Position numbers and translations under genes: made by a program | Assembly: GCA_019744975.1 (NCBI GenBank) | Contig: JAIETP010000018.1 | Location: 1,371-65,370 of the forward strand | Source: Burkholderiales bacterium | GTDB lineage: Bacteria > Pseudomonadota > Gammaproteobacteria > Burkholderiales > SG8-41 | Length of the DNA: 64,000 nucleotides | Reading direction: 5' to 3' | The notes under the pieces: model-generated | Databases searched by the model: none | Told to the model about the DNA's origin: nothing | The model's input: the letters and a program-made list of their open reading frames with translations, nothing else | Shown here: one piece after another, positions 1 to 64,000 of the stretch | Position numbering within the stretch: the stretch's first letter is position 1 | Layout of the letters: the number at the start of each line of letters is the position of its first letter

Positions 1-2
1 GT

Positions 3-320
3 TATTTTGTGCCCGAGACCTGCCACAAGTCGCATCCCGTCACCGGCACGGTGTGTATCAGCGCCGCCTGCGCGATTCCCGGCACCATTGCCGCGCAGAT
101 CGCGCCGCTGAAGCCGGCGCCGCAGGGCATGGTCAAGATCGAACATCCCTCGGGCCTGATTCTGATCGATCTCGACGCCAATTTCACGAACGGCAAACAG
201 GAGTTGCGCCGTGCCGCGCTGGTGCGCACTGCGCGGCGGATTTTTGAAGGCAGCGTGATGGTGCCGTCGCAAATCTGGGCGGGCAAGGCTGCGGCCAAGC
301 GGGTATCAGTTGCGGCCTGA
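3..320 (+). CDS. PrpF/GalD-family isomerase (methylaconitate isomerase / 4-oxalomesaconate tautomerase fold), C-terminal fragment; gene starts left of the window
   Basis: Frame is open to the window edge. The C-terminal sequence '..CHKSHPVTGTVCISAACAIPGTIAAQI..' resembles the catalytic-Cys region of PrpF-fold isomerases (recognised from memory). Confidence 0.55.
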   Translation, partial: YFVPETCHKSHPVTGTVCISAACAIPGTIAAQIAPLKPAPQGMVKIEHPSGLILIDLDANFTNGKQELRRAALVRTARRIFEGSVMVPSQIWAGKAAAKRVSVAA

Positions 321-330
321 GCAAATGACT

Positions 331-412
331 GTTCACCCTTCGACAGGCTCAGGGCGAACGGTTGGTTTTGAGTGCCGTTCGTGGTGATGCTGAGCCCTGT
401 CGAAGCATCGAA
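331..412. repeat. REP/MITE-like imperfect hairpin element ('FDRLRANG'-type repeat), copy 1
   Basis: Arm 'cccttcgacaggctcagggcgaacgg' (336-361) pairs imperfectly with 'ccgttcgtggtgatgctgagccctgtcgaag' (375-405). A related copy lies at 47131-47225. Intergenic. Confidence 0.7.
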
Positions 413-436
413 CCACCAACACGACTCAGCTGATAT

Positions 437-1711
437 ATGTCGGTAGCTATTATCGGCGGCGGTTACGCCGGCATGGCCGCGGCGGTGGAACTCGCCGCGC
501 GCGACATTCCGGTCACGGTGTTTGAAGCCGCGCCCGCACTCGGCGGCCGCGCGCGGCGCGTGACCCTCAACGACACTGCGCTCGACAACGGTCTGCATAT
601 CCTGATCGGCGCGTACTCGGAAACGCTGCGCCTGATCGAGAAGGTCGCATCGAAACGCGACCATTTCCTGCGGCTGCCGTTGACGCTGAATATTCACAAT
701 CGTTTCAGCCTGCGCGCGCCGAAGCTCCCTGCGCCACTGCATGTGGCCTGGGCACTGCTGACGGCAGAGGGCCTGAGCAGCACCGACAAACGCGCCGCCG
801 CAGGCTTCATGCAGGCGATGAAAAAACGCGGTTACCGCCTCGAACATGACTGCACAGTCGCCACCTTGCTTGCGGATAATTCGCAAGTATATGATTTAAT
901 TGAATATTTATGGTCTCCGCTGTGTGTCGCCGCGCTGAACACCCCCATGCAACGCGCTTCGGCGCAGGTCTTTCTCAATGTATTGCGTGACAGCCTCGGC
1001 GCCGGCCGCGCAGCGAGTGATCTGCTGCTGGCACGCATGGATCTCACCGCACTGTTTCCGAAACCGGCCGCGGATTATGTGCGGGCACGCGGTGGCCAGG
1101 TCGAAGCCGGCGCCACGGTTGAAGGCGTGACGCCGGATGGCAAGGGATTCAGCCTGCAAGTGCAAGGACATCAGCGGCACTTTGATCAGGTGATCTGCGC
1201 CGTCGCGCCACATCGCGCCGCCGACCTGCTCGCTGACATTCCCGCGCTCGCACCCGCGCGCCGGCAGATCGCAGCATTGCAGTACGAACCCATCCATTCC
1301 ATCTGGCTGCAGTTCGACGGCCGCCTTACCCTGCCCTCACCGATGATCGGCATCAGCGACAGTCCGGCGCAGTGGCTGTTCGACCGCGAGGCGATCTGCG
1401 GCCAGCGCGGCCTGATCGGCGCGGTGATCAGCGCATCCGGAGAACAAGTCGGTGAAACACAGGACGCGCTGGCGCAACGTGTGGTCGCCGATCTTGCAAA
1501 AAATTTCGGACCGCTGCCGCCGCTGCAATGGCATCGCGTGATCGCGGAAAAACGCGCGACCTTCAGTTGTACGCCGGACCTCGCCCGCCCTGCTGCCGTG
1601 ACCGCCTGTAAAAACTTTTTTCTCGCGGGTGATTACGTGGCCAGCGACTACCCCGCAACCATTGAGGCCGCGGTGCGCAGCGGGGTCACCGCGGCATGCC
1701 TGATTGAGTAA
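437..1711 (+). CDS. FAD-dependent amine-oxidase/phytoene-desaturase family protein, HpnE-like (hydroxysqualene dehydroxylase-like)
   Basis: N-terminal dinucleotide fold 'VAIIGGGYAGMAAAVELA..VTVFEAAPALGGRAR'. C-terminal 'FLAGDYV..YPATIEAAVRSG'. 424 aa. No hpnC/hpnD neighbours. Confidence 0.6.
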   Translation: MSVAIIGGGYAGMAAAVELAARDIPVTVFEAAPALGGRARRVTLNDTALDNGLHILIGAYSETLRLIEKVASKRDHFLRLPLTLNIHNRFSLRAPKLPAPLHVAWALLTAEGLSSTDKRAAAGFMQAMKKRGYRLEHDCTVATLLADNSQVYDLIEYLWSPLCVAALNTPMQRASAQVFLNVLRDSLGAGRAASDLLLARMDLTALFPKPAADYVRARGGQVEAGATVEGVTPDGKGFSLQVQGHQRHFDQVICAVAPHRAADLLADIPALAPARRQIAALQYEPIHSIWLQFDGRLTLPSPMIGISDSPAQWLFDREAICGQRGLIGAVISASGEQVGETQDALAQRVVADLAKNFGPLPPLQWHRVIAEKRATFSCTPDLARPAAVTACKNFFLAGDYVASDYPATIEAAVRSGVTAACLIE

Positions 1712-1754
1712 ATAGCAGTCGAACAGCTTCAGGAGCACAGCGCAAGGGGCGGCT

Positions 1755-2414
1755 TCAGTTTGTTCGATTGCAGTTCGTCATTAGTGCGCTGGTCATTCTT
1801 AAATTCACTAATGATCCTGTTTTTTTATAAATGTTGAAATCAAAAATATTCGGCCCGATATTGACCGTCGTACTCTCTCTTCCGGTTACCACTTCGCCAA
1901 AGCTGTCATGGGCAAAGCTGAAGGAAATCGAGCATGCGTAGCTGGCGACGCCTTTGTTGGTAACATAAATGAAGATCGAACTTCCAGGAGTTGAAGTGCG
2001 AAACGTTGGCATTGACGAGATGGGAGCGGGGGCGGCTTTTGATTTTGATTGGCACTTGTCAATAATAGCCGCGGCGTTATTGCAAACATTTCCCGTGTGA
2101 CATGAAACCCAATCCCCGACGGTATTACCTGAAGGGTCCACGCATTTTGTTTCCGTATCAATTTTCGGATTTACGACATAACTCCACCCCCCCTTCTTTT
2201 CCCCATATCGAATTTCGCATCTTTCGATAATGGAGTTGCCGTTGTGACATGTCCCGTCGTCCCGGCAAGACCGCCATCCTCCAACCGGGACTCCTGAAGG
2301 ATTGATGCACTGAGTCTCGTGATCTTTTTGAGGATTGACTCGATAACTCCAGCTCTGTGCGTCAACCGGAAATATCAAAACAAGAAAACCAATAAATATA
2401 AATGGGTTAATCAT
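1755..2414 (-). CDS. Secreted Cys-rich orphan protein: two tandem 46-aa four-Cys modules plus a C-terminal beta-rich domain
   Basis: ORF 1755..2489. The internal Met at 2414 gives a signal peptide 'MINPFIFIGFLVLIFPVDA|QS'. Modules 'WSYRVNPQKDHETQC..ERCE' and 'WSYVVNPKIDTETKC..DKCQ' share 23 of 46 positions by hand alignment. Lies in the low-GC islet. Confidence 0.6.
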   Translation of the reverse strand: MINPFIFIGFLVLIFPVDAQSWSYRVNPQKDHETQCINPSGVPVGGWRSCRDDGTCHNGNSIIERCEIRYGEKKGGWSYVVNPKIDTETKCVDPSGNTVGDWVSCHTGNVCNNAAAIIDKCQSKSKAAPAPISSMPTFRTSTPGSSIFIYVTNKGVASYACSISFSFAHDSFGEVVTGRESTTVNIGPNIFDFNIYKKTGSLVNLRMTSALMTNCNRTN

Positions 2415-2503
2415 TGCCCTATACATTTGCATCCCCCCGAAAAACAAGACAGCTATCAATAAAACTTTACCATTTACCGGAACATCCAAAACTTTTCAGT
2501 GAA

Positions 2504-2779
2504 TTAGCTTTCGCATTTCCCCATAGGGACAAAATGCCAGAATGCGTTACTTTGCTCCCCGATCCTTTTACATTCCTCTTCGCCGAGACCATCCCAGTCA
2601 AAGCATATCCGCTGCCCATTTCGGGTAGTAACATAACAAGCACCCGAAAAAAGGCTGGATGCGTCATTATTATTGCCCGGAGACATTTTTTCCTGTTTGA
2701 TTTTCTCAGCAACATCATTTACTAATTGCACTTCAGATTGATTGGAACTCATTTTCTGGCCTTTTTGGATTGTTGCCAT
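2504..2779 (-). CDS. Small Cys-rich orphan protein (about 82-91 aa, no signal peptide), hydrophilic N-part plus 4-Cys C-part
   Basis: Part of ORF 2504..3040. A GC hairpin at 2912-2932 interrupts the long version, so the start was moved to Met at 2779 (or 2752). C-part is 'ACYVTTRNGQRICFDWDGLGEEECKRIGEQSNAFWHFVPMGKCES'. The start is uncertain. Confidence 0.4.
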   Translation of the reverse strand: MATIQKGQKMSSNQSEVQLVNDVAEKIKQEKMSPGNNNDASSLFSGACYVTTRNGQRICFDWDGLGEEECKRIGEQSNAFWHFVPMGKCES

Positions 2780-2911
2780 TACCAAGTTAAGCTTCCATCT
2801 TTCTCGCAATCTAGTTTCATAAAATAATTTTCGATTCCCGATGCATTTTGATTTTTCTGAAAGTATTTGGTATGTATTTTCCTCATCATAAATCAATTGA
2901 GAAAAATGAAT

Positions 2912-2938
2912 CGCCCCGAGTTTTGAGGGGCGTCTTTT
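2912..2938 (+). terminator. GC hairpin with T tail (candidate intrinsic terminator) inside the low-GC islet
   Basis: 'cgcccc-gagttttga-ggggcg' followed by 'tctttt'. The reverse strand also has a delayed T run. Confidence 0.4.
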
Positions 2939-3246
2939 CGCAGCGAGATGGCCGATCACAGACTTCCAGTCCGTCATATTGACTTGTGACATTGACGCCG
3001 TCAGGCGGGAAAATCCCGTCCCGTTGATCCAAACCCCCACCCCTTTTCCAGATGAGAGATGAATTTAAAGGGAGGTAGTCCGCAGGGAACGAAGCCTCGG
3101 GGACTTGCTTCCGGAGAATCCAAAATCTCAAAGCAGCGCAGGCAGAGTCCGTAAAATGATAAGCCCTCCCCATTATGATGCGCTCCATTCGGTCTACGTA
3201 CAGACGCGGCGTTATAATCGAAGTACTTTCATCGCAGGAGTGAAAC

Positions 3247-4902
3247 GTGTCTGAACGCGAAGCCATGGAGTACGACGTCGTCATCGTCGGCGCAGGTCCC
3301 GCCGGTCTCGGCGCAGCGATCCGCATGAAGCAACTGGCGGCGGCCTTCGGCAAAAACCGTGAAGTCAGCGTCTGCGTACTGGAAAAAGGCTCCGAGGTCG
3401 GTGCGCACATTCTCTCCGGCGCGGTGATGGACCCGCGCGCACTGAATGAACTGATCCCGGACTGGAAGCAAAAAGACGCGCCGCTGAATGTCCCGGTCAG
3501 CGAAGACCGTTTCATGTTCCTCACCGAAACCGGCGCACTCAAGGTGCCCGGCGCGCTGCTGCCCGCCTGTTTCCAGAACCACGGCAACTATGTCGTCAGC
3601 CTCGCCAATGTCACGCGTTGGCTGGGCCAGCAGGCTGAAGGCCTGGGCGTGGAAATTTTCCCCGGCTTTGCCGCCGCGGAAGTGCTGTTCGATGAGAACG
3701 GTGCCGTCCGCGGTGTCGCCACCGGCGATATGGGTGTCGGGAAGGATGGGCAACCGACGGATGCGCACCAGCCGGGCATGGAGTTACACGCCAAATACAC
3801 CTTTTTCGCTGAAGGCTGCCGCGGCCACCTCGGCAAACAGCTGCAGGAAAAATTCAAGCTGCGTGAAGGCGCCGATCCGCAGGTCTATGGCATCGGTCTG
3901 AAGGAACTCTGGGAAATCAAGCCGGAGAAACACCAGCCCGGCCTGGTGATCCACACCGCCGGCTGGCCTCTGCAAAGCGACACCTACGGCGGCTCGTTTT
4001 TTTACCACCTTGAAGACAATATGGTCGCCATCGGGTTTGTCGTCGGCCTCGGTTACAGCAATCCTTATTTGAGTCCATACGAGGAATTCCAGCGTTACAA
4101 AACGCATCCGGCCATCAAGTCATTCCTCGAAGGCGGGAAACGCATCGCCTACGGTGCGCGGGCGATTTCCGCCGGCGGCCTGCAGTCACTGCCGAAACTC
4201 ATCTTCCCCGGCGGCTGCCTGATCGGCGACGATGCCGGTTTTCTCAATGCCTCGCGCATCAAGGGCAGCCATGCCGCGATCAAGTCGGGCATGCTGGCGG
4301 CGGAAGCGGCCTTCGATGCGCTGGCCGTTGAAACACCGGCGGCGGAACTGACCGCCTATCCAGAATCCTTCAAGTCGAGCTGGCTGCACGAGGAACTTTA
4401 CCGCGCGCGCAACTTCAAACCGTGGATGAGCAAAGGCCTCTACACCGGCACGCTGATGGTGGGCATCGACCAGGTGCTGTTCCGCGGCAAGGCGCCATGG
4501 ACGCTGCACCACGACCATTCGGACCACGAAACGCTGCAGCGCAAGACTGAATGTACGCCGATCGATTATCCGAAACCCGATGGCGTGATCACCTTCGACC
4601 GCATGTCTTCGGTATTCATTTCCAATACCAACCACAACGAAGACCAGCCGGTGCACCTGACGCTGAAGGACGCGTCGGTACCGGTCAATGTCAACCTCGA
4701 ACTCTATGACGCGCCGGAGCAGCGTTACTGCCCGGCCGGCGTCTACGAGATCGTGCGTGATGACAACGGGGCCAATCCACGGCTGCAGATCAACGCGCAG
4801 AACTGCGTACACTGCAAGACCTGTGACATCAAGGACCCGACGCAGAACATCGTCTGGGTCACACCTGAGGGTGGCGGCGGCCCGAATTACCCGAACATGT
4901 AA
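3247..4902 (+). CDS. Electron-transfer flavoprotein-ubiquinone oxidoreductase (ETF-QO)
   Basis: GTG start with 'aggag' RBS. '[18 protein letters not shown]' FAD fold. C-terminal 4Fe-4S region '[12 protein letters not shown]' and '[12 protein letters not shown]' tail typical of ETF-QO. Confidence 0.95.
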
Positions 4903-4961
4903 CATCTCCAAGGTAAAAATGGCGACCCGCCCTTTATAATCGGCGGGCAGACAATCCATCC

Positions 4962-5801
4962 ATGATCAAACCCCCGCCTCCAGGCACACGCAAGGACGTC
5001 ACCAACGGTGATGCGGTTTACCTGCGCGCGATCACCGAAAACATCCTCGGCTGGTCGGAACCCAAGGCACGCCTGATCAAGGCACTGGCCAACGACGATT
5101 TCCTGCTGTTTGCCCAGCGCATCATGGCGCTCAAGCCAGGACTGCAGGGTCAGCCTTTCCTCGAAATCCTGCTGCGTCTGCGCGAAGAAGAAGACAACAT
5201 GCTGCCGCCCGGCGGATTTTTCCCGGTGGCGGAAGCGCTGAACATGCTGGAAGACATCGACCGCTGGGTCATGCGGCACACCATCGCCTGGTGCGCCCTG
5301 TCGGCGGAGGACGCAGATGCGCCAATGTGCTGCGTCAACCTGTCGAGCGATGCACTGCTCAATCCGGGTTTTTCCGTTTACGTACGCTCACAGCTCAAAC
5401 ACCAGCGCGTGGCCGGCAGCAGGCTGTGTTTTGAAATCACCGAACCCGACGCCATCGCCCACCCAGAGGCCGCGCTGCAGTTCATCCGTGCGCTGAAGCC
5501 GCAGGGCTGCCGCTTCACGCTGGACAATTTCGGCAGTGTGAAAGTATCCTTCGCGCACATCAAGGACCTGCCCATCGATTACCTGAAAATCGACGGCAGC
5601 ATCATCCAGAACATCATCACCAGCCCCAGCGACCTCGCGCGTGCGCGCGCGATCAGCCTGACCTGTCAGCGCCTGGGCATCCGCGCCATTGCGCAAAGCG
5701 TCGAAGGCAAGGCCGTGCTGGCCAAGCTGACTGAAATCGGTTTTGACTATGCGCAGGGCTTCGGCATCGCGCATCCCGGTCCGCTGACCAAGGCGCGCTG
5801 A
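4962..5801 (+). CDS. Stand-alone EAL-domain protein (c-di-GMP phosphodiesterase family)
   Basis: Motifs 'FLEILLRL', 'CCVNLS', 'CFEITE', 'LDNFGSV', 'YLKIDGS', 'QSVEG', 'AQGFG'. The DDFG motif reads DNFG. Confidence 0.85.
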   Translation: MIKPPPPGTRKDVTNGDAVYLRAITENILGWSEPKARLIKALANDDFLLFAQRIMALKPGLQGQPFLEILLRLREEEDNMLPPGGFFPVAEALNMLEDIDRWVMRHTIAWCALSAEDADAPMCCVNLSSDALLNPGFSVYVRSQLKHQRVAGSRLCFEITEPDAIAHPEAALQFIRALKPQGCRFTLDNFGSVKVSFAHIKDLPIDYLKIDGSIIQNIITSPSDLARARAISLTCQRLGIRAIAQSVEGKAVLAKLTEIGFDYAQGFGIAHPGPLTKAR

Positions 5802-5827
5802 GCGGCATCAACAAACTCATCAGCCCG

Positions 5828-5969
5828 GCCATGCATCAATGGCCGAAAGCCTGCTTAACAGGCCATGCATCAACGGCCGAAAGCCTGCTTATCCGCCAGG
5901 CCACGCATCAACGGCCGAAAGCCTGCTTAACAGGCCAGGCATCAATGGCCGAAAGCCCACTCATCCGCC
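5828..5969. repeat. Tandem repeat, 4 copies, period 34/37 bp
   Basis: Units 'ggcca(t/c/g)gcatcaa(t/c)ggccgaaagcctgctta..' start at 5828, 5862, 5899 and 5933. Each contains the hairpin ggccat-gcatca-atggcc. The last unit overlaps the 3' end of the CHI-like gene. Confidence 0.9.
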
Positions 5970-6557
5970 GAGCATGCCCTTCTTCAGGTCGTTGTCGGCG
6001 GGTTTGTCGCCCAGCCAGACGCGCAGCAATGCGCGGTTGAAATCTTCACCGGCGATCGTGGTTTTTACCGCGCCGTTGATGGTGATCCGCGTACCGCTGC
6101 CCGGCACGCTACCTGGAAGATAGTCGATCAGGATCACGTCGCCGCGTTTCGCAATCTTCACCGCGTCGAACACCGCACGCAGTTGTTTCACCTGCGCATC
6201 CAGCTTCGCCAGCGCGTCCACGGCATTGTTGTTTTTCAATCCGTCTTCCAGCGCATCGGCAAACTGGTCGGCAGGCACATCACGCAGCATGTGCAGTTCG
6301 ACACGTTTGGCACCGGCGTCGTTGATGACGGCGCTGGCTGAGCTGGTTTTTTTCTGCACATACAGCGCGCCGACATAAACGCGGAACATGAAGCGGGTGC
6401 GCAACCCTGCGCCGTTCAGCACCAGCTCAGTACCACCATCGGTAACACGCACGCTGTCCGGCAGTTTGACACCTTCAAACTCCGCTGCGGGCACAGCGAG
6501 GGGCAGCAGCGCCAGAATAAATATCATAAGTAATTGTTTTAATTCATATTTATTCAT
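5961..6557 (-). CDS. Chalcone-isomerase-like family periplasmic protein
   Basis: Start chosen at '[26 protein letters not shown]' (signal peptide, RBS 'aagggggg'). '[21 protein letters not shown]' is typical of bacterial CHI-like proteins. Confidence 0.75.
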
Positions 6558-6596
6558 GACACCCCCCTTCCGTAAGACTGAGTTACATCGACTCAA

Positions 6597-7796
6597 TTAC
6601 ATCGCTTCAAATACGCCGGCAGCGCCCATACCAGTGCCGATGCACATGGTGACCATGCCGTATTTCTTTTTTGTGCGGCGAAGCCCGTGCAACAACGTCG
6701 CGACACGGATCGCACCGGTGGCCCCCAGCGGATGGCCCAGCGCAATCGCACCACCCAGCGGATTGACCTTCGCCGGATCCAGTCCGAGTTCGCGGATCAC
6801 CGCCAGCGACTGCGCGGCAAAGGCCTCGTTCAGTTCAATCCAGTCCAGCGCGTCCTGCGTCAGCCCCGTCTGCTGCAGCACTTTGGGAATCGCCTTCACC
6901 GGGCCGATGCCCATCACATCCGGCGGCACCCCCGCCACGGCATAACCGAGGAAACGGCCCAACGGTTGAAGGTTATAACGTTTCAGTGCGGCTTCACTCA
7001 TCAACACCACGGCACCGGCGCCGTCCGACATTTGCGAGCTGTTGCCCGCGGTGACGCTGCCCTTTGCAGCGAAGGCCGGTTTCAGTTTGGCCAGGCCTTC
7101 AGGAGAGGTCTCGCGGCGCGGGCCTTCATCCTCGGTAGCCTGCCGGGTTTTGACCCTGATTTCGCGCGCGGCAAGGTCGGGCAGGTGTTCATTGATGGTG
7201 TACGGACTCATTTCCGCCTTGAATTCGCCGCTGTCGATGGCACGCAATGCACGGCGATGGCTTTCCGCGGCGAACAGGTCCTGATCCTCGCGGCTGACTT
7301 TCCAGCGCTCGGCGACGCGTTCTGCGGTGATGCCCATGCCATAAGCAATCGCAAAATTTGCGTCTTTCTCGAATATCGCCGGACTGAAGGTCGGCTTGTT
7401 GCCGCCCATCGGCACCATGCTCATGCTTTCGGTGCCGGCGGCGATCATCACGTCGGCTTCGCCCAGGCGGATCCGCGCCGCGGCATCAGCCACGGCCTGT
7501 ACGCCGGAGGAACAGAAACGGTTGATGGTCAGGCCCGGCACGGTATCGGGGAATCCGGCGAGCAACAGGCTGATGCGCGCCACATTCATGCCCTGCTCGC
7601 CCTCGGGCATCGCGCAACCGGTGATCACATCGCCGATTTCGTTGAGGTCCAGCCCCGGACATTGCGCCACCGCGCTTTTCAGCACATGCGCCAGCAGGTC
7701 ATCGGGCCGCGTGTTTTTGTACATGCCGCGCGGCGCCTTGCCCACCGCGGAACGGGTGGCGGCGACGATGTAGGCGTCTTGTACTTGCTTTGCCAT
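6597..7796 (-). CDS. fadA: Acetyl-CoA C-acyltransferase (3-ketoacyl-CoA thiolase)
   Basis: '[12 protein letters not shown]' active-site Cys region. 'NEAFAAQ' and '[14 protein letters not shown]', 'CIGTGMG' C-terminal thiolase signatures. Start MAKQVQDAY with RBS. Confidence 0.95.
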
Positions 7797-7808
7797 GGAT
7801 AACCTCAC

Positions 7809-7964
7809 TTTACAATCGGTGAAAAGTGAACGGGTGAACGAGTGAGCCCCCTCTCCCCAACCCTCTCCCCCGGTGACGGGGGAGAGGGAGAATTTCGGGG
7901 TTACCCGTTCACCCGTTCACTTTTCACCCGTTCACGCCTCATACCAGATTCACCCGTTCACTAG
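7809..7964. repeat. Composite nested inverted-repeat element (octamer arms plus GC hairpin), copy 1, filling the gap between the fadB-like gene and fadA
   Basis: Left arm 'gtgaaaagtgaacgggtgaacgagtga' (7819-7845) is the reverse complement of 7903-7929 with 1 mismatch. Inner hairpin ccctctccccc (7861-7871) pairs with gggggagaggg (7878-7888). An extra 'cacccgttcac' lies at 7951-7961. Confidence 0.9.
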
Positions 7965-10451
7965 TTAGTTCCTAAGCGGCTTACCCGTCTTCAGCATCTG
8001 CTCAATCCGGGCCTGCGTCTTCTCCGTCGCAATCAATTCCATGAAATGCCGGCGCTCGAGGTCGAGAAACCACTGTTCGTCGACCAGGCTGCCGCCTTCG
8101 ATGTCGCCGCCGCACATGACCGTCGCGACCTTGGTACCGATCAGATAATCGTGCTCCGAGATATGGCCGCCGGCGCGCATGTTTTCCATGAAGGCGCGAA
8201 TCGTTGAGATGCCGCTGCGCCCCAGCGCCGGGATCGCCCTGGCGCGCAGCGGCGGCCGGTATCCGGCTGCCGCCATCGCGCGGACTTCAGCCTTGGCGAT
8301 TTCGAGCAGTTCAAAACGGTTCATGATGACGCGATCCGTCGCGCGCAGGAAACCGAGTTCGCGCGCATGTTCCGCGCTGCGCGCGACTTCGGCCATCGCC
8401 ACTGCCTTGAAATACTTTTGCAGGAAGGGTGAACTGTCGCCACCCTTGGCATCGGCCGCGGCACGCATCGCAAATTCCTTGCAGCCGCCCCCCGCCGGCA
8501 GCAGGCCGACGCCGGCCTCGACCAGACCCATGTAACTTTCCAGTGTCGCCACCGCGCGGTCGCAATGCATCACGAACTCGCAGCCTCCCCCCAGCGCCAG
8601 GCCGTCGACCGCGGCCACGGTCGGTACCATCGAATACTTGAGCATTTGCGTGGTGATCTGAAACTGCTCGACCAGGTGTTCGACTTCGGCGAGTTTGCCG
8701 GCCATCAATTGATCGGCGACACCCATTTGCCGCGCCGCTTTCAGCGCCAGCGATTCGGCTTCGCGCTTCATGCTTTTGAACAGTTTGCCCAGGGCCGACG
8801 GCGGCGCAGGCGGCGCCTTGCTGCCGCTGGATTTTTTCAGATTGGCGCCGACCGAAAACGGCGGCTCGGTCTGCCATACCACGAGGCCGATGTAATTGTG
8901 TTCGGCTTCGGCGATGGCCTGTTGTACCCCCTGCAGTACATCGTCGCCGATGGCATGCATGCGACTCTTGAAACTGACAATCGCGATGTCATCCCCGGTG
9001 TGCCAGCAACGCACGCCGTCGGTTTCGAAAATGGTGGTGCCGTATTTGCGTTCCTCTCCGAGCAGTTTGTCCGGGAAAGGCTGACGTTTATAGACAGCCA
9101 GGGCTGAACGCGGTTGATAGCGGTTGCTCTCCGGCGCATAGGAGCCGTCGGGGCGGTGCACACCCGTGCGCGCCGGATCCATCACCCAGGCCGGCAGCGG
9201 CGTGTTGACCATGGCCTTGCCCGCAGCGATGTCCGCGGCGATCCAGCTCGCCACCTGCTGCCAGCCGGCGGATTGCCAGATTTCAAACGGCCCGGTATCC
9301 CAGCCGAAACCCCAGCGGATCGCGAAGTCGAGATCGCGGGCGTTGTGTGCAATCGACGCGAGGTGCAGTGCGCAGTAATGGAAGGAGTCGCGGAAAATGG
9401 ACCAGATGAACTGCGCCTGCGGGTGATCCGAGGCATGCAATTGCGCAAAACGTTCCGCGGGATTCTTGTTTTTGAGGATTTCGACGACGGCCTCGTCGGC
9501 TTTGCCGTCGGATACGCGATAAGCACCGGTTTTGAGGTCGATGACCTGAATGTCCTTGCCGACTTTCTGGTACACGCCCTTGCGCGTTTTTTGTCCCAGC
9601 GCGCCCTGATCAATCAACTTCTGCAACCACGCCGGCACGCCGTAATATTTGTGCCAGGGGTCCTCGGGCAGCGTGTCGCGCATGGTGTGCACGACATGGG
9701 CAAAAGTGTCGAGACCGACCACGTCAGCGGTGCGGAAAGTCGCGCTGCGCGGCCGCCCGATCAGCGATCCGGTCAGCGCATCGACGGTATCAAAGCCGAT
9801 GCCGAGGCGTTCGGCATGATGAATGGTCGCCAGCATCGAAAAAACGCCGACGCGGTTGGCGATGAAGTTCGGCGTGTCCTTGGCGCGGATCACACCCTTG
9901 CCCAGCGTGGTGACGAGAAAACGTTCGAGGTCGTCGAGAATGCCGGCGTCGGTACCGGTGCAGGCGATCAGTTCGACGAGGTGCATGTAACGCGGCGGAT
10001 TGAAAAAATGCACGCCGCAGAAACGGTGGCGCTGTTTCTCGGGAAAAGCGCCCGCCAGTTTGTTGATCGACAGGCCCGAGGTGTTGCTGGCGAAAATGGT
10101 GTGTTCGCCGAGGTACGGCGCGACCTTGTGGTAGAGGTCCTCCTTCCAGTCCATGCGTTCGGAGATCGCCTCGATGACGATGTCGCAATCGCGCAGCAGA
10201 TCGAGGTGCTGGCCGTAATTCGCGGGTTCGATCAGGTCGGCGCGGTCCCGGGTGGCCAGCGGACTCGGTTCGAGTTTTTTCAGGTTGGCGACGGCCTTCA
10301 GCACATTGCCGTTGGGGTCACCCTCCTTCGCCGGCAGTTCGAACAGGATGACCGGGACATTGGCGTTGACGAGATGCGCGGCAATCTGGGCGCCCATGAC
10401 ACCGGCACCCAGCACGGCCACCTTGCGCACCATCAGGGGATGAGCGGGCAT
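7965..10451 (-). CDS. Bifunctional 3-hydroxyacyl-CoA dehydrogenase / enoyl-CoA hydratase (dehydrogenase N-terminal, crotonase C-terminal; FadN-type order)
   Basis: Start moved to 'MPAHPLMVRKVAVLGAGVMGAQIAAH' (RBS 'aggag'). Rossmann fold at the N-terminus. 'GLALGGGCEFVMHCD' crotonase motif in the C-terminal third. Confidence 0.9.
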   Translation of the reverse strand: MPAHPLMVRKVAVLGAGVMGAQIAAHLVNANVPVILFELPAKEGDPNGNVLKAVANLKKLEPSPLATRDRADLIEPANYGQHLDLLRDCDIVIEAISERMDWKEDLYHKVAPYLGEHTIFASNTSGLSINKLAGAFPEKQRHRFCGVHFFNPPRYMHLVELIACTGTDAGILDDLERFLVTTLGKGVIRAKDTPNFIANRVGVFSMLATIHHAERLGIGFDTVDALTGSLIGRPRSATFRTADVVGLDTFAHVVHTMRDTLPEDPWHKYYGVPAWLQKLIDQGALGQKTRKGVYQKVGKDIQVIDLKTGAYRVSDGKADEAVVEILKNKNPAERFAQLHASDHPQAQFIWSIFRDSFHYCALHLASIAHNARDLDFAIRWGFGWDTGPFEIWQSAGWQQVASWIAADIAAGKAMVNTPLPAWVMDPARTGVHRPDGSYAPESNRYQPRSALAVYKRQPFPDKLLGEERKYGTTIFETDGVRCWHTGDDIAIVSFKSRMHAIGDDVLQGVQQAIAEAEHNYIGLVVWQTEPPFSVGANLKKSSGSKAPPAPPSALGKLFKSMKREAESLALKAARQMGVADQLMAGKLAEVEHLVEQFQITTQMLKYSMVPTVAAVDGLALGGGCEFVMHCDRAVATLESYMGLVEAGVGLLPAGGGCKEFAMRAAADAKGGDSSPFLQKYFKAVAMAEVARSAEHARELGFLRATDRVIMNRFELLEIAKAEVRAMAAAGYRPPLRARAIPALGRSGISTIRAFMENMRAGGHISEHDYLIGTKVATVMCGGDIEGGSLVDEQWFLDLERRHFMELIATEKTQARIEQMLKTGKPLRN

Positions 10452-10611
10452 GGGGATGACACTCCTGAAAGACGCTTGCTGAAAAGCGTGCTGAAAACGT
10501 GAAATGATTCTAGCACCAGTTTGCAGCAGGCCTGTGCAGAAAGCAGGCAAAAAGCGGCGGACAAAAAAACGGGCGGCCCGCAGGCCGCCCGCTGTCGGTT
10601 GCTGCCGGTGG

Positions 10612-11898
10612 TCAGAAGTTGTAGCTCGCCTGCGCGCTCAGGATATGTACGCTGGGATCCTTGTAATTACCCACCACATTGCCCTGCCCGCCAACGCCGA
10701 GACCGCCCATACGGTTGATCGGTGCATCCTTGATGAACAGGTAGGCATAACCGAAGTCCAGTGTCAGCTGCTTCGAGGCCTGGTACTTGCCGCCGATGGC
10801 CAACCAGGTGCGGTCGTTGTCGGGCAGCGTCACGGTGCGATGCTGGTTGGTCACGGGGCTCTTGTCGTAGGCCACGCCGAGTTTCAGCATGAAATCGTTG
10901 CGCATCTGGTAATTGGCACCGACACCGATGCGGTAGGTGTCCTTGAATTCAAAATCAAAACGGGCGGTCTGGCTGCCGGCGGCACCCAATGCCCAGGTTG
11001 AACCCGCGATCACCGGCACCTGCTTGATCGTGCTCCATCGGGTCAAGGTAATGTCGCCCAGCATTTGCCATTTGGGATCCACCTGGTGCGAAATTCCCCA
11101 CGACAGGGTGTCCGGCACCCTGGCGGTCGCGCTGATCGGGGTTGACGCCGTGCCAATCCCGGGAATACCTCTCACTACAGCCGTGCCCTTCAGCTCGTGT
11201 TTGATTGACGAACGGTACGCAAGCCCGATGCGGGTTGCCGGAGACAGGTTGAACATTGCACCAAGGTTGAAGCCGAAGCTGTTGTCGTCCATTTCCAGCT
11301 TGCTCTGGGCCTCGACACCGATGAATGAGGAACGGTTAACCTCTACCTCCGCATGCTGAAAACTGATACCGGCACCCAGTGAAACCACATCGTTCAACTT
11401 GTAGGCGATGCTGGGGTTGATGTCGATGGTCTTGATCTCGGCTTTCTGCGATTGGAAGCGGCCAACCCAGCCACGGTCGTAATCAGTGGCCAGGCCGAAG
11501 GGCACACTGACACCAACACCGACCCACCACTTCGGATCAATCTGCCAGGACAGATAGGCATTGGGCACCACATTCAAACCGCCGGCATCACCGCCATTGC
11601 CCGCGGGTGAGGGCAAACCACCGGGCGCCGCTGAAGCACCGGCATTGCTGAATTCGGAAGACGGCCGGATCAGGTTGATCGCGCCGGAGACCTGTCTGCC
11701 CGACAACCGCGTCATGCCGGCCGGATTGAAAAATATCGTGCTCGCGTTTTCCGCGGCCGCCGCCTGCCCGGCATAGGCATTGCCGAGGCCACTGGCGTTC
11801 TGCTCCATCAACTGGAAGCCCGAGGCTGCAGCCTGTCCAGCCATGGCAGCCAAAGCCGCAGAAACAGATAAGCCTATGATTTTATTTGAATATTTCAT
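10612..11898 (-). CDS. fadL: FadL/TodX-family outer-membrane long-chain fatty acid / hydrophobic compound channel
   Basis: Signal peptide 'MKYSNKIIGLSVSAALAAMAGQAAA'. 'SGFQLMEQNASGLGNAYAG' N-terminal hatch motif. C-terminal '..SAQASYNF'. Confidence 0.9.
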   Translation of the reverse strand: MKYSNKIIGLSVSAALAAMAGQAAASGFQLMEQNASGLGNAYAGQAAAAENASTIFFNPAGMTRLSGRQVSGAINLIRPSSEFSNAGASAAPGGLPSPAGNGGDAGGLNVVPNAYLSWQIDPKWWVGVGVSVPFGLATDYDRGWVGRFQSQKAEIKTIDINPSIAYKLNDVVSLGAGISFQHAEVEVNRSSFIGVEAQSKLEMDDNSFGFNLGAMFNLSPATRIGLAYRSSIKHELKGTAVVRGIPGIGTASTPISATARVPDTLSWGISHQVDPKWQMLGDITLTRWSTIKQVPVIAGSTWALGAAGSQTARFDFEFKDTYRIGVGANYQMRNDFMLKLGVAYDKSPVTNQHRTVTLPDNDRTWLAIGGKYQASKQLTLDFGYAYLFIKDAPINRMGGLGVGGQGNVVGNYKDPSVHILSAQASYNF

Positions 11899-12009
11899 AA
11901 CCTTCTCCTTGGTAAACGACTTGGTCGTTGGCATGGCTGTCGCGATGGTTCGCAATCTGGAAACATATTACCCGTCACTGCGCTGATTTCAATGGAAAAT
12001 GCATCGGTC

Positions 12010-12429
12010 TCAGGCAACCTGTGGCGGGGAAACCACACGTGGCTTGCGGTTGTTGTCTACGGCAACATAGGTCAGCACTGCTTCGGTGACCTGGACACAC
12101 TCCTCGCGCTCGGGGCGGCGCTGCGCATACACCTGCACTTCAACGGTAATCGAGGTCCGCCCCACCTTGACCACTTCGGCGTAAAAACTGACCACATCGC
12201 CGACAAACACCGGCTGCCGGAACACAAAGGAATTGACCGCAACCGTGGCCACCCGGCCCTGCGCCAGGCGAATCGCGGGGATGCTGCCGGCGAGATCAAC
12301 CTGGGCCATGATCCAGCCGCCGAAGATGTCGCCCGTGTAATTGGCATCCGAAGGCATCGGAATCACCCGCAATGCGGGTTGTTTGCCTTCGGGCAAGGTG
12401 GTCTTGCCCTCCCGTTCGTCATCACTCAA
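12010..12429 (-). CDS. Acyl-CoA thioesterase, YciA-like hotdog fold
   Basis: 'MPSDANYTGDIFGGWIMAQVDLAG' matches the YciA-type motif. TTG start as given by the track. Confidence 0.85.
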   Translation of the reverse strand: MSDDEREGKTTLPEGKQPALRVIPMPSDANYTGDIFGGWIMAQVDLAGSIPAIRLAQGRVATVAVNSFVFRQPVFVGDVVSFYAEVVKVGRTSITVEVQVYAQRRPEREECVQVTEAVLTYVAVDNNRKPRVVSPPQVA

Positions 12430-12440
12430 TCGTCACCCCT

Positions 12441-12468
12441 CACCTAATCACCTAATCACCTAATCACC
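12441..12468. repeat. 8-bp tandem repeat 'cacctaat' x3.5 (minus strand 'taggtgat', SD-like)
   Basis: Read directly at 12441-12468. Lies in the 43-bp gap between the acyl-CoA ligase stop and the thioesterase start. Confidence 0.95.
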
Positions 12469-12472
12469 GACC

Positions 12473-14278
12473 TCAGTGCCCAGCATACATGCCGTCGATT
12501 TCGGCGTTGAATTTTTCCATGACCTTGGCCCGTTTCAGTTTCATCGTCGGCGTCAGCAGCCCGTTTTCCACGGTCCAGGGATCCAGCGTCACGGTCACCC
12601 GTCGCACCTGCGCATAACCCGGAAACTCGGTGATCTGCGCCGCGATACGCTTGAGTATGGCTTTTTCCGCCTGCGCGGAGCGCGGTGCACCGCCATCGAG
12701 GCCCGATGCCGCCGCAAGTTTCTGCCAGTGGTCGGCGTTCAGCACCGTCATCACCGTGAGGAAGGGTTTGCCCTCGCCGAGCAGCATCACCTGATCAAAC
12801 AGTGGATCGCGGGCAATCGCCGCCTCCATGTCGCCAGGCGGTACTTTTTCGCCGTTGGACAGCACGATCACATCCTTCAGCCGTCCGGTAATGAACAAAT
12901 GGCCCTGGTCGCCGAGGCGTCCGGTATCGCCGGAGTTGAGCCAGCCGTCAGGCTGGATCATCGCCCTGGTGGCTTCTTCATTGCCCCAGTAACCGAGCAT
13001 CACGTTGGGCCCCTTGATCATCACCGCGCCCTTGTCGCCGATTTTGACCTGGACTCCGGGTATTGGCTGACCGACGCTTGCCGGAATGTTGTGGTCGGGA
13101 CAGTTGGCCGTGGCGATGGGACTGGTCTCGGTAAGCCCATAACCTTGCAGGATCGGCAGTCCGAGGCCGATGAAAATTTTCGAGATGTCGGCCGACAGTG
13201 CGGCACCACCCGACAAGGCATAACGCAGGCGTCCGCCGAGACGCGCCAGCACCTTGGCCGCGACCAGCTTGTTGAGCGCCGGCCACAGCAGGAACGACGG
13301 CAGCCACGGCCCGCGGCCCTGCGCGTGTTCAAAACGCGCATAACCGACCGCTGCAGCCAACAGGAACAGTTTTTTGCGCAGCGGCGAACCTTCATCCAGC
13401 TTGGCGCGGATGGTGCCCCAGATGCGCTCATAAATGCGCGGCACCGAAATCAGCATCGTCGGGCGGATGGTCTGCAGGTCTTCGCCGAGCTGCTGGATCG
13501 AGCGCGCATAGGCGGTGGTCGAACCCGCCATCACCGTCAGGTAATAGCCGCAGGTGCGCTCAAAGGTGTGTGACAGCGGCAGGAAGGACATGAAAATGTC
13601 GTCATGTCCGGTGGCCAGCACGCTCAACGCGGCTTCGGTGTTCGACAGGATGTTGGTATGCGACAGCATCACGCCCTTGGGCCGGCCGGTGGTGCCGGAA
13701 GTGTAGACGATGGTCGCCAGCGTGCCGCCGTCGCGCGCCAGGTGCCGGGTCGCGCCGCCGTCATCCGGCAGCCAGTCGCCGATCCATTTCAGGCGCACAT
13801 CGCTGCCCGCTGCCGGCGCAGCATTGACGCTGAGAAAACGCACTACAGCGCCCAACTGGCCAATCACCTCCTGCAGACCCTGCCATTGCTCCTGGCCGTC
13901 GATCAGCAGCACCTTGCAGCCGGCGTTGTTGATGATATAGGCAACGTTGTCGCAGCGATCCTGGGTATACAGCGGCACCACCACCAGCCCGAGGCCCAGT
14001 GCAGCCTGGTCGAAGACCACCCATTCCGGCGAATTGCGCAGCATCACCGCGACGCGGTCGCCGGCTTGCAAACCTTCGCTTTCCAGCGCCGCCTGCCAGC
14101 GCGCGATCTGGCGGTCGATCTGCGCCCAGGTGTAATCGCGCCAGTTGCCGTGCTGCTCGTTGTAGGCCTTGTAGGCAACGATGTCCGGCGTGCGTTTCAC
14201 GCGTTCGCGAAACAGGCCGTCGAGCGTGCCCGCTGCCGCCATCGGAATGACGTGCGATGTATCGTTGTTTTTATTCAT
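12473..14278 (-). CDS. fadD: Long-chain acyl-CoA synthetase (AMP-forming)
   Basis: AMP-binding signature 'YTSGTTGRPKGVMLSH'. 'GYGLTETS', 'GWLNSGDTG', 'PTMKLKR'. 601 aa. Confidence 0.9.
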   Translation of the reverse strand: MNKNNDTSHVIPMAAAGTLDGLFRERVKRTPDIVAYKAYNEQHGNWRDYTWAQIDRQIARWQAALESEGLQAGDRVAVMLRNSPEWVVFDQAALGLGLVVVPLYTQDRCDNVAYIINNAGCKVLLIDGQEQWQGLQEVIGQLGAVVRFLSVNAAPAAGSDVRLKWIGDWLPDDGGATRHLARDGGTLATIVYTSGTTGRPKGVMLSHTNILSNTEAALSVLATGHDDIFMSFLPLSHTFERTCGYYLTVMAGSTTAYARSIQQLGEDLQTIRPTMLISVPRIYERIWGTIRAKLDEGSPLRKKLFLLAAAVGYARFEHAQGRGPWLPSFLLWPALNKLVAAKVLARLGGRLRYALSGGAALSADISKIFIGLGLPILQGYGLTETSPIATANCPDHNIPASVGQPIPGVQVKIGDKGAVMIKGPNVMLGYWGNEEATRAMIQPDGWLNSGDTGRLGDQGHLFITGRLKDVIVLSNGEKVPPGDMEAAIARDPLFDQVMLLGEGKPFLTVMTVLNADHWQKLAAASGLDGGAPRSAQAEKAILKRIAAQITEFPGYAQVRRVTVTLDPWTVENGLLTPTMKLKRAKVMEKFNAEIDGMYAGH

Positions 14279-14301
14279 CCTGCATCCTCCTTGCCGAAGC
14301 G

Positions 14302-15123
<822 letters not shown>

Positions 15124-15139
15124 TGTTTATTTTCCTCAT

Positions 15140-15925
15140 TTACCTGCCTTTGAACAGCGGTTTTCGTTTGTCGGCAAAAGCGGTGACGCCCTCGGCAAAA
15201 TCCGCCGTTGCCGCGCAGCGCGCGAATGCCAGCGCCTCGGCATCAAGATGCACGGCCAGCCCGTCAAGCAGCGCGCGGTTGGCCAGCGCCTTGGTTTCGG
15301 CATGGGCGCGCGCCGGCCCCGCCGCCAGGCGCCGCGCCAGTTTTTCGACCTCAAGGGACCATTGGTCCATCGCAATCACGCGATTGACCACACCGAGGCC
15401 TCGCATGATTTCAGCATCCACTGTATCGGCCAGCAACATCAGCTCCATCGCCTTCTGGTACCCGGTCAATCGCGGCAAAAACCAGGTCGCTCCCCCGTCG
15501 GGGCTGGTGCCGATGCGGCTGTAGGCCAGCGAAAACTGCGTACCCGCCGCGGCCAGCACCAAGTCGCAGGCGAGCATGATGCTGACACCGGCGCCGGCAA
15601 CTGCGCCATGCACGGCGGCGATCACCGGTTGCTGCGCGCGACGCAAGGCGAGGATGCCGTGGTGCAGTTCAGCCGCCAGCTCCGGCACCAGCGCGGCCAT
15701 CGCGGCGACATTGTCACGGAACATCGCGACGTCACCACCGGCGACAAACCCCGGACCGGCACCGCGCAGCACGATGACCCGCACCGCAGAATCACCTGTC
15801 GCACGTTCGCAGGCTGCGCGGAAGGCGCGAATCATGTCCGCGTCCAGCGCGTTCATCACCGCCGGGCGGTTGAAGGTGATGGTGGCAATACCCTCACTGA
15901 CTGCGTAGAGCATGACGCTCATCAT
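15140..15925 (-). CDS. Enoyl-CoA hydratase/isomerase family protein
   Basis: 'ITFNRPAVMNALD', 'GAGPGFVAGGDV', 'AAVHGAVAGAG'. Start overlaps the fadE stop (ATGATGA). Confidence 0.9.
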   Translation of the reverse strand: MMSVMLYAVSEGIATITFNRPAVMNALDADMIRAFRAACERATGDSAVRVIVLRGAGPGFVAGGDVAMFRDNVAAMAALVPELAAELHHGILALRRAQQPVIAAVHGAVAGAGVSIMLACDLVLAAAGTQFSLAYSRIGTSPDGGATWFLPRLTGYQKAMELMLLADTVDAEIMRGLGVVNRVIAMDQWSLEVEKLARRLAAGPARAHAETKALANRALLDGLAVHLDAEALAFARCAATADFAEGVTAFADKRKPLFKGR

Positions 15926-18432
15926 TTACGCGCCAACGCCTCGAACGTAACCGGCTGCGTGGTCTGATGTATTTCCGATTTGCCGAAGTCTTTCGGAAAA
16001 TCATCGACCATGATCACTTTGCGCCGCAGTTCTGCAGCGCGCTTCAGCAGATCAGCTTCTGCCTGCGTGATCACGCCCGCCTTTAATCCTGCAGCAGCAA
16101 TCTGGTCTGCGAAGCCGCGTTTGATGCGCCCTGCCTGCTGCGCCTGGCGCAGCTTGGCCTCCACCGGTTCGGCGGCGATCACCGCCACCAGCGCCGACTC
16201 CAGCGTGCGCACCGGATCGTTTTCATTTTCGGAAATGAACACGCCACGCGTCAGCCGGTCGCGCGTCGGCCCCGGCGTCATCATCAATCCGACCACCTCG
16301 TGCCCCAGTGGATCGCGCGGTGGCGCGAACTCGCGACCATAAGGCATCAGCAGCGGGAAGATGAGTCCCCGCAGCAGCCAGGACACGACCGGCCAGGGCA
16401 GGTTTTCGAAAATCGAATAAAACGCCTCTTCGATGCGGTACAGGCAATCGAGCAGTCCCCAGCGCACCAGCGGCAGGTCGGCCTGCGGGCGGCCGTCGTC
16501 TTCGTAACGTTTCAGCACGGCGGAGGCCAGATACAACTGGCTCAGCACATCACCCAATCGGGCTGAAAGACGCTCCCTTCGTTTCAACGATCCGCCGCAG
16601 AGGAACATCGCCATGTCGGCGGTCAGCGCGAATCCGCTCGAAAGCCGCGTCAGCTGCTGGTAATAATGTTTCAGCTCCGGCGCGCCGCCGGGCACTGCTG
16701 TCAGTCGGGCGCCGGTCATGCCCATCCACAACACCCGCGCCACGTTGGACAGCGTAAATGCGATATGGCCGAAAAACGCGCGGTCGAAATCGCGCAATGC
16801 CTTTTGCGGGTCTTTTTCGCGCGTCGCCTCAATCTCTTTCAACACAAAGGGATGGCCGCGGATCGCGCCCTGGCCGAAAATGATCATGGTCCGGGTCAGG
16901 ATGTTCGCGCCCTCGACGGTGATCGCGATCGGCGTCTGCATATAGGCACTGGCAAGGTAATTGTTTGGCCCCATGCAGATGCCCTTGCCACCATGCACAT
17001 CCATCGCATCGTTGATGACCTGGCGACCGCGCTCGGTGAGGTGGTATTTGACGATGGCCGAGATCACCGATGGTTTTTCGCCGAGGTCCACGGCACCGGC
17101 GGTCATCACCCGCGCCGCATCCATCACATAGACATTGCCGGCGATGCGCGCCATCGCTTCTTCAACACCTTCAAACTTGCCGATCGACAGCTTGAACTGC
17201 TGGCGCACACGACCGTAAGCACCGGTAGTCAATGTCGACAACTTCGAAATACCCACGCCGTTGGCCGGCAGCGAAATCGAACGCCCGGCAGCGAGGCAGT
17301 TCATCAGCATTTTCCAGCCCTCACCCACCTGCGCCACGCCGCCGATCACGTACTCCATCGGGATGAATACATCCTTGCCCCAGTTCGGGCCGTTCATGAA
17401 GGTCGCGGTCATCGCGCGATGGCGGCGGCCAATGTGCACGCCCGGCATGTCGGTGGGCACCAGCGCCAGCGTGATGCCGATGTCGCCCTGCTCATTTCCC
17501 CTCTCACCCAGCAGGTGATCAGGATCGTAGAGTTGAAAGGCCAGACCGAGCAAGGTCGCAATCGGGCCCAGCGTGATGTAGCGTTTTTCCCAGGTCAGGC
17601 GGATGCCCAGCACATCGGGCTTGCCTTGCCATTCACCTTTGCACACGATGCCGAAATCCGGAATGCCGCCGGCATCCGAGCCGGCTTCCGGGCTGGTCAA
17701 CGCAAAACAGGGCATCTCGATGCCCTTGGCCAGCCGCGGCAGGTAATAGTCTTTCTGCTCCTTGGTGCCGTAATGCAGCAGCAATTCCGCGGGCCCCAGC
17801 GAGTTGGGCACCATCACCGACACCGCGGCCGTACCGCTGCGCGTGGTCAGCTGCATCACCACCTGTGAATGCGCCAGCGCGGAAAAACCCTTGCCGCCAT
17901 ATTCCTTGGGAATGATCATGCCGAGGAAGCCGTTGTCCTTGATGAACTGCCAGACCTGCGGCGGCATGTCACTGGCTTCGTAGGTGACTTCCCAGTCACT
18001 CAACATTTCGCAGAGTTCGTGCAGCGGGCCCTTGATGAAGGCCTGCTCTTCCGCAGTCAGCCGCGGTTTGGGATAGGCCAGCAGTTTGCTCCAGTCGGGT
18101 TTACCGCTGAACAATTCGCCGTCCCACCACACGGTACCGGCTTCCAGCGCCTCCTGTTCGGTCTGCGACACTGCGGGCAGAATACGGCGGAACAGTTTCA
18201 GCAGCGGCGCGCCGGCCACCGCACGCCGCAGCGGCGACGGGATCGCCAGCAGCGAGATCACGACCAGCAGCACCCAGGCAGTGGTCAGCAAACCTTGCGG
18301 CCACAAGGGGCAATAGGTCAGCCCGCCCAGCGCGGCGGCATACACCACCGTCCACACCAGCGCCGGCACGCGGTGATAGGCCAGGAACCAGGCCACCGCG
18401 ACCGCGGCGAGCAGCGTCAACAGGACAAACAT
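15922..18432 (-). CDS. fadE: Large membrane-anchored acyl-CoA dehydrogenase (FadE type)
   Basis: 836 aa. N-terminal TM helices, central ACAD domains and a long C-terminal extension, as in E. coli FadE. Confidence 0.9.
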   Translation of the reverse strand: MFVLLTLLAAVAVAWFLAYHRVPALVWTVVYAAALGGLTYCPLWPQGLLTTAWVLLVVISLLAIPSPLRRAVAGAPLLKLFRRILPAVSQTEQEALEAGTVWWDGELFSGKPDWSKLLAYPKPRLTAEEQAFIKGPLHELCEMLSDWEVTYEASDMPPQVWQFIKDNGFLGMIIPKEYGGKGFSALAHSQVVMQLTTRSGTAAVSVMVPNSLGPAELLLHYGTKEQKDYYLPRLAKGIEMPCFALTSPEAGSDAGGIPDFGIVCKGEWQGKPDVLGIRLTWEKRYITLGPIATLLGLAFQLYDPDHLLGERGNEQGDIGITLALVPTDMPGVHIGRRHRAMTATFMNGPNWGKDVFIPMEYVIGGVAQVGEGWKMLMNCLAAGRSISLPANGVGISKLSTLTTGAYGRVRQQFKLSIGKFEGVEEAMARIAGNVYVMDAARVMTAGAVDLGEKPSVISAIVKYHLTERGRQVINDAMDVHGGKGICMGPNNYLASAYMQTPIAITVEGANILTRTMIIFGQGAIRGHPFVLKEIEATREKDPQKALRDFDRAFFGHIAFTLSNVARVLWMGMTGARLTAVPGGAPELKHYYQQLTRLSSGFALTADMAMFLCGGSLKRRERLSARLGDVLSQLYLASAVLKRYEDDGRPQADLPLVRWGLLDCLYRIEEAFYSIFENLPWPVVSWLLRGLIFPLLMPYGREFAPPRDPLGHEVVGLMMTPGPTRDRLTRGVFISENENDPVRTLESALVAVIAAEPVEAKLRQAQQAGRIKRGFADQIAAAGLKAGVITQAEADLLKRAAELRRKVIMVDDFPKDFGKSEIHQTTQPVTFEALARK

Positions 18433-18545
18433 CGTGATACCTCCGCCGGGATAACGCGGCGCCGGACAGCAGCTAGCAGATCAGCGACGCGCGGGCCGGT
18501 TCAAAAAAACCGGTGCCATGTCTTTGAATTCGAGCATACACGCCG

Positions 18546-18563
18546 GGTTGTCTCGCGACAACC
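18546..18563. promoter_or_regulatory. 18-bp palindrome GGTTGTC-tcgc-GACAACC upstream of fadE (candidate operator)
   Basis: Perfect 7-bp arms read directly. Located about 115 bp upstream of the fadE ATG and abutting AT-rich motif copy a. Confidence 0.4.
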
Positions 18564-18598
18564 AAGATAAGTATTTGATTTTATTAATTATTTTATAC
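18564..18598 (-). repeat. AT-rich dispersed motif, copy a (core 18567-18585, reverse orientation)
   Basis: Minus strand reads 'gtataaaataattaataaaatcaaatacttatc'. Contains aATCAAatacTTA. Confidence 0.85.
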
Positions 18599-18626
18599 GG
18601 CTGCGGGTGACACTGAAATGACTCGT

Positions 18627-19094
18627 TCAGCGCTTGACCCTGGCGGTAATCATCATCAATTCGGCCAGATGTTTTTGCGCCTGCGCGATTTCTTCCGGGC
18701 TGGCCGGTCCGACCGGCTTGCCCTCGAGGCGTTTCATCGACATCGCGGCTTTGCCGGTTTTGTCGAAGGACGCCATGATCGCAACCGTTGCACCGGATTT
18801 TCCCGGTGCGGGATAACGATCCTGTTTGTAATGCAGCAAGGCGCCGGCATTGAAGAAAAATTCATTTTTCTCGATCATGCCCGCGTTTTCGGCCATTTCC
18901 TCGCGGATCATTTTTAATTCGCTGCCGCTCCAGTATGCGCCGAAGGTCGAGGACCGCGTCGCATCCTTCCATTGGTGTTCCGTACGCTCCATCGCCGGCG
19001 CCGCGGGTCTGGCGGGCGACTGCGCCGGTGCATGACCGGCAATAAAACAAAAAAATCCGGCTGCCAGGACAGGCAGCGCTTGCAAACGAATCAT
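18627..19094 (-). CDS. Hypothetical secreted protein
   Basis: ORF 18627..19115. Signal-like 'MIRLQALPVLAAGFFCFIAGHAPAQS'. No family recognised. Confidence 0.5.
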   Translation of the reverse strand: MIRLQALPVLAAGFFCFIAGHAPAQSPARPAAPAMERTEHQWKDATRSSTFGAYWSGSELKMIREEMAENAGMIEKNEFFFNAGALLHYKQDRYPAPGKSGATVAIMASFDKTGKAAMSMKRLEGKPVGPASPEEIAQAQKHLAELMMITARVKR

Positions 19095-19233
19095 CACGGG
19101 ATTATTCCAAGTCAACAGCGACCCATCGGGGAAATTTCAGATGCGACCTGCCATCTTTAGCAGAACAGGCCGCGGCCCGACAAGGCATTTTTCACACCGG
19201 AGGGCTCCGGCGCTGAAGCGCTAACGCGCCACC

Positions 19234-19512
19234 TTATTTTGCGATCTTGCCCAGCAGGGTGGTCACGTCAGTTTGGTTATTCACCATCTGCTCCGGAAAC
19301 ACCACGGTGATCGCATTGGTCGGACAGATCGACTGGCACAGCCCGCAATACCAGCATTCGTCCGGGTATTTGATCACCGGTAGCGTCTCGCGGTTGTCTT
19401 CTTCCTTGTAGATCAGGTCGCCGGGGCAAATCCAGTCGCAGAGATTGCACTTGACGCAGGTCTCGGGATTGATGCGGATCGGATTGAACACTTCTTTTTT
19501 CAGCGCAGCCAT
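19234..19512 (-). CDS. 2x[4Fe-4S] ferredoxin-type small subunit, AprB-like
   Basis: 'CVKCNLCDWICP' and 'CWYCGLCQSICP'. Start MAALKK with RBS 'gaggag', 10 bp after the flavoprotein stop. Confidence 0.8.
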   Translation of the reverse strand: MAALKKEVFNPIRINPETCVKCNLCDWICPGDLIYKEEDNRETLPVIKYPDECWYCGLCQSICPTNAITVVFPEQMVNNQTDVTTLLGKIAK

Positions 19513-19522
19513 GGGCCTCTCC

Positions 19523-21250
19523 TCAAGCCGCCACGGTCGCATTGCCGCGACTGAACGCGGCTGACAGCGGCTGATCCGTGGATAAAGTGCGGGTCAGCGG
19601 CCCGTTCGCGCCGCGCTCGACAATGACAAACTTGCGCCAGTTCACATCATCGGTCTGCGGATAGTCCATGCGAAAGTGTGAGGAGCCGGTGCGTGTCTCC
19701 TGGCGCGCCAGCGACGCGGTGGCCATGATCTCGGCGTTCATGCGGATGTTTTTGGCTTCATGCACACGCATCAGGCCGTGCAAGTCATCGGCCTTCAGCG
19801 TCGGCTCGCGTTTGGCCAGCGCAGACAAGGTATCAAGCGCCAGCCTGAGCCCCTGCTCGTTGCGGCGCACCCCCACATAATCACTGACCGTCTGCCGAGT
19901 GCTGTCTTCATACTCTTTCCATGGCAAACCGTCCGTTTGCTGCAGATGCGCCACGGCGCGCGCGCGCACCTCATCCAGCGTTTTGCGATCGACCTCGGGC
20001 AAGGCACCGGGCGTCGCGCGAATGCGCTGCACCACACCTTCGCCGGCAATGTGTCCCAAGACCGCGGCGCCCGAGATGCCGCCGCTGACTGTCGCGCAAT
20101 CACCGGCGGCAAACAGGCCTTCGACCGCGGTTTCACCATGGGTATCGACCGCCAGGCCGCTGCCGCGGAAATACACACCGCTGCGGCGGATGCTCAGTTC
20201 GGATACCGAGACCTCGACCAGTTCCTCGCGGAAATTGACGCCCTTCTGCTGGTAATAAGCCGGCAAGGTGTAACGGTCGACCTGCAGCGTGTGCTCCATA
20301 CGATCCAGCATGTCCTGCGGCAGGTGGCGGCAGTCGAGATAGATCGGACCATTGCCGAGCAGGTATTCATTGATCACGCCGTCGGCAATCACCGCGCGGC
20401 GTGCGTTTTCTCCCTTTTTGTCATACTTGAACATGAAACGTTCGCCGGCCTTGTTGACAAAATACGCGCCAAGGCTGACCAGCGCATTCAGGCCCTGGCA
20501 GGAAAACCCCTTGGGCGTCAGCGTCGCCTCCACCGATTCCATGTTGGCCAGCGCGGCACCGGCGTGGTAACCCATCGCCTGCGCATCCCCGGTGTTGTAC
20601 GGGATATGCCAGGAATCAAAGGCAAGGCCGGAGGCGTTCTGCGAAATGCGGTTGACGTCACCCGCGGCGAGTACCACTGCTTTGGCGCGAATCACCGTCC
20701 ACTCGCCCGTGCGGAAATTGAAGGCAATGGCACCATAGGCGCGGTTGTCCTTCACCAGTAACTGGACGACCATGGTCCGCATCAGCACCGTGGCCTTGCC
20801 CTTGCGCACCCGTTCACCGAGATGTTTCTTGAAATCGGTGCCGTCGAAATTGATGTGGTACGTCCCGGGCAGGCCGAAGGAACGCAGGCGGTAATAATCC
20901 CCCGTCTGGCGGTCCCTGAAGTCGACGCCCATGGCTTCGATTTTGCGGAATATGCGCGGCATTTCACGGATCACCCGCCCGGCGACCGCCATGTCGACGA
21001 TGCCGTCGGTCAGTTCGGGCACGTGTTTCAACAGAAACTCCGGCGTATCCCACTCCGGCCCGGAATCCATGATGGTCAGGTAATGGTCAACGCCGCAGCC
21101 GATGCTGCCGCAGTGATCAAGGATTTTTCCCTTCTCGCAGACCACCACCTTCAGCCCGGCTTCCAGCGCCGGAATTGCGGCCATGCTGCCGGCCACGCCA
21201 CCACCGACCACCAGCACATCGGTATCCAGCCGCAAAAAATCATCCGTCAT
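19523..21250 (-). CDS. FAD flavoprotein of the succinate dehydrogenase / fumarate reductase / AprA superfamily
   Basis: 'DVLVVGGGVAGSMAA', 'LFAAGDCA', 'TRTGSSHFRMDYPQTDD' (compare SdhA/AprA 'R.D[YF]P'). Start at MTDDFLRL chosen over the upstream GTG. Confidence 0.8.
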   Translation of the reverse strand: MTDDFLRLDTDVLVVGGGVAGSMAAIPALEAGLKVVVCEKGKILDHCGSIGCGVDHYLTIMDSGPEWDTPEFLLKHVPELTDGIVDMAVAGRVIREMPRIFRKIEAMGVDFRDRQTGDYYRLRSFGLPGTYHINFDGTDFKKHLGERVRKGKATVLMRTMVVQLLVKDNRAYGAIAFNFRTGEWTVIRAKAVVLAAGDVNRISQNASGLAFDSWHIPYNTGDAQAMGYHAGAALANMESVEATLTPKGFSCQGLNALVSLGAYFVNKAGERFMFKYDKKGENARRAVIADGVINEYLLGNGPIYLDCRHLPQDMLDRMEHTLQVDRYTLPAYYQQKGVNFREELVEVSVSELSIRRSGVYFRGSGLAVDTHGETAVEGLFAAGDCATVSGGISGAAVLGHIAGEGVVQRIRATPGALPEVDRKTLDEVRARAVAHLQQTDGLPWKEYEDSTRQTVSDYVGVRRNEQGLRLALDTLSALAKREPTLKADDLHGLMRVHEAKNIRMNAEIMATASLARQETRTGSSHFRMDYPQTDDVNWRKFVIVERGANGPLTRTLSTDQPLSAAFSRGNATVAA

Positions 21251-21348
21251 TTGAGTCCCGTCGCGCGATGTCGCGCATGTTTCCACATGCTAAGGGGGCA
21301 CCGCGGGTAAAACCAGTGACGCGATGGTGTTTTTTCAGGACTTTCCAG

Positions 21349-22254
21349 CTATCGCGTAATGGCCTGCACGCGAAACTGGCGCGGTGAGACCGCGTAACGC
21401 TGGCGGAAACGTCGCGCGAAGTACGCTTCATCTGCAAAACCCACGGCCGAGGCGATGTCACCGATGCGCTGCGTGGTGTGCGCCAGCAACTCGCAGGCTT
21501 TTTCCATGCGTCGCTCGGTCACCAGATCGACGAAGGTTTTGCCGGTTTCCTTCTTGATCAGATGCGCGAGGTAGTTCGGCGACAAATCGGCGGCTGTGGC
21601 GGCATCCGCCAGTTGCAGACGGCGGCCGAGGTTTTCACGCACATGGCGCATCAACCGCGCCAGCGCATCGCGGCGGCTGGTGCGCTGTGCCTGCCCTGCC
21701 GCCAGCCGCGTGAGGCCACGTTCGTGGGCACGGCACACGGTGCCGATCAGCAGCAGCAGGTGGCCGCGGATCAGTTCCTGCGAACCATAACGGCGGCGCA
21801 GGTTTTCCGCCTGCATCTGCCGGCAGGCTTCCTGCGCCAGCTTGAGGTTCGCGCCGCCGAGTTTGAAATCGAGGTATTCCTGGAACAGGAACGGCGCCAG
21901 TTCGGGGGCGCGCCGCAAGGGCACGTCCTCGAGGTCGAGCGGATCGACGTCGAGCTCCGGACGCAGGAAATTCAGGTTAAAGCTGATGACGTAGAACTTC
22001 GAGCGCGGCGGATGTGGCACGCGGTGCACCCGGTACGGCAGCACAAAACTGAGGCCGCCGGGGCCCAAGGGGCGCGTCGTGGCCGCAATGTGCTGCTCGG
22101 TGCGCCCCGCCAGGTTCAGCTGGATCTGGAAATACTCGTGGCGATGCGCCTCGGCGATGCGCGTGACGCTGGTCTGGTCACGGATGCTGAAATCGGGGCC
22201 GGCTGCACGATCCGCGAGCGCATAAGTCGTGATTGCCCGCGTCGTCGCTGCCAT
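21349..22254 (-). CDS. AraC-family transcriptional regulator (cupin-like N-domain plus HTH)
   Basis: C-terminal 'ADAATAADLSPNYLAHLIKKETGKTF..IASAVGFADEAYFARRFRQRY'. Start moved to MAATTRAIT. Confidence 0.85.
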   Translation of the reverse strand: MAATTRAITTYALADRAAGPDFSIRDQTSVTRIAEAHRHEYFQIQLNLAGRTEQHIAATTRPLGPGGLSFVLPYRVHRVPHPPRSKFYVISFNLNFLRPELDVDPLDLEDVPLRRAPELAPFLFQEYLDFKLGGANLKLAQEACRQMQAENLRRRYGSQELIRGHLLLLIGTVCRAHERGLTRLAAGQAQRTSRRDALARLMRHVRENLGRRLQLADAATAADLSPNYLAHLIKKETGKTFVDLVTERRMEKACELLAHTTQRIGDIASAVGFADEAYFARRFRQRYAVSPRQFRVQAITR

Positions 22255-22285
22255 ACCGGCCCCGTCCTGCTTACTGGCGCATTGA

Positions 22286-23347
22286 TTACTGAATATCCTT
22301 GACCGCGGCGACCAGGATCGGGGCCAGGCTGGCACTGCTTTTCGCCAGTTCGGTGATCCGCTTCTGCTGCGTGACGCCGTCCATCGGTGACACCAGTCGC
22401 TCGTTCTTTTTCGATTCGGCGAGCAGTTCCGGATCACTCAGCGCCGCGGTGACCACGGCGCGGAAGGCGGCGATGGCCTGCGGATCCATGTTGGGCGGGC
22501 CGATGTAGCTGCGGTGTGTTTCCAGGATGGTTGCCATGGCCTGCACGGTGGCGCGTTTTGCAGCCGGCACGATATTCGTCGCAATCGGAATCTGCGGATA
22601 GTCCGGGGATGGCTGCGAGGTCACCATCAGAATCGGGTTTTTGTCGCCGGAGCGGATCGGCCCCAGCGATTCGCTCCAGCCGGTGATATGGCCGTCGCCG
22701 TCGCCCTTGATCACCGCCAGCGAAGTGTCGGCATTGCCCTCGTAACCCGTCACCGCCTTGACCTTGAAGCCCAGTGCATCACCGAGCACGGCCATGGTGT
22801 AGAAGTCCTCGTCGGTGCCCTGCGAGGGATACACAAACGGACGTTTCAGTTTCTGCACGTCCTGGATGGTCTTGATCGCCGACTTGCCGCCGACGCACAG
22901 CACCCGCGGCTCGCTGGTCACCCGACCGAGGTAGTTGAACTTGACCGGATCAAGCGACTGCGCACCGGGACTGCCGGCCAGCGGTGCGAGGAGCAGCGTC
23001 GACACATTGCCGAAAAAGATTTCCGGACTGCCGGGTTTGACGCGCCAGATGTGGTTGGCCGCCTTCAGGCCGCCACCGCCCGGCATGTTGACGATGCGCA
23101 CTTCGCGCGCGCCGCTGTGTTTCTGCAGGTACGGCTGCAGCAGGCGGGCAAACCGCGTATGTCCGCCGGAGGCGCCGCCGGCGACATTGATGATGATGAC
23201 CTTGTCCTTGTAATAACCACCGCCGGCCTGGGCAAACACCCGGCCCGGCATGCTCATGACCACCGGCGCCATGGCACCTGCGAACATCAGTTTTCTGCGC
23301 GTTTTTTCAACTTCGTTTTCGACTGCGTTTTCGATTTTGTTTTTCAT
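22286..23347 (-). CDS. tctC: Tripartite tricarboxylate transporter substrate-binding protein (Bug/TctC family)
   Basis: 'IVNMPGGGGLKAAN'. About 350 aa with an N-terminal signal. Adjacent to tctB and tctA. Confidence 0.8.
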   Translation of the reverse strand: MKNKIENAVENEVEKTRRKLMFAGAMAPVVMSMPGRVFAQAGGGYYKDKVIIINVAGGASGGHTRFARLLQPYLQKHSGAREVRIVNMPGGGGLKAANHIWRVKPGSPEIFFGNVSTLLLAPLAGSPGAQSLDPVKFNYLGRVTSEPRVLCVGGKSAIKTIQDVQKLKRPFVYPSQGTDEDFYTMAVLGDALGFKVKAVTGYEGNADTSLAVIKGDGDGHITGWSESLGPIRSGDKNPILMVTSQPSPDYPQIPIATNIVPAAKRATVQAMATILETHRSYIGPPNMDPQAIAAFRAVVTAALSDPELLAESKKNERLVSPMDGVTQQKRITELAKSSASLAPILVAAVKDIQ

Positions 23348-23371
23348 TGCGGTCTCCTCCGGTATCAGATT

Positions 23372-23881
23372 TTATTGGAACAGCGGCGCCAGCAGGCCAT
23401 GATACGGCTGCATTTGCAGCGCCACCACGAACAACAGGTACAACGAAACCGTCAGCACGGCAGCATAGACCAGGCTGAGCCGCCATGAGCAGTAACGTGT
23501 CACCATGAAATAACCCGCGGTAAACAGGAAGGCTGCCGGCATCACCCCCGCGGCAAAAGTCAGCGCCAGCAGCACGGCGATCATGCCGTAAGCGGCCGCC
23601 TCCCCTTGCCGGGACGGTTTTTTCACGGGTGCCGCGGGCGTCTCAGCTGCGGGAATCGTCGGTGCCTGCACCGAGATCATGTCCATCTGCAGTTCCTCCG
23701 GCGAACCGAAGTTGTGCCAGGCCATCTGGATCAGCGTCAGCACGATGCCAAAGACTGCCAGCGGCAACGGGATCATCCGCGCGCGCGGCCCGAAATCCTG
23801 GCACAACACAATGACACCGGCAAAAAACGCCAGCAGCAGCACGGAAGCCACATTCTCCTGGGCATGGCGGCTGATCTTCAT
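23372..23881 (-). CDS. tctB: Tripartite tricarboxylate transporter small membrane protein TctB
   Basis: Start 'MKISRHAQENVASVLLLAFF' overlaps the tctA stop by ATGA. Four predicted hydrophobic helices. The upstream part of ORF 23372..24304 is tctA out-of-frame. Confidence 0.75.
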   Translation of the reverse strand: MKISRHAQENVASVLLLAFFAGVIVLCQDFGPRARMIPLPLAVFGIVLTLIQMAWHNFGSPEELQMDMISVQAPTIPAAETPAAPVKKPSRQGEAAAYGMIAVLLALTFAAGVMPAAFLFTAGYFMVTRYCSWRLSLVYAAVLTVSLYLLFVVALQMQPYHGLLAPLFQ

Positions 23882-25380
23882 GGCGCAGCCGCTCCGGCAG
23901 CCTGCCTGCGTTTGCGCCGCCAGTTGCGCACGAAGGGCAGCGCCGCGGTCACCAGAACGAACAGCAGCATCGCCAGCGCAATCGGCCGCTCGAGCAGGAA
24001 ATCGCGGCCATACAGCGTCAGCGAAATGTGCAGATTGCGCTCGATCATCACCGCCAGCACCATGCCGATGACAAAATTCGCCCGCGAATAATGGTATTTG
24101 TCCATCAGGTAACCGACGATGCCGAACACCGCGGCCACCACCACATCCTCGATGTGGCCGCGCGTGGCATAGGCGCCGACAAAACACACCGCCAGTACGA
24201 TGGGCACCATCAGATTGGCCTGCAGCGAAGGCAACCGCGCCAGCCAGGGCGTGATGCCGAGACCGATGACCGTCACCGCGATGTTGGCAATGACAATGAT
24301 CCATACCATGCTGAACACCAGGTCGAGATTCTTGGTCAGCATGTCCGGGCCCGGCACCACGCCGAGGCCGATGAATGCCACCAGCAGGATCGCCATGCTC
24401 TCGCCACCCGGAATGCCGAAGGCCAGCGTCGGCATCAGGCCGCCGCCTTCATTGGCGCCCATGGTCGCGTCAGGTGCGATCACGCCTTCAACCGCACCTT
24501 TGCCAAAACGCTCCGGCGTTTTCGAGGTCTGCACCGCCTGGGCATAAGCCGCGAGTCCGGCAACGCTGGCGCCGACGCCCGGCAGCACACCGATCCACAG
24601 CCCGAGCAGGCTGGAACGTGCCACCAGCCACCAATGCCTGAACGCATCCTGCACACCCTGCCATACGGTGCTTTCCTCCTTGACCAGCGAGCGGTCGACG
24701 ATGGGCGTTCCCTTGATCGCGAGCTTCATCATTTCCGACACTGCAAAGAGGCCGATCATCGCCACCGGGAAGGAAATGCCGTCCATCAGGAATTCGCTGC
24801 CGAAGGTGAAACGCGGGGTTGCGGTCACCACATCCATGCCGATGAAGGCCACCAGCACGCCGAGCACGCTGGCGGTGAGGCCTTTCATCAGCGAGCCTTC
24901 ACTGAAAGTGGCGATCACGGTCAGCCCCCACAGCGCCATCATCAGGTATTCGCTCGGTCCGAGGGCGAGGATCACCGGGCGGATCAGCGGGATGCACAAG
25001 GCGAGGAAAATCGCGCCGATGATGCCGCCGAGCAAAGCACCGGTGGCGGAAGCCGCCAGCGCGCGTTTGGCCTGGCCTTTTTTGGTCATCGGATATCCGT
25101 CAAAACACAGCGCGAGTCCCTTGGCCGAACCCGGCACGCTGAACAGGATACTGGTCACCGAATCGCCCCAGATGGTCGCGATATGCGCGCCGAGCAGCAG
25201 CGCCAGCGTCGCCGCGGTTTCAAAGCCGTAGGTGAAGGGCAGCAGCAGCGCCATCGCCACCACGCCGCCGAGACCCGGCAGGATGCCGATGACCAGCCCG
25301 TAGACCACGCCGATCAGCATGAACAGCAGTGCCTGCGGCGTCAGCAGCGCCGTCAGGCCGGCCAGGATGGCTTCAATCAT
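23878..25380 (-). CDS. tctA: Tripartite tricarboxylate transporter large permease TctA
   Basis: 500 aa polytopic. 'GILPGLGG' N-terminal motif typical of TctA. Confidence 0.9.
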   Translation of the reverse strand: MIEAILAGLTALLTPQALLFMLIGVVYGLVIGILPGLGGVVAMALLLPFTYGFETAATLALLLGAHIATIWGDSVTSILFSVPGSAKGLALCFDGYPMTKKGQAKRALAASATGALLGGIIGAIFLALCIPLIRPVILALGPSEYLMMALWGLTVIATFSEGSLMKGLTASVLGVLVAFIGMDVVTATPRFTFGSEFLMDGISFPVAMIGLFAVSEMMKLAIKGTPIVDRSLVKEESTVWQGVQDAFRHWWLVARSSLLGLWIGVLPGVGASVAGLAAYAQAVQTSKTPERFGKGAVEGVIAPDATMGANEGGGLMPTLAFGIPGGESMAILLVAFIGLGVVPGPDMLTKNLDLVFSMVWIIVIANIAVTVIGLGITPWLARLPSLQANLMVPIVLAVCFVGAYATRGHIEDVVVAAVFGIVGYLMDKYHYSRANFVIGMVLAVMIERNLHISLTLYGRDFLLERPIALAMLLFVLVTAALPFVRNWRRKRRQAAGAAAP

Positions 25381-25681
25381 GCAGCGGACCTTTTGCGCTT
25401 CCGTGCTGGCGGCTTGAACAGATCAGCAATCGGGCTCCTCCCATGTCTGCTGTTGCCGCGATGCGTTTGTTCTGCAATTTTTCCGGCAACAGTGGCGCGA
25501 CTTTACAGCAAGGTGCGCCAATCCGACTACCGCGACGGGCTCAACCGGCATGAACCATTTTGGTAAAACGCCGATGTGAACACCCCCGGTGCGGGTAATG
25601 ACACGGGTAACGATCCGGTACCATCCCGCGCGTCCGCGATGTGGCGGACCGGATCCGCCGGCGGAGCATAAACGGCTCTAC

Positions 25682-26179
25682 TTAAAGCAAGATCGGGCGG
25701 TTGCCGAGTTCGTCGGGATTGTCACCCGTCGCCGGAAAATGCCGCGTCAGCAACCCGGTGATCTGCCGGATCCCCTCAAGCAGACCCGCCTCAAAACGGT
25801 GCTCCCGGAATTCCAGTTCGATGCTGCGGCAGATCGCCTCCCACTGCGCCTGCGTCACCCGTGCGTTGATACCGCGGTCGGCCACGATCTCGATGTCGCG
25901 ATCGGCATGGTTGATATAGAGCAGCACACCGCTGTTGGCGGCGGTGTCCCACACGCCGAGTTCGGCAAAAACCTCGCAGGCCCGCTCCCGCGGACTCTGG
26001 CCACGCAGCAGCGGGCCAAAATCAAGGCTGGCTTCGATCACGACGCGCAATTCGCCGCGATGCAACTGTTCGCTGCGTTTCACGGCGTCCTCGATGCGGG
26101 CCATCACCGCCGGTGAAAACGTGCGGCGCGTCAGCCACGGGGGCAGCAGCAGGTGTTTGATCAGGCGTTTTATTTTCAC
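25682..26179 (-). CDS. TPM-domain protein (third gene of the LemA-TPM-TPM cluster)
   Basis: GTG start at 26179, one nt after the upstream stop. 'GELRVVIEASL..GVLLYINHADRDIEIVADRGI'. Confidence 0.75.
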   Translation of the reverse strand: MKIKRLIKHLLLPPWLTRRTFSPAVMARIEDAVKRSEQLHRGELRVVIEASLDFGPLLRGQSPRERACEVFAELGVWDTAANSGVLLYINHADRDIEIVADRGINARVTQAQWEAICRSIELEFREHRFEAGLLEGIRQITGLLTRHFPATGDNPDELGNRPILL

Positions 26180-26180
26180 G

Positions 26181-27047
26181 TCACCAGCTCCCCGATGCGC
26201 CACCGCCGCCAGAGCGACCGCCGCCGCCACCGAATCCACCGCCTCCGCCGCCGGAAGACCACGAGCCGCCGCCGCCCGATCCACCGTAAGCGCCGCCGAA
26301 AGACCCTTTCGCACCGGCAAAAAGACTGAAGACGAAGGCAATGACGCCGGCGATCGACGCACCGATCACACTGCTGAACACCAGCCAGATGATGAAACCA
26401 AAAAGCCCCGCCATGATCCCGGCAGCAGCCAGCTGGCCGACCGCCGCACGCAGTCCGAGGTTGATCACGTTGAAGAGCACAAAGCCGGCCAGCAGCCATT
26501 CCGGATTGAACGACAGGCCCGCCCGCCCTTTTTGCGAAGCAGCGACCGGCGGCAAGGCCTCGCCGTCAATCACCGCCATGATGCGCGAGACGCCGGCGAC
26601 AACGCCGGCGGTAAAATCCCCGCGTTTGAACTGCGGCACGATATCGTCGCTGATGATGCGTTTCGCTGTTGCATCAGTCAGCGCGCCTTCGAGCCCGTAA
26701 CCAACCTCGATGCGCAATTTGCGGTCATCCTTGGCAATGACCAGCAACACGCCGTCGTCGATGCGTTTGCGCCCCGGCTTCCATTTTTCAAAAGCCCTTA
26801 CGGCGTATTGTTCGATGGTTTCGGGCTGCACCGTGGGCAGCATCAATACGGCGATCTGGGCACCCTTTTTCGCTTCAAAAGCAGCGAGCCGCCGGTCGAG
26901 TTCGGCTATGCTCGCCGCGGACAGGGTGCCGGTCAGGTCGGTGACACGCGCCTGCAGCGGAGGCACCGCCACCTCCGCGAATGCGGTCAATACCGAAAAA
27001 CACAAGAATGCCGCGGTGATGAGTGCGCGCGGCAGGAGCACGGACAT
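26181..27047 (-). CDS. TPM-domain protein, YgcG-like, with TM segments and a Gly-rich tail
   Basis: 'LQARVTDLTGTLS..AQIAVLMLPT', 'LLVIAKDDRKLRIEVGYGLEG', C-terminal 'GGGGSWSSGGGGGGFGGGGG'. Confidence 0.85.
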   Translation of the reverse strand: MSVLLPRALITAAFLCFSVLTAFAEVAVPPLQARVTDLTGTLSAASIAELDRRLAAFEAKKGAQIAVLMLPTVQPETIEQYAVRAFEKWKPGRKRIDDGVLLVIAKDDRKLRIEVGYGLEGALTDATAKRIISDDIVPQFKRGDFTAGVVAGVSRIMAVIDGEALPPVAASQKGRAGLSFNPEWLLAGFVLFNVINLGLRAAVGQLAAAGIMAGLFGFIIWLVFSSVIGASIAGVIAFVFSLFAGAKGSFGGAYGGSGGGGSWSSGGGGGGFGGGGGRSGGGGASGSW

Positions 27048-27050
27048 GGA

Positions 27051-27770
27051 TTACTTGCCCGCCGGCACCGTGTACTCGTTGGGAGGGCTGGATGGCGCGC
27101 TCGACGGACTGACCGGCGCAGGTGCTGCGGCAGGTTTGCCGAAATCGACTTTCGGCGGCTTGCTGATTTCCTTTTCGTTCTCGACCGTGAACTGCGGCTT
27201 TTCCTTGTGGCCGAACATCATCGCCGTCAAGTTGCTCGGGAACGAGCGCACGACAACGTTGTACTCGCGCACCGAGTCGATGTAACGCTTGCGCGCCACG
27301 GTAATTCGGTTTTCGGTGCCCTCCAGCTGCGCCTGCAGATCACGGAAATTGGCGTCGGACTTGAGTTGCGGATAGTTCTCGGCGACAACCAGCAGCCGCG
27401 ACAGCGACGAGGATAATTCGCCCTGCGCCTGCGCAAACCGCGCAAATGCCTGCGGATCATTGACCAGTTCCGGCGTGGCCTGGATGGAGCCCACCTTGGC
27501 GCGGGCGTTGGTGACACCCAGGAGTACGTCGCGCTCCTGCGCGGCAAAACCCTTCACGGTCTCGACCAGATTCGGAATCAGGTCGGCGCGGCGCTGGTAC
27601 TGGCTGAGCACTTCCGCCCAGCTCGCCTTGACCTGCTCATCCGTCGTTTGCAGCGTGTTGTAGCCGCAGCCGCCGGAGAATGCGGAAAACACCAATAAAA
27701 TCAACAGGGAAAATCGATTATTCAAAGCGTGTTTATTCGCAGCGATCTCATTCACAGCGTTTGTGTTCAC
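27051..27770 (-). CDS. lemA: LemA-family lipoprotein
   Basis: GTG start at 27770 with 'ggagg' RBS. Lipobox 'AFSGGCG'. 'WAEVLSQYQRRADLIPNLVETVKG'. Confidence 0.85.
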   Translation of the reverse strand: MNTNAVNEIAANKHALNNRFSLLILLVFSAFSGGCGYNTLQTTDEQVKASWAEVLSQYQRRADLIPNLVETVKGFAAQERDVLLGVTNARAKVGSIQATPELVNDPQAFARFAQAQGELSSSLSRLLVVAENYPQLKSDANFRDLQAQLEGTENRITVARKRYIDSVREYNVVVRSFPSNLTAMMFGHKEKPQFTVENEKEISKPPKVDFGKPAAAPAPVSPSSAPSSPPNEYTVPAGK

Positions 27771-27801
27771 AGTGACCTCCAGTTTCAGGTTTGGCCGCGG
27801 T

Positions 27802-28581
27802 TTAAATGGGGGCAAGCGCAGCCGATTGCAAGCGCTGCATGGTCTCAACCGCGAAACACAAATCCTCCCACGCTTTCGACTTGTCCGACAGCGTGCGCAG
27901 CAGGTAGGCCGGATGATAGGTGACGAGCAACGGGATTCCGCGATAGGCGTGCTGCTGCCCGCGCAGACTGGCAATGCTGGCATCGCGCCCGAGCAGGTTG
28001 ACCGCGGCCACCTTGCCGAGCGCAATGATCAGTTTCGGCTGAATCAGTTCGATCTGCCGCTGCAGGTAGCCACTGCAGGCCTCGGCCTCTTCCGGCTGCG
28101 GATTGCGGTTGCCGGGCGGACGGCATTTGACGATGTTGGCGATATAAACATTGGCGCCGCGTTTGAGCGCAATCGCCGCCAGCATGTTGTCGAGGAGTCT
28201 GCCCGCCTGTCCGACAAAGGGTTCGCCCTGCGCATCCTCATCCGCACCCGGGCCTTCGCCGACAAACAGCCAGTCGGCATTTTCATCGCCGACACCGAAT
28301 ACGGTCTTGTTGCGTTTCTGGTGCAGGACGCAGGCCGTGCAATCCGCGACACAGGCTTTCAGTGCCGGCCAATCCATGCCGGCAACCGGACCCGGATCGC
28401 CGCCACGGGCAACAACCGGCGCTGCGGGTTCACGGGCAGTCAGCGCCGCTGCCGTATCAGCCGCGACCGCAATCTCCGCCTGTGGCGCGTCACGCAACCG
28501 CCATACCGGGCTGATGCCGATTTCCTTCAGCAGTTCATCACGGTGCATATTCTGGCCATCAGTCATATCAAGGCGCGGCAT
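27802..28581 (-). CDS. udg: Family-4 uracil-DNA glycosylase (4Fe-4S type)
   Basis: '[21 protein letters not shown]', '[13 protein letters not shown]', 'TYHPAYLLR'. Confidence 0.9.
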
Positions 28582-28675
28582 GAAGTATTACCGCACGTCC
28601 CTCTCATCCGGTAGCGGCACGAAGTATTGCCGCACGTCCCTCTCATCCGGTAGCGGCACGAAGTATTGCCGCCAA
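28577..28675. repeat. 39-bp tandem repeat, 2.5 copies, filling the rimI-udg gap and containing the udg start codon
   Basis: Units start at 28582, 28621 and 28660 ('gaagtatt(a/g)ccgcacgtccctctcatccggtagcggca(c/t)'). Confidence 0.95.
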
Positions 28676-28677
28676 TC

Positions 28678-29142
28678 CTACTCAAGCTTTTTTTCCATGG
28701 TGACCGCGTCTTCGCGCGCGGCACCCGCCGGATAATAACCCCGGCGCTGGCCGATTTCGGCGAAGCCATGCTGTGCATACAGAGCGCGGCCGGCGGCATT
28801 CGACTCCCGCACCTCAAGGTAAATCGTCTGCGCAGCGTAATCCCGCGCCAGCTTGACGACAAAACGCAGCAGTTCGCTGCCCAGTCCCCGGCGCTGCAGC
28901 GGCAAAGCGATGCTCAGGTTCAGCAGGTGCGCCTCCCCCGCCGCGATCATCACCACGCTATAACCGGCCACGCGGCCTTCGCGCTCCAGTATCCAGCAGT
29001 GATACCCCGCCTCCAGTGAATCAGTAAAGTTGCCGATGGTCCACGGGTGGGTGTACACGCTGCGCTCGATCGCCTCGACGGCGGTCAGGTCCTGCGCCAC
29101 CATGCGCCGGAACCGCGGCATGTCATCGAGTTGCGCGCTCAT
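28678..29142 (-). CDS. rimI: Ribosomal-protein-alanine N-acetyltransferase
   Basis: GNAT motif '[11 protein letters not shown]'. '[20 protein letters not shown]'. ATGA overlap with tsaB. Confidence 0.9.
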
Positions 29143-29810
29143 CGCTCCGCCGTTTTCAGCGCCACTTTTTCACGGATATAGAGCGGCGCGGCTTCCTCGG
29201 CACGGATCCCGCGCCCGGCGGCAAACAGCGGCGCTGCCAGTCGCGCCATGTCGCCGGCGTGCGGATACACACCGTCATCGATGGCAGCCAGGGCGGCGCC
29301 ATAACGCTGCCGCAACACATCACGGTATGCCGCAAAGCCGCCGCCACATCCCGTCCATCCCTTGCCCTGCAGTTCCGGCGCCGCCGCCGGCGCACAGACC
29401 CGCGGCGCCGATACCTCGATATAAGCATCGCCCTGGCGCACATAGGTCGCGTGATAAATCTCCTGCATCCGCGCATCAAGACAGCACACCACCTTTGCCG
29501 CACCACAGGCCAGCGCCATTGCGTGCAGGGTGCCGATGCCGGCCAGCGGAATATCCGCAGGAAACGCCAGCCCCTGTGCCACGGCACAGGCGATGCGCAA
29601 CCCGGTGAAGGAACCCGGACCCTGCCCGTAAGCGATGCCGTCGATCACGGACAGCCGCAGGCCGCCTTCGGCCAGCACGCTATCCACCATGCCGGTCAGC
29701 ATGGCCGAATGCGCCTGCCCGGCACGCACCGCATGCTCATGCACGACACCGCCCCGCCACAGGGCGACGCTGCAATGTTCCGTAGAAGTGTCCAGCGCGA
29801 GAATATTCAT
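29139..29810 (-). CDS. tsaB: tRNA t6A37 threonylcarbamoyl-transfer complex protein TsaB (YeaZ)
   Basis: 'MNILALDTSTEHCSVAL', 'GQGPGSFTGLRIA'. Confidence 0.9.
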   Translation of the reverse strand: MNILALDTSTEHCSVALWRGGVVHEHAVRAGQAHSAMLTGMVDSVLAEGGLRLSVIDGIAYGQGPGSFTGLRIACAVAQGLAFPADIPLAGIGTLHAMALACGAAKVVCCLDARMQEIYHATYVRQGDAYIEVSAPRVCAPAAAPELQGKGWTGCGGGFAAYRDVLRQRYGAALAAIDDGVYPHAGDMARLAAPLFAAGRGIRAEEAAPLYIREKVALKTAER

Positions 29811-29950
29811 GTTTAGACTGCGTCTACGGCAGATTGTAGCCGACGCACCGCCTGATCATCTCATCCCGGCACAGCGATGCCGCATGACCTGCGTTATACT
29901 GCCCGCTGGTTTTATTCCACTGACAAATTAGAGAGTTACAGGACCTATCG

Positions 29951-30268
29951 ATGAGAGCCATATTAACCACGCTTGGGGCGTTTCTGGTCGGCGGGCTGAT
30001 ACTTCTCGGCATCGGCGGCATCGCCTATCACCTGTTCCGCGAAGACGGCTGGTTTTCACAGGGTTTGGGCGCCCTGTGGCGGGCGCAGTATCAGGCGCCG
30101 GTAATGACCATCATCCTGATCATCGCCGCGATTTTCGTGGCCAAGAGCCTGTACAGTGCACAGATCGGCGGCAAACGCGAAAGCAAAATTCCCGATTTTG
30201 TGCTGTTCGCCTTTATCGCCACCGGCATTTTCTTTCTGGGCCGACTGATCACCACCGGCGAGATCTGA
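29951..30268 (+). CDS. Small membrane protein (3 predicted TM helices), hypothetical
   Basis: 105-aa ORF with hydrophobic segments. No family recognised. Confidence 0.55.
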   Translation: MRAILTTLGAFLVGGLILLGIGGIAYHLFREDGWFSQGLGALWRAQYQAPVMTIILIIAAIFVAKSLYSAQIGGKRESKIPDFVLFAFIATGIFFLGRLITTGEI

Positions 30269-30333
30269 ACCGCGGTGTGCGCCGGACGCAATAATAATTT
30301 TCTTGTAAACCCGACCTTACGGAGCATGACACC

Positions 30334-30684
30334 ATGAGCGACATCAAACGATTCAACAGCGACAAACGCCTGTCACGCGCCGTCACCCATGGCAACGTGG
30401 CCTACCTTGCCGGCATCACCGCCGATGACCGCAGCAAAGGCATGCGCGAACAGACCGCGGAAATCCTCGCCAAGATCGATGCCATGCTCAAAGCCGCGGG
30501 CACCGACAAATCAAAACTGCTCTCTGCCGTGATCTGGATCAGCGACATGCGCGCAAAACCGCAGATGGACGAAGCGTGGGCAGCCTGGGCCGATCAGCAG
30601 AATCTGCCGGCGCGCGCCTGCGTCGAGGCGCGGCTGGGTACGCCGGACACGCTGGTGGAAATCATGGTGCAGGCGGCCAGATAG
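30334..30684 (+). CDS. RidA/YjgF-family protein
   Basis: 116 aa. 'VAYLAGITADD', 'ARACVEARL' C-terminal motif. Confidence 0.8.
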   Translation: MSDIKRFNSDKRLSRAVTHGNVAYLAGITADDRSKGMREQTAEILAKIDAMLKAAGTDKSKLLSAVIWISDMRAKPQMDEAWAAWADQQNLPARACVEARLGTPDTLVEIMVQAAR

Positions 30685-30785
30685 GGACGGGGCGAATAAG
30701 GCATCGCCTGGCTTTAAGGACGCGGCGAAGAAATCGTCGCCTGGCATTTATAGGAACGCGGCGAAGACTTCATCGCCTGACCTTA
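30682..30785. repeat. Tandem repeat, 3 copies, period 34-35 bp, each with a ggcga..tcgcc hairpin
   Basis: 'tagggacggggcgaataaggcatcgcctggcttta' / 'aggacgcggcgaagaaatcgtcgcctggcattta' / 'taggaacgcggcgaagacttcatcgcctgacctta'. Confidence 0.9.
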
Positions 30786-30830
30786 AAACCTCACGGCATC
30801 AACTCACGGTCATTGACGGGCCTGAAAAAC

Positions 30831-30857
30831 AAAAGCGGCGCTTGATGCGCCGCTTTT
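30831..30857. terminator. Bidirectional intrinsic terminator
   Basis: aaaa-gcggcgc-ttgat-gcgccgc-tttt. Lies between convergent ridA (+) and the DGQHR gene (-). Confidence 0.85.
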
Positions 30858-30876
30858 GTTTTGCAAAGAACGGGTT

Positions 30877-32013
30877 TCAGCTCTTGGCGGCGCGCGCCTT
30901 GGATTTGATTTCGATGCCGGCCCACTTTGCGAGATCGCGGTGGATGCGGGTGACCCGCTCGGTCTGGCCCTTGGCCGGGAACCGTTCGTAAAACCCGTCG
31001 CCCTTGAACTGGGCGCGTTGCGCCGTCCACGGCGCCAGACGGTCTTCCCAGCGCTTGATGCGGCCCTGCGCCGGTTCAGCATCCGTGCGCGCGAGGTCGG
31101 CGCACACCCGGATCATCGCCTTCAGCGCCACCGGTTTGGTGACCTGGTAGGCATCGTGTCCCCAGGCGTCGCCCCACACCTTTTGCGCCGCCTTCAGGAA
31201 ATCACGGATGATTTCGTAAAAACGCTCGCTCTCGCGATACAGGTTGCTGGTACGGCTGATCTTGCGCCAGTCGCCACTGATCCAGCGGTGCAGTTCATTG
31301 AACAACTCCGCCTGCAGGATCCACTTGTCCTTCTGGCTGCGCCCGCCCAAGCGGTTGATGCGGTAGCGCAGGGGACTGTCGCCCTCGGTGTAGAGGTCCT
31401 CCACCATGCGCGCGGCAAACCGTTTATCGGGGTCGGCCCAGGATACACGCTCGTAGAGATCGACCAGATGGCTTTTGTTGATGCGCGTCGGCGTCGAATT
31501 GATGATGACGAACATTTCCGCGGCAAAATCCTCGCTGCGGCCGTCGAAAATCACGCAGGGCACATTGATCGATGAGGCTTCGGCCGGATGTTCCTGTAAA
31601 TAGAACTTCAGTGCCGCCAGCCGGTGCTGCCCGTCGATGATCAGGTATTTCGAGGCGGGCTCGCCGAGATTGCCGATGGCGTCCTGGCCCGACAACGCGC
31701 TGAAGCGCAGTTCGTCGGAAGTGAAGAGCAGGACCGTGCCGGGAATCGGCGGTTGGTTGACCGCCATTTCGTAGAAGTTGCGCAACTGGCGCACCTTGGA
31801 TTTCGACATCTGGCGCTGAAACGCTTCATCGGTGCGTTCAACGCGTGAAATGAACTGGGCGATTTCATCATGCTGGGGCAGATTCTGCGGAGCGATTTCC
31901 TCACCATCGCCATAAAAGCGACTGATGAAGCGCACACGCTCCAGCACCTCTTTTGCCGGATAACTCGCAAAATAAAAAACACTGTCTTTTTGTCTGATGC
32001 GTGTTGCCAGCAT
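30877..32013 (-). CDS. DGQHR-domain protein (DndB-like, ParB/Srx-fold superfamily), orphan
   Basis: 'KYLIIDGQHRLAALKF' (the DGQHR motif) and 'FVIINSTPTRINKSHL'. 378 aa. No dnd/dpd/ssp partner genes nearby. Confidence 0.8.
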   Translation of the reverse strand: MLATRIRQKDSVFYFASYPAKEVLERVRFISRFYGDGEEIAPQNLPQHDEIAQFISRVERTDEAFQRQMSKSKVRQLRNFYEMAVNQPPIPGTVLLFTSDELRFSALSGQDAIGNLGEPASKYLIIDGQHRLAALKFYLQEHPAEASSINVPCVIFDGRSEDFAAEMFVIINSTPTRINKSHLVDLYERVSWADPDKRFAARMVEDLYTEGDSPLRYRINRLGGRSQKDKWILQAELFNELHRWISGDWRKISRTSNLYRESERFYEIIRDFLKAAQKVWGDAWGHDAYQVTKPVALKAMIRVCADLARTDAEPAQGRIKRWEDRLAPWTAQRAQFKGDGFYERFPAKGQTERVTRIHRDLAKWAGIEIKSKARAAKS

Positions 32014-32160
32014 GATGCCAGATCCCCTTTAGTCTTGTTGTAAGTACTTGGCGCATCGCGGAAATTCGGGTTTCCACAGGACGCCGCATGGGTTGCGACT
32101 GTCATTCTAGCGTTCGCTAATGGGGAAAAGCGAGGCTGGTCAGGCTTCGGGGCTGGTGGG

Positions 32161-32200
32161 TAAAATAATAATCAATTAAATCAAATACTTATAACAAAAT
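32161..32200 (+). repeat. AT-rich dispersed motif, copy b (core 32173-32192)
   Basis: 'taaaataataatcaattaaatcaaatacttataacaaaat'. Confidence 0.85.
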
Positions 32201-32248
32201 GATTGATGCCTCATTGATACCCATGTCATTACCGATAACGACATACCG

Positions 32249-33403
32249 CTATGCGCGAACGAATCCGACAGGCTGAAACCGGCCGCCCAAGGCCTGTTCG
32301 CTTGATACCCCCCACCACCCGCCCAGCACGGTCGCGTAAAGATCGCGAAAATCCACGGCATGCGCGAGATTGCCGTTGCGGTCGAGGCGGTTCAGTTCCG
32401 GCGGCTTTCCGTACCAACCACCGCGCACCCGCCCGCCCATCGCAAAATGTGCACCGGCTGTGCCGTGGTCAGTACCGCCACTGCTGTTTTGCGCGGCACG
32501 GCGACCAAATTCGGAATAGGTCATCACCAGCGCGGTATCCCAGCGCCGCAACTCCAGCAGCGCCGCCTTCAACGCCACCAGCCCTCCGGCCAGCTCCTGC
32601 AGCAAACGCGCGTGCGTGACTAACTGGCCTCGATGGGTATCAAAACCACCCAGGCTGATTTTTACTGCAGCGACACCGGACTGCGCGGCGATGACTTGCG
32701 CCGCGGTGCGCACCGCGTTGCCGAACGCGCCGGCCGGAAACACAGTGCTGAAATTATGGCCCGTGGACAAACCTGCCGCGGCCTGTGCTACTTCGCGTTC
32801 AACCTTAAGAATATGCGCCAACGCACCGCCACCCGCCGCAGTGGCCGCAGGTTGCGCAAATCGAGCCTGTCGCAGGAATTGTTCCGTATTGGTGATGGCC
32901 ACCGCACGCGCGCCGCCGGCAAACGGCCCCATGGCGCCGCTGCCCACCACCACGCCGTCGGCGGCATATTCCCGCGGCGCCGGTGACGCCTTGAACGACC
33001 GGGCCAGCCAGCCGTCCTGCAGATATTCGTTGCTGCGCGACGCAGTGTCCCAGATTTCAATGGAACGGAAATGCGACAGGTTCGCATCCGGATAACCCAC
33101 GCCCTGCACAATTGCCAGTTCACCCGCCTGCCACAGCGCCAGCAAGGGCTGCAGCGCCGGATGCAGGCCGGTGGCGGCATCCAGCGCCAGCACCTGTTCG
33201 CGCGGAATCGCCAGTTGCGGCCGCAGCGCGTAATACGCCGGATCGGCAAACGGAATGATTGTGTTCAAACCGTCATTGCCGCCCTGCAGCTCGACCATCA
33301 CCAGCACATTGCCGTAACCGGTCGCGGCCTGCGCCGGAGACACCCCCCAGGCCACCGATACCGTTGCCGCGCCGGCCGTTGCCAGAAATTCGCGTCTGTT
33401 CAT
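32249..33403 (-). CDS. DUF1501-family protein (Tat-exported, sulfatase-like fold)
   Basis: Tat signal 'MNRREFLATAGAATVSVAWGVSPAQA'. 'GGFDTH', 'SEFGRR', 'GTDHG' motifs. Confidence 0.85.
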   Translation of the reverse strand: MNRREFLATAGAATVSVAWGVSPAQAATGYGNVLVMVELQGGNDGLNTIIPFADPAYYALRPQLAIPREQVLALDAATGLHPALQPLLALWQAGELAIVQGVGYPDANLSHFRSIEIWDTASRSNEYLQDGWLARSFKASPAPREYAADGVVVGSGAMGPFAGGARAVAITNTEQFLRQARFAQPAATAAGGGALAHILKVEREVAQAAAGLSTGHNFSTVFPAGAFGNAVRTAAQVIAAQSGVAAVKISLGGFDTHRGQLVTHARLLQELAGGLVALKAALLELRRWDTALVMTYSEFGRRAAQNSSGGTDHGTAGAHFAMGGRVRGGWYGKPPELNRLDRNGNLAHAVDFRDLYATVLGGWWGVSSEQALGGRFQPVGFVRA

Positions 33404-33418
33404 TTGCGGTCCTCCGCT

Positions 33419-34837
33419 TTATTTCAACTGGTAGGCGGCATCCTGCACCGCAAGTCGCAACGCAGCCAGATTCCGCCCCGGCACCACCGTCACCGGCCGC
33501 GTCGCAAACACCACACGCTGCCAGTCATCGCCCTGGCTGCCGTCGAACTGGCGAAACCAGGCGACATCATCAAACTGCAGGTCACTCATCGGACCGCCGC
33601 GCGCATTACCCGCCATCACCACCCTCTGCATCGCAGGTTCGGATTCGCTGCCGCGAAACACGTTTTCGAGGAATTGCCGGCGCGACAACAAGGTGGTCGC
33701 ATTGATCCATGCCTCACCACCGGGCCAGCCCTTGACGTTCGGCGGCGCGAACAGATCCTGGCCCAGACGTCCGACCGTCAGCACGTATGGCAGGGGATCA
33801 GCCACCGCCATGCGGAACTGGCGCAGGGTACCTACCACCAGATCAACCGGCGACTTGACCAGATTGCCGCGATAACGCGGCGCGTAAAACGCATCCGCGG
33901 TCAGCAACTCGCGCAGCGCGGCGCGGATGTCGTAAGCGCTGCTTCTGAAAACGCCGGCAATGCGCCGCACCTCAGCCACGTCGGGTTCCGTCGACACAAA
34001 CTCCCGCCATAATTTGGCGACAATGAATTCGGCGGTTTCCGGGCGCGCCAGCAGGATGCCCAGCACTGCGTTACCGTCATGCGGGCCGCTGATGCCGAGC
34101 ACGGTTTTGACGCCGTCATCGTGCAGCGCGGGGCGAAACAGGAATTCACCGGTATCGCGGTCTATGCTCCAGCCGGTGAAGGCTCGTGCCGCTTCCTTGA
34201 CATCCTGTTCGCTGTAACGTCCTTCGCCCAGTGTGAACAGCTCCATCAGCTCGCGCGCAAAATTTTCATTGGGCTGGCCCTTGCGGCTGGCCGCACCGTC
34301 CAGATAGATCAGCATCGCCGGATCTCGCGCCATGGCCTGCAGCAGTTCGCGGAAATTACCCAGCGCATGCCGGCGCAGTGTCATGTGCTGCCGGTACATC
34401 AGCTGCGGCATGCGCACCTTGCGCAGGCTGGAAGTGAAATGGTTGTGCCAGAACAGCACCATTTTTTCGGTCAACGGCGTAATCGTGGTCAGCATTTCCG
34501 CCATCCACCACATTTTCAGGTCGCGCCCCTCGCTGACCAGACGGCGCTGGTATTCCTTGCGCTCCGCGTCACTCATCAGCGCCGGGCGCTGCGGCGGTTC
34601 ATAAGGCGCCTGCGTCCAATCCGGCGCAGCTGTCGCGGGCGGCCTGTCCGTCCAGCCCAGCAAACGCGCCACCGCGGCCTCGCGCGTCAGTTGCGCGAAC
34701 TCTCTGATTTCCGGCGTGTTGGCGGCAAACCCGGTGCGGTTCAGCAGATGCCGGGCATCATCAAAACCCAGCGGACGCGCCAGCGCCGGCAAAGTCGCCA
34801 GTGCGCACAACACAACGGTGAGCGCGCGCCACAACAT
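33419..34837 (-). CDS. DUF1800-family protein
   Basis: 'HLLNRTGF', 'FWHNHF', 'ELMELFTLG' motifs typical of DUF1800. Start is either ATG 34837 or GTG 34870. Confidence 0.8.
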   Translation of the reverse strand: MLWRALTVVLCALATLPALARPLGFDDARHLLNRTGFAANTPEIREFAQLTREAAVARLLGWTDRPPATAAPDWTQAPYEPPQRPALMSDAERKEYQRRLVSEGRDLKMWWMAEMLTTITPLTEKMVLFWHNHFTSSLRKVRMPQLMYRQHMTLRRHALGNFRELLQAMARDPAMLIYLDGAASRKGQPNENFARELMELFTLGEGRYSEQDVKEAARAFTGWSIDRDTGEFLFRPALHDDGVKTVLGISGPHDGNAVLGILLARPETAEFIVAKLWREFVSTEPDVAEVRRIAGVFRSSAYDIRAALRELLTADAFYAPRYRGNLVKSPVDLVVGTLRQFRMAVADPLPYVLTVGRLGQDLFAPPNVKGWPGGEAWINATTLLSRRQFLENVFRGSESEPAMQRVVMAGNARGGPMSDLQFDDVAWFRQFDGSQGDDWQRVVFATRPVTVVPGRNLAALRLAVQDAAYQLK

Positions 34838-34844
34838 GCCGGGC

Positions 34845-35399
34845 TCAGGTTTTACCCGCAGCCTTCGCACCCTGGTGCGCCTTGCGTGCGGCGCTCATTT
34901 CTTCGCGCGACAACTGGCCGTCCTTGTTGGCATCGATCATGTCAAAATGACGCGCCAGCCGCGGCATGCCTTTTTCGGCCTCGGCGCGCGACAGGCTGCC
35001 GTTGCCGTCGGCATCACTTTTCTTGAAATGTTCAGCTGCGCGTGCCTGGTGTTCCTGGCGGCACTTTTCCGGATCAGCCTTGCAGGCTTCGCGGCGCTGC
35101 TCCATCTTCGCCTTCATCTCCTTGCACTTCTCCGGATTCTGCGCGCACATTTTTTCGCGCATCACCGCCTGCTCCTGGCGGCATTTCTCCGGGTCCGCCT
35201 TGCAGGCTTCGCGGCGCGCCTGCATCGCGGCCCTGCATTTTTCCGGGTCGGCCTTGCACATCTCACCCATCGCGCCGTGACGACCGTACGGCGGTTTGGC
35301 GCCTTCACCGGTGATGGTCGCGCCCGGCACGCCCTCGGCGGCAAAAACCGGTAACGCAATGAGCATCGAAACAAAAAGCAGTTTGTTGATTTTCATCAT
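34845..35399 (-). CDS. Periplasmic EF-hand protein with CxxxPEKC(R/K) repeats
   Basis: Signal peptide 'MMKINKLLFVSMLIALPVFA'. 3x 'CKADPEKCR' plus 'CAQNPEKCK'. Two EF loops 'DADGNGSLSRAE' and 'DANKDGQLSREE'. Confidence 0.8.
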   Translation of the reverse strand: MMKINKLLFVSMLIALPVFAAEGVPGATITGEGAKPPYGRHGAMGEMCKADPEKCRAAMQARREACKADPEKCRQEQAVMREKMCAQNPEKCKEMKAKMEQRREACKADPEKCRQEHQARAAEHFKKSDADGNGSLSRAEAEKGMPRLARHFDMIDANKDGQLSREEMSAARKAHQGAKAAGKT

Positions 35400-35423
35400 T
35401 TAATCCTTTGAAAACTGTCGGGT

Positions 35424-35714
35424 TCAGCGCTCGCGGGGCCTGTAGATTTCCCGCCGCGCCTTGTCCAGGTCGCGGTGCAAACCGCGGCGCTCTTCATCGT
35501 TGAGCCGTTGCGGGCGCTCCTGCCGCTGATTGCGTTCCGGCTGGCCGGCATCCCGCTGGCGCTGCGCTCCCCGGTCATAACGATCGGGACGCTCCTGCGC
35601 CGCGTGCAATTCGCGCCACGGTCCGGCAGCCGCCGGTCCTGCCTGCAGGGCCACCACCGCCAGCAGAACTGTCGCCCAAAAAGCGGTCCGCTGAATTGTC
35701 GATCCGCGTTTCAT
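35424..35714 (-). CDS. Small basic periplasmic protein (Arg/Gln/Glu-rich), hypothetical
   Basis: 'MKRGSTIQRTAFWATVLLAVVALQAGPAAA' signal. 'LNDEERRGLHRDLDKARREIY'. Divergent from the response regulator gene. Confidence 0.6.
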   Translation of the reverse strand: MKRGSTIQRTAFWATVLLAVVALQAGPAAAGPWRELHAAQERPDRYDRGAQRQRDAGQPERNQRQERPQRLNDEERRGLHRDLDKARREIYRPRER

Positions 35715-35867
35715 GCCCCACACTCCATTGAATGATTTCCGCCAGTATGCCGGAGATCGCCTTGTTTACCACGTCACTGCTCACGCCCCGGTGGAGCGTT
35801 GCAGCCATCTTTATCAATTCCTGTAACCAGGGTGTTTCTGACGACCACTATTATGTAAGCAGTTGTT

Positions 35868-35961
35868 GCGCGGGCGGGTCTGCCGCGCCGACGTTCATCC
35901 TGCACGGGCGGGCCTGCCGCGCCGCCATGACCCAATGCTACGCGGGTGCCTGCGCCCGCGG
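35868..35961. repeat. GC-rich direct repeats, 3 units, period 34-37 bp
   Basis: 'gcgcgggcgggtctgccgcgccg' (35868), 'gcacgggcgggcctgccgcgccg' (35902), 'tacgcgggtgcctgcgcccgcgg' (35939). Confidence 0.8.
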
Positions 35962-36030
35962 GGTGGCCGTTTTGTAAGAGATTGTTTCAAAGGCATGGCC
36001 AGCCGCTGCCGAACTGGGTACGATGATGCC

Positions 36031-36765
36031 ATGACACAACCTGCACAGTTCAAAACCCGGATCCTGGTGGTCGACGACGACGCCCGGCTGCGCGATCTGC
36101 TCAACCGTTACCTCAACGAGCAGGGTTACGCCGTGCGCGTGGTCTCCGACGCGGTGGAAATGAACCGCCAGCTCGGTCGTGAACGTTACGACCTGATGAT
36201 CCTCGACCTGATGCTGCCCGGCGAAGACGGCCTGTCGATCTGCCGGCGGCTGCGCGGCGGCGGCGAAATGATGCCGATCATCATGCTCACCGCCAAGGGT
36301 GACGACGTCGATCGCATCGTCGGCCTCGAAATCGGCGCCGACGATTACATGCCCAAACCCTTCAACCCGCGGGAACTGGTGGCGCGCATCCAGGCCGTGC
36401 TGCGCCGGCAGCCGCCGGCGCCGCCGCCGGGCGCGCCGGGCGCCGCGGCGCAGGTCGTCGAATTCGGTGAATTCCGTTTCAACCTCGGCACCCGCACTCT
36501 GACCAAAGCCGGCACTGATGTGACACTGACCACCGGTGAATTCGCGCTGCTCAAGGTACTGGTCGAGCATCCACGCACACCGTTGTCGCGCGACAAACTG
36601 ATGGAAATGGCGCGCGGCCGCGAATTCGGCGCTTTCGACCGCTCAATCGACGTGCAGATTTCGCGACTGCGCAAAATCATCGAACCCGATGCCGCGAAGC
36701 CGGCGTTCATCCAGACCGTCTGGGGCTTCGGATACGTCTTCATCCCGGACGGAAAAGCTCAGTAA
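36031..36765 (+). CDS. OmpR-family response regulator
   Basis: 'RILVVDDDARLRDLL', 'DLMLPGEDG', winged-helix 'IQTVWGFGYVF'. Start moved to MTQPAQFK. Confidence 0.9.
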   Translation: MTQPAQFKTRILVVDDDARLRDLLNRYLNEQGYAVRVVSDAVEMNRQLGRERYDLMILDLMLPGEDGLSICRRLRGGGEMMPIIMLTAKGDDVDRIVGLEIGADDYMPKPFNPRELVARIQAVLRRQPPAPPPGAPGAAAQVVEFGEFRFNLGTRTLTKAGTDVTLTTGEFALLKVLVEHPRTPLSRDKLMEMARGREFGAFDRSIDVQISRLRKIIEPDAAKPAFIQTVWGFGYVFIPDGKAQ

Positions 36766-36770
36766 TCGCG

Positions 36771-38087
36771 ATGCGCCTGTGGCCACAAACCCTGCTGTGG
36801 CGCACCGTGCTGCTGATCGCGGCACTGCTGGTCGTCGCCCACCTTACCTGGCTGCAGATTTTCCGCGCTTCGGAAATCGAACCCCGCGCACTGCAGGCCG
36901 CGCAGCAGGTGGTCAGCGTGGTCAACCTGACACGTGCGGCACTGGTCACCGCCGAACCCGCCCGCCGTTTTGCGCTGCTCAACGAACTGGCGGAGCGTGA
37001 AGGTATCCAGGTCTACTCAGGTGATCCGGCTGAAGCCTCGCCTCCGCTGCCCGAACGGCAGTTCCTGCGCATCATGGAACGCCGGCTGCGCCAGGACCTG
37101 GGACCGCAGACACGGCTCGCCCTCGAACGTGAAGGCATCAAGGGCGTATGGGTCAGTTTCCGCATCGACAGCGAGGAATTCTGGGTGTTGCTGCCGCGTT
37201 CACGCATTGAGCGCAATGAACCATTGCGCTGGATCGGCTGGGGCGCGCTGGTGCTGGTACTGGCGCTGATCGGCGCGTTCCTGGTCGTTGCACGCATCAA
37301 TCGCCCGCTGCGCGAACTGACCCGTGCAGCGGAACAACTGGGCCGCGGCGCGACCCCGCCGCGCATCGCCGAGACCGGCCCGGTGGAAATCCGCACGCTG
37401 GCGCATGCCTTCAACAACATGGCCGCCGACATCCAGCGCCAGGATGAAGAACGCGCGCTGCTGCTCGCCGGCGTATCCCACGACCTGCGCACGCCGCTGG
37501 CGCGCATCCGGCTCGCGCTGGAAATGCTCGATGACCGCGGGGCGTCCGACCTGAAGGCAGGCGTCACACAGGACATCGGCGACATCGACACCGCGATCGG
37601 CCAGTTCCTTGATTTCGCGCGCCCGATCGATGCCGAAACCGTGACGACCGATACCGACCTCAATGCACTGGTGCAGGCGGTCGTTGAACGTTATACGCGC
37701 CACGGCAGGACGGTGCGCTTCACACCGGCGCCGCTGCCGCAACTGCCGCTGCGGGTGCAGGCCATGCAGCGGCTGCTGACCAACCTGATCGACAACGCCT
37801 TGCACCACGGCGGTGATGTCGTGGACATCAGCACCGGAGTCGATGGAAAAATGACGTATCTCGAGGTGCTGGATCGCGGCCCCGGCATTCCGGAAGCCGA
37901 CGCAGAGCGCATGCTGCAGCCGTTCACCCGGATGGACAGCGCACGCTCCACCAGCGGCACCGGCCTGGGACTTGCCATCGTTGACCGCATTGCCCGCCTG
38001 CATCGCGGCATGGTGAAACTTTTACCGCGGCAAGGCGGCGGATTGTGTGCCCGCGTGGAACTACCGTCAGCGCCGCAGGCGGAATGA
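36771..38087 (+). CDS. EnvZ-like sensor histidine kinase (2 TM, HAMP, HisKA, HATPase)
   Basis: H-box 'GVSHDLRTPLARI', N-box 'LIDNALHHG', G-box 'GTGLGLAIV'. Confidence 0.9.
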   Translation: MRLWPQTLLWRTVLLIAALLVVAHLTWLQIFRASEIEPRALQAAQQVVSVVNLTRAALVTAEPARRFALLNELAEREGIQVYSGDPAEASPPLPERQFLRIMERRLRQDLGPQTRLALEREGIKGVWVSFRIDSEEFWVLLPRSRIERNEPLRWIGWGALVLVLALIGAFLVVARINRPLRELTRAAEQLGRGATPPRIAETGPVEIRTLAHAFNNMAADIQRQDEERALLLAGVSHDLRTPLARIRLALEMLDDRGASDLKAGVTQDIGDIDTAIGQFLDFARPIDAETVTTDTDLNALVQAVVERYTRHGRTVRFTPAPLPQLPLRVQAMQRLLTNLIDNALHHGGDVVDISTGVDGKMTYLEVLDRGPGIPEADAERMLQPFTRMDSARSTSGTGLGLAIVDRIARLHRGMVKLLPRQGGGLCARVELPSAPQAE

Positions 38088-38546
38088 AGTATTGCGCAGG
38101 CGGATCGACAATACCCGCGCCATCGCAAACAGGAAGTCGCGCGCCAGCGCCGGATCGTCTTCACCAAAGCGCGTGAACGCTTCGAACGGCAGCAGCAGCA
38201 AGGTGCTGTCGGCGACCGCCCAGACATTGGCCGAACGCGGCTGGCCGTCAAAAAAGGATTGTTCTCCGAGAACGCTGCCGGCACTGATACGTGCCAGTGA
38301 GGTCATCGTGACACCATCGACCTGGGTCACGCCCACTTCCAGTGATCCGGCCGCGACCAGGTACAAGGTGCGATCCGCGGCACCGCGCTGGATAACGAAT
38401 TCGCCCGCCCGAAACGGGCGCGCCGTCGTATGCAGCAGCAGTTTTCCCCACTGCTCATCACCCCAGTGCGGCAATGCCAGTGCATCGGGCATGGCGCGGT
38501 CGGATTCCGCGCACACAAACACTGAAGCCCAGTCCGCACCATTCAT
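38067..38546 (-). CDS. Stand-alone cyclic-nucleotide-binding-domain protein
   Basis: 'FRAGEFVIQRGAADRTLYLVAAGSLEV..GSVLGEQSFFDGQPRSANVWA'. Its 3' end overlaps the kinase 3' end by 21 bp (convergent). Confidence 0.75.
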   Translation of the reverse strand: MNGADWASVFVCAESDRAMPDALALPHWGDEQWGKLLLHTTARPFRAGEFVIQRGAADRTLYLVAAGSLEVGVTQVDGVTMTSLARISAGSVLGEQSFFDGQPRSANVWAVADSTLLLLPFEAFTRFGEDDPALARDFLFAMARVLSIRLRNTSFRLRR

Positions 38547-38654
38547 GATCGCGCTTTCGGTTGTAGACTGCAGGAAGCCGATTATAGGCCGCCCCTCCGT
38601 CTCCCGCCCCTTTTACCCCCGGCCCTTAATCCCGGTCTTTTGTCGCCGGATTAT

Positions 38655-39149
38655 TCACGGCTGACGCGTGGCGCGGGAGGCAATCAGCGCCACCGCCTCG
38701 GCAACGATGCCCTCGCCACGGCCGACCAGCCCCAGTTTTTCCGCGGTCTTGGCCTTGACGTTGATGCTGTCCACCGCCACCCCCAGATCGGCGGCAATGT
38801 TGGTGCGCATCGCGGCAATGTGCGGTGCCATTTTCGGCGCCTGCGCGATGATCGTCGAATCGACATTGACCACCACGTAACCCTGTTCGCCGAGTAACCG
38901 TGCCACCGCGCGCAGCAGCTCACGACTGTCGACGCCTTTGTAACGCGGATCGGTATCGGGAAAATGTTTGCCGATGTCGCCCAGCCCGGCGGCGCCGATC
39001 AGCGCATCGCAGATCGCATGCAGCAGCACATCCGCATCGGAATGTCCGGCGAGACCCCGCTCGAAGGGAATATTCACGCCGCCGATGATCAGTTTGCGCC
39101 CGGCGACCAGCGCATGTACGTCAAAACCCTGTCCGATACGCATATTCAT
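38655..39149 (-). CDS. ispF: 2-C-methyl-D-erythritol 2,4-cyclodiphosphate synthase
   Basis: '[12 protein letters not shown]', '[12 protein letters not shown]', '[10 protein letters not shown]'. ATGA overlap with ispD. Confidence 0.95.
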
Positions 39150-39838
39150 CCACGCTCTTTCAATATGAGTTCCGCCAGCGCCAGGTCTTCAGGATAAGTG
39201 ACTTTGAAATTGCCCGCGCTGCCCGCCACCAGTTTCGGTTTTGCGCCGGTCTGCTCGACAGCGCTGGATTCATCGGTCACAGCCGCGATGTCAGCACGGC
39301 GCAAGGCTTCAATCAGCACCCGGTAACGGAACATCTGCGGTGTCTGCGCGCGCCACAGGTGGTCGCGTGTCTCCGTCTGCAGTACTTCACCGCCGGCATT
39401 GGCCCGCTTCAGCGTATCAGCCACCGGCACCGCCAGCAGACCCCCGGTTTCACTGTCACCGATCTCCGCGATCAACCGGTCGATGTCCGTCGCCTGCAGG
39501 CAGGGCCGCGCTGCATCATGCACCAGCACCCAGTCCGCAGCGTCAATCGCATCATTCGCTGCGAGCAGGCCGTTGAACACGCTGGCGGCGCGGGTTTCGC
39601 CGCCGCAGTACAGTGCTCTGAGCTTGGAACCGCAGGCACTCCAGTCGAGGGTGTTGAAACGCCGGTCATCCGGTGACAGCACGATGAATACCTGTTCGAT
39701 ACGTGCATGCGCACACAGGGTATGCACCGCATGCTGCAGCAGGGGCTTGCCGGCCAGCAACGCATATTGCTTGGGCATTTCGGTCTGCATGCGGGAACCG
39801 CTGCCGGCGGCAGGGATGATTGCGACGTAACGCGGCAT
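39146..39838 (-). CDS. ispD: 2-C-methyl-D-erythritol 4-phosphate cytidylyltransferase
   Basis: '[12 protein letters not shown]', 'VLVHDAARP'. Start is ATG 39838 or 39901 (Thr-rich extension). Confidence 0.9.
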
Positions 39839-39958
39839 GTCCAGGGTTGTCGTAGAAGTTGTCGTAAAATCGGTGACACTGATTGTATCAGCCGCGCTCA
39901 TTCAGCCAGCGACACTCAGAAACGCCGCGCAACGCCGGGAGTACGCAAGTCAGGAAGT

Positions 39959-40525
39959 ATGCAAACCACCATGTTCGAACATCAAGGGCACATCCTGCTG
40001 CCGCTCGCCCGCGCCGCCATCGCACGCGAACTGGGCATTGCAACGCCGGCACCCGCCACTGCTGAAGCTTGGCTGCAGCAACCCGGCTCGACCTTCGTCA
40101 CGCTGACCCGCGACAAACAGTTGCGCGGCCGTAACGGCAGCTTGATTCCGGTGCGCCCCTTGCGCGAAGACGTCACCGCGAATGCCGTCGCCGCCGCCTT
40201 CCGCGATCTGCGCTTCCAACCGCTGACCGCCGCAGAACTGGAAATGACCCGCGTCGAAGTCAGCGTGCTCTCTGCCCTGAAACCCCTGGTCGCGAACAAC
40301 GAAGCCGCGGTGCTGGCGCAGTTGCGCGCCGGCATCGATGGCCTGGTGTTCCGTTACGGCCACCACCACAGCACTTTTCTCCCGGAAGCCTGGTCCCAGT
40401 ACGCGGAACCGGAGGAATTCCTGGCACAGCTCAAATACAAGGCGGGATTGCCGCCGGATTTCTGGGATGCTGCAATCGAACTGCAGCGCTACACCGTCGA
40501 TTGCTGGCGCGAAGAGGATTTATGA
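39959..40525 (+). CDS. AMMECR1-domain protein (variant lacking the conserved Cys)
   Basis: Overall AMMECR1 pattern ('FVTL..QLRG..GS', 'AAFRDLRFQPL', 'VEVSVLS', 'STFLPEAW'), but the usual LRGCIG reads LRGRNG. Confidence 0.7.
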   Translation: MQTTMFEHQGHILLPLARAAIARELGIATPAPATAEAWLQQPGSTFVTLTRDKQLRGRNGSLIPVRPLREDVTANAVAAAFRDLRFQPLTAAELEMTRVEVSVLSALKPLVANNEAAVLAQLRAGIDGLVFRYGHHHSTFLPEAWSQYAEPEEFLAQLKYKAGLPPDFWDAAIELQRYTVDCWREEDL

Positions 40526-40538
40526 ATGGTTTTGCCTG

Positions 40539-40580
40539 TTATATAAATATCAATAAAATCAAATACTTATAACATAACGT
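40539..40580 (+). repeat. AT-rich dispersed motif, copy c (core 40551-40570)
   Basis: 'ttatataaatatcaataaaatcaaatacttataacataacg'. Ends about 30 nt before the transporter ATG. Confidence 0.85.
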
Positions 40581-40600
40581 ATCCGCCGCCCCTATTCCCC

Positions 40601-42220
40601 ATGATCAGTCTCTGGCACTGGCTGGACCGCAACATCCTCTCCCTCGGCCGCGAAATGCGGCTCTCGTACCTGCCGCCGTTGATGGTCTACATGGCCGCCG
40701 GCATCTCCGGACTGACCGGCATCGTCGGCACTTTTTTCGTCAAGGATTACCTCGGCCTGTCGGCCGCCTTCCTCGCCGCGCTCGGCTTCTGGGCGGGCGT
40801 ACCGTGGGCATTAAAAATGCCGCTGGGACACCTGGTCGACCTGATCTGGCGCTGGAAAAGCCTGATGGTGTTTTTCGGCGCCGGCATGATCGCCGCCAGC
40901 CTCGGCATCATGGTGGGTTTGCTCACGGATCGTGAGGCGATGAGCGCAATACTGCCGCCGGGGGCGTGGTATGTCACCAGCGTGTTGCTCGCCGCCGTCG
41001 GTTATGTGGTGCAGGACGTTGTCGCCGATGCGATGACCGTCGAGGCCGTGCCGCGCGTCGACGAGCATGGCCAACCCATCAGTCCAGCACAACGCAAGCT
41101 GATGAACACCACCATGCAGACCCTGGGCCGCGTCGCCATCATCGGCGGCAGCGTGCTGGTGGCGCTGATCAACATCTATGTCTTCAGCGGCACACAGGCC
41201 TTGCCGGAAGAACAGAAGGTAGACCTCTACCGCCTCATTTACCAGATGGCGATGGTCATCCCAATGATCTCAGTCGCTGGCGTATTGATCGCGATGGCAC
41301 TCAAACACCGCGCCACTCAACGCCTGCGCGCCCAGGGCCGCAGTGCCGCCGAAATCGAAACCCTGCTGAGCGGACGCAGTGAAACCACATCGCCGAACTG
41401 GTGGATTCTCGGCGGCAGCCTGGTGTTTGTCGCCTTCACGCTGGGCATGGGTTTCAGCAATGTGCCGTACAACCAGGAAATCATATTCGCCGGCTCGTTC
41501 AGCATCATCGCCTTCCTGCTGCTGCGGCTGACGCGGGAACTTGATGCCGACGTGCGCTCGACGCTGCTCGGCACGGTGATTGTCATTTTCGTATTCCGCG
41601 CCATTCCCGGTGCCGGCGAAGGCGTCACCTGGTGGTTCATCGACGAACTGAAATTCGACCAGCAGTTCATCTCCGTGCTGTCGCTGATCGGCTCGGTGCT
41701 GACTCTCGCCGGCATGTTCCTGTTCCGCCGTTTCATGGCCGATCATTCGATCGCCTACGTCGTCGGTTTCCTGACGCTGCTCGGCGGCCTCTTGTCGCTG
41801 CCCTATGTCGGCATGTATTTCGGCCTGCACCAGTGGACCGCGGCGGTCACCGGCGGCGTGGTCGATGCCCGCTTCATTGCGCTGGTCAACACCGCGCTGG
41901 AGTCACCGCTGGGCCAGATCGCGATGATCCCGATGCTGGCCTGGATCGCCAACTCCGCGCCAGCCCACCTCAAAGCCACCTATTTCGCGGTGATGGCCTC
42001 GTTCACCAATCTCGCGCTGTCGGCCTCCGCACTCGGCACCAAGTATCTCAACCAGATTTATATCGTGTCGCGCGAGGTCAAGGACAAGACCGGCGCGGTT
42101 ACCGTGCCGGCCGATTACAGCCAGCTCGGTGAACTCCTGATCGTGCAGCTGATCATAGGCGTAGGGGTGCCGTTCGCCGCCATTGGGCTGATCCGTGTAT
42201 TGCGGCTGCGCAGCGCATAA
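40601..42220 (+). CDS. Polytopic membrane transporter, MFS-like (BT1 / folate-biopterin-transporter-like)
   Basis: 539 aa with about 12 hydrophobic segments. The family call is from overall pattern only. Confidence 0.55.
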   Translation: MISLWHWLDRNILSLGREMRLSYLPPLMVYMAAGISGLTGIVGTFFVKDYLGLSAAFLAALGFWAGVPWALKMPLGHLVDLIWRWKSLMVFFGAGMIAASLGIMVGLLTDREAMSAILPPGAWYVTSVLLAAVGYVVQDVVADAMTVEAVPRVDEHGQPISPAQRKLMNTTMQTLGRVAIIGGSVLVALINIYVFSGTQALPEEQKVDLYRLIYQMAMVIPMISVAGVLIAMALKHRATQRLRAQGRSAAEIETLLSGRSETTSPNWWILGGSLVFVAFTLGMGFSNVPYNQEIIFAGSFSIIAFLLLRLTRELDADVRSTLLGTVIVIFVFRAIPGAGEGVTWWFIDELKFDQQFISVLSLIGSVLTLAGMFLFRRFMADHSIAYVVGFLTLLGGLLSLPYVGMYFGLHQWTAAVTGGVVDARFIALVNTALESPLGQIAMIPMLAWIANSAPAHLKATYFAVMASFTNLALSASALGTKYLNQIYIVSREVKDKTGAVTVPADYSQLGELLIVQLIIGVGVPFAAIGLIRVLRLRSA

Positions 42221-42270
42221 TAGGAGTCAACTCAAGCTCAAGAGTACGCCCGCGAACGCCCGACAACACC

Positions 42271-42828
42271 ATGGACCTGCGCGAACTGCCCCGCACCGAT
42301 CCCGGCACCACGGACCTCGTCCTGCGCGCCGTGGCCTTTGCCGCGCACAAACACCGCGACCAGCGGCGCAAGGACAAGGAAGCCTCGCCCTACATCAACC
42401 ACCCGATTGAACTCGCCCATGTGTTGTGGGACGAAGGTGAAGTGCGCGACCCGCTGGTGATCGCCGCGGCGCTGCTGCACGATACTCTGGAGGACACCGA
42501 AACCTCGTGGCAGGAATTGCGCGGCGAATTCGGCGAGGAAATCGCCGACATCGTGCTCGAAGTCACCGACACCAAATGGATCCGCAAGGAACTGCGCAAG
42601 CGCCTGCAGGTTGCCAGGGCCAGACACTCCAGCGAACGGGCACGGCTGGTCAAACTCGCCGACAAGATCTGCAACGTGCGCGACCTCGGCACCCGCGCAC
42701 CCGAAGGCTGGTCGCTGGAACGCAAACGCCAGTACTTTGACTGGGCAAAGGAGGTGGTCGACCGGCTGCGCGGCACGCATGCCGAACTGGAACGCCGCTT
42801 TGACGAAGTTTACGCGTTAAGACCCTGA
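42271..42828 (+). CDS. HD-domain (p)ppGpp pyrophosphohydrolase-like protein (Mesh1/SpoT-N small alarmone hydrolase type)
   Basis: 'AAHKHRDQRRKD..PYINHPIELA', 'AALLHDTLEDT', 'VKLADKICN'. Confidence 0.8.
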   Translation: MDLRELPRTDPGTTDLVLRAVAFAAHKHRDQRRKDKEASPYINHPIELAHVLWDEGEVRDPLVIAAALLHDTLEDTETSWQELRGEFGEEIADIVLEVTDTKWIRKELRKRLQVARARHSSERARLVKLADKICNVRDLGTRAPEGWSLERKRQYFDWAKEVVDRLRGTHAELERRFDEVYALRP

Positions 42829-42834
42829 GATTCA

Positions 42835-42993
42835 GTGAACAGTGAACGGGTGAACGAGTGAATACCCCTCTCCCCAGCCCTCTCCCCGTGCAACGGGGAG
42901 AGGGAGCACACCACGGGATTTCCCGTTCACCCGTTCACCCGTTCACCCGTTCACCCGTTCACCCGTTCACCCGTTCACCCGTTCACCCGTTCA
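42835..42993. repeat. Composite element copy 2: degenerate 'gtgaacNg' octamers, GC hairpin, then 9 perfect tandem 'cccgttca' octamers
   Basis: Left arm 42835-42862. Hairpin ccctctccccg (42878-42888) pairs with cggggagaggg (42894-42904). Octamer array 42922-42993 (72 bp). Confidence 0.95.
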
Positions 42994-43053
42994 CCAAATT
43001 TGATGAGTGTGCGATAGTCGCGGTTCTTTTCAAACACCGCACATTGCAAAGCC

Positions 43054-44136
43054 ATGAAAATCACCCACGCCAGCACCGTCCTTGTCGCCCTCCCCCATGA
43101 TGAACCGCTCGCCGACGGCCCGACCACGCCCGGCTCGAAAAACTTCATCGCGCTGAAACTCGGTACCGACCAGGGCGTCGAAGGCCTGGGTTTCACCTTT
43201 TTCGGCGGAGCGCTCGACAGTGCACTGTTCGCCGCCGTCGAATCCTTCGCCGCGCTGACCATCGGCGAAGACCCGCGGCGCATCGAAGCCATCATCCACA
43301 AGCTGCGCACCGCAGCGGCAAGCGCCGGTCCCGGCGGCATCATGACGCTGGCACTGTCGGCGATCGACATCGCGTTGTGGGACATCAAGGGCAAGGTACA
43401 CAACCAGCCGGTATCGGCCCTCGCTGGCGGCCACCGCAACCGCATCAACACATACGCCAGCGGCGCACTGATGCGCCACTTCCCGCTGGCACACCTCGAA
43501 AAAGCGGCGGTGCTGCTGAAAAGCCGCGGCTTCAAACAGATGAAAACCCAGCTGGCCCTCCCCGGGGACACCAATCCGGTGAAGGAAGTTGAACACATCC
43601 GCGTGATCCGCGAAGCCGTCGGTTACGAAACCGACCTGATGTGCGACATCAACCAGCGCTGGGACGTGCGCCAGGCGATTTCCATCGGCAGGCAGGTCGA
43701 TCAGTTCCGCCTGTTCTGGCTGGAGGATGTTACGGCCTCGGACGATTACGCCGGCATCGCACGAGTCGCCGATGCGCTGGACACACCCATCGCCGGTGGC
43801 GAATACCTCTACGGCATCGCGCCGTTTCGCCAGATGCTCGAGGCGCGTTCAGTCGACATCGTCATGATCGATGTGCTGCGCGCCGGCGGCATCACGCAAT
43901 GGCTGAAAATCGCCGGCATGGCCGAAGCCTTCAACCTGCCGGTGGTCAGCCACCTCGCTCCGGAAATCCATGTACACCTGGTGTCAGCGATACCCAACGG
44001 CCTGACCGTGGAATACATGCCCTGGTCGTCGCGGCTGTTCCGCGACGTGCCGCAACCGAAAGACGGACAGTTGACGGTACCGCAACGTCCGGGTCTGGGT
44101 CTTGAGTTTGATCCCAAGGTGGTGAAGTTCAAATAA
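43054..44136 (+). CDS. Mandelate racemase / muconate lactonizing enzyme family protein (enolase superfamily)
   Basis: 'AIDIALWDIKGK', 'LMCDINQRW', 'WLEDV', 'IAGGE' metal ligand pattern. Confidence 0.85.
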   Translation: MKITHASTVLVALPHDEPLADGPTTPGSKNFIALKLGTDQGVEGLGFTFFGGALDSALFAAVESFAALTIGEDPRRIEAIIHKLRTAAASAGPGGIMTLALSAIDIALWDIKGKVHNQPVSALAGGHRNRINTYASGALMRHFPLAHLEKAAVLLKSRGFKQMKTQLALPGDTNPVKEVEHIRVIREAVGYETDLMCDINQRWDVRQAISIGRQVDQFRLFWLEDVTASDDYAGIARVADALDTPIAGGEYLYGIAPFRQMLEARSVDIVMIDVLRAGGITQWLKIAGMAEAFNLPVVSHLAPEIHVHLVSAIPNGLTVEYMPWSSRLFRDVPQPKDGQLTVPQRPGLGLEFDPKVVKFK

Positions 44137-44156
44137 ACGCTGCGGCAAAACAAAAG

Positions 44157-44189
44157 CAAAAGGGGCGGAAGATTCCGCCCCTTTTTTTG
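44157..44189. terminator. Bidirectional intrinsic terminator
   Basis: aaaa-aggggcgg-aagatt-ccgcccct-ttttttt between convergent genes. Confidence 0.85.
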
Positions 44190-44207
44190 TCACTGCACGG
44201 CAAACAA

Positions 44208-45194
44208 TTACTGGACCTTGATGCCGGCGCTTTTCACCACTTCCGACCACTTTTTCATATCGGCAAGCATGAACTGGCGGAACTCCTCCGGGGAATTGGT
44301 CACAGCCTCGGAGCCGTTGTTTTCGGCGACCTTGCCGAATTCCGGCGATTTGACATAGCTCGCGATCTCGGCATGGATCTTGGTCAGCAGCGGCTTGGGC
44401 AATTTGGCCGGAGCAACCACGCCGTACCAGCCGACCACCGAGAACCCCGGCAGCACCTCAGCCAAGGCCGGCACATCCGGCGCCGCCTTGATGCGCTGCG
44501 GACCGCTCACCGCAATCGCGCGCAGCTTGCCGGCGCGCACCTGGCCGAATGCACCGGTCAGCCCCATGAAGTTGTAGTGATATTCGCCGCTGATCAGGGC
44601 GATGGCCGCCGGACCGGTACCTTTGTAGGGAATATGCTGGCCCTTGGTACCGGACATCAGCTTGTAGAGTTCACCGGCCAGATGTCCACCGCTGCCGATG
44701 CCGGCCGAACCGAAATTAATCTGGTCCTTGGTGGTCTTGCTCCACTGCACAAAATCCTTGGCGTTTTTCGCCGGGTGCGATGGGTTGACAACCAGCAGCA
44801 GCCCACCCGCGGTCATCTGCGTGATCGGCGTGAAATCGTTCACCGGGTGGTAGGGCAGCTTGGGCAGCAGCGCTGCGTTGACCGTATGCTGATGGTAGGG
44901 GATCAGCAGCGTGTAACCATCCGGCGCCGCCTCCTGGACGATTTGCGCGCCATTGACGCCGGATGCGCTGCCGCGGTTGTCAACGATGGCCTGCTGTTTC
45001 CAGGCTTTCGACAAATGGTTCGCCAGAAGTCTCGCCAGGAAATCGGTGGTGCCGCCGGGCGCCGCGGGTGTCACGATGCGCACCGGACGACTCGGATAGG
45101 CATCCGCAGCCTGCGCGGGCGCCATCGGCATGGCAATGCCCAGCGCAGCCAGCAGCAATGGAAATGTTTTGCGATAACCTGAGATAAACTGCAT
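44208..45194 (-). CDS. Bug-family (TctC-like) periplasmic solute-binding protein, orphan
   Basis: 'YPSRPVRIVTPAAPGGTTDFLARLLA' hallmark of Bug proteins. 328 aa. Confidence 0.85.
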   Translation of the reverse strand: MQFISGYRKTFPLLLAALGIAMPMAPAQAADAYPSRPVRIVTPAAPGGTTDFLARLLANHLSKAWKQQAIVDNRGSASGVNGAQIVQEAAPDGYTLLIPYHQHTVNAALLPKLPYHPVNDFTPITQMTAGGLLLVVNPSHPAKNAKDFVQWSKTTKDQINFGSAGIGSGGHLAGELYKLMSGTKGQHIPYKGTGPAAIALISGEYHYNFMGLTGAFGQVRAGKLRAIAVSGPQRIKAAPDVPALAEVLPGFSVVGWYGVVAPAKLPKPLLTKIHAEIASYVKSPEFGKVAENNGSEAVTNSPEEFRQFMLADMKKWSEVVKSAGIKVQ

Positions 45195-45398
45195 TGCTTC
45201 CTCCTTATTTTATGTATGTGTATTGCGGGTTGAAGAATACCGCATAGTGGATGTCATTGCACCCGCAACATCCTCCTCCGGAGAGCGCGCATGAACCCCG
45301 CCTCCTCGTATTGACAGTATTGCGCGCGCCCGGTTCAATCTTCTGATCGGCGTACAATCGGCATGCCCGATCCGGGCTTTTGCCTGCACACACCTGCC

Positions 45399-46079
45399 AT
45401 GTCCCTGCCCCACCGAACTATTTTCCGTTGCCCGGTTTTTTGTTGCCTGGCCGTCGCAGCCCTCCTGCTGCCGCTGCCGGCGCTGTGCTCGTCCGAGGCC
45501 CTGATCGCGGCCGCCGAACGCGGCGATACCGCCGCGGTACGCCAGATGCTCGATGCCGGCACTGCCGTCAACGGACGTGATGACCGCGGCCGCAATGCCG
45601 TGCTCGCCGCCACCCAGGAGGGACATGTCGCTACCGCGCGACTGCTGATCGAACGCGGCGCCGACGTCAATGCCAAGGATTCCATCCACGACAGCGCATT
45701 CCTGCTCGCCGGTGCGCGCGGCCACACCGAGATCGTGCGCCTCGCACTGGCAGCCGGCGCCAATCTCGCCAGCACCAACCGCTACGGCGGCACCGCGCTG
45801 ATTCCCGCCTGCCATTACGGCCATGTCGACACGGTGCGCCTGCTGGTGAAATCCGGCATCAACCTCAACCATGTCAACAACCTCGGCTGGACCGCGCTGC
45901 TGGAGGCCATCATCCTCGGCAGCGGCGGCCCCGCGCACATCGAAATCGTCCGCCTGCTGATCGAACACGGCGCCAACGTCAACCTCGGCGACCGCGATGG
46001 CGTACGTCCGCTGGCCCATGCCACGCAACGCGGCCAGGACGCCATCGTCCGCTTGCTGCTGCGCGCGGGCGCACGCTAA
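45399..46079 (+). CDS. Secreted ankyrin-repeat protein
   Basis: Signal 'MSLPHRTIFRCPVFCCLAVAALLLPLPALCS'. About 6 ANK repeats ('G.TALI.A...GH...V.LL...GA..N'). Confidence 0.8.
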   Translation: MSLPHRTIFRCPVFCCLAVAALLLPLPALCSSEALIAAAERGDTAAVRQMLDAGTAVNGRDDRGRNAVLAATQEGHVATARLLIERGADVNAKDSIHDSAFLLAGARGHTEIVRLALAAGANLASTNRYGGTALIPACHYGHVDTVRLLVKSGINLNHVNNLGWTALLEAIILGSGGPAHIEIVRLLIEHGANVNLGDRDGVRPLAHATQRGQDAIVRLLLRAGAR

Positions 46080-46208
46080 CTGCCCACTATTTGGCCGCCT
46101 GCGCACGGCCGGCCTCGGACGTAATACCATCTGCACTGGAGCGTGGCGGCCCGCGCTGCCGCAATACAACAACCGCAGCACGACAAACTTTTCCGGAACA
46201 ACATCGCC

Positions 46209-47108
46209 ATGAACACCAGTCATCCCCGCCTCGGCCTGCTCGGTTTCGGCGAAGCCGCCGGCCGCCTCGCCAGGGATTTTTCGCAAGCCGGGTTCACCAG
46301 CATTCTCGGTTACAGCCGCAGCGGCGCCAGGGCGCAACCCGGCGACCTCGTCCACCGGCGCGCACAGGCGGCTGGCGTGACCCTGGTCAAGACCGTCGGC
46401 ACGCTGGCGAAAAAATCCGACATCATCATTGCGATGACGCCGGGCAAGTCCGCGCTGCCGGCGCTGAAAAAAATCCGCAAATACCTGCGCCCCGATCACC
46501 TCTATGTCGACGCCAGCAGCAACTCGGCGCACAACATGGAACAGGCCGCGGCGCTGGTCGGCAACGCCGCAAAATTTGTTGACGCCTCGATCATGGGTCC
46601 GGTGGATCTGATGGGCATCAAGGTGCCCTTCGTCGCCAGCGGCCCGCATGCCGCGGCGTTCCGCGACCTGATGACGCCGCACGGCATGGTGATCAATGTC
46701 GTCGGCGCCAACCCCGGCGACGCCAGCGCGATGAAGCTGATCCGCAGCGTGCTGATGAAAGGGCTGGCGATGCTGCTGCTCGAAACCATGGAAGCCGCGC
46801 AGCGCCGCAACATCCTCGATGCGGTGATCGAAGACTCGTCGGTCACATTCAACGAAATTCCGTTCCAGAAAATCATCAAGCGTTACGTCGGCGGCACCGC
46901 GGTGCACTGCGAGCGGCGCATCCACGAAATGAAGGAATGTCTGGAACTGCTGCAGGGCATGGGCTCCACCGACCGCGCGACCAAGGCGACCATCGCCATG
47001 CTGCGTGACATGGTCAAAATGGGCATGCCGCAGCAATTCAAGGTCGAGCCCGACACCATCCATCCGGTCATTGACGCCCTGATCGCCGCGCGCGCGAAAG
47101 CCGCCTGA
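46209..47108 (+). CDS. NAD(P)-binding 6-phosphogluconate-dehydrogenase-like oxidoreductase
   Basis: 'RLGLLGFGEAAGRLA' Rossmann fold. Start moved to MNTSHP. The long antisense ORF 45210..47117 is rejected. Confidence 0.7.
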   Translation: MNTSHPRLGLLGFGEAAGRLARDFSQAGFTSILGYSRSGARAQPGDLVHRRAQAAGVTLVKTVGTLAKKSDIIIAMTPGKSALPALKKIRKYLRPDHLYVDASSNSAHNMEQAAALVGNAAKFVDASIMGPVDLMGIKVPFVASGPHAAAFRDLMTPHGMVINVVGANPGDASAMKLIRSVLMKGLAMLLLETMEAAQRRNILDAVIEDSSVTFNEIPFQKIIKRYVGGTAVHCERRIHEMKECLELLQGMGSTDRATKATIAMLRDMVKMGMPQQFKVEPDTIHPVIDALIAARAKAA

Positions 47109-47130
47109 TCCTGACAATCAACACACATAA

Positions 47131-47225
47131 AACCGTTCGGGCTGAGCCCTTCGGCGAGCTAAGGACAGGCCCTGTCGAAGCCCTGTCGCCCTTCGACAAG
47201 CTCAGGGCGAACGGGGTTGGTTTGT
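47131..47225. repeat. REP/MITE-like element ('FDKLRANG'-type), copy 2
   Basis: 'cccttcgacaagctcagggcgaacgg' (47189-47214) matches 336-361 with 1 mismatch. Partner arms at 47133-47180. Confidence 0.75.
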
Positions 47226-47247
47226 CGCCAACCAGAAATATCTCCAC

Positions 47248-47273
47248 AATCCATCAAACTGCATTGATGGATT
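47248..47273. promoter_or_regulatory. Perfect 10-bp inverted repeat AATCCATCAA-actgca-TTGATGGATT, 13 nt upstream of the CDF transporter ATG
   Basis: Read directly. Candidate operator or 5'-UTR hairpin. Confidence 0.45.
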
Positions 47274-47286
47274 ACCAAGTAAACGC

Positions 47287-48228
47287 ATGAGCACCCCGCA
47301 GCACCACGATCACGGCCACACACATCACGGCCATGCGCATCACAGCCATGATACTGCCCTGCCCGGCCATGGCCGCGCCTTCGCCATCGGCATTGCGCTG
47401 AATATCGCGTTTGTCATCATCGAAGCCTATTACGGCTGGGTCACCGGTTCGCTGGCGCTGCTGGCGGATGCCGCGCACAACCTCGGCGATGTCGGCGGCC
47501 TGCTGCTGGCCTGGGCCGCCTTCGCCGCGGCGCGGTTGCGGCCCGATGATCGCCATACCTATGGCTGGCGCCGCGGCTCCATCCTCGCCAGTTTCATCAA
47601 TGCGGTGATCCTGCTGGTCGCCATGGGTTCGCTGGGTTGGGAAGCCGTGCGGCGTTTCCAGGAACCCTCACCGGTGGAAGCCGGCACGGTGATGATCGTG
47701 GCGGCAATCGGCGTGCTGATCAATGCCGCGACCGCCGCACTGTTCATGGCCGGACGCAAGGAAGACCTGAACATCCGAGGTGCTTTCATGCACATGGCCG
47801 CCGACGCGCTGGTCTCCGTCGGCGTGGTGATCGCCGGAGCACTCTACCTGTGGCAGGGCTGGACCTGGATTGATCCGCTGACCAGCCTGATCATCGCGCT
47901 GGTGGTGGTCGTCGGCACCTGGTCGCTGTTCAAACAATCACTGCACCTGCTGTTCGACGGCGTGCCCGAACACATCAAGCTGCCGGAAGTGCGCGACTGC
48001 CTGCAGGCCATCGCCGGCGTCGCCTCGGTGCACGACCTCCACGTATGGGCGATGAGCACCGCGGAACCCGCCCTGACCGCGCACCTCGTCACCCGCGGCG
48101 AGCGCGGCGCGGATGCCATCCTGCAGGAAGCACAACACACGCTGCACCAACGTTTCGGTATCAACCATGTCACGTTGCAGATTGAAGCGGAAGCCTGTGC
48201 CGCGGCTTGTGCGCCTGGTCACAGCTGA
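47287..48228 (+). CDS. Cation diffusion facilitator family metal exporter (CzcD/ZitB-like)
   Basis: His-rich N-terminus 'HHDHGHTHHGHAHHSH'. 'SLALLADAAHNLGD', 'HMAADALVS'. Confidence 0.9.
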   Translation: MSTPQHHDHGHTHHGHAHHSHDTALPGHGRAFAIGIALNIAFVIIEAYYGWVTGSLALLADAAHNLGDVGGLLLAWAAFAAARLRPDDRHTYGWRRGSILASFINAVILLVAMGSLGWEAVRRFQEPSPVEAGTVMIVAAIGVLINAATAALFMAGRKEDLNIRGAFMHMAADALVSVGVVIAGALYLWQGWTWIDPLTSLIIALVVVVGTWSLFKQSLHLLFDGVPEHIKLPEVRDCLQAIAGVASVHDLHVWAMSTAEPALTAHLVTRGERGADAILQEAQHTLHQRFGINHVTLQIEAEACAAACAPGHS

Positions 48229-48249
48229 TCCATTGCCGTCGGAAACCTG

Positions 48250-49092
48250 ATGGCCATCGACGTGATGCTCGCGGTATTGCTCGGCGCGCTGCTGCACGCC
48301 GTGTGGAACGCGATGATCCGCGGCTCGGCAGACCGCACGCTGGATACCATGCTGGTGGTTGCCGGCGCAGGCTTCATCATGATCTGCGCGCTGCCTTTTG
48401 TTCCGCTGCCCGCAGCCGCCAGCTGGCCGTACCTGATCACCTCCGGCATCATCCACGTCGCCTATTTCCTGCTGGTCGCACTGTCATACCGTCACGGCGA
48501 GTTGAGTTTTGTCTATCCGATCATGCGCGGCTCGGCACCCGCGATCTCGGCCATCGCCGCGGCATTGCTGCTCGCCGAAATACCCGCCGCCGGCGGCTGG
48601 CTGGGCGTGGCGCTGATCTGCGCCGGCGTCATGTTGCTGGCCGGTGACTCCTGGCGCAGCGGATCTTTCCATGGTCGCGCCGCATTGTTCGCCATCGGCA
48701 CCGCAGGCGTGATTGTTGTGTACACCCTCGTCGATGGCATCGGCGTGCGTTTGTCGCAACATGCGGCGAGTTATACCGGCTGGGTATTCCTGCTGACCGC
48801 GCTTCCGCTGCTGTTGATTTTCCTCGCACGTGATCGCGCAGGCACCATCACCTACCTGCAACAACACTGGCGGCGCGGACTGTTCGGCGGCGCCTGCACC
48901 CTCGCCTCGTATGCACTGGCCTTGTGGGCGATGACCCGGGCACCGATTGCGCTGGTTGCGGCGCTGCGTGAAACATCCGTGGTGTTCGCGGTGCTGATTG
49001 CCGCGATCGTGCTGCGCGAACGCATCACCCGCATCCGTTACCTGTCGATATTGATCGTCACCGCCGGCGCCGCAGCCATCAAACTGGCGTAA
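48250..49092 (+). CDS. EamA/DMT-superfamily transporter
   Basis: 10 hydrophobic segments over 280 aa, two EamA-like halves. Confidence 0.75.
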   Translation: MAIDVMLAVLLGALLHAVWNAMIRGSADRTLDTMLVVAGAGFIMICALPFVPLPAAASWPYLITSGIIHVAYFLLVALSYRHGELSFVYPIMRGSAPAISAIAAALLLAEIPAAGGWLGVALICAGVMLLAGDSWRSGSFHGRAALFAIGTAGVIVVYTLVDGIGVRLSQHAASYTGWVFLLTALPLLLIFLARDRAGTITYLQQHWRRGLFGGACTLASYALALWAMTRAPIALVAALRETSVVFAVLIAAIVLRERITRIRYLSILIVTAGAAAIKLA

Positions 49093-49100
49093 TGCCCGCG

Positions 49101-49140
49101 AAATAACAATAAGTATTTGATTTTATTGATATTTTTATAT
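49101..49140 (-). repeat. AT-rich dispersed motif, copy d (core 49109-49128, reverse orientation)
   Basis: Minus strand 'atataaaaatatcaataaaatcaaatacttattgttattt'. Lies between convergent gene ends. Confidence 0.85.
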
Positions 49141-49148
49141 CGCTCATT

Positions 49149-50270
49149 TCACCCATCGCCGAGGCGCATGCCGAGCGTCGCGGCCTGCCGCTGTTCATAA
49201 CTTTTACGCGCGGCGTCGTGCTGCTGGCCGATGATGCCGCCGCGCACCGTGCCCTTGCCTATGGCTTTGTAGAGTACCTTCCAGCTCTGCGGCAGTTGAT
49301 CACCATCCGGGGGCGCCAGCCACAGACGAAACAACAAACGTTTTTGCGCCGGATCCTCGTGATCGGTGAAATCGGTACGCGAATGCAGCGTGACATGGCT
49401 GTTGATGATCTGCAGATCACCCGGCTGCAGCCACATCGAATGCGCGAGGTCGGCACGGCGCACCAGTGCATCAAAGGCCTCCAGCGCCGCCCAGTGCTGC
49501 ATGGACAATTGCGGCACACCGTCGAGTTTCTGCGCCGAGGTCACGCGATTGCGATTCCATTTGCTGAACAGTTTTCCGTCTCGCGTATCGAAAACCGGAT
49601 GCGGATAGGACGGCGCCTCATCCGGCGCCTGCTCACCCTGCCGGCTGAAATGAATCGGCTGATGCAGATAATCGGCGAGCTCCGGATGTTCACGCCGCAT
49701 CGCATGCCAGGCCGCCACCGAACTGGTGGTGATGCTCATGCCGCCGGAGGCTGCCCTGTTGTAACAGCTCAGCGCAACCACGTCGGCGGAATCGGTATGG
49801 AAATCCAGCTCGGCATTCGAGTTGTAACCGCGGCCGGTACCGGTGCGGTAGGCGTTGCCGGCGTCGCGCACCGCGGAAATGTAATGACTCTGCTTGCCCT
49901 GCGGCCGGCCGACACCGTGGTGCAGACCGATGCCCCAGGTCAGGATCTCGAAATCTTTTTCGTCGAGCCCCTCGCGCGGCAGGCCGCGGATCAGCGCCAC
50001 ACCACGCCCGTGCTGCATTTCGGCGAAGGCCGCGGCAAGCACCGGACCGGCGCTGCCCGGATCAAAATCCTCTCGGCGGTAATCAAACAGTGTTTTGTCG
50101 CGGTCCAGTGCGCGGGTCAGCGCCGCAACGAGGTCGCAGCGCGCGCGGTCATCGAGGACGAACAACCAGCGCGGCCGGTCGGCTTCGAATTCAGCCGCAG
50201 TCCATGCGGCCGGTGTGTCGTGTAACTGGAAAGTCACCCGGGTAGGGTGGGCAAAGCGAAGCGTGCCCAC
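49149..50270 (-). CDS. TauD/TfdA-family Fe(II)/2-oxoglutarate dioxygenase
   Basis: 'LDFHTDSAD' (HxD), 'LHSRTDF', 'RLLFRLW'. The GTG start at 50270 lies inside a REP-like hairpin; an alternative GTG is at 50237. Confidence 0.8.
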   Translation of the reverse strand: MGTLRFAHPTRVTFQLHDTPAAWTAAEFEADRPRWLFVLDDRARCDLVAALTRALDRDKTLFDYRREDFDPGSAGPVLAAAFAEMQHGRGVALIRGLPREGLDEKDFEILTWGIGLHHGVGRPQGKQSHYISAVRDAGNAYRTGTGRGYNSNAELDFHTDSADVVALSCYNRAASGGMSITTSSVAAWHAMRREHPELADYLHQPIHFSRQGEQAPDEAPSYPHPVFDTRDGKLFSKWNRNRVTSAQKLDGVPQLSMQHWAALEAFDALVRRADLAHSMWLQPGDLQIINSHVTLHSRTDFTDHEDPAQKRLLFRLWLAPPDGDQLPQSWKVLYKAIGKGTVRGGIIGQQHDAARKSYEQRQAATLGMRLGDG

Positions 50271-50282
50271 GCGAAAGAAACG

Positions 50283-51212
50283 TTACTCCACCAGCGCCAT
50301 CACAAAATCGCTCTTGGCTGCCGAACAGTCCGGGCAGAACCAGCTCTCCGGCACATCCTCCCAGGGCGTGCCCGGTGCGACGCCGTCGTGCGGCATGCCC
50401 TGGGCTTCGTCATAGACGAAGGCACACAGCATGCATTGCCAGACCCGGGTACCGGGTGCGCCCCTGGCGGTCTGCGGCACAGCGGCAGCCTGCGCAATCG
50501 CACGCGGGAAATGCAGCACCAGCACATCGAGTCCTTCGGCGCCGGCGACCAGTTCGAACGGCCCCTCCTGCGGCTTCACGAAAGCCACCGACAGCGCCTT
50601 GTATTCCCTGCCTTCGTAATGCAGGCTGCCGCGGACGATGATCAGGTACTGGCCGTTGCTGCCTGACGGATCGGGGGCCAGTGCATGCGTGTTCGGCGCC
50701 ACGCTCATCGAGTAACTGGCGAGTCCCTCCTCGTCCTTCAGTTCGGCAAAGGTATGCAATGCCGCATCGGGTGTGGTCGGTTCGAATTTCGGTAATTCAG
50801 TCGCCTGCCAGGGCTTGCGGTTTTCCAGCGATTTCAGTTTGGCCATCGTTTGCGGATCGTCCAGGTACTGCGCACCAGGATCCTTCTGCGCACGCAGCGT
50901 GAGGAAACCCATTTGCCGGCCAAACACGATGGGGCCGTACGGCGTATGGCGGCGGGAAAAATGCACCGCATTGACCTGCAGCTGATGTTTGCCGAGCACA
51001 CCATCGCCGCTGACAATGACCTGATACTGGTCGTTATCGTGGAAATGCGAACGGATCTCGCGGCCCGGAGTGCCTTCGACCAGGAAAGCCTGGGCCGTCA
51101 CCGGATCGTTCGGATCGGGATCGATGAAAGGCGTGCGCCACGCAGTGCCGGTCGGGACCTGGCGCTCCTTGCGCTGTGCTTTGACGTCATCGAACGAGGC
51201 GATCTGGGGCAT
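50283..51212 (-). CDS. Bicupin-rubredoxin fusion protein
   Basis: Cupin 1 '[15 protein letters not shown]', cupin 2 '[15 protein letters not shown]', C-terminal rubredoxin '[33 protein letters not shown]'. Start MPQIASF with RBS 'aggag'. Confidence 0.75.
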
Positions 51213-51319
51213 GGCGGACTCCTGCTGCAAACGGGTGATGACAATGGCGCCCATTATAGTGGCCGCGACGGCCGCAGCGCTGCGCATCAATCAATATATG
51301 GACACTCCCTGCGCCCTGC

Positions 51320-52477
51320 TCAGGCCAGCCGGCCGCCCAGGCGTTCGGCCAGCCAGTCCGCCACCAGATTCGCGCCGACCTGGCGATTGTCCTCCTGGCA
51401 GTGGTCGCTGCCGCCGTCATGCGCGGTGAGGATTTTCAGCGTCTTGTCCGCGGAGCCCACGATCCCGATCAGGCGCTGCGCGAATTCCAGCGGCACGATG
51501 TTGTCGTTTTCGCCGTGGATGCAGTAGAACGGACAGCGGATTTTTTCCGCGACGCCGGCCAGCCGGTAGTTTTCGAGTTTTTTCATGCACGCCTCCATGT
51601 CGGGCATGCCGAGCACCCAGGGCAACTGGAAGGACGGCGCCGATATTTTCGTGCCGCCGCTCTCCATGATCCTGCGCCGCCGCACCCAGGCCTCGTGATA
51701 ATCAAAATGCCCACCCCAGGCCACGCAGGCGGCGAAACGCGGCTCCAGCGCCGCCGCGCGCGGCGCGTAATAACCGCCCATGCTGAAACCCATCACCGCG
51801 ATGCGTTTGGCATCAACGTCACCGCGGCCGGCCAGAAAATCGTACGCCGCCCGCGCCGGCACCTCGTAATCATGGCGGCTGGGAATGCCCTGCAGCCGCA
51901 GCGCCTCGCCCTGCCCCGGACCGTCGATCGCCAGCACATGGATGCCGCGGCGGGTGATCTCCGCGCCGCCGAACAGCACACTCATCTCCTTCGCGTTGTC
52001 CAGGCCGTCGAACATCACCACCGCCGGTGCGGCACCGGTGACATCCGCCTTGTAGAACCAGGCCGGCAGTGTCGTGCCCTCGAAGGGCACTTCGACCCGC
52101 GCGATCGTCGGATAACGCCGCGCGATGCCCTTGGCGAAACAGCGCAGGCAGCTGCGATAGGTATCCCATTTGCGCTCCGAAGGCGCGATAAAGCGTTCAC
52201 CGCAGAAATAATAAATCGCGGCGCGCAGATAATAACTGCCGGCGGTCAGCGGGTGGCCTTCGCGTTCGGCGGCATCGGCAAAACCCTCCACCCGCTGCGC
52301 CATCGCCGTCCACTCCTGCCACCAGCGCTCGTTGTCGCCGACATGCGCCTTCAGTTTCTGCCCGACCTGGTCGATCTCGCCAATCGCCGCCGCACCCCAG
52401 GTCTGCATCTCGATGCCGAACATCATGCCCTGCGACCACATGTGGTTGCCGGGGAAATACTCGAACCAGTGACTCAT
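51320..52477 (-). CDS. Alpha/beta hydrolase with N-terminal helical domain (FrsA / 2,6-dihydroxypseudooxynicotine-hydrolase-like)
   Basis: Nucleophile elbow 'GFSMGG', 'HGENDNIVP', long helical N-domain. Confidence 0.7.
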   Translation of the reverse strand: MSHWFEYFPGNHMWSQGMMFGIEMQTWGAAAIGEIDQVGQKLKAHVGDNERWWQEWTAMAQRVEGFADAAEREGHPLTAGSYYLRAAIYYFCGERFIAPSERKWDTYRSCLRCFAKGIARRYPTIARVEVPFEGTTLPAWFYKADVTGAAPAVVMFDGLDNAKEMSVLFGGAEITRRGIHVLAIDGPGQGEALRLQGIPSRHDYEVPARAAYDFLAGRGDVDAKRIAVMGFSMGGYYAPRAAALEPRFAACVAWGGHFDYHEAWVRRRRIMESGGTKISAPSFQLPWVLGMPDMEACMKKLENYRLAGVAEKIRCPFYCIHGENDNIVPLEFAQRLIGIVGSADKTLKILTAHDGGSDHCQEDNRQVGANLVADWLAERLGGRLA

Positions 52478-52499
52478 TGCCGCTTACTCCCTGTTGTCA

Positions 52500-52685
52500 T
52501 CAACGGATTTCCAGAGACAGCATATACCGCTGCACCCGCCCCTCGCGCATCACATCCGCGCCGGGTGCCACGTCCACCGTGTAGCGGTCGCTACAGGGCA
52601 GACGGCCCTGCCAGCGCAGACCTTCGGCATTCAGCGGCGCACCGTATTCCTCGCCACGGCAGGAATACAGCGTCATTGTCAGCAT
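52500..52685 (-). CDS. Small hypothetical protein (about 58-72 aa) leading the hydrolase operon
   Basis: ORF 52500..52718. G/C-rich third positions. Stop lies 22 bp before the hydrolase start. Start is ambiguous (52718 GTG, 52685 or 52676 ATG). Confidence 0.35.
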   Translation of the reverse strand: MLTMTLYSCRGEEYGAPLNAEGLRWQGRLPCSDRYTVDVAPGADVMREGRVQRYMLSLEIR

Positions 52686-52787
52686 GCCCTTGTCACCGCC
52701 GACGGGCGTCAAGGTCACATTGGCCTGCTCACGGTGCCGCGCACAGTGCCCGCGACTTCTCCGGGGCGGAAGCGGCGGGATGCAAAA

Positions 52788-53354
52788 TCAGCGCCCGAAC
52801 AATCCGCGCAATGCGTTCACCGCATCGATAGCCTGCTTCGCGGTATCCGGCTCTGCAGGCGCTTTGGCCGCCGGCGCCGCGGGCGCGGTTGAGGATGTTG
52901 CGGCTTCGGAGCCCGCCGCTGCGGCGCTTGCAGGCTGCGCGGGGGCAACTGCGGGAGCCGCAATCTTTTTCTGATTCATGAAATACATGATCTCCACCGA
53001 TCCATTGCTGTCATTCAGGATCGGAACACCGGCTTCACGCCTGCCCGGGCCGTTGTAATAGGCGCGCACATCGGCCATCGAAGCGCGGACCAGGTAGACA
53101 TACACCATGGGCTTGCCCTGGTTCTCCGCGGTTTTCTCGCCGGAACGCCTGCTGTCCAGTTTTGCCCCCGGGTACGGTGCGCCGCCGAGAGTGTCCGCGG
53201 AGGGCGGAGATTTGGCGATGCGCGCGGCCCAGTCACGTTCCTCTTTCGCGGATGCCACATAGTCGGCCCTTGAGAGCGGACTGGCGACCAACAAGCTCGC
53301 CGCTATGAATATCAAAGCAGCCCGTACGACTGCGCCTAGTATGATAATTTTCAA
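52788..53354 (-). CDS. Hypothetical secreted protein with Ala/Pro-rich C-terminal region
   Basis: In-frame TTG at 53354 with RBS 'agggg' gives the signal peptide 'MKIIILGAVVRAALIFIAASLLVASPLSRA'. The longest ORF starts at GTG 53405. Confidence 0.55.
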   Translation of the reverse strand: MKIIILGAVVRAALIFIAASLLVASPLSRADYVASAKEERDWAARIAKSPPSADTLGGAPYPGAKLDSRRSGEKTAENQGKPMVYVYLVRASMADVRAYYNGPGRREAGVPILNDSNGSVEIMYFMNQKKIAAPAVAPAQPASAAAAGSEAATSSTAPAAPAAKAPAEPDTAKQAIDAVNALRGLFGR

Positions 53355-53425
53355 GGCATGCCCCTGATTGTAAGTAACGTTCAATTTTTGCTTCCGAGAA
53401 AACACTTACACTGAACCCATTTTAT

Positions 53426-54616
53426 TTATTGCTTTGGTTCGACCACATACTTAAGAAAAACCGAAGCGCTACCGTCCTGACACCCCACTCCCCGCCCCTC
53501 AGCTCCAGTGACAGCAAACCCCACCCTAGCCCCTTCGTTTGCGACTTGTGTTTGAAGTAAGTTAAGCACGAGATTAGTCGCCATGGAAACGCTCACTTGA
53601 GCACCGATAACCTTTTCATTTGTTCTCGCCGCAAGCGGAATAAAAAGAACGCCATCACGAGACTCCCCGCAGCGAACATTAAAATAAGATGCGGGGATTG
53701 GTGCTGTTCGGAGTTCAAGAAGTTCTGCGTTTATCCCCGGATCACTTGCCGTATGCAATCTTAACCCCCCCGTAGCAGCCAATAAACGGCCAGCCTCACT
53801 TTGGGCAAACTTAAAAGCGTGAACAAAATAAGTATACGACTCGGCTGATCGACTTGCTGGTCTTACCATAGTGGAATGATTTGCCAGAGAGGCCCGCGGA
53901 TTTGTCGTGCAGAGAAAAGATGCGCTGTGTTGCGGAACAATTACCCTACCAGCAACCATACCCTCAACCTCATAAGCACAGAAAGACCAAATTCTCTGCG
54001 GATAACGTGTATTTGGATTTTCCGCTGTAGAAAGCCATCGCCGCGAATATGCCGCAACGTCAGATTCCCGCGCAAAGGGCTTAAGGTTATTAAATTGAGG
54101 ATTGGCACTTACTGCCGCTGCAAGGCCCGCCAAATCAGCGCCCGCCGATGGAGTCCCATAAAAGTAAATCATCGGGACCTTTGTAGCCGGTATCTGAAGC
54201 TGCGTAAGCATGTCTCGAACAATTAACCCGCCCATGCTGTGTGTCAAAAAATAAATCTTTTCATGCTCTTGAATGACACCCTGCGCGTTAAGCTCATCGG
54301 CCAGTTTTCTGGCCACCTCCTCCACGTTCTGTGCAACTCCAGTTTTTGGTGAATAAAAACTGAATACCCATACATTCGCAGAAGAAAATTGTGAATCCAA
54401 CCGTATCAAGTCCGGCCAATAAGCCCCAGTCGCCGTGTTAGTCCAAGTATCTCTTGCGTCACCAGTCACGCCGTGCACGAAAATGATTACGTTTCGACGA
54501 CTTTTATCAAACTGCACATAACTGCTCGCCCCAGCAGATTGCGCATGAACTTTCTGCACAGAACACGGCATAGTGGCCATTAAAATTGTGATGAATACGT
54601 AAATTGCACGACTCAT
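53426..54616 (-). CDS. Secreted alpha/beta-hydrolase (lipase/esterase, PGAP1/DUF676-like) with unknown C-terminal domain
   Basis: Signal 'MSRAIYVFITILMATMPCSVQKVHA'. 'VIIFVHGVTGD', nucleophile elbow 'THSMGG'. Lower-GC patch (28/60 GC in line 53941-54000). Confidence 0.7.
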   Translation of the reverse strand: MSRAIYVFITILMATMPCSVQKVHAQSAGASSYVQFDKSRRNVIIFVHGVTGDARDTWTNTATGAYWPDLIRLDSQFSSANVWVFSFYSPKTGVAQNVEEVARKLADELNAQGVIQEHEKIYFLTHSMGGLIVRDMLTQLQIPATKVPMIYFYGTPSAGADLAGLAAAVSANPQFNNLKPFARESDVAAYSRRWLSTAENPNTRYPQRIWSFCAYEVEGMVAGRVIVPQHSASFLCTTNPRASLANHSTMVRPASRSAESYTYFVHAFKFAQSEAGRLLAATGGLRLHTASDPGINAELLELRTAPIPASYFNVRCGESRDGVLFIPLAARTNEKVIGAQVSVSMATNLVLNLLQTQVANEGARVGFAVTGAEGRGVGCQDGSASVFLKYVVEPKQ

Positions 54617-54748
54617 GGATACCCTCCCCCGAGAAAGCCATTATTGCTAAGCATAATGCGAAATATAAAATATATATGCGCACACTTAATACAAATACCA
54701 TGCAATTTTTGAACAAGCCATTGATAGGAAAAAATAAATTCCGATTAG

Positions 54749-55873
54749 TTATCTCACTTCCAACCGTGCCACCACCCCATCCCGCTCATCCGTCAGCAAA
54801 TATACAAACCCGTCCGGCCCCACCCGCACATCGCGGATGCGCCCGATTACATCCTTGATCAGCCGCTCTTCGCGCAGCACCTTCTCGCCGTCGAGTTCCA
54901 GCCGCACCAGCATTTCATCCCGTAGCGCCCCGACCAGCAGATTGCCTTTCCAGTTGGGAAATTTATCGCCGGTATAGAAGGCCATGCCCGAGGGTGCGAT
55001 CGACGGCACCCAGACCTTCAGCGGCTGCTCCATGCCGGGTTTGCTGTTGCCTTCGCCGATCTTGGTGCCAAAACCGTAATTGACGCCGTAGCTGATCACC
55101 GGCCAGCCGTAGTTGCGCCCGGAACGCATCACGTTCACTTCATCACCGCCCTGCGGGCCGTGTTCGTGGGTCCACAGTTCGCCGGTCTGCGGATGCAGCG
55201 CCGCGCCCTGCATGTTGCGGTTGCCCAGCGTGAATTTTTCCGGCTTGGTACCTTTCTGTTTCGCGAAGGGATTGTCAGTCGGCACCCGGCCGTCGTCGTG
55301 CAGCCGGATCACCGAGCCGGCATGGTCGTCGAGTTTTTGCGCGCGCGGCATGTCGCCGCGGTCGCCGAGCGTGAGATACACATAACCCTTGCGATCAAAC
55401 ACGATGCGTCCGCCGAAGTGCTGGCCGCTGCGGGTTTTGGGTTCCATGCTGAACAGTACTTGCACGTTGGTCAGCCGGTAACCCTCCAGCTTGCCGCGTG
55501 CCAGCGCCGTGCCCCAGCCACCCGGGCCAGGTGCGCTGTAAGCAATATAGATCCAGCCGTTGTCTGCATACTGGGGATGCAGCACCACATCGAACAATCC
55601 GCCCTGCCCGCTGGCAACGATCTCCGGCAAACCTTCCACCGGTTTGGGATCCAGCTTGAAATCGCGGCCGACTATGCGCAGACGACCCGCGCGCTCGGTG
55701 ACCAGCATGCGGCCGTCGGGCAGGAAGGCGATGGACCAGGGATTTTCCAGGCCGCGCGTCAGTGTGACCACGCGGAAGGCGTGTTTTTCGGACTGGATGG
55801 TTTGCGCCGTGGCGGCAATCGTCCACGACAAAGTCAACAACAGAATTGCAACAGAAAGCAGACGATTTGTCAT
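54749..55873 (-). CDS. PQQ-dependent soluble sugar dehydrogenase (YliI/Asd-like beta-propeller)
   Basis: 'GLENPWSIAFLPDGRMLVTERAGRLR', 'GLFDVVLHPQY', 'HFGGRIVF', 'NYGWP'. Confidence 0.9.
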   Translation of the reverse strand: MTNRLLSVAILLLTLSWTIAATAQTIQSEKHAFRVVTLTRGLENPWSIAFLPDGRMLVTERAGRLRIVGRDFKLDPKPVEGLPEIVASGQGGLFDVVLHPQYADNGWIYIAYSAPGPGGWGTALARGKLEGYRLTNVQVLFSMEPKTRSGQHFGGRIVFDRKGYVYLTLGDRGDMPRAQKLDDHAGSVIRLHDDGRVPTDNPFAKQKGTKPEKFTLGNRNMQGAALHPQTGELWTHEHGPQGGDEVNVMRSGRNYGWPVISYGVNYGFGTKIGEGNSKPGMEQPLKVWVPSIAPSGMAFYTGDKFPNWKGNLLVGALRDEMLVRLELDGEKVLREERLIKDVIGRIRDVRVGPDGFVYLLTDERDGVVARLEVR

Positions 55874-55939
55874 GGTTTGTTCCGATAATGCAGCGAGATG
55901 CCGCGTTTATAATAGCGCCCTTTCGTAAGACGGCTTCAG

Positions 55940-58900
55940 ATGCATTCTGTTCAATTACCCGCACCGGGGCAGCGCGCAAGCACTGCACTGCTGCAGGGTT
56001 CGAGTGATGCCCCGGCGCTCGCCGCGCTGGCGGCCCGTGCACGTCCATTGCTGGTGATTACCGAGTCGGCCTGGCAGGCACAACGCCTGTTGCAGGAGAT
56101 TCCCTTCTTCGCGCCGCAGTTGCGCGTGCACCTGCTGCCCGACTGGGAAACCCTGCCCTACGACCAGTTCTCGCCGCATCATGATCTGGTGTCGGAACGG
56201 CTGGCGACGTTATGCCAGATGGTGCGCGGCGACTTCGACATCGCGCTGGTGCCGGTGACCACGGCCCTCTATCGGATGGCGCCGGTGGATTACATCACCG
56301 CCAATACCTTTTATTTCCGCCAGGGCGCAAAACTCGGCGCCGATGCGCTGCGCCATCAACTGGTGCTGGCCGGTTACAACCATGTCACCCAGGTGGTCGC
56401 GCCCGGCGAATACAGTTTCCGCGGCGGACTGATCGACCTCTATCCGATGGGCAGTCCGCTGCCCTATCGCATCGACCTGTTCGATGAGGTCATCGACTCC
56501 ATCCGCAGCTTCGACATCGACAGCCAGCGTTCGATCATCAAGGTGCCGGAAGTGCGCTTGCTGCCGGCGCGTGAATTCCCGCTGGATGCAGACGCACAGA
56601 AATATTTCCGCCAGCGTTTCCGCGAACGTTTTGAAGGGGACCCGTCGCGCAGCAAGGTCTACAAGGATATTTCGAAAGGCATCCCCACCGCGGGCATCGA
56701 ATATTTCCTGCCGCTGTTTTTTGACAACACCGCGCTGGTCACCGATTACCTGCCGAAAAACACAACACTGTGCCTGCGCCCCGGTGTCAGCGAGGCCATC
56801 GATGAATTCTGGGCCGACACGCGCGGCCGGCATGCGATGGTGCGCGGCGACCTCGCCAATCCGGTGCTGCCGCCGCAGGAATTGTTCCTGACCGAAGACG
56901 CGTTTTTCGGTGCGATCAAACCCTTTGCGCGTATCGATCTCTCTACTGCTACTGCAGCGATGGCGGGCTCACCCGCAGAGACGGCTGAAAATATCAATAA
57001 AATCAATAACTTATATGATATCTCCGCCACTGCCTCACTGCCATTGCTGAACGTCGAGCGCCGCGCCGACGATCCGCTGCACCGGCTGCGCGACTTCGTG
57101 AAGAATTTTGACGGCCGTGTGCTGGTGCTCGCCGAAAGCCCGGGCCGCCGCGAAACCATGCTCGAATATTTCGCGGAATACGATCTGAAACCCGCGCAGG
57201 CCGCTGACTATGCGCAGTTCAATGCGAGTGATGCGCCATTTGTATTAAGCGTTGCTCCATTACAAACCGGCTACATCGACACCGCTGCACGTGTCGCAGT
57301 CATCACCGAAAACGAACTCTACGCGGCACAGGTGCGCCAGCGCGCGGCGCGCGATGCCAAACGCACCGCCCCGGAAAACATGCTGCGCGACCTGTCCGAG
57401 GTCAAGATCGGCGATCCGGTGGTGCACGAAACCCACGGCATCGGTCGTTATGTCGGCCTGCAGACGCTGGACCTCGGCGAAGGAACAACTGAATTCCTGA
57501 CGCTGGAATACGCCAACAACGACAAGCTCTACGTCCCGGTCTCCAGCCTGCACCTGATCAGCCGTTACAGCGGCGCATCGGCGGAACAGGCGCCGCTCCA
57601 CCAGCTCGGCAGCGGGCAATGGGACAAGGCAAAGAAAAAAGCCGCGGCCCAGGTGCGCGATACTGCCGCCGAACTGCTCGCACTGTATGCGCAGCGCGCA
57701 GCGCGCGAGGGTTATGCCTTCAGCCTGAAACAGCACGACTACGAAGCCTTTGCCGAAGGTTTTCCGTTTGAAGAAACCCCGGACCAGGCCGCGGCAATCA
57801 CCGCCACGCTCGACGACCTCAAAAGCAGCAAACCGATGGACCGCCTGGTCTGCGGTGATGTCGGTTTCGGCAAAACCGAAGTGGCATTGCGCGCCGCTTT
57901 TGTCGCGGTCGCCGACGGCAAGCAGGTCGCCGTGCTGGTGCCGACGACGCTGCTCGCCGAGCAGCATTTCAACACCTTCTCCGACCGTTTTGCCCAGGTG
58001 CAGGATGCGTGGCCGGTCAAAATCGCCGAGTTTTCGCGTTTCCGTTCCACCAGCGAAACCAATGAAGCGTTGGCCGGCATTGCCGAGGGCCGCGTCGATA
58101 TCGCCATCGGTACGCACAAGCTGATCAGCCGTGACATCAAGTTCAAAAACCTCGGCCTTGTCATCATCGACGAGGAACACCGCTTTGGCGTGCACCAGAA
58201 GGAGCGGCTGAAGGCGCTGCGCGCCGAAGTTGATGTGCTGACACTGACCGCAACGCCGATTCCGCGCACACTGGCGATGTCGCTGGAAGGCCTGCGCGAC
58301 TTTTCGGTGATCGCCACTGCGCCGCAGCGCCGCCTCGCGATCAAGACTTTTGTTGCGCGTTTTGCCAAGTCGCTGATCCGCGAAGCGGTGCTGCGCGAAC
58401 TGAAACGCGGCGGCCAGGTGTATTTCCTGCACAACGACATCGACACCATCCGCAACATCGAGGAAGAACTGACGCGGCTGCTGCCGGAGGCGCGGGTGCG
58501 CATTGCCCACGGCCAGATGCGCGAACGTGATCTTGAACTTGCGATGCGGGATTTTTATCAGGGCCGTTTCAATGTATTGCTGTGCACCACCATCATTGAA
58601 ACCGGCATCGACATCCCCACCGCCAACACCATCATTATCAATCGCGCTGATCGTTTCGGCCTGGCGCAGCTGCACCAGTTGCGTGGCCGGGTCGGCCGTT
58701 CGCATCACCAGGCTTATGCCTATCTGCTGCTGCCCGACGAAGGCAACATCACCACGGGTGCAAAAAAACGCCTGGAAGCGATCCAGGCGATGGAGGAACT
58801 CGGTTCCGGATTCTTCCTCGCCATGCACGACCTTGAAATCCGCGGCGCCGGCGAAGTGCTGGGCGATTCACAATCGGGCGAGATGCAGGAAATCGGCTTC

Positions 58901-59413
58901 AACCTGTATTGCGCGATGCTCGACACTGCAGTCAAGGCATTGAAGGCCGGCAAGGAGCCGGACTTGAATGCCCCGCTCGGCGTCACCACCGAGATCAATC
59001 TGCACGCCCCCGCCCTGCTGCCCGACGCCTACTGCAGCGATGTACATGAACGGCTGGTGCTCTACAAACGGCTGGCCAACTGCGGCACTGATGACCAGCT
59101 GCAACTGCTGCAGGAAGAGCTGATCGACCGTTTCGGCGACCTGCCCGATCCGACACGCATCCTGATCGACAGCCACCGCCTGCGCATCCACGGCAAACCG
59201 CTGGGGATTGCGCGTATCGACGCCAGCGACAATGCGATTCAGTTGCAGTTCGTGCCCAACCCGCCGATAGACCCGATGAAAATCATCAAGCTGATCCAGA
59301 CCCGGCGCAATTACAAACTCGCCGGCCCGGACCGCTTGCGCATCGACATCAAAATCCCGGAACTTAAAGCGCGTGTCGCCGAGATCCGCAAGGTGTTTGC
59401 CGAACTGGCCTGA
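55940..59413 (+). CDS. mfd: Transcription-repair coupling factor
   Basis: 1157 aa. 'DRLVCGDVGFGKTEVA' Walker A, 'IIDEEHRFG' DEEH box, 'TATPIPRT', 'LHQLRGRVGRS'. Confidence 0.97.
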   Translation: MHSVQLPAPGQRASTALLQGSSDAPALAALAARARPLLVITESAWQAQRLLQEIPFFAPQLRVHLLPDWETLPYDQFSPHHDLVSERLATLCQMVRGDFDIALVPVTTALYRMAPVDYITANTFYFRQGAKLGADALRHQLVLAGYNHVTQVVAPGEYSFRGGLIDLYPMGSPLPYRIDLFDEVIDSIRSFDIDSQRSIIKVPEVRLLPAREFPLDADAQKYFRQRFRERFEGDPSRSKVYKDISKGIPTAGIEYFLPLFFDNTALVTDYLPKNTTLCLRPGVSEAIDEFWADTRGRHAMVRGDLANPVLPPQELFLTEDAFFGAIKPFARIDLSTATAAMAGSPAETAENINKINNLYDISATASLPLLNVERRADDPLHRLRDFVKNFDGRVLVLAESPGRRETMLEYFAEYDLKPAQAADYAQFNASDAPFVLSVAPLQTGYIDTAARVAVITENELYAAQVRQRAARDAKRTAPENMLRDLSEVKIGDPVVHETHGIGRYVGLQTLDLGEGTTEFLTLEYANNDKLYVPVSSLHLISRYSGASAEQAPLHQLGSGQWDKAKKKAAAQVRDTAAELLALYAQRAAREGYAFSLKQHDYEAFAEGFPFEETPDQAAAITATLDDLKSSKPMDRLVCGDVGFGKTEVALRAAFVAVADGKQVAVLVPTTLLAEQHFNTFSDRFAQVQDAWPVKIAEFSRFRSTSETNEALAGIAEGRVDIAIGTHKLISRDIKFKNLGLVIIDEEHRFGVHQKERLKALRAEVDVLTLTATPIPRTLAMSLEGLRDFSVIATAPQRRLAIKTFVARFAKSLIREAVLRELKRGGQVYFLHNDIDTIRNIEEELTRLLPEARVRIAHGQMRERDLELAMRDFYQGRFNVLLCTTIIETGIDIPTANTIIINRADRFGLAQLHQLRGRVGRSHHQAYAYLLLPDEGNITTGAKKRLEAIQAMEELGSGFFLAMHDLEIRGAGEVLGDSQSGEMQEIGFNLYCAMLDTAVKALKAGKEPDLNAPLGVTTEINLHAPALLPDAYCSDVHERLVLYKRLANCGTDDQLQLLQEELIDRFGDLPDPTRILIDSHRLRIHGKPLGIARIDASDNAIQLQFVPNPPIDPMKIIKLIQTRRNYKLAGPDRLRIDIKIPELKARVAEIRKVFAELA
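56987..57022 (+). repeat. AT-rich dispersed motif, copy e, in-frame inside mfd (core 56995-57014)
   Basis: 'gaaaatatcaataaaatcaataacttatatgatatc' encodes ENINKINNLYDI within an Ala/Ser/Thr-rich linker. Confidence 0.8.
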
Positions 59414-59429
59414 GTTGGGCTGACAGCGC

Positions 59430-60275
59430 CTAAGCCGCGATGCTGCCGCGCTGCGGCGGCAATAATTCGCCGGTGACGGCATTGATGCCAAAACCGGGCT
59501 CGGCAATCAGCACCTTGGCTGCCGGCAGTGCCTTGCTCACCGCCGCGGCAAATTCGGGCCACGGATGCGAAGTCACACCCATCATTTCATGGAATTTGTC
59601 GTGCGGCGGATAGAGGATCACCATTTTCGGGTTGAGCGCCGCCGCGCCACGCGCCACATCAGCCATGAAGTCGAGCTGCATGCCGGCGAGCAGCACATCG
59701 GTGCGGAAACGTTTGCCCAGCGCCGTGATCTCGGCGTCGGTCATCTTGGTGTTGAAACCCTCGTTGTAGTTCAGGATGGTCAGCCCGCCCGGCAGCTCGA
59801 CGTGGTAACCGGTGTACGGCGAATAAAACGGCGCATTGGTCGCGCTGCTCCAGGCCCAGGCGAGCTGGGTCGCATTGCCGTGGAACACCGCTTTCGACAG
59901 CGCCTTCACCAGGTTGATGTCGCGGTGTTTCCAGTGGAACGAACTGACCTTGAATCCCGGCAACTGCTGCACACCCTTGATGTCCACCGTCACCAGTTTT
60001 TCGCGCGAAATGCGGCTGCGCCAGCTGAGGAAATCGGTGACCGAACGCGGGCCGATCACCGTCGCTCCCGTGCGTTTGGCGATCACCGGCACATCGAGAA
60101 AATGCTCCTCGTGACCGTGGGTCACACAGATGTATTTGGCATGCCGGAAATCCTCCAGTCCGAACCACTGCGCGCCGCAGTAGTGACGGAAGAAGGGATC
60201 GAAAAACAGCGCGCCGTCCGGCGTCTCGATCGACAGGCTTGACCAGCCGAAGTAGCGGATGATCGGATCGTTCAT
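59430..60275 (-). CDS. MBL-fold metallo-hydrolase
   Basis: 'YICVTHGHEEHFLD' (HxHxDH variant HGHEEH). Start moved to MNDPIIRYF with RBS 'gagga'. Confidence 0.75.
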   Translation of the reverse strand: MNDPIIRYFGWSSLSIETPDGALFFDPFFRHYCGAQWFGLEDFRHAKYICVTHGHEEHFLDVPVIAKRTGATVIGPRSVTDFLSWRSRISREKLVTVDIKGVQQLPGFKVSSFHWKHRDINLVKALSKAVFHGNATQLAWAWSSATNAPFYSPYTGYHVELPGGLTILNYNEGFNTKMTDAEITALGKRFRTDVLLAGMQLDFMADVARGAAALNPKMVILYPPHDKFHEMMGVTSHPWPEFAAAVSKALPAAKVLIAEPGFGINAVTGELLPPQRGSIAA

Positions 60276-60303
60276 GATGTTGTCCTCGATAAAAGACCGG
60301 TGC

Positions 60304-60771
60304 TCAGGCCTTGATTTCGAAAGTGGCGTCGACTTCGACCGCGGCATTCGCCGGCAACGTCGCCACACCCACTGCAAAGCGCGCATGGCGCCCGGCATCG
60401 CCGAAGATTTCAACCATCAAATCAGAAGCACCATTCACACATTTCGGCGCATCGTAAAAATCCGGCGCGACGCAGACAAAGCCGCCGAGGCGCAGCACGC
60501 GGTTGACCTTGTTCAGGCTGCCGCCGCAGGCCGCCTTCAATTGCGCGATGATATTCAGCGCGCACAGCCTTCCGGCACGGTAGCCGTCATCCACCGTCAG
60601 CTTGTCGCCGACGCGGCCCTGTACGCCGACCTTGCCGCCATCGAGCGGCAGTTGCCCCGATACGAAGACCAGATTGCCGGACACCGTGTAACCGACGTAG
60701 TTGCCCACCGGCGCCGCCGCCTGCGGCAGCGTGATGCCCAGCTCCTGAACCCGCTTGTCATAATCAGCCAT
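60304..60771 (-). CDS. RidA/YjgF/UK114-family protein (second paralog)
   Basis: 'GNLVFVSGQLP', 'RFAVGVATLPANAAVEVDATFEI'. Start MADYDKR with RBS. Confidence 0.8.
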   Translation of the reverse strand: MADYDKRVQELGITLPQAAAPVGNYVGYTVSGNLVFVSGQLPLDGGKVGVQGRVGDKLTVDDGYRAGRLCALNIIAQLKAACGGSLNKVNRVLRLGGFVCVAPDFYDAPKCVNGASDLMVEIFGDAGRHARFAVGVATLPANAAVEVDATFEIKA

Positions 60772-60872
60772 GCTTGCGTCCTCTTCCTTGGTTGTTGCGT
60801 CAATCCATATTTTAATAATATTGCTGGCGGCCGCCACTCACGCGACAGCCGCCTTCAATCCCAAGACCAGGC

Positions 60873-62018
60873 TCAGGCACCGCGCCCGAAATAATGGACG
60901 TAGGCCGCGGCCTGGCCGACCTGCACTTCGTTATGCCAGAACATCACCCGCTTCGCCCAGCTCATCTGCGAAGCAACCACCTTGGCGAACAGCGGATTCT
61001 CCGCCGAACGGCGCTTGATCACCGCGTTCCAGGCCTTGAGCTGCGCATCAAGGATCGGTCGCGGCGTCTTGTAGATGCGCAGCTTCGCGTTCTTTTTCAG
61101 TTCCAGGTAATCCTGCGACATGCGGTTCATCGATTTCCAGGTCATGTCGGCGCTGGCCGCCTGCGAAGCAAGCTTCAGCACGGTCTTCAGGTCGTCGGGC
61201 AGCGCTTCATAACGCTTGCGGTTGACCATCACCTCGCAGAAGTTGTTGGCCATGTGGTAGCTCTGCTGCAGGTAAAACCTGGCCACGTCCGGAAAACCCA
61301 TGATGCGGTCGTCCGAGGCGCTGGCGAACTCGGCGCCGTCAAGCAGGCCGCGGTCGAGTGCCGGCACGATGTCGGGCGGCGCCATCTGCACCGCCGACAC
61401 CCCCAGTTCCTTGAACATGTCCACCGCGAGGCCCGCGGTGCGGAACTTGAGACCCTTCAGATCGGCCGTGGCCTTGATCTCCTTCTTGAACCAGCCCATG
61501 GGCTCGCAGGGCACCGGCGCAAACAGAAAGCTCACCACATCGAGCTGCGCCGCAGCCTGCACTTCGGCATACAGCTCCCTGCCGCCGCCGTATTCGATCC
61601 AGCCGAGCAGCTGGTTGCCGTCCATGCCAAAATCGGGACCGGCGCCAAACAGGCCGAAGGCGGTGTTTTTGCCAAACCAGAAACCGGGCAGACCGTGCCC
61701 GCCGTCGATGACGCCCTTGCTGGTGGCGTCAACGATCTGCAGCGCCGGCACCACCGCACCGGCAGGCAGCATGTCGATCTTGAGGCGGCCACCGGAGAGT
61801 TCGAACACTTTTTTGGTCCAGTCGACGGCAAATTCCTGGTACAGGAACTTCGCCGGCCAGGTGCTCTGGAAACGCCAGTTGATGGCGGTCTGGGCACGGG
61901 CAATCGCCGGAAAACCGAGCGCTGCGGTGCCGGTGGCGGCTGCGGCGCCGAGGAAACGGCGTCGCGCCGGACGTGTTGCGCCCGGCTTGTTGTCTTGTTT
62001 CGAGTCGTGCTGTGTCAT
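60873..62018 (-). CDS. TRAP-transporter DctP-type solute-binding protein with Tat signal; no DctQ/DctM in the window
   Basis: 'RRRFLGAAAATGTAALGFPAIARA'. 'WRFQSTWPAKF', 'GWFKKEIK' typical of the COG4663-type subfamily. Confidence 0.8.
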   Translation of the reverse strand: MTQHDSKQDNKPGATRPARRRFLGAAAATGTAALGFPAIARAQTAINWRFQSTWPAKFLYQEFAVDWTKKVFELSGGRLKIDMLPAGAVVPALQIVDATSKGVIDGGHGLPGFWFGKNTAFGLFGAGPDFGMDGNQLLGWIEYGGGRELYAEVQAAAQLDVVSFLFAPVPCEPMGWFKKEIKATADLKGLKFRTAGLAVDMFKELGVSAVQMAPPDIVPALDRGLLDGAEFASASDDRIMGFPDVARFYLQQSYHMANNFCEVMVNRKRYEALPDDLKTVLKLASQAASADMTWKSMNRMSQDYLELKKNAKLRIYKTPRPILDAQLKAWNAVIKRRSAENPLFAKVVASQMSWAKRVMFWHNEVQVGQAAAYVHYFGRGA

Positions 62019-62299
62019 GGGTCTGCTCTCCGTTTAAATGGGCCGCAATTCCTCCAGTACCACTCGGGTTGTATTGTTTTGCCGGAAACAACCTGTCCCG
62101 TATGCTGCCGCAAAGTATCCTTACAGGAAACCATTGAGTCAACAGAATCCTGTATTATTGTTTTGCACCTGCCGTTTATCACTCTTGAATTGCCTTGCGG
62201 TGGTGCAGTGCATTATTTTTAACGCACCAAAAAAGTTTCTTTTGAGGAAACAACGCCCTAAAAGGGGGCGACTACAGCGCTAGCCACGGGAGCCGGCCC

Positions 62300-62926
62300 A
62301 TGCACTTCGGAATTTTCATTTACGACGGCGTTGAGCCGATCGACCTTGCCACCTTCGGCGTGTTGTCGATGGCACGCCGTGTCGCGCCGCAGTTGCGCAT
62401 CTCGACCGTCGCACCGGCACCGGGGCCAGTGCGTCTGGCCAATGATCTTGAAGTCCATGCCAATTTCGGTGTCGCCAATGCGCCGGCCTTCGATGCGCTG
62501 ATTGTCACCGGCGGCCCGGGCTGGGAAGCCCAGTGCAAACAAGCGCCGACGCTGGAATACCTGCGCCGTGCCGCGCGACCGGACACCATCGTCGCATCGG
62601 TCTGCACCGGCGGCATGATTCTCGCCGCCAGCGGCGTGCTGAACGGACTCGGCGCCACCACCAAAAAAGAAGTGATCGAAGGCCGTGAAGTGCCGCCGCT
62701 GCAGCGCCTGCGCGATGAATACCCGAAGGTTGATGCAAAAACCGCGCTGCTGGTGGACAGCGGCCACATCATCACCGGCGGCGGCGTTACACTGTGCATC
62801 GACCTGACGCTGCACCTGCTCGAACGCCTGCTGGGGGCGGAAGTCGCTGCAGAAACGGCACGCATCATGGAATACACGGCGGCCCGTGCCGCCAACCGCC
62901 TTCAACTGCAAACCATCGTCTGCTGA
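62300..62926 (+). CDS. DJ-1/PfpI-family protein
   Basis: 'ALIVTGGPG', nucleophile elbow 'ASVCTGGMILAASG'. Confidence 0.8.
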   Translation: MHFGIFIYDGVEPIDLATFGVLSMARRVAPQLRISTVAPAPGPVRLANDLEVHANFGVANAPAFDALIVTGGPGWEAQCKQAPTLEYLRRAARPDTIVASVCTGGMILAASGVLNGLGATTKKEVIEGREVPPLQRLRDEYPKVDAKTALLVDSGHIITGGGVTLCIDLTLHLLERLLGAEVAAETARIMEYTAARAANRLQLQTIVC

Positions 62927-62931
62927 ACCAC

Positions 62932-63540
62932 ATGACTGCCAATCCTGCAGCCACCGCCTCCGCCACCGACATCGAACGTCATATCGGCAGCCGCGTCGCC
63001 GCGCTGCGCGGCGGGCGCAGCCTGACCCAGGAGCAGCTCGCCGAAGCCATCGGCGTGACCAAGGGTTATGTCTCCAAAATCGAGAACGGGCATATCGTGC
63101 CGCCGATCGGCACGTTGGTGAAAATCGCCCATGCGCTGCAGGTCGAGGTTACCGAATTCCTCAAGGCCAGCGGTGACGGTTACGAAGATGCGGCCAGCAT
63201 CGTGCGTGTCGATGAACGCCAGCCGGCGGTGCGCGGCGCCAGCGCCTTCGGTTACGACTACATCAGCCTTGCCCATAAAAAACGACACAAACACATGGAG
63301 CCCTTCCTGTTTTCGTTCCCGACCGACATCAGCACCGACGTGCGTTTCGAGCATGAGGGCGAGGAATTCCTGTTCATCCTCAGCGGACGTGTCGAATGGG
63401 AAATGATCATGGACGGTGAGTCAAAAAAATGGGTGCTCGAAACCGGCGACAGCCTGTATTTTGAATCGCGCATACCCCATCGCGGCCGCGGGCTGGGCGC
63501 GAATGCCAAGGCGCTGATCGTGATCTACACGCCGGCGTAA
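62932..63540 (+). CDS. XRE-family HTH regulator with C-terminal cupin domain
   Basis: 'LTQEQLAEAIGVTKGYVSKIENG' HTH. Cupin 'HEGEEFLFILSGRVEW..GDSLYFESRIPH'. Confidence 0.85.
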   Translation: MTANPAATASATDIERHIGSRVAALRGGRSLTQEQLAEAIGVTKGYVSKIENGHIVPPIGTLVKIAHALQVEVTEFLKASGDGYEDAASIVRVDERQPAVRGASAFGYDYISLAHKKRHKHMEPFLFSFPTDISTDVRFEHEGEEFLFILSGRVEWEMIMDGESKKWVLETGDSLYFESRIPHRGRGLGANAKALIVIYTPA

Positions 63541-63595
63541 AACACGGCTGCCCCCGCCACGTTTGCGCTAGACTGAAAAAAATCGGGGAACCTCC

Positions 63596-64000
63596 ATGAA
63601 ACCGTTGCTTCCGTATTTCATCCGCTCAGCACTGTTCGTTCTGGCGCTGGCGCTGCCGTTTGCAGCCTCCGCCCAGCCCTCGCCGCCCGTCATCGGCATC
63701 GTCATCATGCACGGCAAGGGCGGTTCACCCGATGGACTGGTCAGAACCCTCGCCGCCGGTCTGGAACAAAAGGGATATCAGGTTGCCAACCTGGAAATGC
63801 CCTGGTCACGCAAACGCGCTTATGACAAGGATGTGGCTGCGGCAGAACAGGAAGTCGGCACCGCGTTGAATGAACTGCGCGGCAAAGGTGCCAAAAAACT
63901 GTTTGTCGCCGGACACAGCCAAGGTGCCGTGTTCGCGCTGCATTACGCCAGCAAACATCCGCTCGACGGTCTGATCATCATCGCGCCCGGCGGCAATGTG
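63596..64000 (+). CDS. Secreted alpha/beta hydrolase, N-terminal fragment (runs off the right edge)
   Basis: Own translation: 'MKPLLPYFIRSALFVLALALPFAASA..IVIMHGKGGSP..FVAGHSQGAVFAL'. Not in the ORF track because there is no stop codon in the window. Confidence 0.65.
   Translation, partial: MKPLLPYFIRSALFVLALALPFAASAQPSPPVIGIVIMHGKGGSPDGLVRTLAAGLEQKGYQVANLEMPWSRKRAYDKDVAAAEQEVGTALNELRGKGAKKLFVAGHSQGAVFALHYASKHPLDGLIIIAPGGNV

Follow-up and report, generated by a model that had tools for sequence, protein, structure and literature searches.

Small genomic islets of ORFan genes that lack an integrase form a described class of foreign DNA: they are atypical in GC content, lie between conserved genes at variable insertion spots, are missing from sister species in which the flanks are conserved, and carry one or two genes of unknown function. 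Among exported proteins, the carbohydrate-binding module CBM1 and the hevein/CBM18 modules span 35-50 aa, contain at least four Cys, a small beta-sheet and conserved aromatic residues, and are used in tandem with Pro/Ser/Thr linkers to other domains. The analysis reported here concerns a locus within a 64,000-nucleotide stretch of a Burkholderiales bacterium genome (the window; contig JAIETP010000018.1), where an islet separating hpnE from the ETF-ubiquinone oxidoreductase (ETF-QO) gene etfQO shares each of these islet properties. The islet content consists of two ORFs only, referred to as A and B (Table 1). On balance we regard it as somewhat probable that the locus was acquired recently as a cassette of a single gene, whose product would be a secreted binding-type protein without enzymatic activity, and that B is an unproven passenger ORF.

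Table 1. Features of the islet and its flanks, in window coordinates.
Feature	Coordinates	Strand	Basis or remark
hpnE (hydroxysqualene dehydroxylase), left flank, conserved	437..1711	+	TIGR03467 1.7e-136, PF01593
Inserted islet	1712..3200	.	~1.49 kb (1494 bp), low GC, species-specific
Gene A, predicted exported 223-aa precursor	1755..2426	-	ORF list and translation; stop codon 1755-1757
A, C-terminal beta-sandwich domain, ~85 aa, 2 conserved Cys, end ...CNRTN	1758..2012	-	Alignment and model
A, Pro/Ser/Lys-rich linker (QSKSKAAPAPISS)	2013..2051	-	Sequence and pLDDT dip
A, Cys module 2 (WSYVVNPKIDTETKC...IIDKC), 4 Cys	2052..2186	-	Degenerate DNA pattern match; predicted fold as module 1
A, Cys module 1 (WSYRVNPQKDHETQC...IIERC), 4 Cys	2217..2351	-	Degenerate DNA pattern match
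A, Sec-type signal peptide MYRAMINPFIFIGFLVLIFPVDA, probable cleavage VDA/QS	2358..2426	-	Read from sequence
ORF B, short form, 91 aa, 4-Cys C-part, no signal peptide	2504..2779	-	ORF list, translation
Upstream extension of the B frame	2780..3040	-	Open to GTG 3040; 186 codons stop to stop
G+C hairpin CGCCCC-N9-GGGGCG, T-runs on both strands	2912..2932	.	Sole G+C hairpin within the islet
etfQO promoter/5'UTR (GCGGCGTTATAAT), conserved; -10 box 3213-3218	3201..3246	+	Right edge of conserved DNA
ETF-QO gene (etfQO), right flank, conserved	3247..4902	+	PF05187 7e-53, PF21162 8e-45

The islet and its insertion site

The composition of the islet departs sharply from that of its genome. GC content is 45.1% across 1712-3246 and 43.0% across 1712-2911, the latter lying 5.7 SD under the genome-wide value of 60.5% (SD among 1.2-kb windows, 3.1%); only 0.03% of the genome's 1.2-kb windows are as GC-poor, and regions of such low GC number 13 in 3.69 Mb. 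The original prediction of an AT-rich stretch between two ordinary high-GC genes is thus borne out (43-45% versus 60.5% GC), its line counts of 24/60 GC at 2401-2460 and 36/60 at 13621-13680 are exact, and profile matches to TIGR03467, PF05187 and PF21162 uphold its naming of the flanks as HpnE-like and ETF-QO.

Sister species retain the site without the insert. The two flanking genes are neighbors in 29/29 congeners examined, separated in 27 of these by a gap of 54-355 bp, while the remaining two harbor a different gene (DUF3592) at the junction; REP-like elements are found there in other congeners. The occurrence of the DUF3592 gene or of REP-like elements at the same junction indicates that the insertion spot is variable. 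Orthologs of hpnE with 70-88% identity were identified in 35/40 congeners, etfQO is 84-92% identical to its congeneric counterparts, and the block GGGCG(C/T)TATAAT ... GGAG immediately 5' of etfQO is also present in the short gaps of congeners. The 1494 bp of islet DNA matched nothing in 40 congeners and occur only once in their own genome; gene A was absent from 60 relatives searched, and an HMM of its C-terminal domain matched nothing in 350 genomes of the order. Horizontal acquisition, previously suggested from composition, is therefore supported by three concurring observations: the islet occurs in 0/40 congeners, the conserved flanking genes lie side by side there, and the base composition is extreme. 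A comparison of the junction in related genomes had been proposed as a check, and it shows the two genes adjacent in 29/29, with the islet absent.

The islet is recently acquired foreign DNA, and it is a real yet fairly ordinary kind of orphan islet. No convincing flanking repeats, tRNA or integrase are present at the islet, and the nearest transposase, an IS30-like element, is located past prpF and more than 2.8 kb away. Foreign DNA of non-mobile appearance has inserted at a variable position between hpnE and etfQO, both housekeeping genes. With sister species displaying an empty site, a site filled by REP-like elements and a site occupied by an unrelated gene, the locus provides a clean before-and-after example of a small foreign cassette entering a chromosome without mobility machinery.

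The hairpin at 2912-2932 (minus strand: -14.2 kcal/mol, z-score -2.2; plus strand: z-score -1.0) is a weak candidate for a bidirectional terminator; a consensus terminator scan left it uncalled because its loop measures 9 nt. A promoter scan returned no minus-strand sigma-70 site in the islet, and Rfam yielded a single chance snoRNA match there (E 0.76).

Domain architecture of the gene A product

ATG 2426 (MYRAM...) is taken as the start of gene A, since a GGGGGG Shine-Dalgarno sequence is positioned 6 nt upstream and translation from this codon supplies an Arg in the n-region of the signal peptide; other candidates are 2432, 2414 and TTG 2489, and callers in other assemblies report a length of 223, 225 or 244 aa. 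The earlier description of a secreted-protein ORF at 1755-2414 was correct in recognizing a minus-strand gene, but its start at 2414 gives way to 2426 on these two grounds, with the mature protein identical in either case. The signal peptide reads as a classical n-h-c arrangement, MYR-AMINPFIFIGFLVLIF-PVDA/QS, ending in an AxA-type site. Such a site is found 1-2 residues before the first module in the homologs P0004, P0005, P0006, P0011, P0012, P0026, P0039 and P0046, and signal peptides immediately precede the module in at least eight relatives. On these sequence features the A protein is predicted to be exported through Sec, and it would fold in the oxidizing periplasm or beyond.

The mature protein comprises two tandem 45-aa four-Cys modules, a Pro/Ser linker and an 85-aa two-Cys beta-sandwich. 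The original prediction of two tandem four-Cys modules stands, with its values of 46 aa and 23/46 identical positions revised to 45 aa and 23/45. When the module was written as a degenerate DNA pattern, it matched exactly twice in the window, at modules 1 and 2, and never in 100 shuffles. Both modules fit an alignment of 23 modules and share its WxYxVNP...C four-Cys spacing; the invariant positions are W2, Y4, C16, C30, C36, I42 and C46, and the conserved aromatic and acidic residues are W2, Y4, W27, D11, E13 and D33. Among 25 aligned C-terminal domains, N25 and G45 are invariant and C33 and C87 are at least 90% conserved. The A sequence carries the family motifs GSxIxIYAxN...YxC...W/YxxDxFG...VNLR...CN and scores 1.8e-33 against the family HMM.

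The AlphaFold2 models mirror this architecture: the full-protein model has a pLDDT of 90.3, and that of the module pair 90.7 (pTM 0.71). The modules are modeled as beta-beta-beta-alpha units (pLDDT ~90-97) and the C-terminal domain with seven strands (92-98), and pLDDT falls to 67-81 across the linker region (model residues 101-120). Sequence and model together support the signal peptide, the Pro/Ser/Thr linker and the beta-rich C-terminal domain that had been proposed. The 10 Cys probably form five disulfides distributed across the three small domains.

Coding status of ORF B

ORF B lies on the same strand as gene A, 77 nt from its start. The small upstream ORF and the four-Cys sequence quoted for it in the original prediction are present, but gene calling at this position is inconsistent: depending on the caller, the product has 82, 162 or 178 aa, or an ORF is placed on the antisense strand instead, and one assembly contains no B call. 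The likelier starts are ATG 2752 (82 aa, AAGG 7 nt upstream) and ATG 2686 (60 aa, AGGA 4 nt upstream), and the purine-by-codon-position pattern is coding-like only downstream of ~2779. A frame as long as that of B was matched by only 0.75% of 2000 dinucleotide shuffles, and this 186-codon length beyond chance (p ~0.008) speaks against dismissing B as noise. No homolog was found in any search, including a word-index search of 5.8 billion proteins. At most, B is a small protein of the cytoplasm confined to this lineage, and we place the chance that it is expressed slightly above even.

A possible though doubtful extension of this argument is that B is a genuine cytoplasmic protein of 162-178 aa, starting at 2992 or 3040 and co-transcribed with A, such that the islet would be a compact two-gene operon. 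The rarity of the frame among shuffles fits this proposal, as does the annotation of 162 and 178 aa by NCBI and JGI callers, and a gene of this length would leave just ~165-210 nt of non-coding sequence between its start and the etfQO promoter. Against it, ATG 2992 and ATG 2977 have no Shine-Dalgarno sequence and that of GTG 3040 has zero spacing; across 2780-2899, GC is 28-35% at every codon position and purines show no periodicity; the hairpin with its T-run is situated inside the frame; Logan callers give 82 aa; and there is no homolog.

Distribution and shuffling of the two domain families

An exhaustive phmmer search of 1.84 billion proteins returned 43 hits for A, representing ~40 remote relatives, and these matched mature residues 1-102 or 105-198; one relative, P0004, is full length and 45% identical. 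The word-index search of 5.8 billion proteins recovered only A itself, and profile A4 only 6 proteins. At the DNA level the degenerate pattern gave one true hit in 185,579 species genomes (L035, from a Burkholderiales MAG), one in JGI metagenome contigs (L043) and none in IMG/VR, with further matches attributable to chance, and neither A nor B had a match in the plasmid and phage collections.

Both families are rare, and their members contain the domains alone, in tandem or fused via Pro-rich linkers to further secreted domains that lack annotation. Either domain of A can constitute a complete small secreted protein (P0005-7, P0008, P0016 and others), with the stand-alone C-terminal domain relatives spanning ~105 aa and bearing a signal peptide, while in P0046, P0011 and P0012/26/39/47 the C-terminal domain that accompanies the A-type modules varies. 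The partner domains A9, A10 and A11 of relatives (putative beta-trefoil) had no significant PDB match, the best being a ryanodine-receptor beta-trefoil at E 0.16. The relatives show that module and sandwich each form a domain family of their own, that the two families are shuffled independently, and that A is their fusion. The description of both genes as orphans accordingly applies to B, which has no relative, and not to A, with its ~40 remote relatives and recurrent shuffled domains. That neither protein belongs to a characterized family was anticipated correctly: Pfam, NCBIfam, PHROGs and PADLOC gave nothing for A or 39 relatives, and PDB profile, Foldseek and BFVD searches gave no significant match for the A domains. 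Two compact, confidently modeled, disulfide-rich domain families are therefore missing from Pfam, NCBIfam and the PDB, and both are reasonable targets for structure determination and binding screens.

Genes homologous to A often have a lower GC content than their flanks and occur as single genes between housekeeping genes, e.g. recR/ksgA and gyrB; the genomic contexts, 0.9-8 kb in extent, are heterogeneous and include an S8 peptidase, a TIR-domain protein and Excalibur. With at least five architectures sharing the module or the two-Cys sandwich, a broader proposal can be framed, which we consider rather unlikely: the four-Cys beta-beta-beta-alpha module would be a genuinely new disulfide-stabilized fold, used as a portable head for ligand binding by a small, so far unrecognized network of secreted proteins that environmental bacteria have shuffled, and single-gene cassettes would pass between distant hosts (39-65% GC) into intergenic hotspots without a mobility gene. 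If so, B could be a co-transferred cytoplasmic factor specific to the cassette.

Possible roles of the A protein

No catalytic motif or enzyme-like domain was recognized in A or any relative, and this absence together with the conserved aromatic and acidic residues of the modules leads us to infer non-enzymatic binding, a function that also draws on analogy with known binding modules. In the manner of a lectin or adhesin, A would then bind its ligand in the periplasm or outside the cell, using the Cys modules as binding heads, and adhesin-like is the most plausible of the options originally put forward. B would have arrived on the same DNA, with nothing linking it functionally to A.

An unlikely alternative to an adhesin or lectin is a periplasmic protective protein, acting as a protease or lysozyme inhibitor or as orphan immunity against a periplasm-acting effector. 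The A protein is small, predicted to be Sec-exported, disulfide-rich, non-enzymatic and sporadic on islets, all of which would suit this role; in L035 the gene for the two-module protein follows a co-oriented S8 subtilisin gene at a distance of 370 nt, and the best fold matches of the C-terminal domain are the periplasmic proteins CsgC and CsgH. However, the protease neighbor is a single case and contexts elsewhere differ, CsgC is matched only weakly (E 4e-3, TM 0.48) and the Pfam CsgC model hits no relative, and no effector gene lies nearby.

Also unlikely is a two-gene competition module, with A secreted as a toxin of the bacteriocin-like or polymorphic kind and B conferring immunity, acting as a partner or being a leader-plus-core precursor. 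The co-directional arrangement of A and B, 77 nt apart on foreign DNA, the unusual length of the B frame and the varying C-terminal domains that follow A-type modules in relatives, as in polymorphic toxins, are compatible with such a module. However, co-occurrence of the two genes in other genomes, which the original prediction proposed to examine, finds no support in 12 A-family loci, none of which carries a B-like ORF (best E 0.7), though only ~7 of them have at least 500 nt on the relevant side. B has no relatives, is uncalled in one assembly and is inconsistently annotated in others, and it is located upstream of A, whereas immunity genes are normally found downstream of the toxin gene; the immunity or partner role is thus disfavored. 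The leader-plus-core suggestion fares no better, as the islet carries no maturation, ABC-export or modification genes, its neighbors are hpnE and etfQO, and no B-like ORF lies near the A homologs in those 12 loci. A toxin or bacteriocin-like identity finds no counterpart in the data either, with no toxin domain and no toxin, immunity or defense family match in Pfam, NCBIfam, PHROGs, PADLOC, PDB or BFVD, and both A domains also exist alone as complete small secreted proteins.

Finally, the extreme composition and the draft state of the genome (44 contigs) might suggest a chimeric assembly or contamination as the origin of the islet, but this is refuted to near certainty, as both junctions are 100% identical in 7 further contigs (drawn from independent Logan runs, two assemblies at NCBI and two metagenomes at JGI, with one JGI contig of 393,836 bp) and all 8 islet copies are identical in sequence.

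Comparison with known folds, modules and islets

The predicted folds of A permit comparison with several described systems. The beta-beta-beta-alpha modules recall the tandem ~50-aa units of YegP/UPF0339 (DUF1508, PF07411; PDB 2k49), and YegP was the top Foldseek hit of the module pair (E 0.17, probability 0.14, TM 0.24). However, DUF1508 proteins are cytoplasmic and Cys-free, whereas the A modules are predicted to be exported and contain four invariant Cys; alignment of the module profile with 19 DUF1508 repeats by hhalign gave a probability of 0.8%, which argues against membership, and PF07411 was not found in the islet's own genome. A local likeness to Kringle domains is confined to ET-x-C-x-N-P-x-G-x-x-x-G-x-W against NYCRNPxGExxGPW of HGF kringles, with 16 residues aligned at a per-domain E of ~31. 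The Kringle (PF00051) spans ~80 aa with six Cys, in contrast to the 45 aa, four Cys and predicted helix and three-stranded sheet of the module, and Kringle was rejected with no Pfam hit and none among the Foldseek hits.

The C-terminal domain shares its size and a seven-stranded Ig-like sandwich with the curli periplasmic proteins CsgC and CsgH (PDB 2xsk, 2n59; Pfam Tafi-CsgC). The best Foldseek matches are no more than generic Ig-like sandwiches, CsgC 2xsk among them (E 4e-3, probability 1.0, TM 0.48), and the likeness is no better than that to transglutaminase barrel domains, such that CsgC membership was set aside. Neither A nor 39 relatives have a Pfam hit, the CxC motif of CsgC is replaced by the distant C33 and C87, and no csg (curli) genes flank A.

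By analogy, the design of A recalls that of CBM1 and hevein/CBM18 as small, disulfide-bonded, linker-tethered tandem modules, although A has no sequence or fold match to either. Similar orphan secreted Cys-rich islets are frequent, and the present one opens no long-standing question. What distinguishes it from other ORFan genomic islets is its cargo, which consists of two recurrent, undescribed domain families in place of a singleton, carried on an islet that is otherwise in no way unusual for its class.

The islet is a foreign cassette between hpnE and etfQO

The islet is a cassette of foreign DNA lying in an intergenic site that varies among congeners. Both flanking genes are as the original prediction named them, the left being HpnE, hydroxysqualene dehydroxylase (TIGR03467, 1.7e-136), and the right ETF-ubiquinone oxidoreductase, encoded by etfQO (PF05187, PF21162). 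Among 40 congeners, species of the same genus, hpnE was found in 35, and etfQO followed it directly in all 29 readable loci, with a gap of 54-355 bp in 27 of these. The shortest gaps hold a conserved etfQO promoter block, GGGCG(C/T)TATAAT...GGAG, and little else, and the longer ones contain REP-like palindromes, so that growth from 54 to 355 bp reflects the filling of the junction by these elements. Gaps L007-L012 (genomes G012, G007, G034, G023, G011 and G003) carry one to four REP-like palindromic copies (…CCGGATTACGGCCTGCGGCC…CATCCGGGCTAC…). In the window the gap measures 1535 bp and the promoter block starts only at about 3201; thus, about 1.49 kb is extra DNA, and this segment is an insertion. 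In none of the 40 congeners is the islet DNA matched, and within its own genome it is single-copy; protein A, the Cys-rich product of the islet's minus-strand gene, is absent from 60 relatives, as is the HMM of its C-terminal domain (C-domain) from 350 genomes of the order. An assembly artefact is ruled out because the same junctions occur, with 100% identity across the islet, in 7 other contigs, drawn from several Logan runs, another NCBI assembly and a pair of JGI metagenomes, one of whose contigs spans 393,836 bp.

At the exact islet junction, two congeners (L024 in G020 and L021 in G027) harbor a gene for a DUF3592 (PF12158) membrane protein of ~240 aa (2.5e-13 and 2.2e-5, respectively) that is unrelated to the islet and whose GC is low in G027 (about 0.48) and host-like in G020 (0.62). 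The junction thus repeatedly receives or retains inserts. No tRNA gene, credible flanking repeat or integrase is present at the islet. Outside the window, on its 5' side, JGI contig Ga0438479_0003 carries an IS30-like transposase gene (HTH_38 and rve; 6629-6735, locus L097) just past prpF and upstream of hpnE. The hpnE gene of many congeners is separated from a contig end by just 0.6-2 kb, and a repeated element upstream of hpnE probably breaks their assemblies there.

The GC content in 200-nt windows drops to 0.32-0.51 between the hpnE stop and the etfQO start, against 0.60-0.68 in the flanks, and the line counts first reported, 24/60 and 36/60, were reproduced exactly. Segment 1712-2911, at 43.0% GC, belongs to the lowest 0.03% of 1.2-kb windows (SD 3.1%) in the 3.69-Mb assembly of 60.5% GC, which contains only 13 comparably low-GC regions. 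The 12 other patches (47% or less), including G000 C2:211401-215801 of this genome, comprise one with YD/RHS-repeat protein genes whose tail is low in GC, as is usual for polymorphic-toxin tips, and others with ORFan genes or a putative methyltransferase/restriction-like block; none holds a paralogue of A or B, the ORF upstream of A.

Features of the islet and its flanks (window positions)
Feature	Position	Strand	Detail
hpnE	437-1711	+	left flank
Islet	1712-3200		insertion
Gene A frame	ends 1755	minus	four candidate starts
A start, ATG	2414	minus	original prediction; 2-nt spacing to Shine-Dalgarno
A start, ATG	2426	minus	MYRAMINPF...; GGGGGG six bases upstream
A start, ATG	2432	minus	zero spacing to GGGGGG Shine-Dalgarno
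A start, TTG	2489	minus	adds second hydrophobic stretch
ORF B frame	ends 2504	minus	open for 186 codons
B starts, ATG	2686, 2752	minus	weak Shine-Dalgarno-like sequences
Antisense 63-aa ORF	2534-2725	+	annotated in GCA_020051055.1 (same population), opposite Cys-rich part of B; B not called
Hairpin CGCCCC-N9-GGGGCG	2912-2932		T-runs on both strands; -14.2 kcal/mol; z -2.2 and -1.0
etfQO	3247-4902		right flank

Gene A encodes a three-domain protein with ten cysteines

Protein A carries an N-terminal signal peptide and comprises three domains with ten Cys in total. Different pipelines assign it 223, 225 or 244 aa, and after the probable VDA|QS cleavage the mature protein is identical for all called lengths. 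It consists of two four-Cys modules of 45 aa that agree at 23 positions, the linker QSKSKAAPAPISS, and an 85-aa C-domain with two Cys. The AlphaFold2 model, built from a 17-row alignment, has a mean pLDDT of 90.3 and predicts three strands and a helix for each module and seven strands for the C-domain; the module pair modelled alone reached a pLDDT of 90.7 and a pTM of 0.71.

ORF B is a putative gene

Evidence for ORF B is divided. In favor of a gene, when 2490-3205 was shuffled 2000 times with dinucleotides preserved, a frame as long as that of B arose in just 0.75% of cases, its last 270 nt show a coding-like purine periodicity similar to that of A, two internal ATG codons are preceded by weak Shine-Dalgarno-like sequences, and the frame is co-directional with A. 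Against it, the 91-codon frame alone is matched by 57% of shuffles, the upstream half has no periodicity and a GC content of 28-35% at all three codon positions, a usable Shine-Dalgarno is missing from the starts of the long form, and the islet's single G+C hairpin falls inside that form. This hairpin could, with modest statistical support, terminate plus-strand read-through from hpnE or an upstream minus-strand transcript. Pipelines likewise disagree, calling B as 82, 162 or 178 aa or the antisense ORF instead, and the antisense call in GCA_020051055.1 illustrates the instability of annotation in this region. On balance we lean slightly toward some product being made from the B frame. Two six-frame scans, each covering 400 genomes of the class, yielded no homologue, nor did the word index, the PDB or its own genome, and the sole Pfam match, ARMET_N (E 0.084), fell below threshold. 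None of the A-family genes has a B-like ORF nearby. Lacking a signal peptide, B would not have its four Cys joined into disulfides in the usual way.

The module and C-domain are two shuffled domain families

Although A was originally taken for an orphan, phmmer, run exhaustively over 1.84 billion representatives, gave 43 proteins at E 1e-3 or lower, among them two repetitive giants (P0021, P0027) that are probably spurious; the word-index search recovered A alone. The matches form two sets, covering residues 1-102 or 105-198 of mature A, and the whole architecture is common to P0004 only (221 aa, 45% identical). Two or three modules in tandem make up complete small secreted proteins (P0005, P0006, P0007, P0014, P0037 and the protein of locus L035), and the module is also found N-terminal to other domains (P0011, P0012, P0026, P0039, P0046, P0047) or at the C-terminus (P0030, P0033, P0034, P0041, P0043). 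The 23 aligned modules are invariant at W2, Y4, C16, C30, C36, I42 and C46 and nearly invariant at T14, G21 and G25. The C-domain occurs alone in secreted proteins of ~105 aa (P0008, P0016, P0023, P0036, P0038, P0040, P0044 and others) or after Pro-rich linkers at the end of ~300-aa proteins (P0010, P0013, P0017-P0020, P0029, P0031, P0035, P0042); N25 and G45 are invariant in its alignment, and at least 90% of the sequences keep the two Cys. No Pfam or NCBIfam model is matched by A or any of 39 relatives, and PHROGs and PADLOC were empty. The module and C-domain are thus two shuffled, undescribed domain families.

Very few genomes carry either family. A module DNA pattern, validated on the window, identified one true locus in 185,579 species genomes (L035, a Burkholderiales MAG) and another among the metagenome contigs of JGI, whereas IMG/VR gave none; A and B are absent from plasmid and phage collections. 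On the short contigs that carry them, the relatives are solitary genes amid unrelated, often housekeeping, genes: P0016 lies between recR and ksgA, P0013 adjoins the end of gyrB, P0008 neighbors hypothetical genes and an Excalibur-domain gene, and P0007 (L049, 203-1306) has a defence-associated CAP12-PCTIR TIR-domain gene directly upstream on the same strand. Several fall below the GC of their flanks (0.49 vs 0.61, 0.53 vs 0.60, 0.45 vs 0.54), and their hosts range from 39% to 65% GC, a pattern that fits sporadic horizontal spread as single-gene cassettes.

Proposed role of A and comparison with known folds

We infer that A is exported by Sec, undergoes DsbA-type oxidation to five disulfides and plays a non-enzymatic binding role. 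A binding role is suggested by the lack of a catalytic signature in any relative, the conserved aromatic and acidic positions of the module, its use in tandem, and the Pro/Ser linkers that tether modules to other small secreted domains. The sole genome-derived relative, the 136-aa two-module secreted protein of L035 (JANPDI010000005.1, 1051-3431), is encoded 370 nt downstream of a gene for a 532-aa S8 subtilisin-like peptidase and near one for a 585-aa caspase-like protein, neighbors that may hint at a protease-related role. That A is a periplasmic inhibitor or orphan immunity protein is improbable. A bacteriocin or toxin with its immunity protein is a shade less probable still, and for B as the functional partner of A, as first proposed, we found no evidence of joint working.

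The models of A are confident and, as predicted folds, have no known analogues. No PDB or BFVD entry matched the whole model at E 1e-3, and for the partner domains of relatives the best match was only a ryanodine-receptor beta-trefoil (E 0.16). The C-domain most resembles generic Ig-like sandwiches, namely CsgC (2xsk; E 4e-3, TM 0.48), CsgH and transglutaminase barrel domains. The best PDB match of the module pair, YegP/UPF0339 (2k49), likewise consists of tandem beta-beta-beta-alpha units; a relation to YegP/DUF1508 was rejected because the Foldseek match is weak (E 0.17, probability 0.14) and the profile-profile probability against 19 DUF1508 repeats from genomes of the order is 0.8%. With the kringle the module shares only a 16-residue motif (PDB profile search, per-domain E about 31), and its Cys count and predicted fold disagree. 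The definition of two domain families and possibly of a new mini-fold is what is new here; ORFan islets that lack an integrase and encode a secreted Cys-rich protein are familiar as a kind of feature, and the traits behind the proposed binding role of A match the way in which lectin-, CBM- and adhesin-type proteins are built.

Follow-up and report, generated by a model that had tools for sequence, protein, structure and literature searches.

The 64-kb window (the whole stretch of DNA analyzed here, 64,000 nucleotides) carries a dispersed motif, a pure A/T unit of about 36 bp in a genome of 61% GC, whose copies are probably complete, high-affinity IHF-type architectural sites. Judged from sequence, they appear to be inherited vertically under selection rather than to be mobile, and they would set a bend at gene ends. 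Because the copies combine all of the IHF sequence features with a location in gene-end spacers and with selection across species, we read the motif as an architectural DNA site and not as a mobile element.

A search of the window with the 20-mer core CAATAAAATCAAATACTTAT, allowing up to 3 mismatches, returned five copies, all with 2 mismatches or fewer. Two are exact (40551-40570, plus strand; 49109-49128, minus strand), two carry 1 mismatch (32173-32192, plus; 18567-18586, minus), and one carries 2 mismatches, both in or next to the four-base spacer N4 (56995-57014, plus). An earlier reading of the window, made from sequence only, had claimed five near-identical copies; all were recovered at its coordinates, and their number exceeds the composition-matched expectation of 0, as none of 100 dinucleotide-preserving shuffles of the window gave a match. 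The sequence-only reading had also taken 20 nt as the size of the element, which proved too short against a unit of about 36 bp: the AT runs around the strong copies extend over 18564-18599 (minus), 32160-32200 and 40537-40577 (both plus), 49101-49141 (minus), and 56988-57021 (plus). All five strong copies match the IHF consensus WATCAANNNNTTR, as it had stated; this consensus occurs 6 times in the window against 0.86 expected, and 5 of the 6 occurrences belong to this motif family.

Three further sites are weaker. A candidate copy at 885-918 (minus; ATCAT-ATAC-TTG) lies antisense in an amine-oxidase gene (437-1711, plus) and encodes QVYDLIEYLW. At 6524-6558 (minus), an AACAA-TTAC-TTA variant falls in the signal-peptide N terminus of a chalcone-isomerase-like gene, and at 11865-11900 (minus) an ambiguous copy encodes the N-terminal MKYSNKIIGL of a FadL-like outer-membrane protein. 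The variant contains the diverged sixth copy that had been proposed at a start codon (6526-6545, minus): its 16/20 match and its position at the start of the chalcone-isomerase-like gene stand, but its membership in the family is ambiguous, with a marginal HMM score (E = 0.009 for the window and 0.0012 for 736 kb). It may be a compositional look-alike within a signal-peptide N terminus, and the 11865 copy, in a similar position, is probably compositional as well. With 5 to 8 copies per 64 kb, the density is about 1 copy per 8 to 13 kb. The genome's principal AT islands are these copies.

The heterodimeric nucleoid protein IHF wraps some 35 bp of DNA in a U-turn bend of about 160°, and its prolines intercalate at sites 9 bp apart. 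Its binding sites tend to be degenerate, and predicting them is difficult. The canonical site of about 34 bp has exactly four elements, namely, a 5′ A-tract, a pair of AA steps with a spacing of 9 bp, WATCAA, and a TTR that follows WATCAA after 4 bp (PMC1874591), and the two kinks lie 9 bp apart (bioRxiv 10.1101/382655). The motif contains all four elements. We built a logo from 37 copies that do not exactly match the 19-mer used for searching, which is the 20-mer core without its first base; these copies were HMM detected, so the logo is partly circular. It reads, in order, A-tract, TCAAT, AAA-W-CAA, four nearly free positions, and TTA. Information is high in the A-tract (positions −8 to −3, A- or W-rich, up to 1.6 bits), in TC-AAT, AAA, and CAA, and in TTA (positions 15 to 17, 1.7 to 1.8 bits), and it is low beyond +18 and at exactly the four N positions (11 to 14; 0.2 to 0.9 bits, the lowest of the core), where the diverged copies mainly differ. 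CAA is nearly invariant in the wider family and AATCAA is present in all five strong copies; the T of WATCAA is T in 20 and A in 17 of the 37 diverged copies. The AA steps of TCAAT and TCAAA are exactly 9 bp apart and coincide with the TT and AA steps of the lambda H′ site; as in that site, 15 bp separate the start of the A-tract from ATCAA. The conserved block extends from −11 to +25, about 37 bp, which matches the length of the IHF footprint, and no conserved sequence was found outside it in the copies.

The sequence-only reading had held that 20 conserved nucleotides are more than an IHF site needs. The additional bases turn out to be the 5′ A-tract and a second AA step, 9 bp upstream of the one in ATCAA. 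AAT at positions 0 to 2 and a preference for ATAC in N4 go beyond what the E. coli consensus requires, and another protein, in place of IHF or besides it, could be reading the site. Since the A-tract and the second AA step are canonical IHF elements, and since conservation of the core across the wider family is lowest at the four N positions of WATCAANNNNTTR, an architectural element is the best reading of the motif.

The differing gene contexts that had been reported for the six copies were all confirmed. The 18567 copy lies 5 nt from the palindrome TTGTCTCGCGACAA (18548-18561), with an open reading frame (ORF) of unknown function on one side and fadE on the other; its AT run is 3′ of the stop codon of the ORF at 18627-19115, and the fadE start (18432) follows about 130 nt downstream. 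The 32173 copy occupies the spacer of a DndB-like gene (30877-32013, starting at 32013) and a DUF1501 gene (32249-33403, ending at 32249) and is antisense to both; it is also present in L055, a relative with about 84% nucleotide identity, and a three-gene indel lies about 60 to 100 nt away. The 40551 copy sits in the 75-nt spacer from the stop codon of an AMMECR1 gene (40525) to the ATG of a BT1-family transporter gene (40601), with 30 nt from the end of the core to that ATG. The 49109 copy is in the 56-nt spacer of the convergent EamA and TauD-like genes (ending at 49092 and 49149, respectively), and its AT run accounts for 41 of the 56 nt between their stop codons. Another convergent junction of the window carries a classic bidirectional hairpin terminator (44158-44185), in contrast to the EamA/TauD junction, which carries the motif alone. 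The 56995 copy lies in frame in mfd, where it encodes the stretch ENINKINNLYD of the D3-D4 linker, a variable segment. The window does not include the organism's IHF genes.

Placement was surveyed in a larger set of loci, whose genes were called with a home-made, crude GC3-based caller. Copies within ORFs made up 9 of 87, compared with 77% coding sequence. Of 66 classified intergenic copies, 20 lie in convergent and 10 in divergent spacers, and 56 of the 66 touch at least one gene 3′ end; the convergent share is modestly enriched (30% of copies versus a background of 18 to 20% by the crude gene caller). In 29 of 45 cases the core follows the stop codon of a same-strand upstream gene at a distance of 2 to 21 nt, the motif is often the entire intergenic spacer and overlaps stop codons, and about half of the convergent spacers that carry it are too short for a hairpin. 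On the downstream side, 19 copies are 11 to 60 nt upstream of a same-strand start; distances of "−2" to downstream starts are probably artifacts of the ATG within CTTATG. Orientation appears to lean only mildly (the adjacent upstream gene shares the strand of the motif 45 times and lies on the other strand 26 times; in codirectional spacers, 21 sense and 15 antisense), and because this lean is small, a double-stranded DNA site fits better than an RNA signal.

The motif is multicopy in at least 28 Betaproteobacteria/Burkholderiales assemblies, and high copy number is confined mainly to one betaproteobacterial clade. GC-rich Alpha- and Gammaproteobacteria also carry the exact 19-mer pattern, which fits a factor common to all proteobacteria. 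In viral contigs the 19-mer pattern gave 44 matches, almost all in AT-rich viral genomes and hence uninformative. Orthologues of the 49109 copy were found at no fewer than 14 related metagenome loci, and in 14 TauD/EamA junctions identity was 0.88 at the 20 IHF-element positions, 0.65 at 4-fold-degenerate codon sites, and 0.48 in N4. Likewise, the A(T/A)CAA-N4-TTA of the mfd linker is kept at the DNA level in six relatives; the linker itself was aligned among partial Mfd homologues found by fragment query. That orthologues lie at the same sites, with substitutions that spare the IHF-element positions, argues for selection on vertically inherited sites and against recent insertion.

The sequence-only reading had pictured a family of miniature inserted or architectural elements, and of this pair the architectural half survives, through the four IHF elements, while insertion is not supported. 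A MITE-like element or some unknown site-specific mode of spread might be suspected from near-identical copies at unrelated loci (one of them in frame in mfd, another in the amine-oxidase gene), from the fact that relatives differ in whether they have a copy at the TauD 3′ end or in the mfd linker, and from the indel close to the 32173 copy. We nevertheless consider it highly improbable. The 36-bp unit shows no terminal inverted repeats, target-site duplications, conserved flanks, flanking palindromes, or stem-loop at the copies; a free N4 beside fixed CAA and TTA is the profile of a binding site, unlike that of recently copied DNA. Orthologous copies persist at 80 to 95% protein identity and differ by point substitutions, and the same junction and the same mfd position are occupied in many species. 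Loci with no copy directly after the TauD stop codon show a different neighbor gene, not a clean empty site, and at some of them the motif lies further along, at the EamA junction. A DNA uptake signal for natural transformation was also weighed, as the motif shares with the neisserial DUS and the Haemophilus USS a multicopy presence on both strands, at gene 3′ ends, across species, and in poorly conserved linkers. This origin seems extremely improbable: those signals occur about once per kb, the low-information four-base gap and A-tract geometry are specific to IHF, and the same 19-mer pattern recurs in unrelated classes.

Two other readings were considered. One is that the motif binds another protein, whether specific to the lineage or global, such as a different nucleoid-associated protein or a tandem-binding regulator that recognizes a direct repeat, ATCAAT-N3-ATCAAA, so that the likeness to IHF is superficial. 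Conservation is indeed strong outside the E. coli consensus (AAT at 0 to 2 and an A at the third N), A often replaces the consensus T, the two TCAA units 9 bp apart can be read as a direct repeat, and copies are concentrated in a single clade. We think this quite unlikely, as it would leave four canonical IHF elements in the register of lambda H′ as a coincidence, with TCAA units at exactly the IHF kink spacing, and the exact 19-mer extends to unrelated GC-rich proteobacterial classes. The other reading, a transcription signal (a hairpin-less terminator that is factor dependent or acts as a roadblock, an insulator, or an AT-rich promoter or UP-like element), draws on the proximity of stop codons, the convergent spacers with no room for a hairpin, the hairpin at 44158-44185 set against the motif alone at EamA/TauD, the same-strand starts downstream of 19 copies, and the more distant TauD orthologues, which carry GC-rich hairpins where this clade has the motif. 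It is very unlikely on present evidence, although it is compatible with IHF binding and does not exclude it. No hairpin was found in or beside the motif, so it does not qualify as an intrinsic (Rho-independent) terminator; the orientation bias is mild; many copies are in very short codirectional spacers, perhaps within operons; convergent copies have no downstream gene and divergent copies no adjacent gene end; and there are neither fixed −35/−10 hexamers nor a conserved transcript downstream.

Further checks were largely negative. Flanking 48-mers folded at −13.2 and −12.6 kcal/mol versus −13.1 kcal/mol for controls, with no REP palindromes, and the duplex energy of the left and right arms equaled that of shuffled sequence, with no complementarity beyond AT composition. 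Rfam 15 gave no match at the gathering threshold in the whole window. Literature searches with the sequence and its reverse complement returned only unrelated primers and eukaryotic sequences, and searching by keyword for IHF repeats in Betaproteobacteria brought up nothing relevant. Several specific candidates were rejected: an integrase/att origin for the copies that directly follow tRNA genes in other taxa (loci L004, L042, and L103; no integrase domain in ORFs within 3 kb), a sigma-54 promoter near the fadE copy (TGGCAC present but no GC at −12, judged by eye), a sigma-70 promoter (no fixed −35/−10, only weak 9/12 matches overlapping AT runs), and Hfq (ARN)n or other RNA-level readings, ruled out because both orientations occur and the triplet pattern is imperfect.

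We therefore return to IHF-type architectural sites as the preferred account. Each site is laid out as a 5′ A-tract, TCAAT, AAA-(T/A)-CAA with AA steps 9 bp apart, four loose bases, and TTA. Judged from sequence, such sites are inherited vertically in GC-rich Betaproteobacteria (Burkholderiales sensu lato), where selection holds them near one consensus. They typically begin at, or a few bases from, a stop codon in very short convergent or codirectional spacers, with a few copies tolerated in frame within variable protein linkers. Bound IHF would then put a sharp, fixed bend at gene boundaries, and that bend might conceivably serve as architectural or topological punctuation that pins supercoils or separates neighboring transcription units, as has been proposed for the E. 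coli RIB/RIP repeats. A bolder version, which we regard as tentative and on balance unlikely, is that complete IHF sites replace hairpin terminators clade-wide and act genome-wide at gene ends as hairpin-less, bidirectional insulators of transcription and supercoiling; the U-turn would lie directly on stop codons, often as the sole DNA between convergent genes, and the site might be strong enough to be retained even inside the mfd coding sequence.

A clade of uncultured, GC-rich Betaproteobacteria thus carries a near-ideal, four-element IHF-type site every 10 kb or so. If IHF binds these sites, they would form an easily mapped, natural set of fixed bends for work on the partitioning of chromosomes and transcription units by nucleoid proteins, a counterpart without REP to the RIB/RIP repeats of E. 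coli, which have long gone unexplained, and an example of a DNA-structural signal under selection inside coding sequence and over stop codons. Some contigs end at the motif, which may thus break short-read assemblies, and its AT-rich pseudo-"islands" could pass for foreign DNA.

Several known systems resemble the motif in part. DUS and USS are likewise short, found on both strands and at gene ends, shared by relatives, and tolerated in variable coding sequence, but they are about 10 times denser and follow a different sequence logic, whereas the motif has IHF geometry and a free N4. Correia elements are MITEs of about 100 to 150 bp that carry terminal inverted repeats and duplicate a TA target, and the motif has neither their size nor those features. 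These repeat-enclosed elements of neisserial genomes offer a betaproteobacterial precedent for a dispersed repeat with an IHF consensus (PMC3184786). The lambda H′ site (NC_001416), TATAAAAAAGCATTGCTTATCAATTTGTTGCA, aligns without gaps to the motif TATAAAAATATCAATAAAATCAAATACTTAT. The two share TATAAAAA, the AA/TT step, the A-tract, ATCAA, N4, and TTR in the same register. We take attP H′, the DNA of PDB 1IHF, to be the reference high-affinity IHF site; it is a single site in a recombination complex, whereas the motif is a genome-wide gene-boundary family with no integrase/att context. RIB/RIP, described where PMC3184786 cites Boccard & Prentki 1993 and Oppenheim et al. 1993 as IHF-binding repeats located where E. 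coli transcription units end, were compared by description (the RefSeq copy lists no repeats among its features, and no IHF consensus lay near REP in the first 50 kb of MG1655). Like the motif, RIB/RIP (BIME-1, REP-IHF site-REP) are dispersed, multicopy extragenic IHF-site repeats, mostly at 3′ ends or between convergent genes, with a presumed architectural or topological role. The motif differs in having no flanking GC-rich REP palindromes or stem-loop, in often forming the whole spacer and overlapping stop codons, and in extending across many betaproteobacterial species.

We searched the window for the 20-mer CAATAAAATCAAATACTTAT, allowing ≤3 mismatches, and located five copies, at 40551 (+), 49109 (-), 32173 (+), 18567 (-), and 56995 (+), compared with none in 100 dinucleotide-preserving shuffles of the window. 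The five strong copies listed in a sequence-only reading of this DNA were thus borne out, and every gene context it named for its copies was correct on re-inspection. Conservation extends past the 20-mer: the copies align as TATAAAAATAT-CAATAAAATCAAATACTTAT, followed by ~7 further A/T. Window GC content is ~61%, and the strongest AT islands of the 64 kb (25-nt stretches with ≥22 A/T) are mostly copies of this motif. A motif-unrelated AT island, TTTTTTTATAAATGTTGAAATCAAAAATATT, lies at 1820-1850 near the end of an amine-oxidase gene; together with the segment at 2001-4000, whose GC content is unusually low (0.515 versus ~0.61), it may be foreign DNA.

A small HMM yielded weak candidate copies on the minus strand at 885-918, 11865-11900, and 6524-6558, the last being the 16/20 match of the sequence-only reading. 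The candidates at 6526 and 11865 may be compositional look-alikes, with Lys/Asn/Ile-rich signal-peptide N-termini encoded there. Signal-peptide N-regions at 6527-6557 (-) and 11868-11897 (-), and one in a locus from elsewhere (L096; MNKIKYLS), are encoded by motif-resembling AT-rich DNA, which could reflect either codon-composition coincidence or dual use.

The canonical IHF site spans ~34 bp and comprises four elements: WATCAA, TTR four bases 3′ of it, two AA steps, and an A-tract of 4 to 6 A residues in the 5′ half (PMC1874591). The AA steps, nine base pairs apart, are the points of proline intercalation, and sites with all four elements are favored ~2,500-fold over random sequence (PMC1874591); the two kinks introduced by IHF are 9 bp apart (bioRxiv 10.1101/382655). 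All four elements are present in the motif. The lambda H′ site (TATAAAAAAGCATTGCTTATCAATTTGTTGCA, from NC_001416) aligns without gaps to TATAAAAATATCAATAAAATCAAATACTTAT, and the two have in common, in identical register, a leading TATAAAAA, ATCAA, and TTR. The 13-mer E. coli IHF consensus WATCAANNNNTTR matches the window 6 times, against 0.86 expected, and five of the six matches belong to the motif family. The match to IHF proposed earlier is therefore supported and sharpened. The same reading had objected that 20 conserved nucleotides exceed what an IHF site needs; this is answered because the additional conserved TCAAT provides the second AA step, located exactly 9 bp before the one in ATCAA. 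The sole match outside the family, TATCAATGGCTTG at 54714-54726 (-), is found in an AT-rich spacer that resembles a promoter region, upstream of the gene at 53426-54616 (-) and near an AT island at 54653-54677; it could be a regulatory IHF site of the ordinary kind.

We also built a logo from 37 HMM-detected copies, all of which depart from the exact search pattern; their detection by HMM makes the logo partly circular. It reads, in order, an A-tract (-8 to -3), T, C, AAT, W, AAA, W, CAA, four weak positions, TTA, and noise, with ~2 bits at AAT, 1.3 to 2 at CAA, 0.2 to 0.9 in the four-position gap, and 1.7 to 1.8 at TTA. The second W, the T of WATCAA, is A in 17 copies and T in 20. Judged by sequence, this profile is that of the E. 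coli IHF consensus; the frequent T-to-A change within WATCAA and the strong AAT lie outside it.

A scan of one genome per species with the pattern AATWAAATCAAATACTTAT returned at least 109 loci. Matches in AT-rich genomes and viral contigs were at chance level and uninformative. Among the matches listed (at least 109), ~70 were in GC-rich loci (55 to 70% GC), nearly all from MAGs labeled Betaproteobacteria or Burkholderiales; at least 28 assemblies are represented, and several of them have at least 4 to 6 matches each. Copy numbers per genome are extrapolated solely from 5 to 8 copies per 64 kb. In these Betaproteobacteria/Burkholderiales loci the A-rich left arm and AT-rich right arm are also conserved, and information above background extends from -11 to +25 and is gone beyond either edge. 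A few of the exact matches listed were in GC-rich Alpha- and Gammaproteobacteria. The exact 19-mer (the core minus its first base) starts at a tRNA CCA end in L004 (2241-2335, tRNA-Arg), L042 (611-704, tRNA-Val), and L103 (318-411, tRNA-Glu); the hosts are one alphaproteobacterium, one gammaproteobacterium, and one alphaproteobacterial MAG, and the scanned ORFs flanking these three copies contained no integrase domain. Some contigs start or stop at the motif or within ~10 nt of it, such as L190 (GCA_026125425.1, contig end) and L063 (position 1), and in L190, close to the contig end, a TAA at the edge of the motif appears to interrupt the mfd ORF. Short-read assembly may fail at the repeat and leave genes that look truncated.

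Gene context was assessed at the GC-rich loci listed with a crude GC3-based caller, so that gene calls are approximate. By these calls, 9 of 87 copies lay within ORFs, with 77% of the DNA coding. Among the 66 classifiable intergenic copies, 36 were in co-directional spacers (21 sense and 15 antisense), 20 in convergent ones, and 10 in divergent ones. Since background spacers are already 18% convergent (66% co-directional and 16% divergent), the convergent enrichment is modest. More striking is how closely the motif adjoins genes: in 29 of 45 cases, the same-strand upstream stop codon ends 2 to 21 nt ahead of the 19-mer, inside the A-rich arm or just upstream of it, and motif-bearing spacers are short. 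In the window's convergent EamA/TauD-like spacer, 41 of the 56 nt separating the stop codons belong to the motif; the same junction in L121, L123, L129, and L158 measures 42 to 70 nt from stop to stop and is essentially all motif, and in L118 and L134 the TauD frame enters the motif and terminates at a motif TAA triplet. By raw counts, the upstream gene was on the motif strand in 45 cases and on the opposite strand in 26, and co-directional spacers held 21 sense and 15 antisense copies; this lean towards sense is only mild and therefore points to a double-stranded DNA signal. Upstream of fadE, a perfect 14-bp palindrome (TTGTCTCGCGACAA, 18548-18561) is separated from the motif copy by 5 nt; it resembles a dimeric repressor operator, perhaps for a fatty-acid regulator, and is followed by a CCGGTT-N6-AACCGG stem at ~18500-18520.

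Comparison of the TauD-like protein with metagenomes gave 80 orthologous loci (60 to 93% identity). The motif follows the TauD stop codon in at least 14 loci at ~80 to 93% protein identity and also in two 71%-identity loci from genomes of roughly 50% GC. In L114 and L117 another gene now follows TauD, and the motif lies past that gene at the EamA junction; a diverged copy occupies the corresponding position in L113, and others in which another gene likewise follows TauD, such as L119 and L125, had no motif at the EamA junction. More distant TauD orthologues lack the motif, and several have GC-rich hairpins there. At the TauD-orthologue 3′ end in the more distant relatives L138, L153, L156, and L143, GC-rich tandem or inverted repeats (e.g., aggcgaa and ggaagga units) occupy the place of the AT-rich motif in the window's clade. 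Across 14 junction copies (91 pairs), the 20 IHF-element positions had an identity of 0.88 and the four N positions one of 0.48, compared with 0.65 for 4-fold codon sites in the adjacent gene. The mfd copy, located in the length-variable D3-D4 linker, is present at the DNA level in L110, L119, L131, L190, L191, and L192; A(T/A)CAA-N4-TTA is kept in 6/6 of these relatives, with drift in N4 and the arms. The copy is missing in L161 and L171 (Mfd 78 to 79% identical) and in more distant Mfd proteins. L192 (~1560-1800) carries a ~60-residue low-complexity insertion in this linker, right after the motif-encoded NINKNNEL. The 32173 copy is kept in L055, a Burkholderiales MAG locus with ~84% nucleotide identity. 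The DUF1501, DUF1800, and EF-hand genes of the window (32250-35420) are missing from the otherwise syntenic L055 (cf. 2100-2900), with the edge of this three-gene indel ~60 to 100 nt right of the 32173 copy. That copy adjoins a DndB-like/GmrSD_N-like (DGQHR-type) gene at 30877-32013 (-), possibly a defense or DNA-modification gene, whose orthologue is conserved in L055.

The sequence-only reading had suggested miniature inserted elements. Among the copies compared, neither terminal repeats, target duplications, nor clean empty sites were found, and orthologous copies are retained, which speaks against that origin. A REP-like element was ruled out because the motif flanks examined had neither hairpins nor complementarity to each other. 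The TauD/EamA junction, mfd, and L055 comparisons instead indicate, at the level of sequence, that the copies are vertically inherited sites under purifying selection.

We infer that IHF would grip these sites tightly and impose a U-turn at gene boundaries. Such a bend could pin plectonemes, keep topological domains apart, which PMC9519438 proposes as an IHF activity, or insulate neighboring transcription units. The case for insulation is circumstantial: some motif-bearing junctions are too short for a hairpin, distant TauD orthologues have hairpins where the window's clade has the motif, and a textbook bidirectional terminator (AAAAGGGGCGGAATCTTCCGCCCCTTTT, 44158-44185) occupies another convergent junction of the window. 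The motif sites may be hairpin-less boundary elements. The 44158-44185 terminator shows that ordinary hairpin terminators are also in use in this genome.

The motif sequence was not found in the literature searched for it, and no Rfam family corresponded to it. Uptake sequences have several distributional traits in common with it but differ in density and in lacking the IHF geometry. Correia elements contain an IHF site, as the motif is read to do, but are true MITEs. The nearest described elements are the E. coli RIB/RIP (BIME-1) sequences, whose IHF sites are located at transcription-unit 3′ ends (PMC3184786) and sit between REP palindromes, whereas the motif has no such palindromes. It thus appears to be a free-standing, clade-wide IHF-type extragenic repeat, distinct from REP-embedded IHF sites.

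What the first reader, a model, noticed from the sequence alone, without database searches (positions are those of the whole stretch)
7809..7964. Nested inverted-repeat element occupying the whole intercistronic gap between the fadB-like gene and fadA
The 156-bp gap inside the beta-oxidation operon is made entirely of one structured element. A 27-bp outer inverted repeat built from GTGAAC-type octamers (7819-7845 against 7903-7929, 1 mismatch) encloses an 11-bp GC stem (ccctctccccc / gggggagaggg). A further 'cacccgttcac' lies at 7951-7961.

Transcribed in the operon mRNA, this would form a very stable multi-level stem-loop. It could act as an mRNA processing or stability determinant, or as an attenuator setting the fadB-like:fadA ratio. 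A related copy at 42835-42993 shows that it belongs to a mobile or dispersed family.
Basis: partly seen in the sequence, partly recalled or inferred. Interest (0 to 1): 0.6.

Follow-up and report, generated by a model that had tools for sequence, protein, structure and literature searches.

The report
Dispersed tandem-octamer hairpin repeat element
The structured sequence between the two fatty-acid-oxidation genes is real, but it is one gene-less copy of a hairpin repeat built from 8-base units that sits between many unrelated genes, so it is not a control device specific to this operon.

Summary
Window 7818-7928 is a 32-nt inverted repeat of GTGAACGR octamers around a perfect 12-bp CCCTCTCCCCCG hairpin. 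The predicted RNA fold is -92 kcal/mol (z = -7).

It is not specific to the fad operon. The genome (3.7 Mb, uncultured betaproteobacterium) holds about 27 GTGAACGR loci. It also holds at least eight other families with the same design, giving 86 hairpins in all. Of these, 86% lie between co-directional genes.

In 27 relatives, the same fadB-like/thiolase junction is either empty (2-23 nt, 13 genomes) or holds a hairpin from one of five different unit families.

All six hairpins with a large loop enclose a small gene:
- four enclose a 23S-rRNA-IVS-type four-helix-bundle protein (PF05635);
- two enclose a GxxExxY PD-(D/E)XK protein;
- each belongs to a different unit family.

The GTGAACGR gene-bearing copy lies between nadK and recN. 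It keeps these arms in relatives whose protein is only 68-83% identical.

Best reading: a gene-less, IVS-like dispersed repeat. It probably forms an RNase III-type hairpin in the operon mRNA and is dispensable for the operon. It is a new member of a known but unexplained repeat class (Xanthomonas, Nostoc and Geobacter heptamer/octamer arrays).

The parts
7965..10550 (-). Upstream gene of the operon: fadB-like 3-hydroxyacyl-CoA dehydrogenase / enoyl-CoA hydratase. The open frame is 861 aa; the true start is probably the internal Met.
   Evidence: PF02737, PF00725, PF00378.
6597..7796 (-). Downstream gene: acetyl-CoA acyltransferase (thiolase, fadA-like), 399 aa. ATG at 7796-7794, GAGG Shine-Dalgarno at 7806-7803.
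   Evidence: Thiolase_N and Thiolase_C. Orthologues in 27 genomes start at the equivalent ATG.
7818..7849 (.). Left arm: GTGAAAAG-GTGAACGG-GTGAACGA-GTGA plus GCCC. These are degenerate to perfect GTGAACGR octamers.
   Evidence: I1, 32 nt, 91% complementary to 7897-7928. Paired with P>0.9 in the mRNA ensemble.
7897..7928 (.). Right arm: GGGGTTA-CCCGTTCA-CCCGTTCA-CTTTTCACC, the inverted octamers.
7849..7888 (.). Centre 'module A': two direct CCCTCTCCCC boxes (7849-7858, 7861-7870) and one inverted GGGGAGAGGG (7879-7888). Perfect 12-bp stem 7861-7872 / 7877-7888 with a 4-nt loop.
   Evidence: The same module sits in about 12 GTGAACGR loci, in either orientation.
7923..7962 (.). Two further unpaired right-arm units (TTCACCCGTTCACG at 7923-7936 and TTCACCCGTTCACT at 7949-7962), separated by a 12-nt spacer. 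They end 2 nt from the fadB-like stop codon.
   Evidence: D1. The spacer and the outer unit are absent from the orthologous element of G009.
42833..42995 (.). Second copy of the same family and sub-type: about 3 left units, module A at 42866-42904, and 9 right units. It lies between two co-directional + strand genes.

Best explanation
The element is one gene-less copy of family 'F1'. This is a dispersed repeat about 110 nt long. Its arms are inverted arrays of the octamer GTGAACGR, and its centre is a CCCTCTCCCC hairpin module.

F1 is one of at least nine such 'tandem-unit hairpin' families in this genome. They occupy intercistronic gaps of co-directional genes.

Each of six families has exactly one copy whose loop holds a small gene: a PF05635 four-helix-bundle '23S rRNA IVS protein' or a GxxExxY PD-(D/E)XK protein. 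The F1 gene-bearing copy lies between nadK and recN.

Shown:
- dispersal of the same composite sequence to many loci;
- inheritance of this copy since before the split from species G009;
- absence, or replacement by other unit families, at the same junction in relatives;
- changes in unit number and inversion of the centre.

Inferred:
- The copy arrived by copying from another F1 locus, not by local evolution.
- It is transcribed within the fad operon mRNA, where its roughly 30-bp near-perfect stem is a substrate for RNase III, as the stems of rRNA intervening sequences are. Cleavage would cut the message between the two cistrons.
- This is a tolerated side effect, not a selected regulator.
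For: Family:
- There are 27 clusters of GTGAACGR arrays, always in the order GTGAACGR...YCGTTCAC.
- Thirteen copies with module A or a variant of it align over about 110 nt.

Superfamily:
- Nine unit families give 86 hairpins in one arm order and none in the opposite order.
- 71 of 83 lie between co-directional genes, against 64% of gaps and 51% of intergenic bases (p = 1e-5 and 6e-11). The median distance after the stop codon is 13 nt.

This junction:
- 13 genomes are empty; 14 hold hairpins of five unit families.
- G009 has the orthologous F1 + module A copy.

Cargo:
- All 4 PF05635 genes of this genome, and all 22 in the genus, are bracketed by inverted unit arrays.
- Two GxxExxY genes are bracketed in the same way.
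- PF05635 homologues 68-83% identical to the nadK-recN one keep GTGAACGR arms. Homologues at 58-68% identity at other loci (dnaK-dnaJ, ECH) have GTGAAC/GTGAAK/GTGAAA units. The protein tree groups by unit type.

RNase III:
- An rnc homologue is present.
- The Coxiella IVS has a 28-bp stem around an S23p ORF and is cut by RNase III in vitro (PMC4990558).
Against: - No transcript data could be obtained, so transcription, cleavage and any effect on fadA are inferred.
- I found no clean recent insertion with conserved flanks and no target-site duplication. Most F1 loci are older than the split from G009, G012 and G001, so present-day mobility is not shown.
- Arms are homogenised separately. At C7:149800 the left arm is all GTGAACGA and the right arm all GTGAACGG. 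This points to slippage rather than templated copying.
- Genomes with no PF05635 gene still carry many arrays: G011 has 44 hits, and G002 and G020 have hairpins at this junction. A gene-bearing master is therefore not needed for persistence.
- The sense strand does not fold better than the antisense strand (24 versus 30, p = 0.56). This gives no positive sign of selection on the mRNA structure.
Confidence: 0.65

Rival explanations
1. A selected, operon-specific RNA device. The hairpin would be kept because it sets the fadB-like:fadA ratio, either as a processing or stability site or by weakening translational coupling.
For: - A hairpin of some family is present at this junction in 14 of 27 genomes and has been replaced rather than simply lost in several.
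- It sits exactly between the stop codon and the ribosome-binding site.
- The mRNA-sense fold is 9 kcal/mol better than the antisense fold for this copy.
Against: - 13 of 27 genomes have 2-23 nt here, including genomes nested among hairpin carriers.
- The same element lies next to unrelated genes at about 27 loci.
- There is no sense-strand bias over 55 hairpins.
- The SD is about 50% unpaired.
- There is no terminator.
Confidence: 0.1
2. A purely local simple-sequence product. Octamers would expand by replication slippage from a GTGA-containing seed at each gap, and inverted arms would arise by fold-back template switching. No movement between loci would be involved.
For: - Unit numbers vary from 1 to 10 per arm and between species.
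- Arms are homogenised separately.
- Arrays contain mosaics of related units with a 7/8-nt period shift.
- The same octamer arrays occur in unrelated phyla such as Longimicrobium, Bacteroidales and Verrucomicrobiota.
Against: - The same composite of arms plus a 40-nt centre module is found at about 12 loci. A second 24-nt module (caagggaacacttgargcgragca) recurs at 4 loci.
- All loci of a genome share a few unit types.
- G022 has GGTRAYT hairpins at at least 5 junctions where G000, G009, G012 and G001 have GTGAACGR.
Confidence: 0.1
3. DNA-level binding-site arrays. The paired octamer arrays would be sites for a sequence-specific protein, either a global regulator as proposed for Geobacter or the PF05635 protein itself. 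The hairpin potential would be incidental.
For: - Aklujkar et al. interpreted paired tandem octa/heptanucleotide sites in G. metallireducens this way (PMC2700814).
- Unit type tracks the PF05635 clade.
- Arm complementarity shows no RNA-strand bias.
Against: - An 8-nt period does not keep sites on one face of the helix.
- Many families coexist, and six of them have different 'cognate' genes of two unrelated folds.
- Arrays persist in genomes without these genes.
- There is a strong bias to transcribed intercistronic gaps and away from divergent promoter regions.
Confidence: 0.1
4. A REP/REPIN element mobilised by a RAYT (IS200-like Y1 transposase).
For: It is extragenic, palindromic and multi-copy. 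The genome has three Y1_Tnp genes.
Against: - None of the three Y1_Tnp genes is flanked by unit arrays. The one at C30:16137 is flanked by its own classic GTAG-headed REPs.
- F1 has no GTAG head, and its arms are tandem octamers.
Confidence: 0.02

Closest known systems
Inverted heptamer/octamer tandem-repeat arrays: Xanthomonas GGGAATC, Nostoc GGGGAYT/STRR (Rehm et al. 2015, PMC4692102), and G. metallireducens paired tandem octa/heptanucleotide sites (Aklujkar et al. 2009, PMC2700814)
   Same: - Tandem 7-9-nt units, often as two arrays on opposite strands with a variable spacer.
- Many copies.
- Preference for gaps between aligned ORFs, close to stop and start codons, and under-representation between divergent genes.
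- Unit number and sequence vary between close species while the locus is kept.
- Function unknown.
   Different: - The unit sequence differs (GTGAACGR; not G4-forming).
- A defined centre module is present.
- Here I could also show family replacement at orthologous junctions and a one-gene-per-family cargo pattern, which those papers do not describe.
23S rRNA intervening sequences carrying an S23p/PF05635 ORF (Coxiella burnetii, Leptospira; PMC4990558)
   Same: - A long, nearly perfect terminal stem (28 bp in Coxiella, about 30 bp here).
- The family's gene-bearing copy encloses a PF05635 gene in the loop.
- Sporadic distribution among relatives.
- The RNA can be cut without harm because no ligation is needed.
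   Different: - This copy has no ORF and lies between two protein genes, not in helix 25 or 45 of 23S rRNA.
- The arms are tandem octamers.
- RNase III cleavage is not shown here.
- This assembly has no rRNA genes for comparison.
REP/BIME and REPIN-RAYT systems; Correia/NEMIS and ERIC MITEs
   Same: - Short, protein-less, palindromic intergenic repeats that are co-transcribed with flanking genes.
- From my own knowledge: Correia hairpins are RNase III targets, and REPs stabilise upstream mRNA, as at malE-malF.
- The mosaic make-up resembles BIMEs.
   Different: - No RAYT association.
- No GTAG head.
- No target-site duplication seen.
- No DDE transposase relative.
- Arms are variable-number tandem units.
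- Strongly biased to co-directional intercistronic gaps rather than operon ends.

Membership tests
Inverted tandem heptamer/octamer arrays (STRR / Xanthomonas / Geobacter type) | Arms made of at least 2 tandem units of 7-9 nt, with the second array inverted. | tested here: met
Inverted tandem heptamer/octamer arrays (STRR / Xanthomonas / Geobacter type) | Many copies; enriched between aligned ORFs near stop and start codons; rare between divergent ORFs. | tested here: met
   71 co-directional, 7 convergent, 5 divergent. One search gives the binomial tests.
Inverted tandem heptamer/octamer arrays (STRR / Xanthomonas / Geobacter type) | Unit number and sequence vary between close relatives at conserved loci. 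| tested here: met
rRNA-type intervening sequence (IVS) | Terminal inverted repeats forming a stem of about 20-30 bp. | tested here: met
rRNA-type intervening sequence (IVS) | PF05635 ORF in the loop. | tested here: not met
   This copy has no ORF. Only the family's copy at C24:5262-5703 (nadK-recN) has one.
rRNA-type intervening sequence (IVS) | Inserted in 23S rRNA helix 25 or 45. | tested here: not met
   It lies between two protein-coding genes.
rRNA-type intervening sequence (IVS) | Excised from the transcript by RNase III. | not testable with these tools
Only an rnc homologue could be shown.
REP/REPIN-RAYT | A cognate RAYT gene flanked by the same repeats. | tested here: not met
REP/REPIN-RAYT | A conserved GTAG-type head followed by a GC-rich imperfect palindrome of 20-40 nt. 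| tested here: not met
   Sequence.
MITE | Terminal inverted repeats. | tested here: met
MITE | Target-site duplication and clean filled/empty sites. | tested here: inconclusive
   Flanks of filled and empty sites do not align, and ends decay into degenerate units.
MITE | A related autonomous element with a transposase. | tested here: not met
   The gene-bearing copies encode PF05635 or GxxExxY, not a known transposase.
Intrinsic terminator / Rfam cis-regulatory RNA | A GC stem followed by a U-run, or a match to a curated RNA family. | tested here: not met
   One search finds no site in the element. In one search the best hit is 31 bits against a gathering score of 61.7.

The most novel reading that the evidence does not exclude
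PF05635 (IVS-type four-helix-bundle) and GxxExxY nuclease-fold genes, each with arms of a cognate 7-9-nt tandem unit, may form one class of intercistronic, IVS-like cassettes.

In this reading:
- There is one gene-bearing 'master' per unit family.
- The many gene-less hairpins, including this one, are its non-autonomous derivatives.
- They occupy fixed intercistronic 'slots' that are overwritten family by family as lineages diverge. One junction holds four different families in four species at about 90% identity.
- The stems serve to cut the insert out of host transcripts by RNase III.
Probability: 0.3. Interest if true: 0.8.

Novelty: new member of a known kind. Interest (0 to 1): 0.45.

Why it matters
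For the fad operon it matters little. The element is dispensable and should not be annotated as a regulator.

The wider pattern is more useful. Paired arrays of tandem heptamers and octamers have been noted since 1990 in cyanobacteria, Xanthomonas and Geobacter without explanation. This genus offers a compact comparative system of about 30 species:
- The same intercistronic slots are empty, filled, or filled by different unit families.
- Every PF05635 or GxxExxY gene sits inside such a hairpin.

That makes three questions directly testable:
- Are these repeats selfish cassettes related to rRNA intervening sequences?
- What do the two very common 'hypothetical' protein families do?
- How do operons tolerate long hairpins between cistrons?

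The arrays also break MAG assemblies, since contigs of G009 end in them, and they create spurious ORFs.

Tried and rejected
- **Rfam:** only sub-threshold chance hits.
- **Promoter/terminator scan:** nothing in the element.
- **REP/RAYT link:** three Y1_Tnp genes, none flanked by unit arrays.
- **Strand test for RNA-level selection:** G.U pairs would favour the sense strand, but there is no bias (24 versus 30, p = 0.56).
- **SD sequestration:** only about half paired.
- **23S rRNA IVS comparison:** the assembly has no rRNA genes.
- **Clean empty site or target duplication:**
  - The G001-filled/G000-empty site at C2:81750 does not align across the junction.
  - The G000-filled site at C24:2995 does not align either. 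That locus also shows allele sharing between G000 and G001.
- **Strict dependence of arrays on a PF05635 gene:** rejected. G011 has 44 array hits and no such gene.
- **Loci in Longimicrobium with GTGAACGG arms about 400 nt apart:** these turned out to be nested repeats, not gene cargo.

Full report
**1. The observation**

The genes lie on the minus strand.

- The upstream gene is a fadB-like 3-hydroxyacyl-CoA dehydrogenase/enoyl-CoA hydratase at 10550..7965.
- The downstream gene is a thiolase. Its likely start is ATG 7796-7794, behind a GAGG at 7806-7803.
- The gap is therefore 168 nt rather than 156.

The repeat finder gives these features:

- outer arms 7818-7849 and 7897-7928, 32 nt and 91% complementary;
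- a perfect 12-nt inner stem 7861-7872 / 7877-7888;
- a second CCCTCTCCCC box at 7849-7858;
- two further right-arm units at 7923-7936 and 7949-7962.

Both motifs are far above chance: 13 matches against 0.05 expected, and 6 against 0.09. The mRNA-sense strand folds at -92.4 kcal/mol (z = -7.2) and the other strand at -83.2. The copy at 42833-42995 is real.

**2. It is a dispersed family**

The assembly is 3.69 Mb in 44 contigs, 60.5% G+C, and an uncultured betaproteobacterium. It has 27 clusters of GTGAACGR arrays.

- Every cluster with both arms has the order [GTGAACGR]n ... [YCGTTCAC]n, with 1 to 10 units per arm.
- About 12 loci share the CCCTCTCCCC centre ('module A'), in either orientation.
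- Thirteen copies, including one variant, align as a consensus of about 110 nt.
- A second 24-nt module recurs inside the arms or centres of four loci.
- Other centres are short and unrelated to each other.

**3. It is one of many families of the same design**

A de novo scan for period 7-9 arrays and a family census found nine unit families:

- GTGAACGR
- GTRATTAR
- GGATTGA/GGAGTGA
- GGTRAYT
- GAGTGAT
- CACAGAGNN
- ACAGGATNN
- CGCCAAGA
- GTGAAKNN

Together they give 86 hairpins, all with the purine-richer arm first and none in the opposite order, plus 88 single arms.

- 71 of 83 classifiable hairpins lie between co-directional genes. The background is 64% of gaps and 51% of intergenic bases (p = 1e-5 and 6e-11).
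- Only 5 lie between divergent genes (p = 0.001).
- The median distance from the upstream stop codon is 13 nt.

This matches what Rehm et al. reported for Xanthomonas and Nostoc heptamer arrays (PMC4692102). It also matches the 'paired sites' of tandem octa/heptanucleotides in G. metallireducens (PMC2700814).

**4. The same junction in relatives**

I fetched the thiolase locus from 28 genomes of the genus; 27 could be read across the junction.

- Thirteen have 2-23 nt between the two genes.
- Fourteen have a tandem-unit hairpin, of five unit types:
  - GTGAACGR with module A (this genome and G009);
  - GGTRAYTG (G022, G002, G042);
  - GATTGAGG (G012, G020);
  - GTAAGCRG (G021, G007, G024, G003);
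  - GGAGTSAG (G018, G019, G023).
- On a thiolase tree, G042 sits among 'empty' genomes, and three unit types occur within the small clade around this genome.

The hairpin is therefore dispensable for the operon. This junction is a recurrently occupied slot.

**5. Turnover at other junctions**

I searched flanks of 24 GTGAACGR loci in four relatives. Flank identity to this genome is 89.7% for G009, 89.4% for G022, 87.7% for G012 and 85.3% for G001.

- G009, G012 and G001 share GTGAACGR elements with this genome at orthologous loci. One example is C4:58217, which carries both modules in G001. The family is therefore older than these splits.
- G022 has no GTGAACGR array at all. At 12 orthologous junctions it has:
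  - a GGTRAYT hairpin at five;
  - a GGATTGA hairpin at one;
  - nothing at four;
  - the same degenerate family at one;
  - a single arm at one.
- At C1:25153 the four species carry four different families.
- Centres can be inverted between species, for example C24:14835 against G009.
- Occupancy of a junction is conserved far above the base rate of about 6%, while the family is not. This needs exchange between loci, by re-insertion or by gene conversion.
- I found no clean recent insertion and no target duplication.

**6. Cargo genes**

One GTGAACGR hairpin (C24:5262-5703, between nadK and recN) encloses a PF05635/TIGR02436 four-helix-bundle protein. Its closest solved structure is XCC0516, PDB 2GSC.

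- All four PF05635 genes of this genome lie in hairpin loops, each of a different unit family.
- All 22 PF05635 genes in 11 of 31 genus genomes are bracketed in the same way. They sit at about six syntenic intercistronic loci.
- Two more hairpins carry GxxExxY PD-(D/E)XK genes, one intact and one frameshifted. The families are CGCCAAGA and ACAGGATNN.
- Homologues of the nadK-recN protein at 68-83% identity, from other lineages, still have GTGAACGR arms at nadK-recN.
- Homologues at 58-68% identity at dnaK-dnaJ or next to an ECH gene have GTGAACNR, GTGAAKNN or GTGAAAMG units.
- The protein tree groups by unit type.

So gene and arms travel and diverge together.

The gene is not needed for arrays to persist. 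G011 has 44 octamer-array hits and no PF05635 gene. G002 and G020 have none either but carry hairpins at the fad junction.

**7. What it is not**

- No Rfam family reaches threshold.
- There is no promoter-like or terminator-like site.
- The three Y1 transposase (RAYT-like) genes are not flanked by unit arrays, and one has its own classic REPs.
- The thiolase SD is about half unpaired in the ensemble.
- Across 55 intercistronic hairpins the sense strand is not more stable than the antisense strand (24 versus 30, p = 0.56).
- Some arms carry different unit variants on the two sides. Complementarity is therefore not visibly tuned for the mRNA.

**8. Mechanism**

*Shown:*

- It is a copy of a dispersed composite repeat.
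- This copy has been inherited since before the split from G009.
- It sits in a transcribed-looking intercistronic position.
- It has a roughly 30-bp stem with pairing probability above 0.9.

*Inferred from established knowledge:*

- Stems of this length are RNase III substrates.
- The Coxiella IVS, a 28-bp stem around an S23p ORF, is cut in mid-stem by RNase III (PMC4990558).

I therefore expect the fad mRNA to be cut between the cistrons, with loss of the tight coupling that the 'empty' relatives have.

**9. Distribution and novelty**

- Exact GTGAACGR arrays also occur in other betaproteobacterial MAGs, some with the CCCTCTCCCC centre.
- As plain arrays they occur in Longimicrobium, Bacteroidales, Verrucomicrobiota and others.
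- Earlier notes of this scan had reported the same octamer hairpins and the PF05635 link in other genomes. I treated these as leads and re-tested them here.
- The element is a new member of a known but unexplained repeat class.
- The cargo-per-family pattern and the slot turnover are the parts that may be new.

Noticed in passing
G000 contigs C24:5262-5703, C7:129594-130060, C9:55290-55760, C20:31540-31942 (outside the window): All four PF05635 (23S rRNA IVS-type four-helix-bundle) genes of the genome sit inside tandem-unit hairpins. Each is in a different unit family, and each is co-oriented with the housekeeping genes around it (nadK-recN, thyA-folA, upstream of rfbA, purA-tRNA).
   Followed up: yes
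G000 C22:2753-3226 and C13:94832-95273 (outside the window): Two hairpins, with CGCCAAGA and ACAGGATNN arms, enclose GxxExxY PD-(D/E)XK (PF13366/TIGR04256) genes. The second is frameshifted. A nuclease-fold cargo might bear on how these elements spread.
   Followed up: partly
window 12445-12468: A lone array CCTAATCA x3 (the inverted GTRATTAR family) lies just before a gene end, with no obvious partner arm within 100 nt.
   Followed up: partly
G000 C7:82660-82773 and other ACAGGATNN loci: The unit UACAGGAUG resembles, from memory, the CsrA/RsmA SELEX consensus (RUACARGGAUGU). Five tandem copies face their complement. This may be coincidence.
   Followed up: no
G000 C30:16137-16472: A RAYT-like Y1 transposase is flanked on both sides by classic GTAG-headed REP sequences (gtagcccgtaaggagcg...). 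This is a separate, conventional REP system in the same genome.
   Followed up: partly
G009 contigs C13, C14, C29, C18/C8, C22/C14 ends: Several contigs of the relative G009 begin or end inside tandem-unit arrays. Two orthologous hairpin loci are split across contigs. The arrays break MAG assemblies, so counts are underestimates.
   Followed up: partly
G000 C24:2995-3091 versus G009, G012, G022 and G001: At this locus the coding flanks of G000 group with the more distant G001, against G009, G012 and G022. This suggests allele exchange between species by recombination.
   Followed up: no
L098, L123, L129, L144 and others (genome-contig scan): MAGs labelled 'Bordetella parapertussis' carry GTGAACGR hairpins like those of this uncultured lineage. 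The species label of those records looks wrong.
   Followed up: no
L130 (Longimicrobium NZ_DASWNM010000016: 4651-5099): A Gemmatimonadota locus has GTGAACGG arms enclosing CCCTCTCCCC/GGGGAGAGGG boxes and nested CAGAG-type 9-mer hairpins. This is the same combination of motifs as here, in a distant phylum.
   Followed up: partly
G000, whole assembly: No 16S or 23S rRNA signature sequences were found. It therefore cannot be asked whether the same hairpins interrupt the rRNA.
   Followed up: yes
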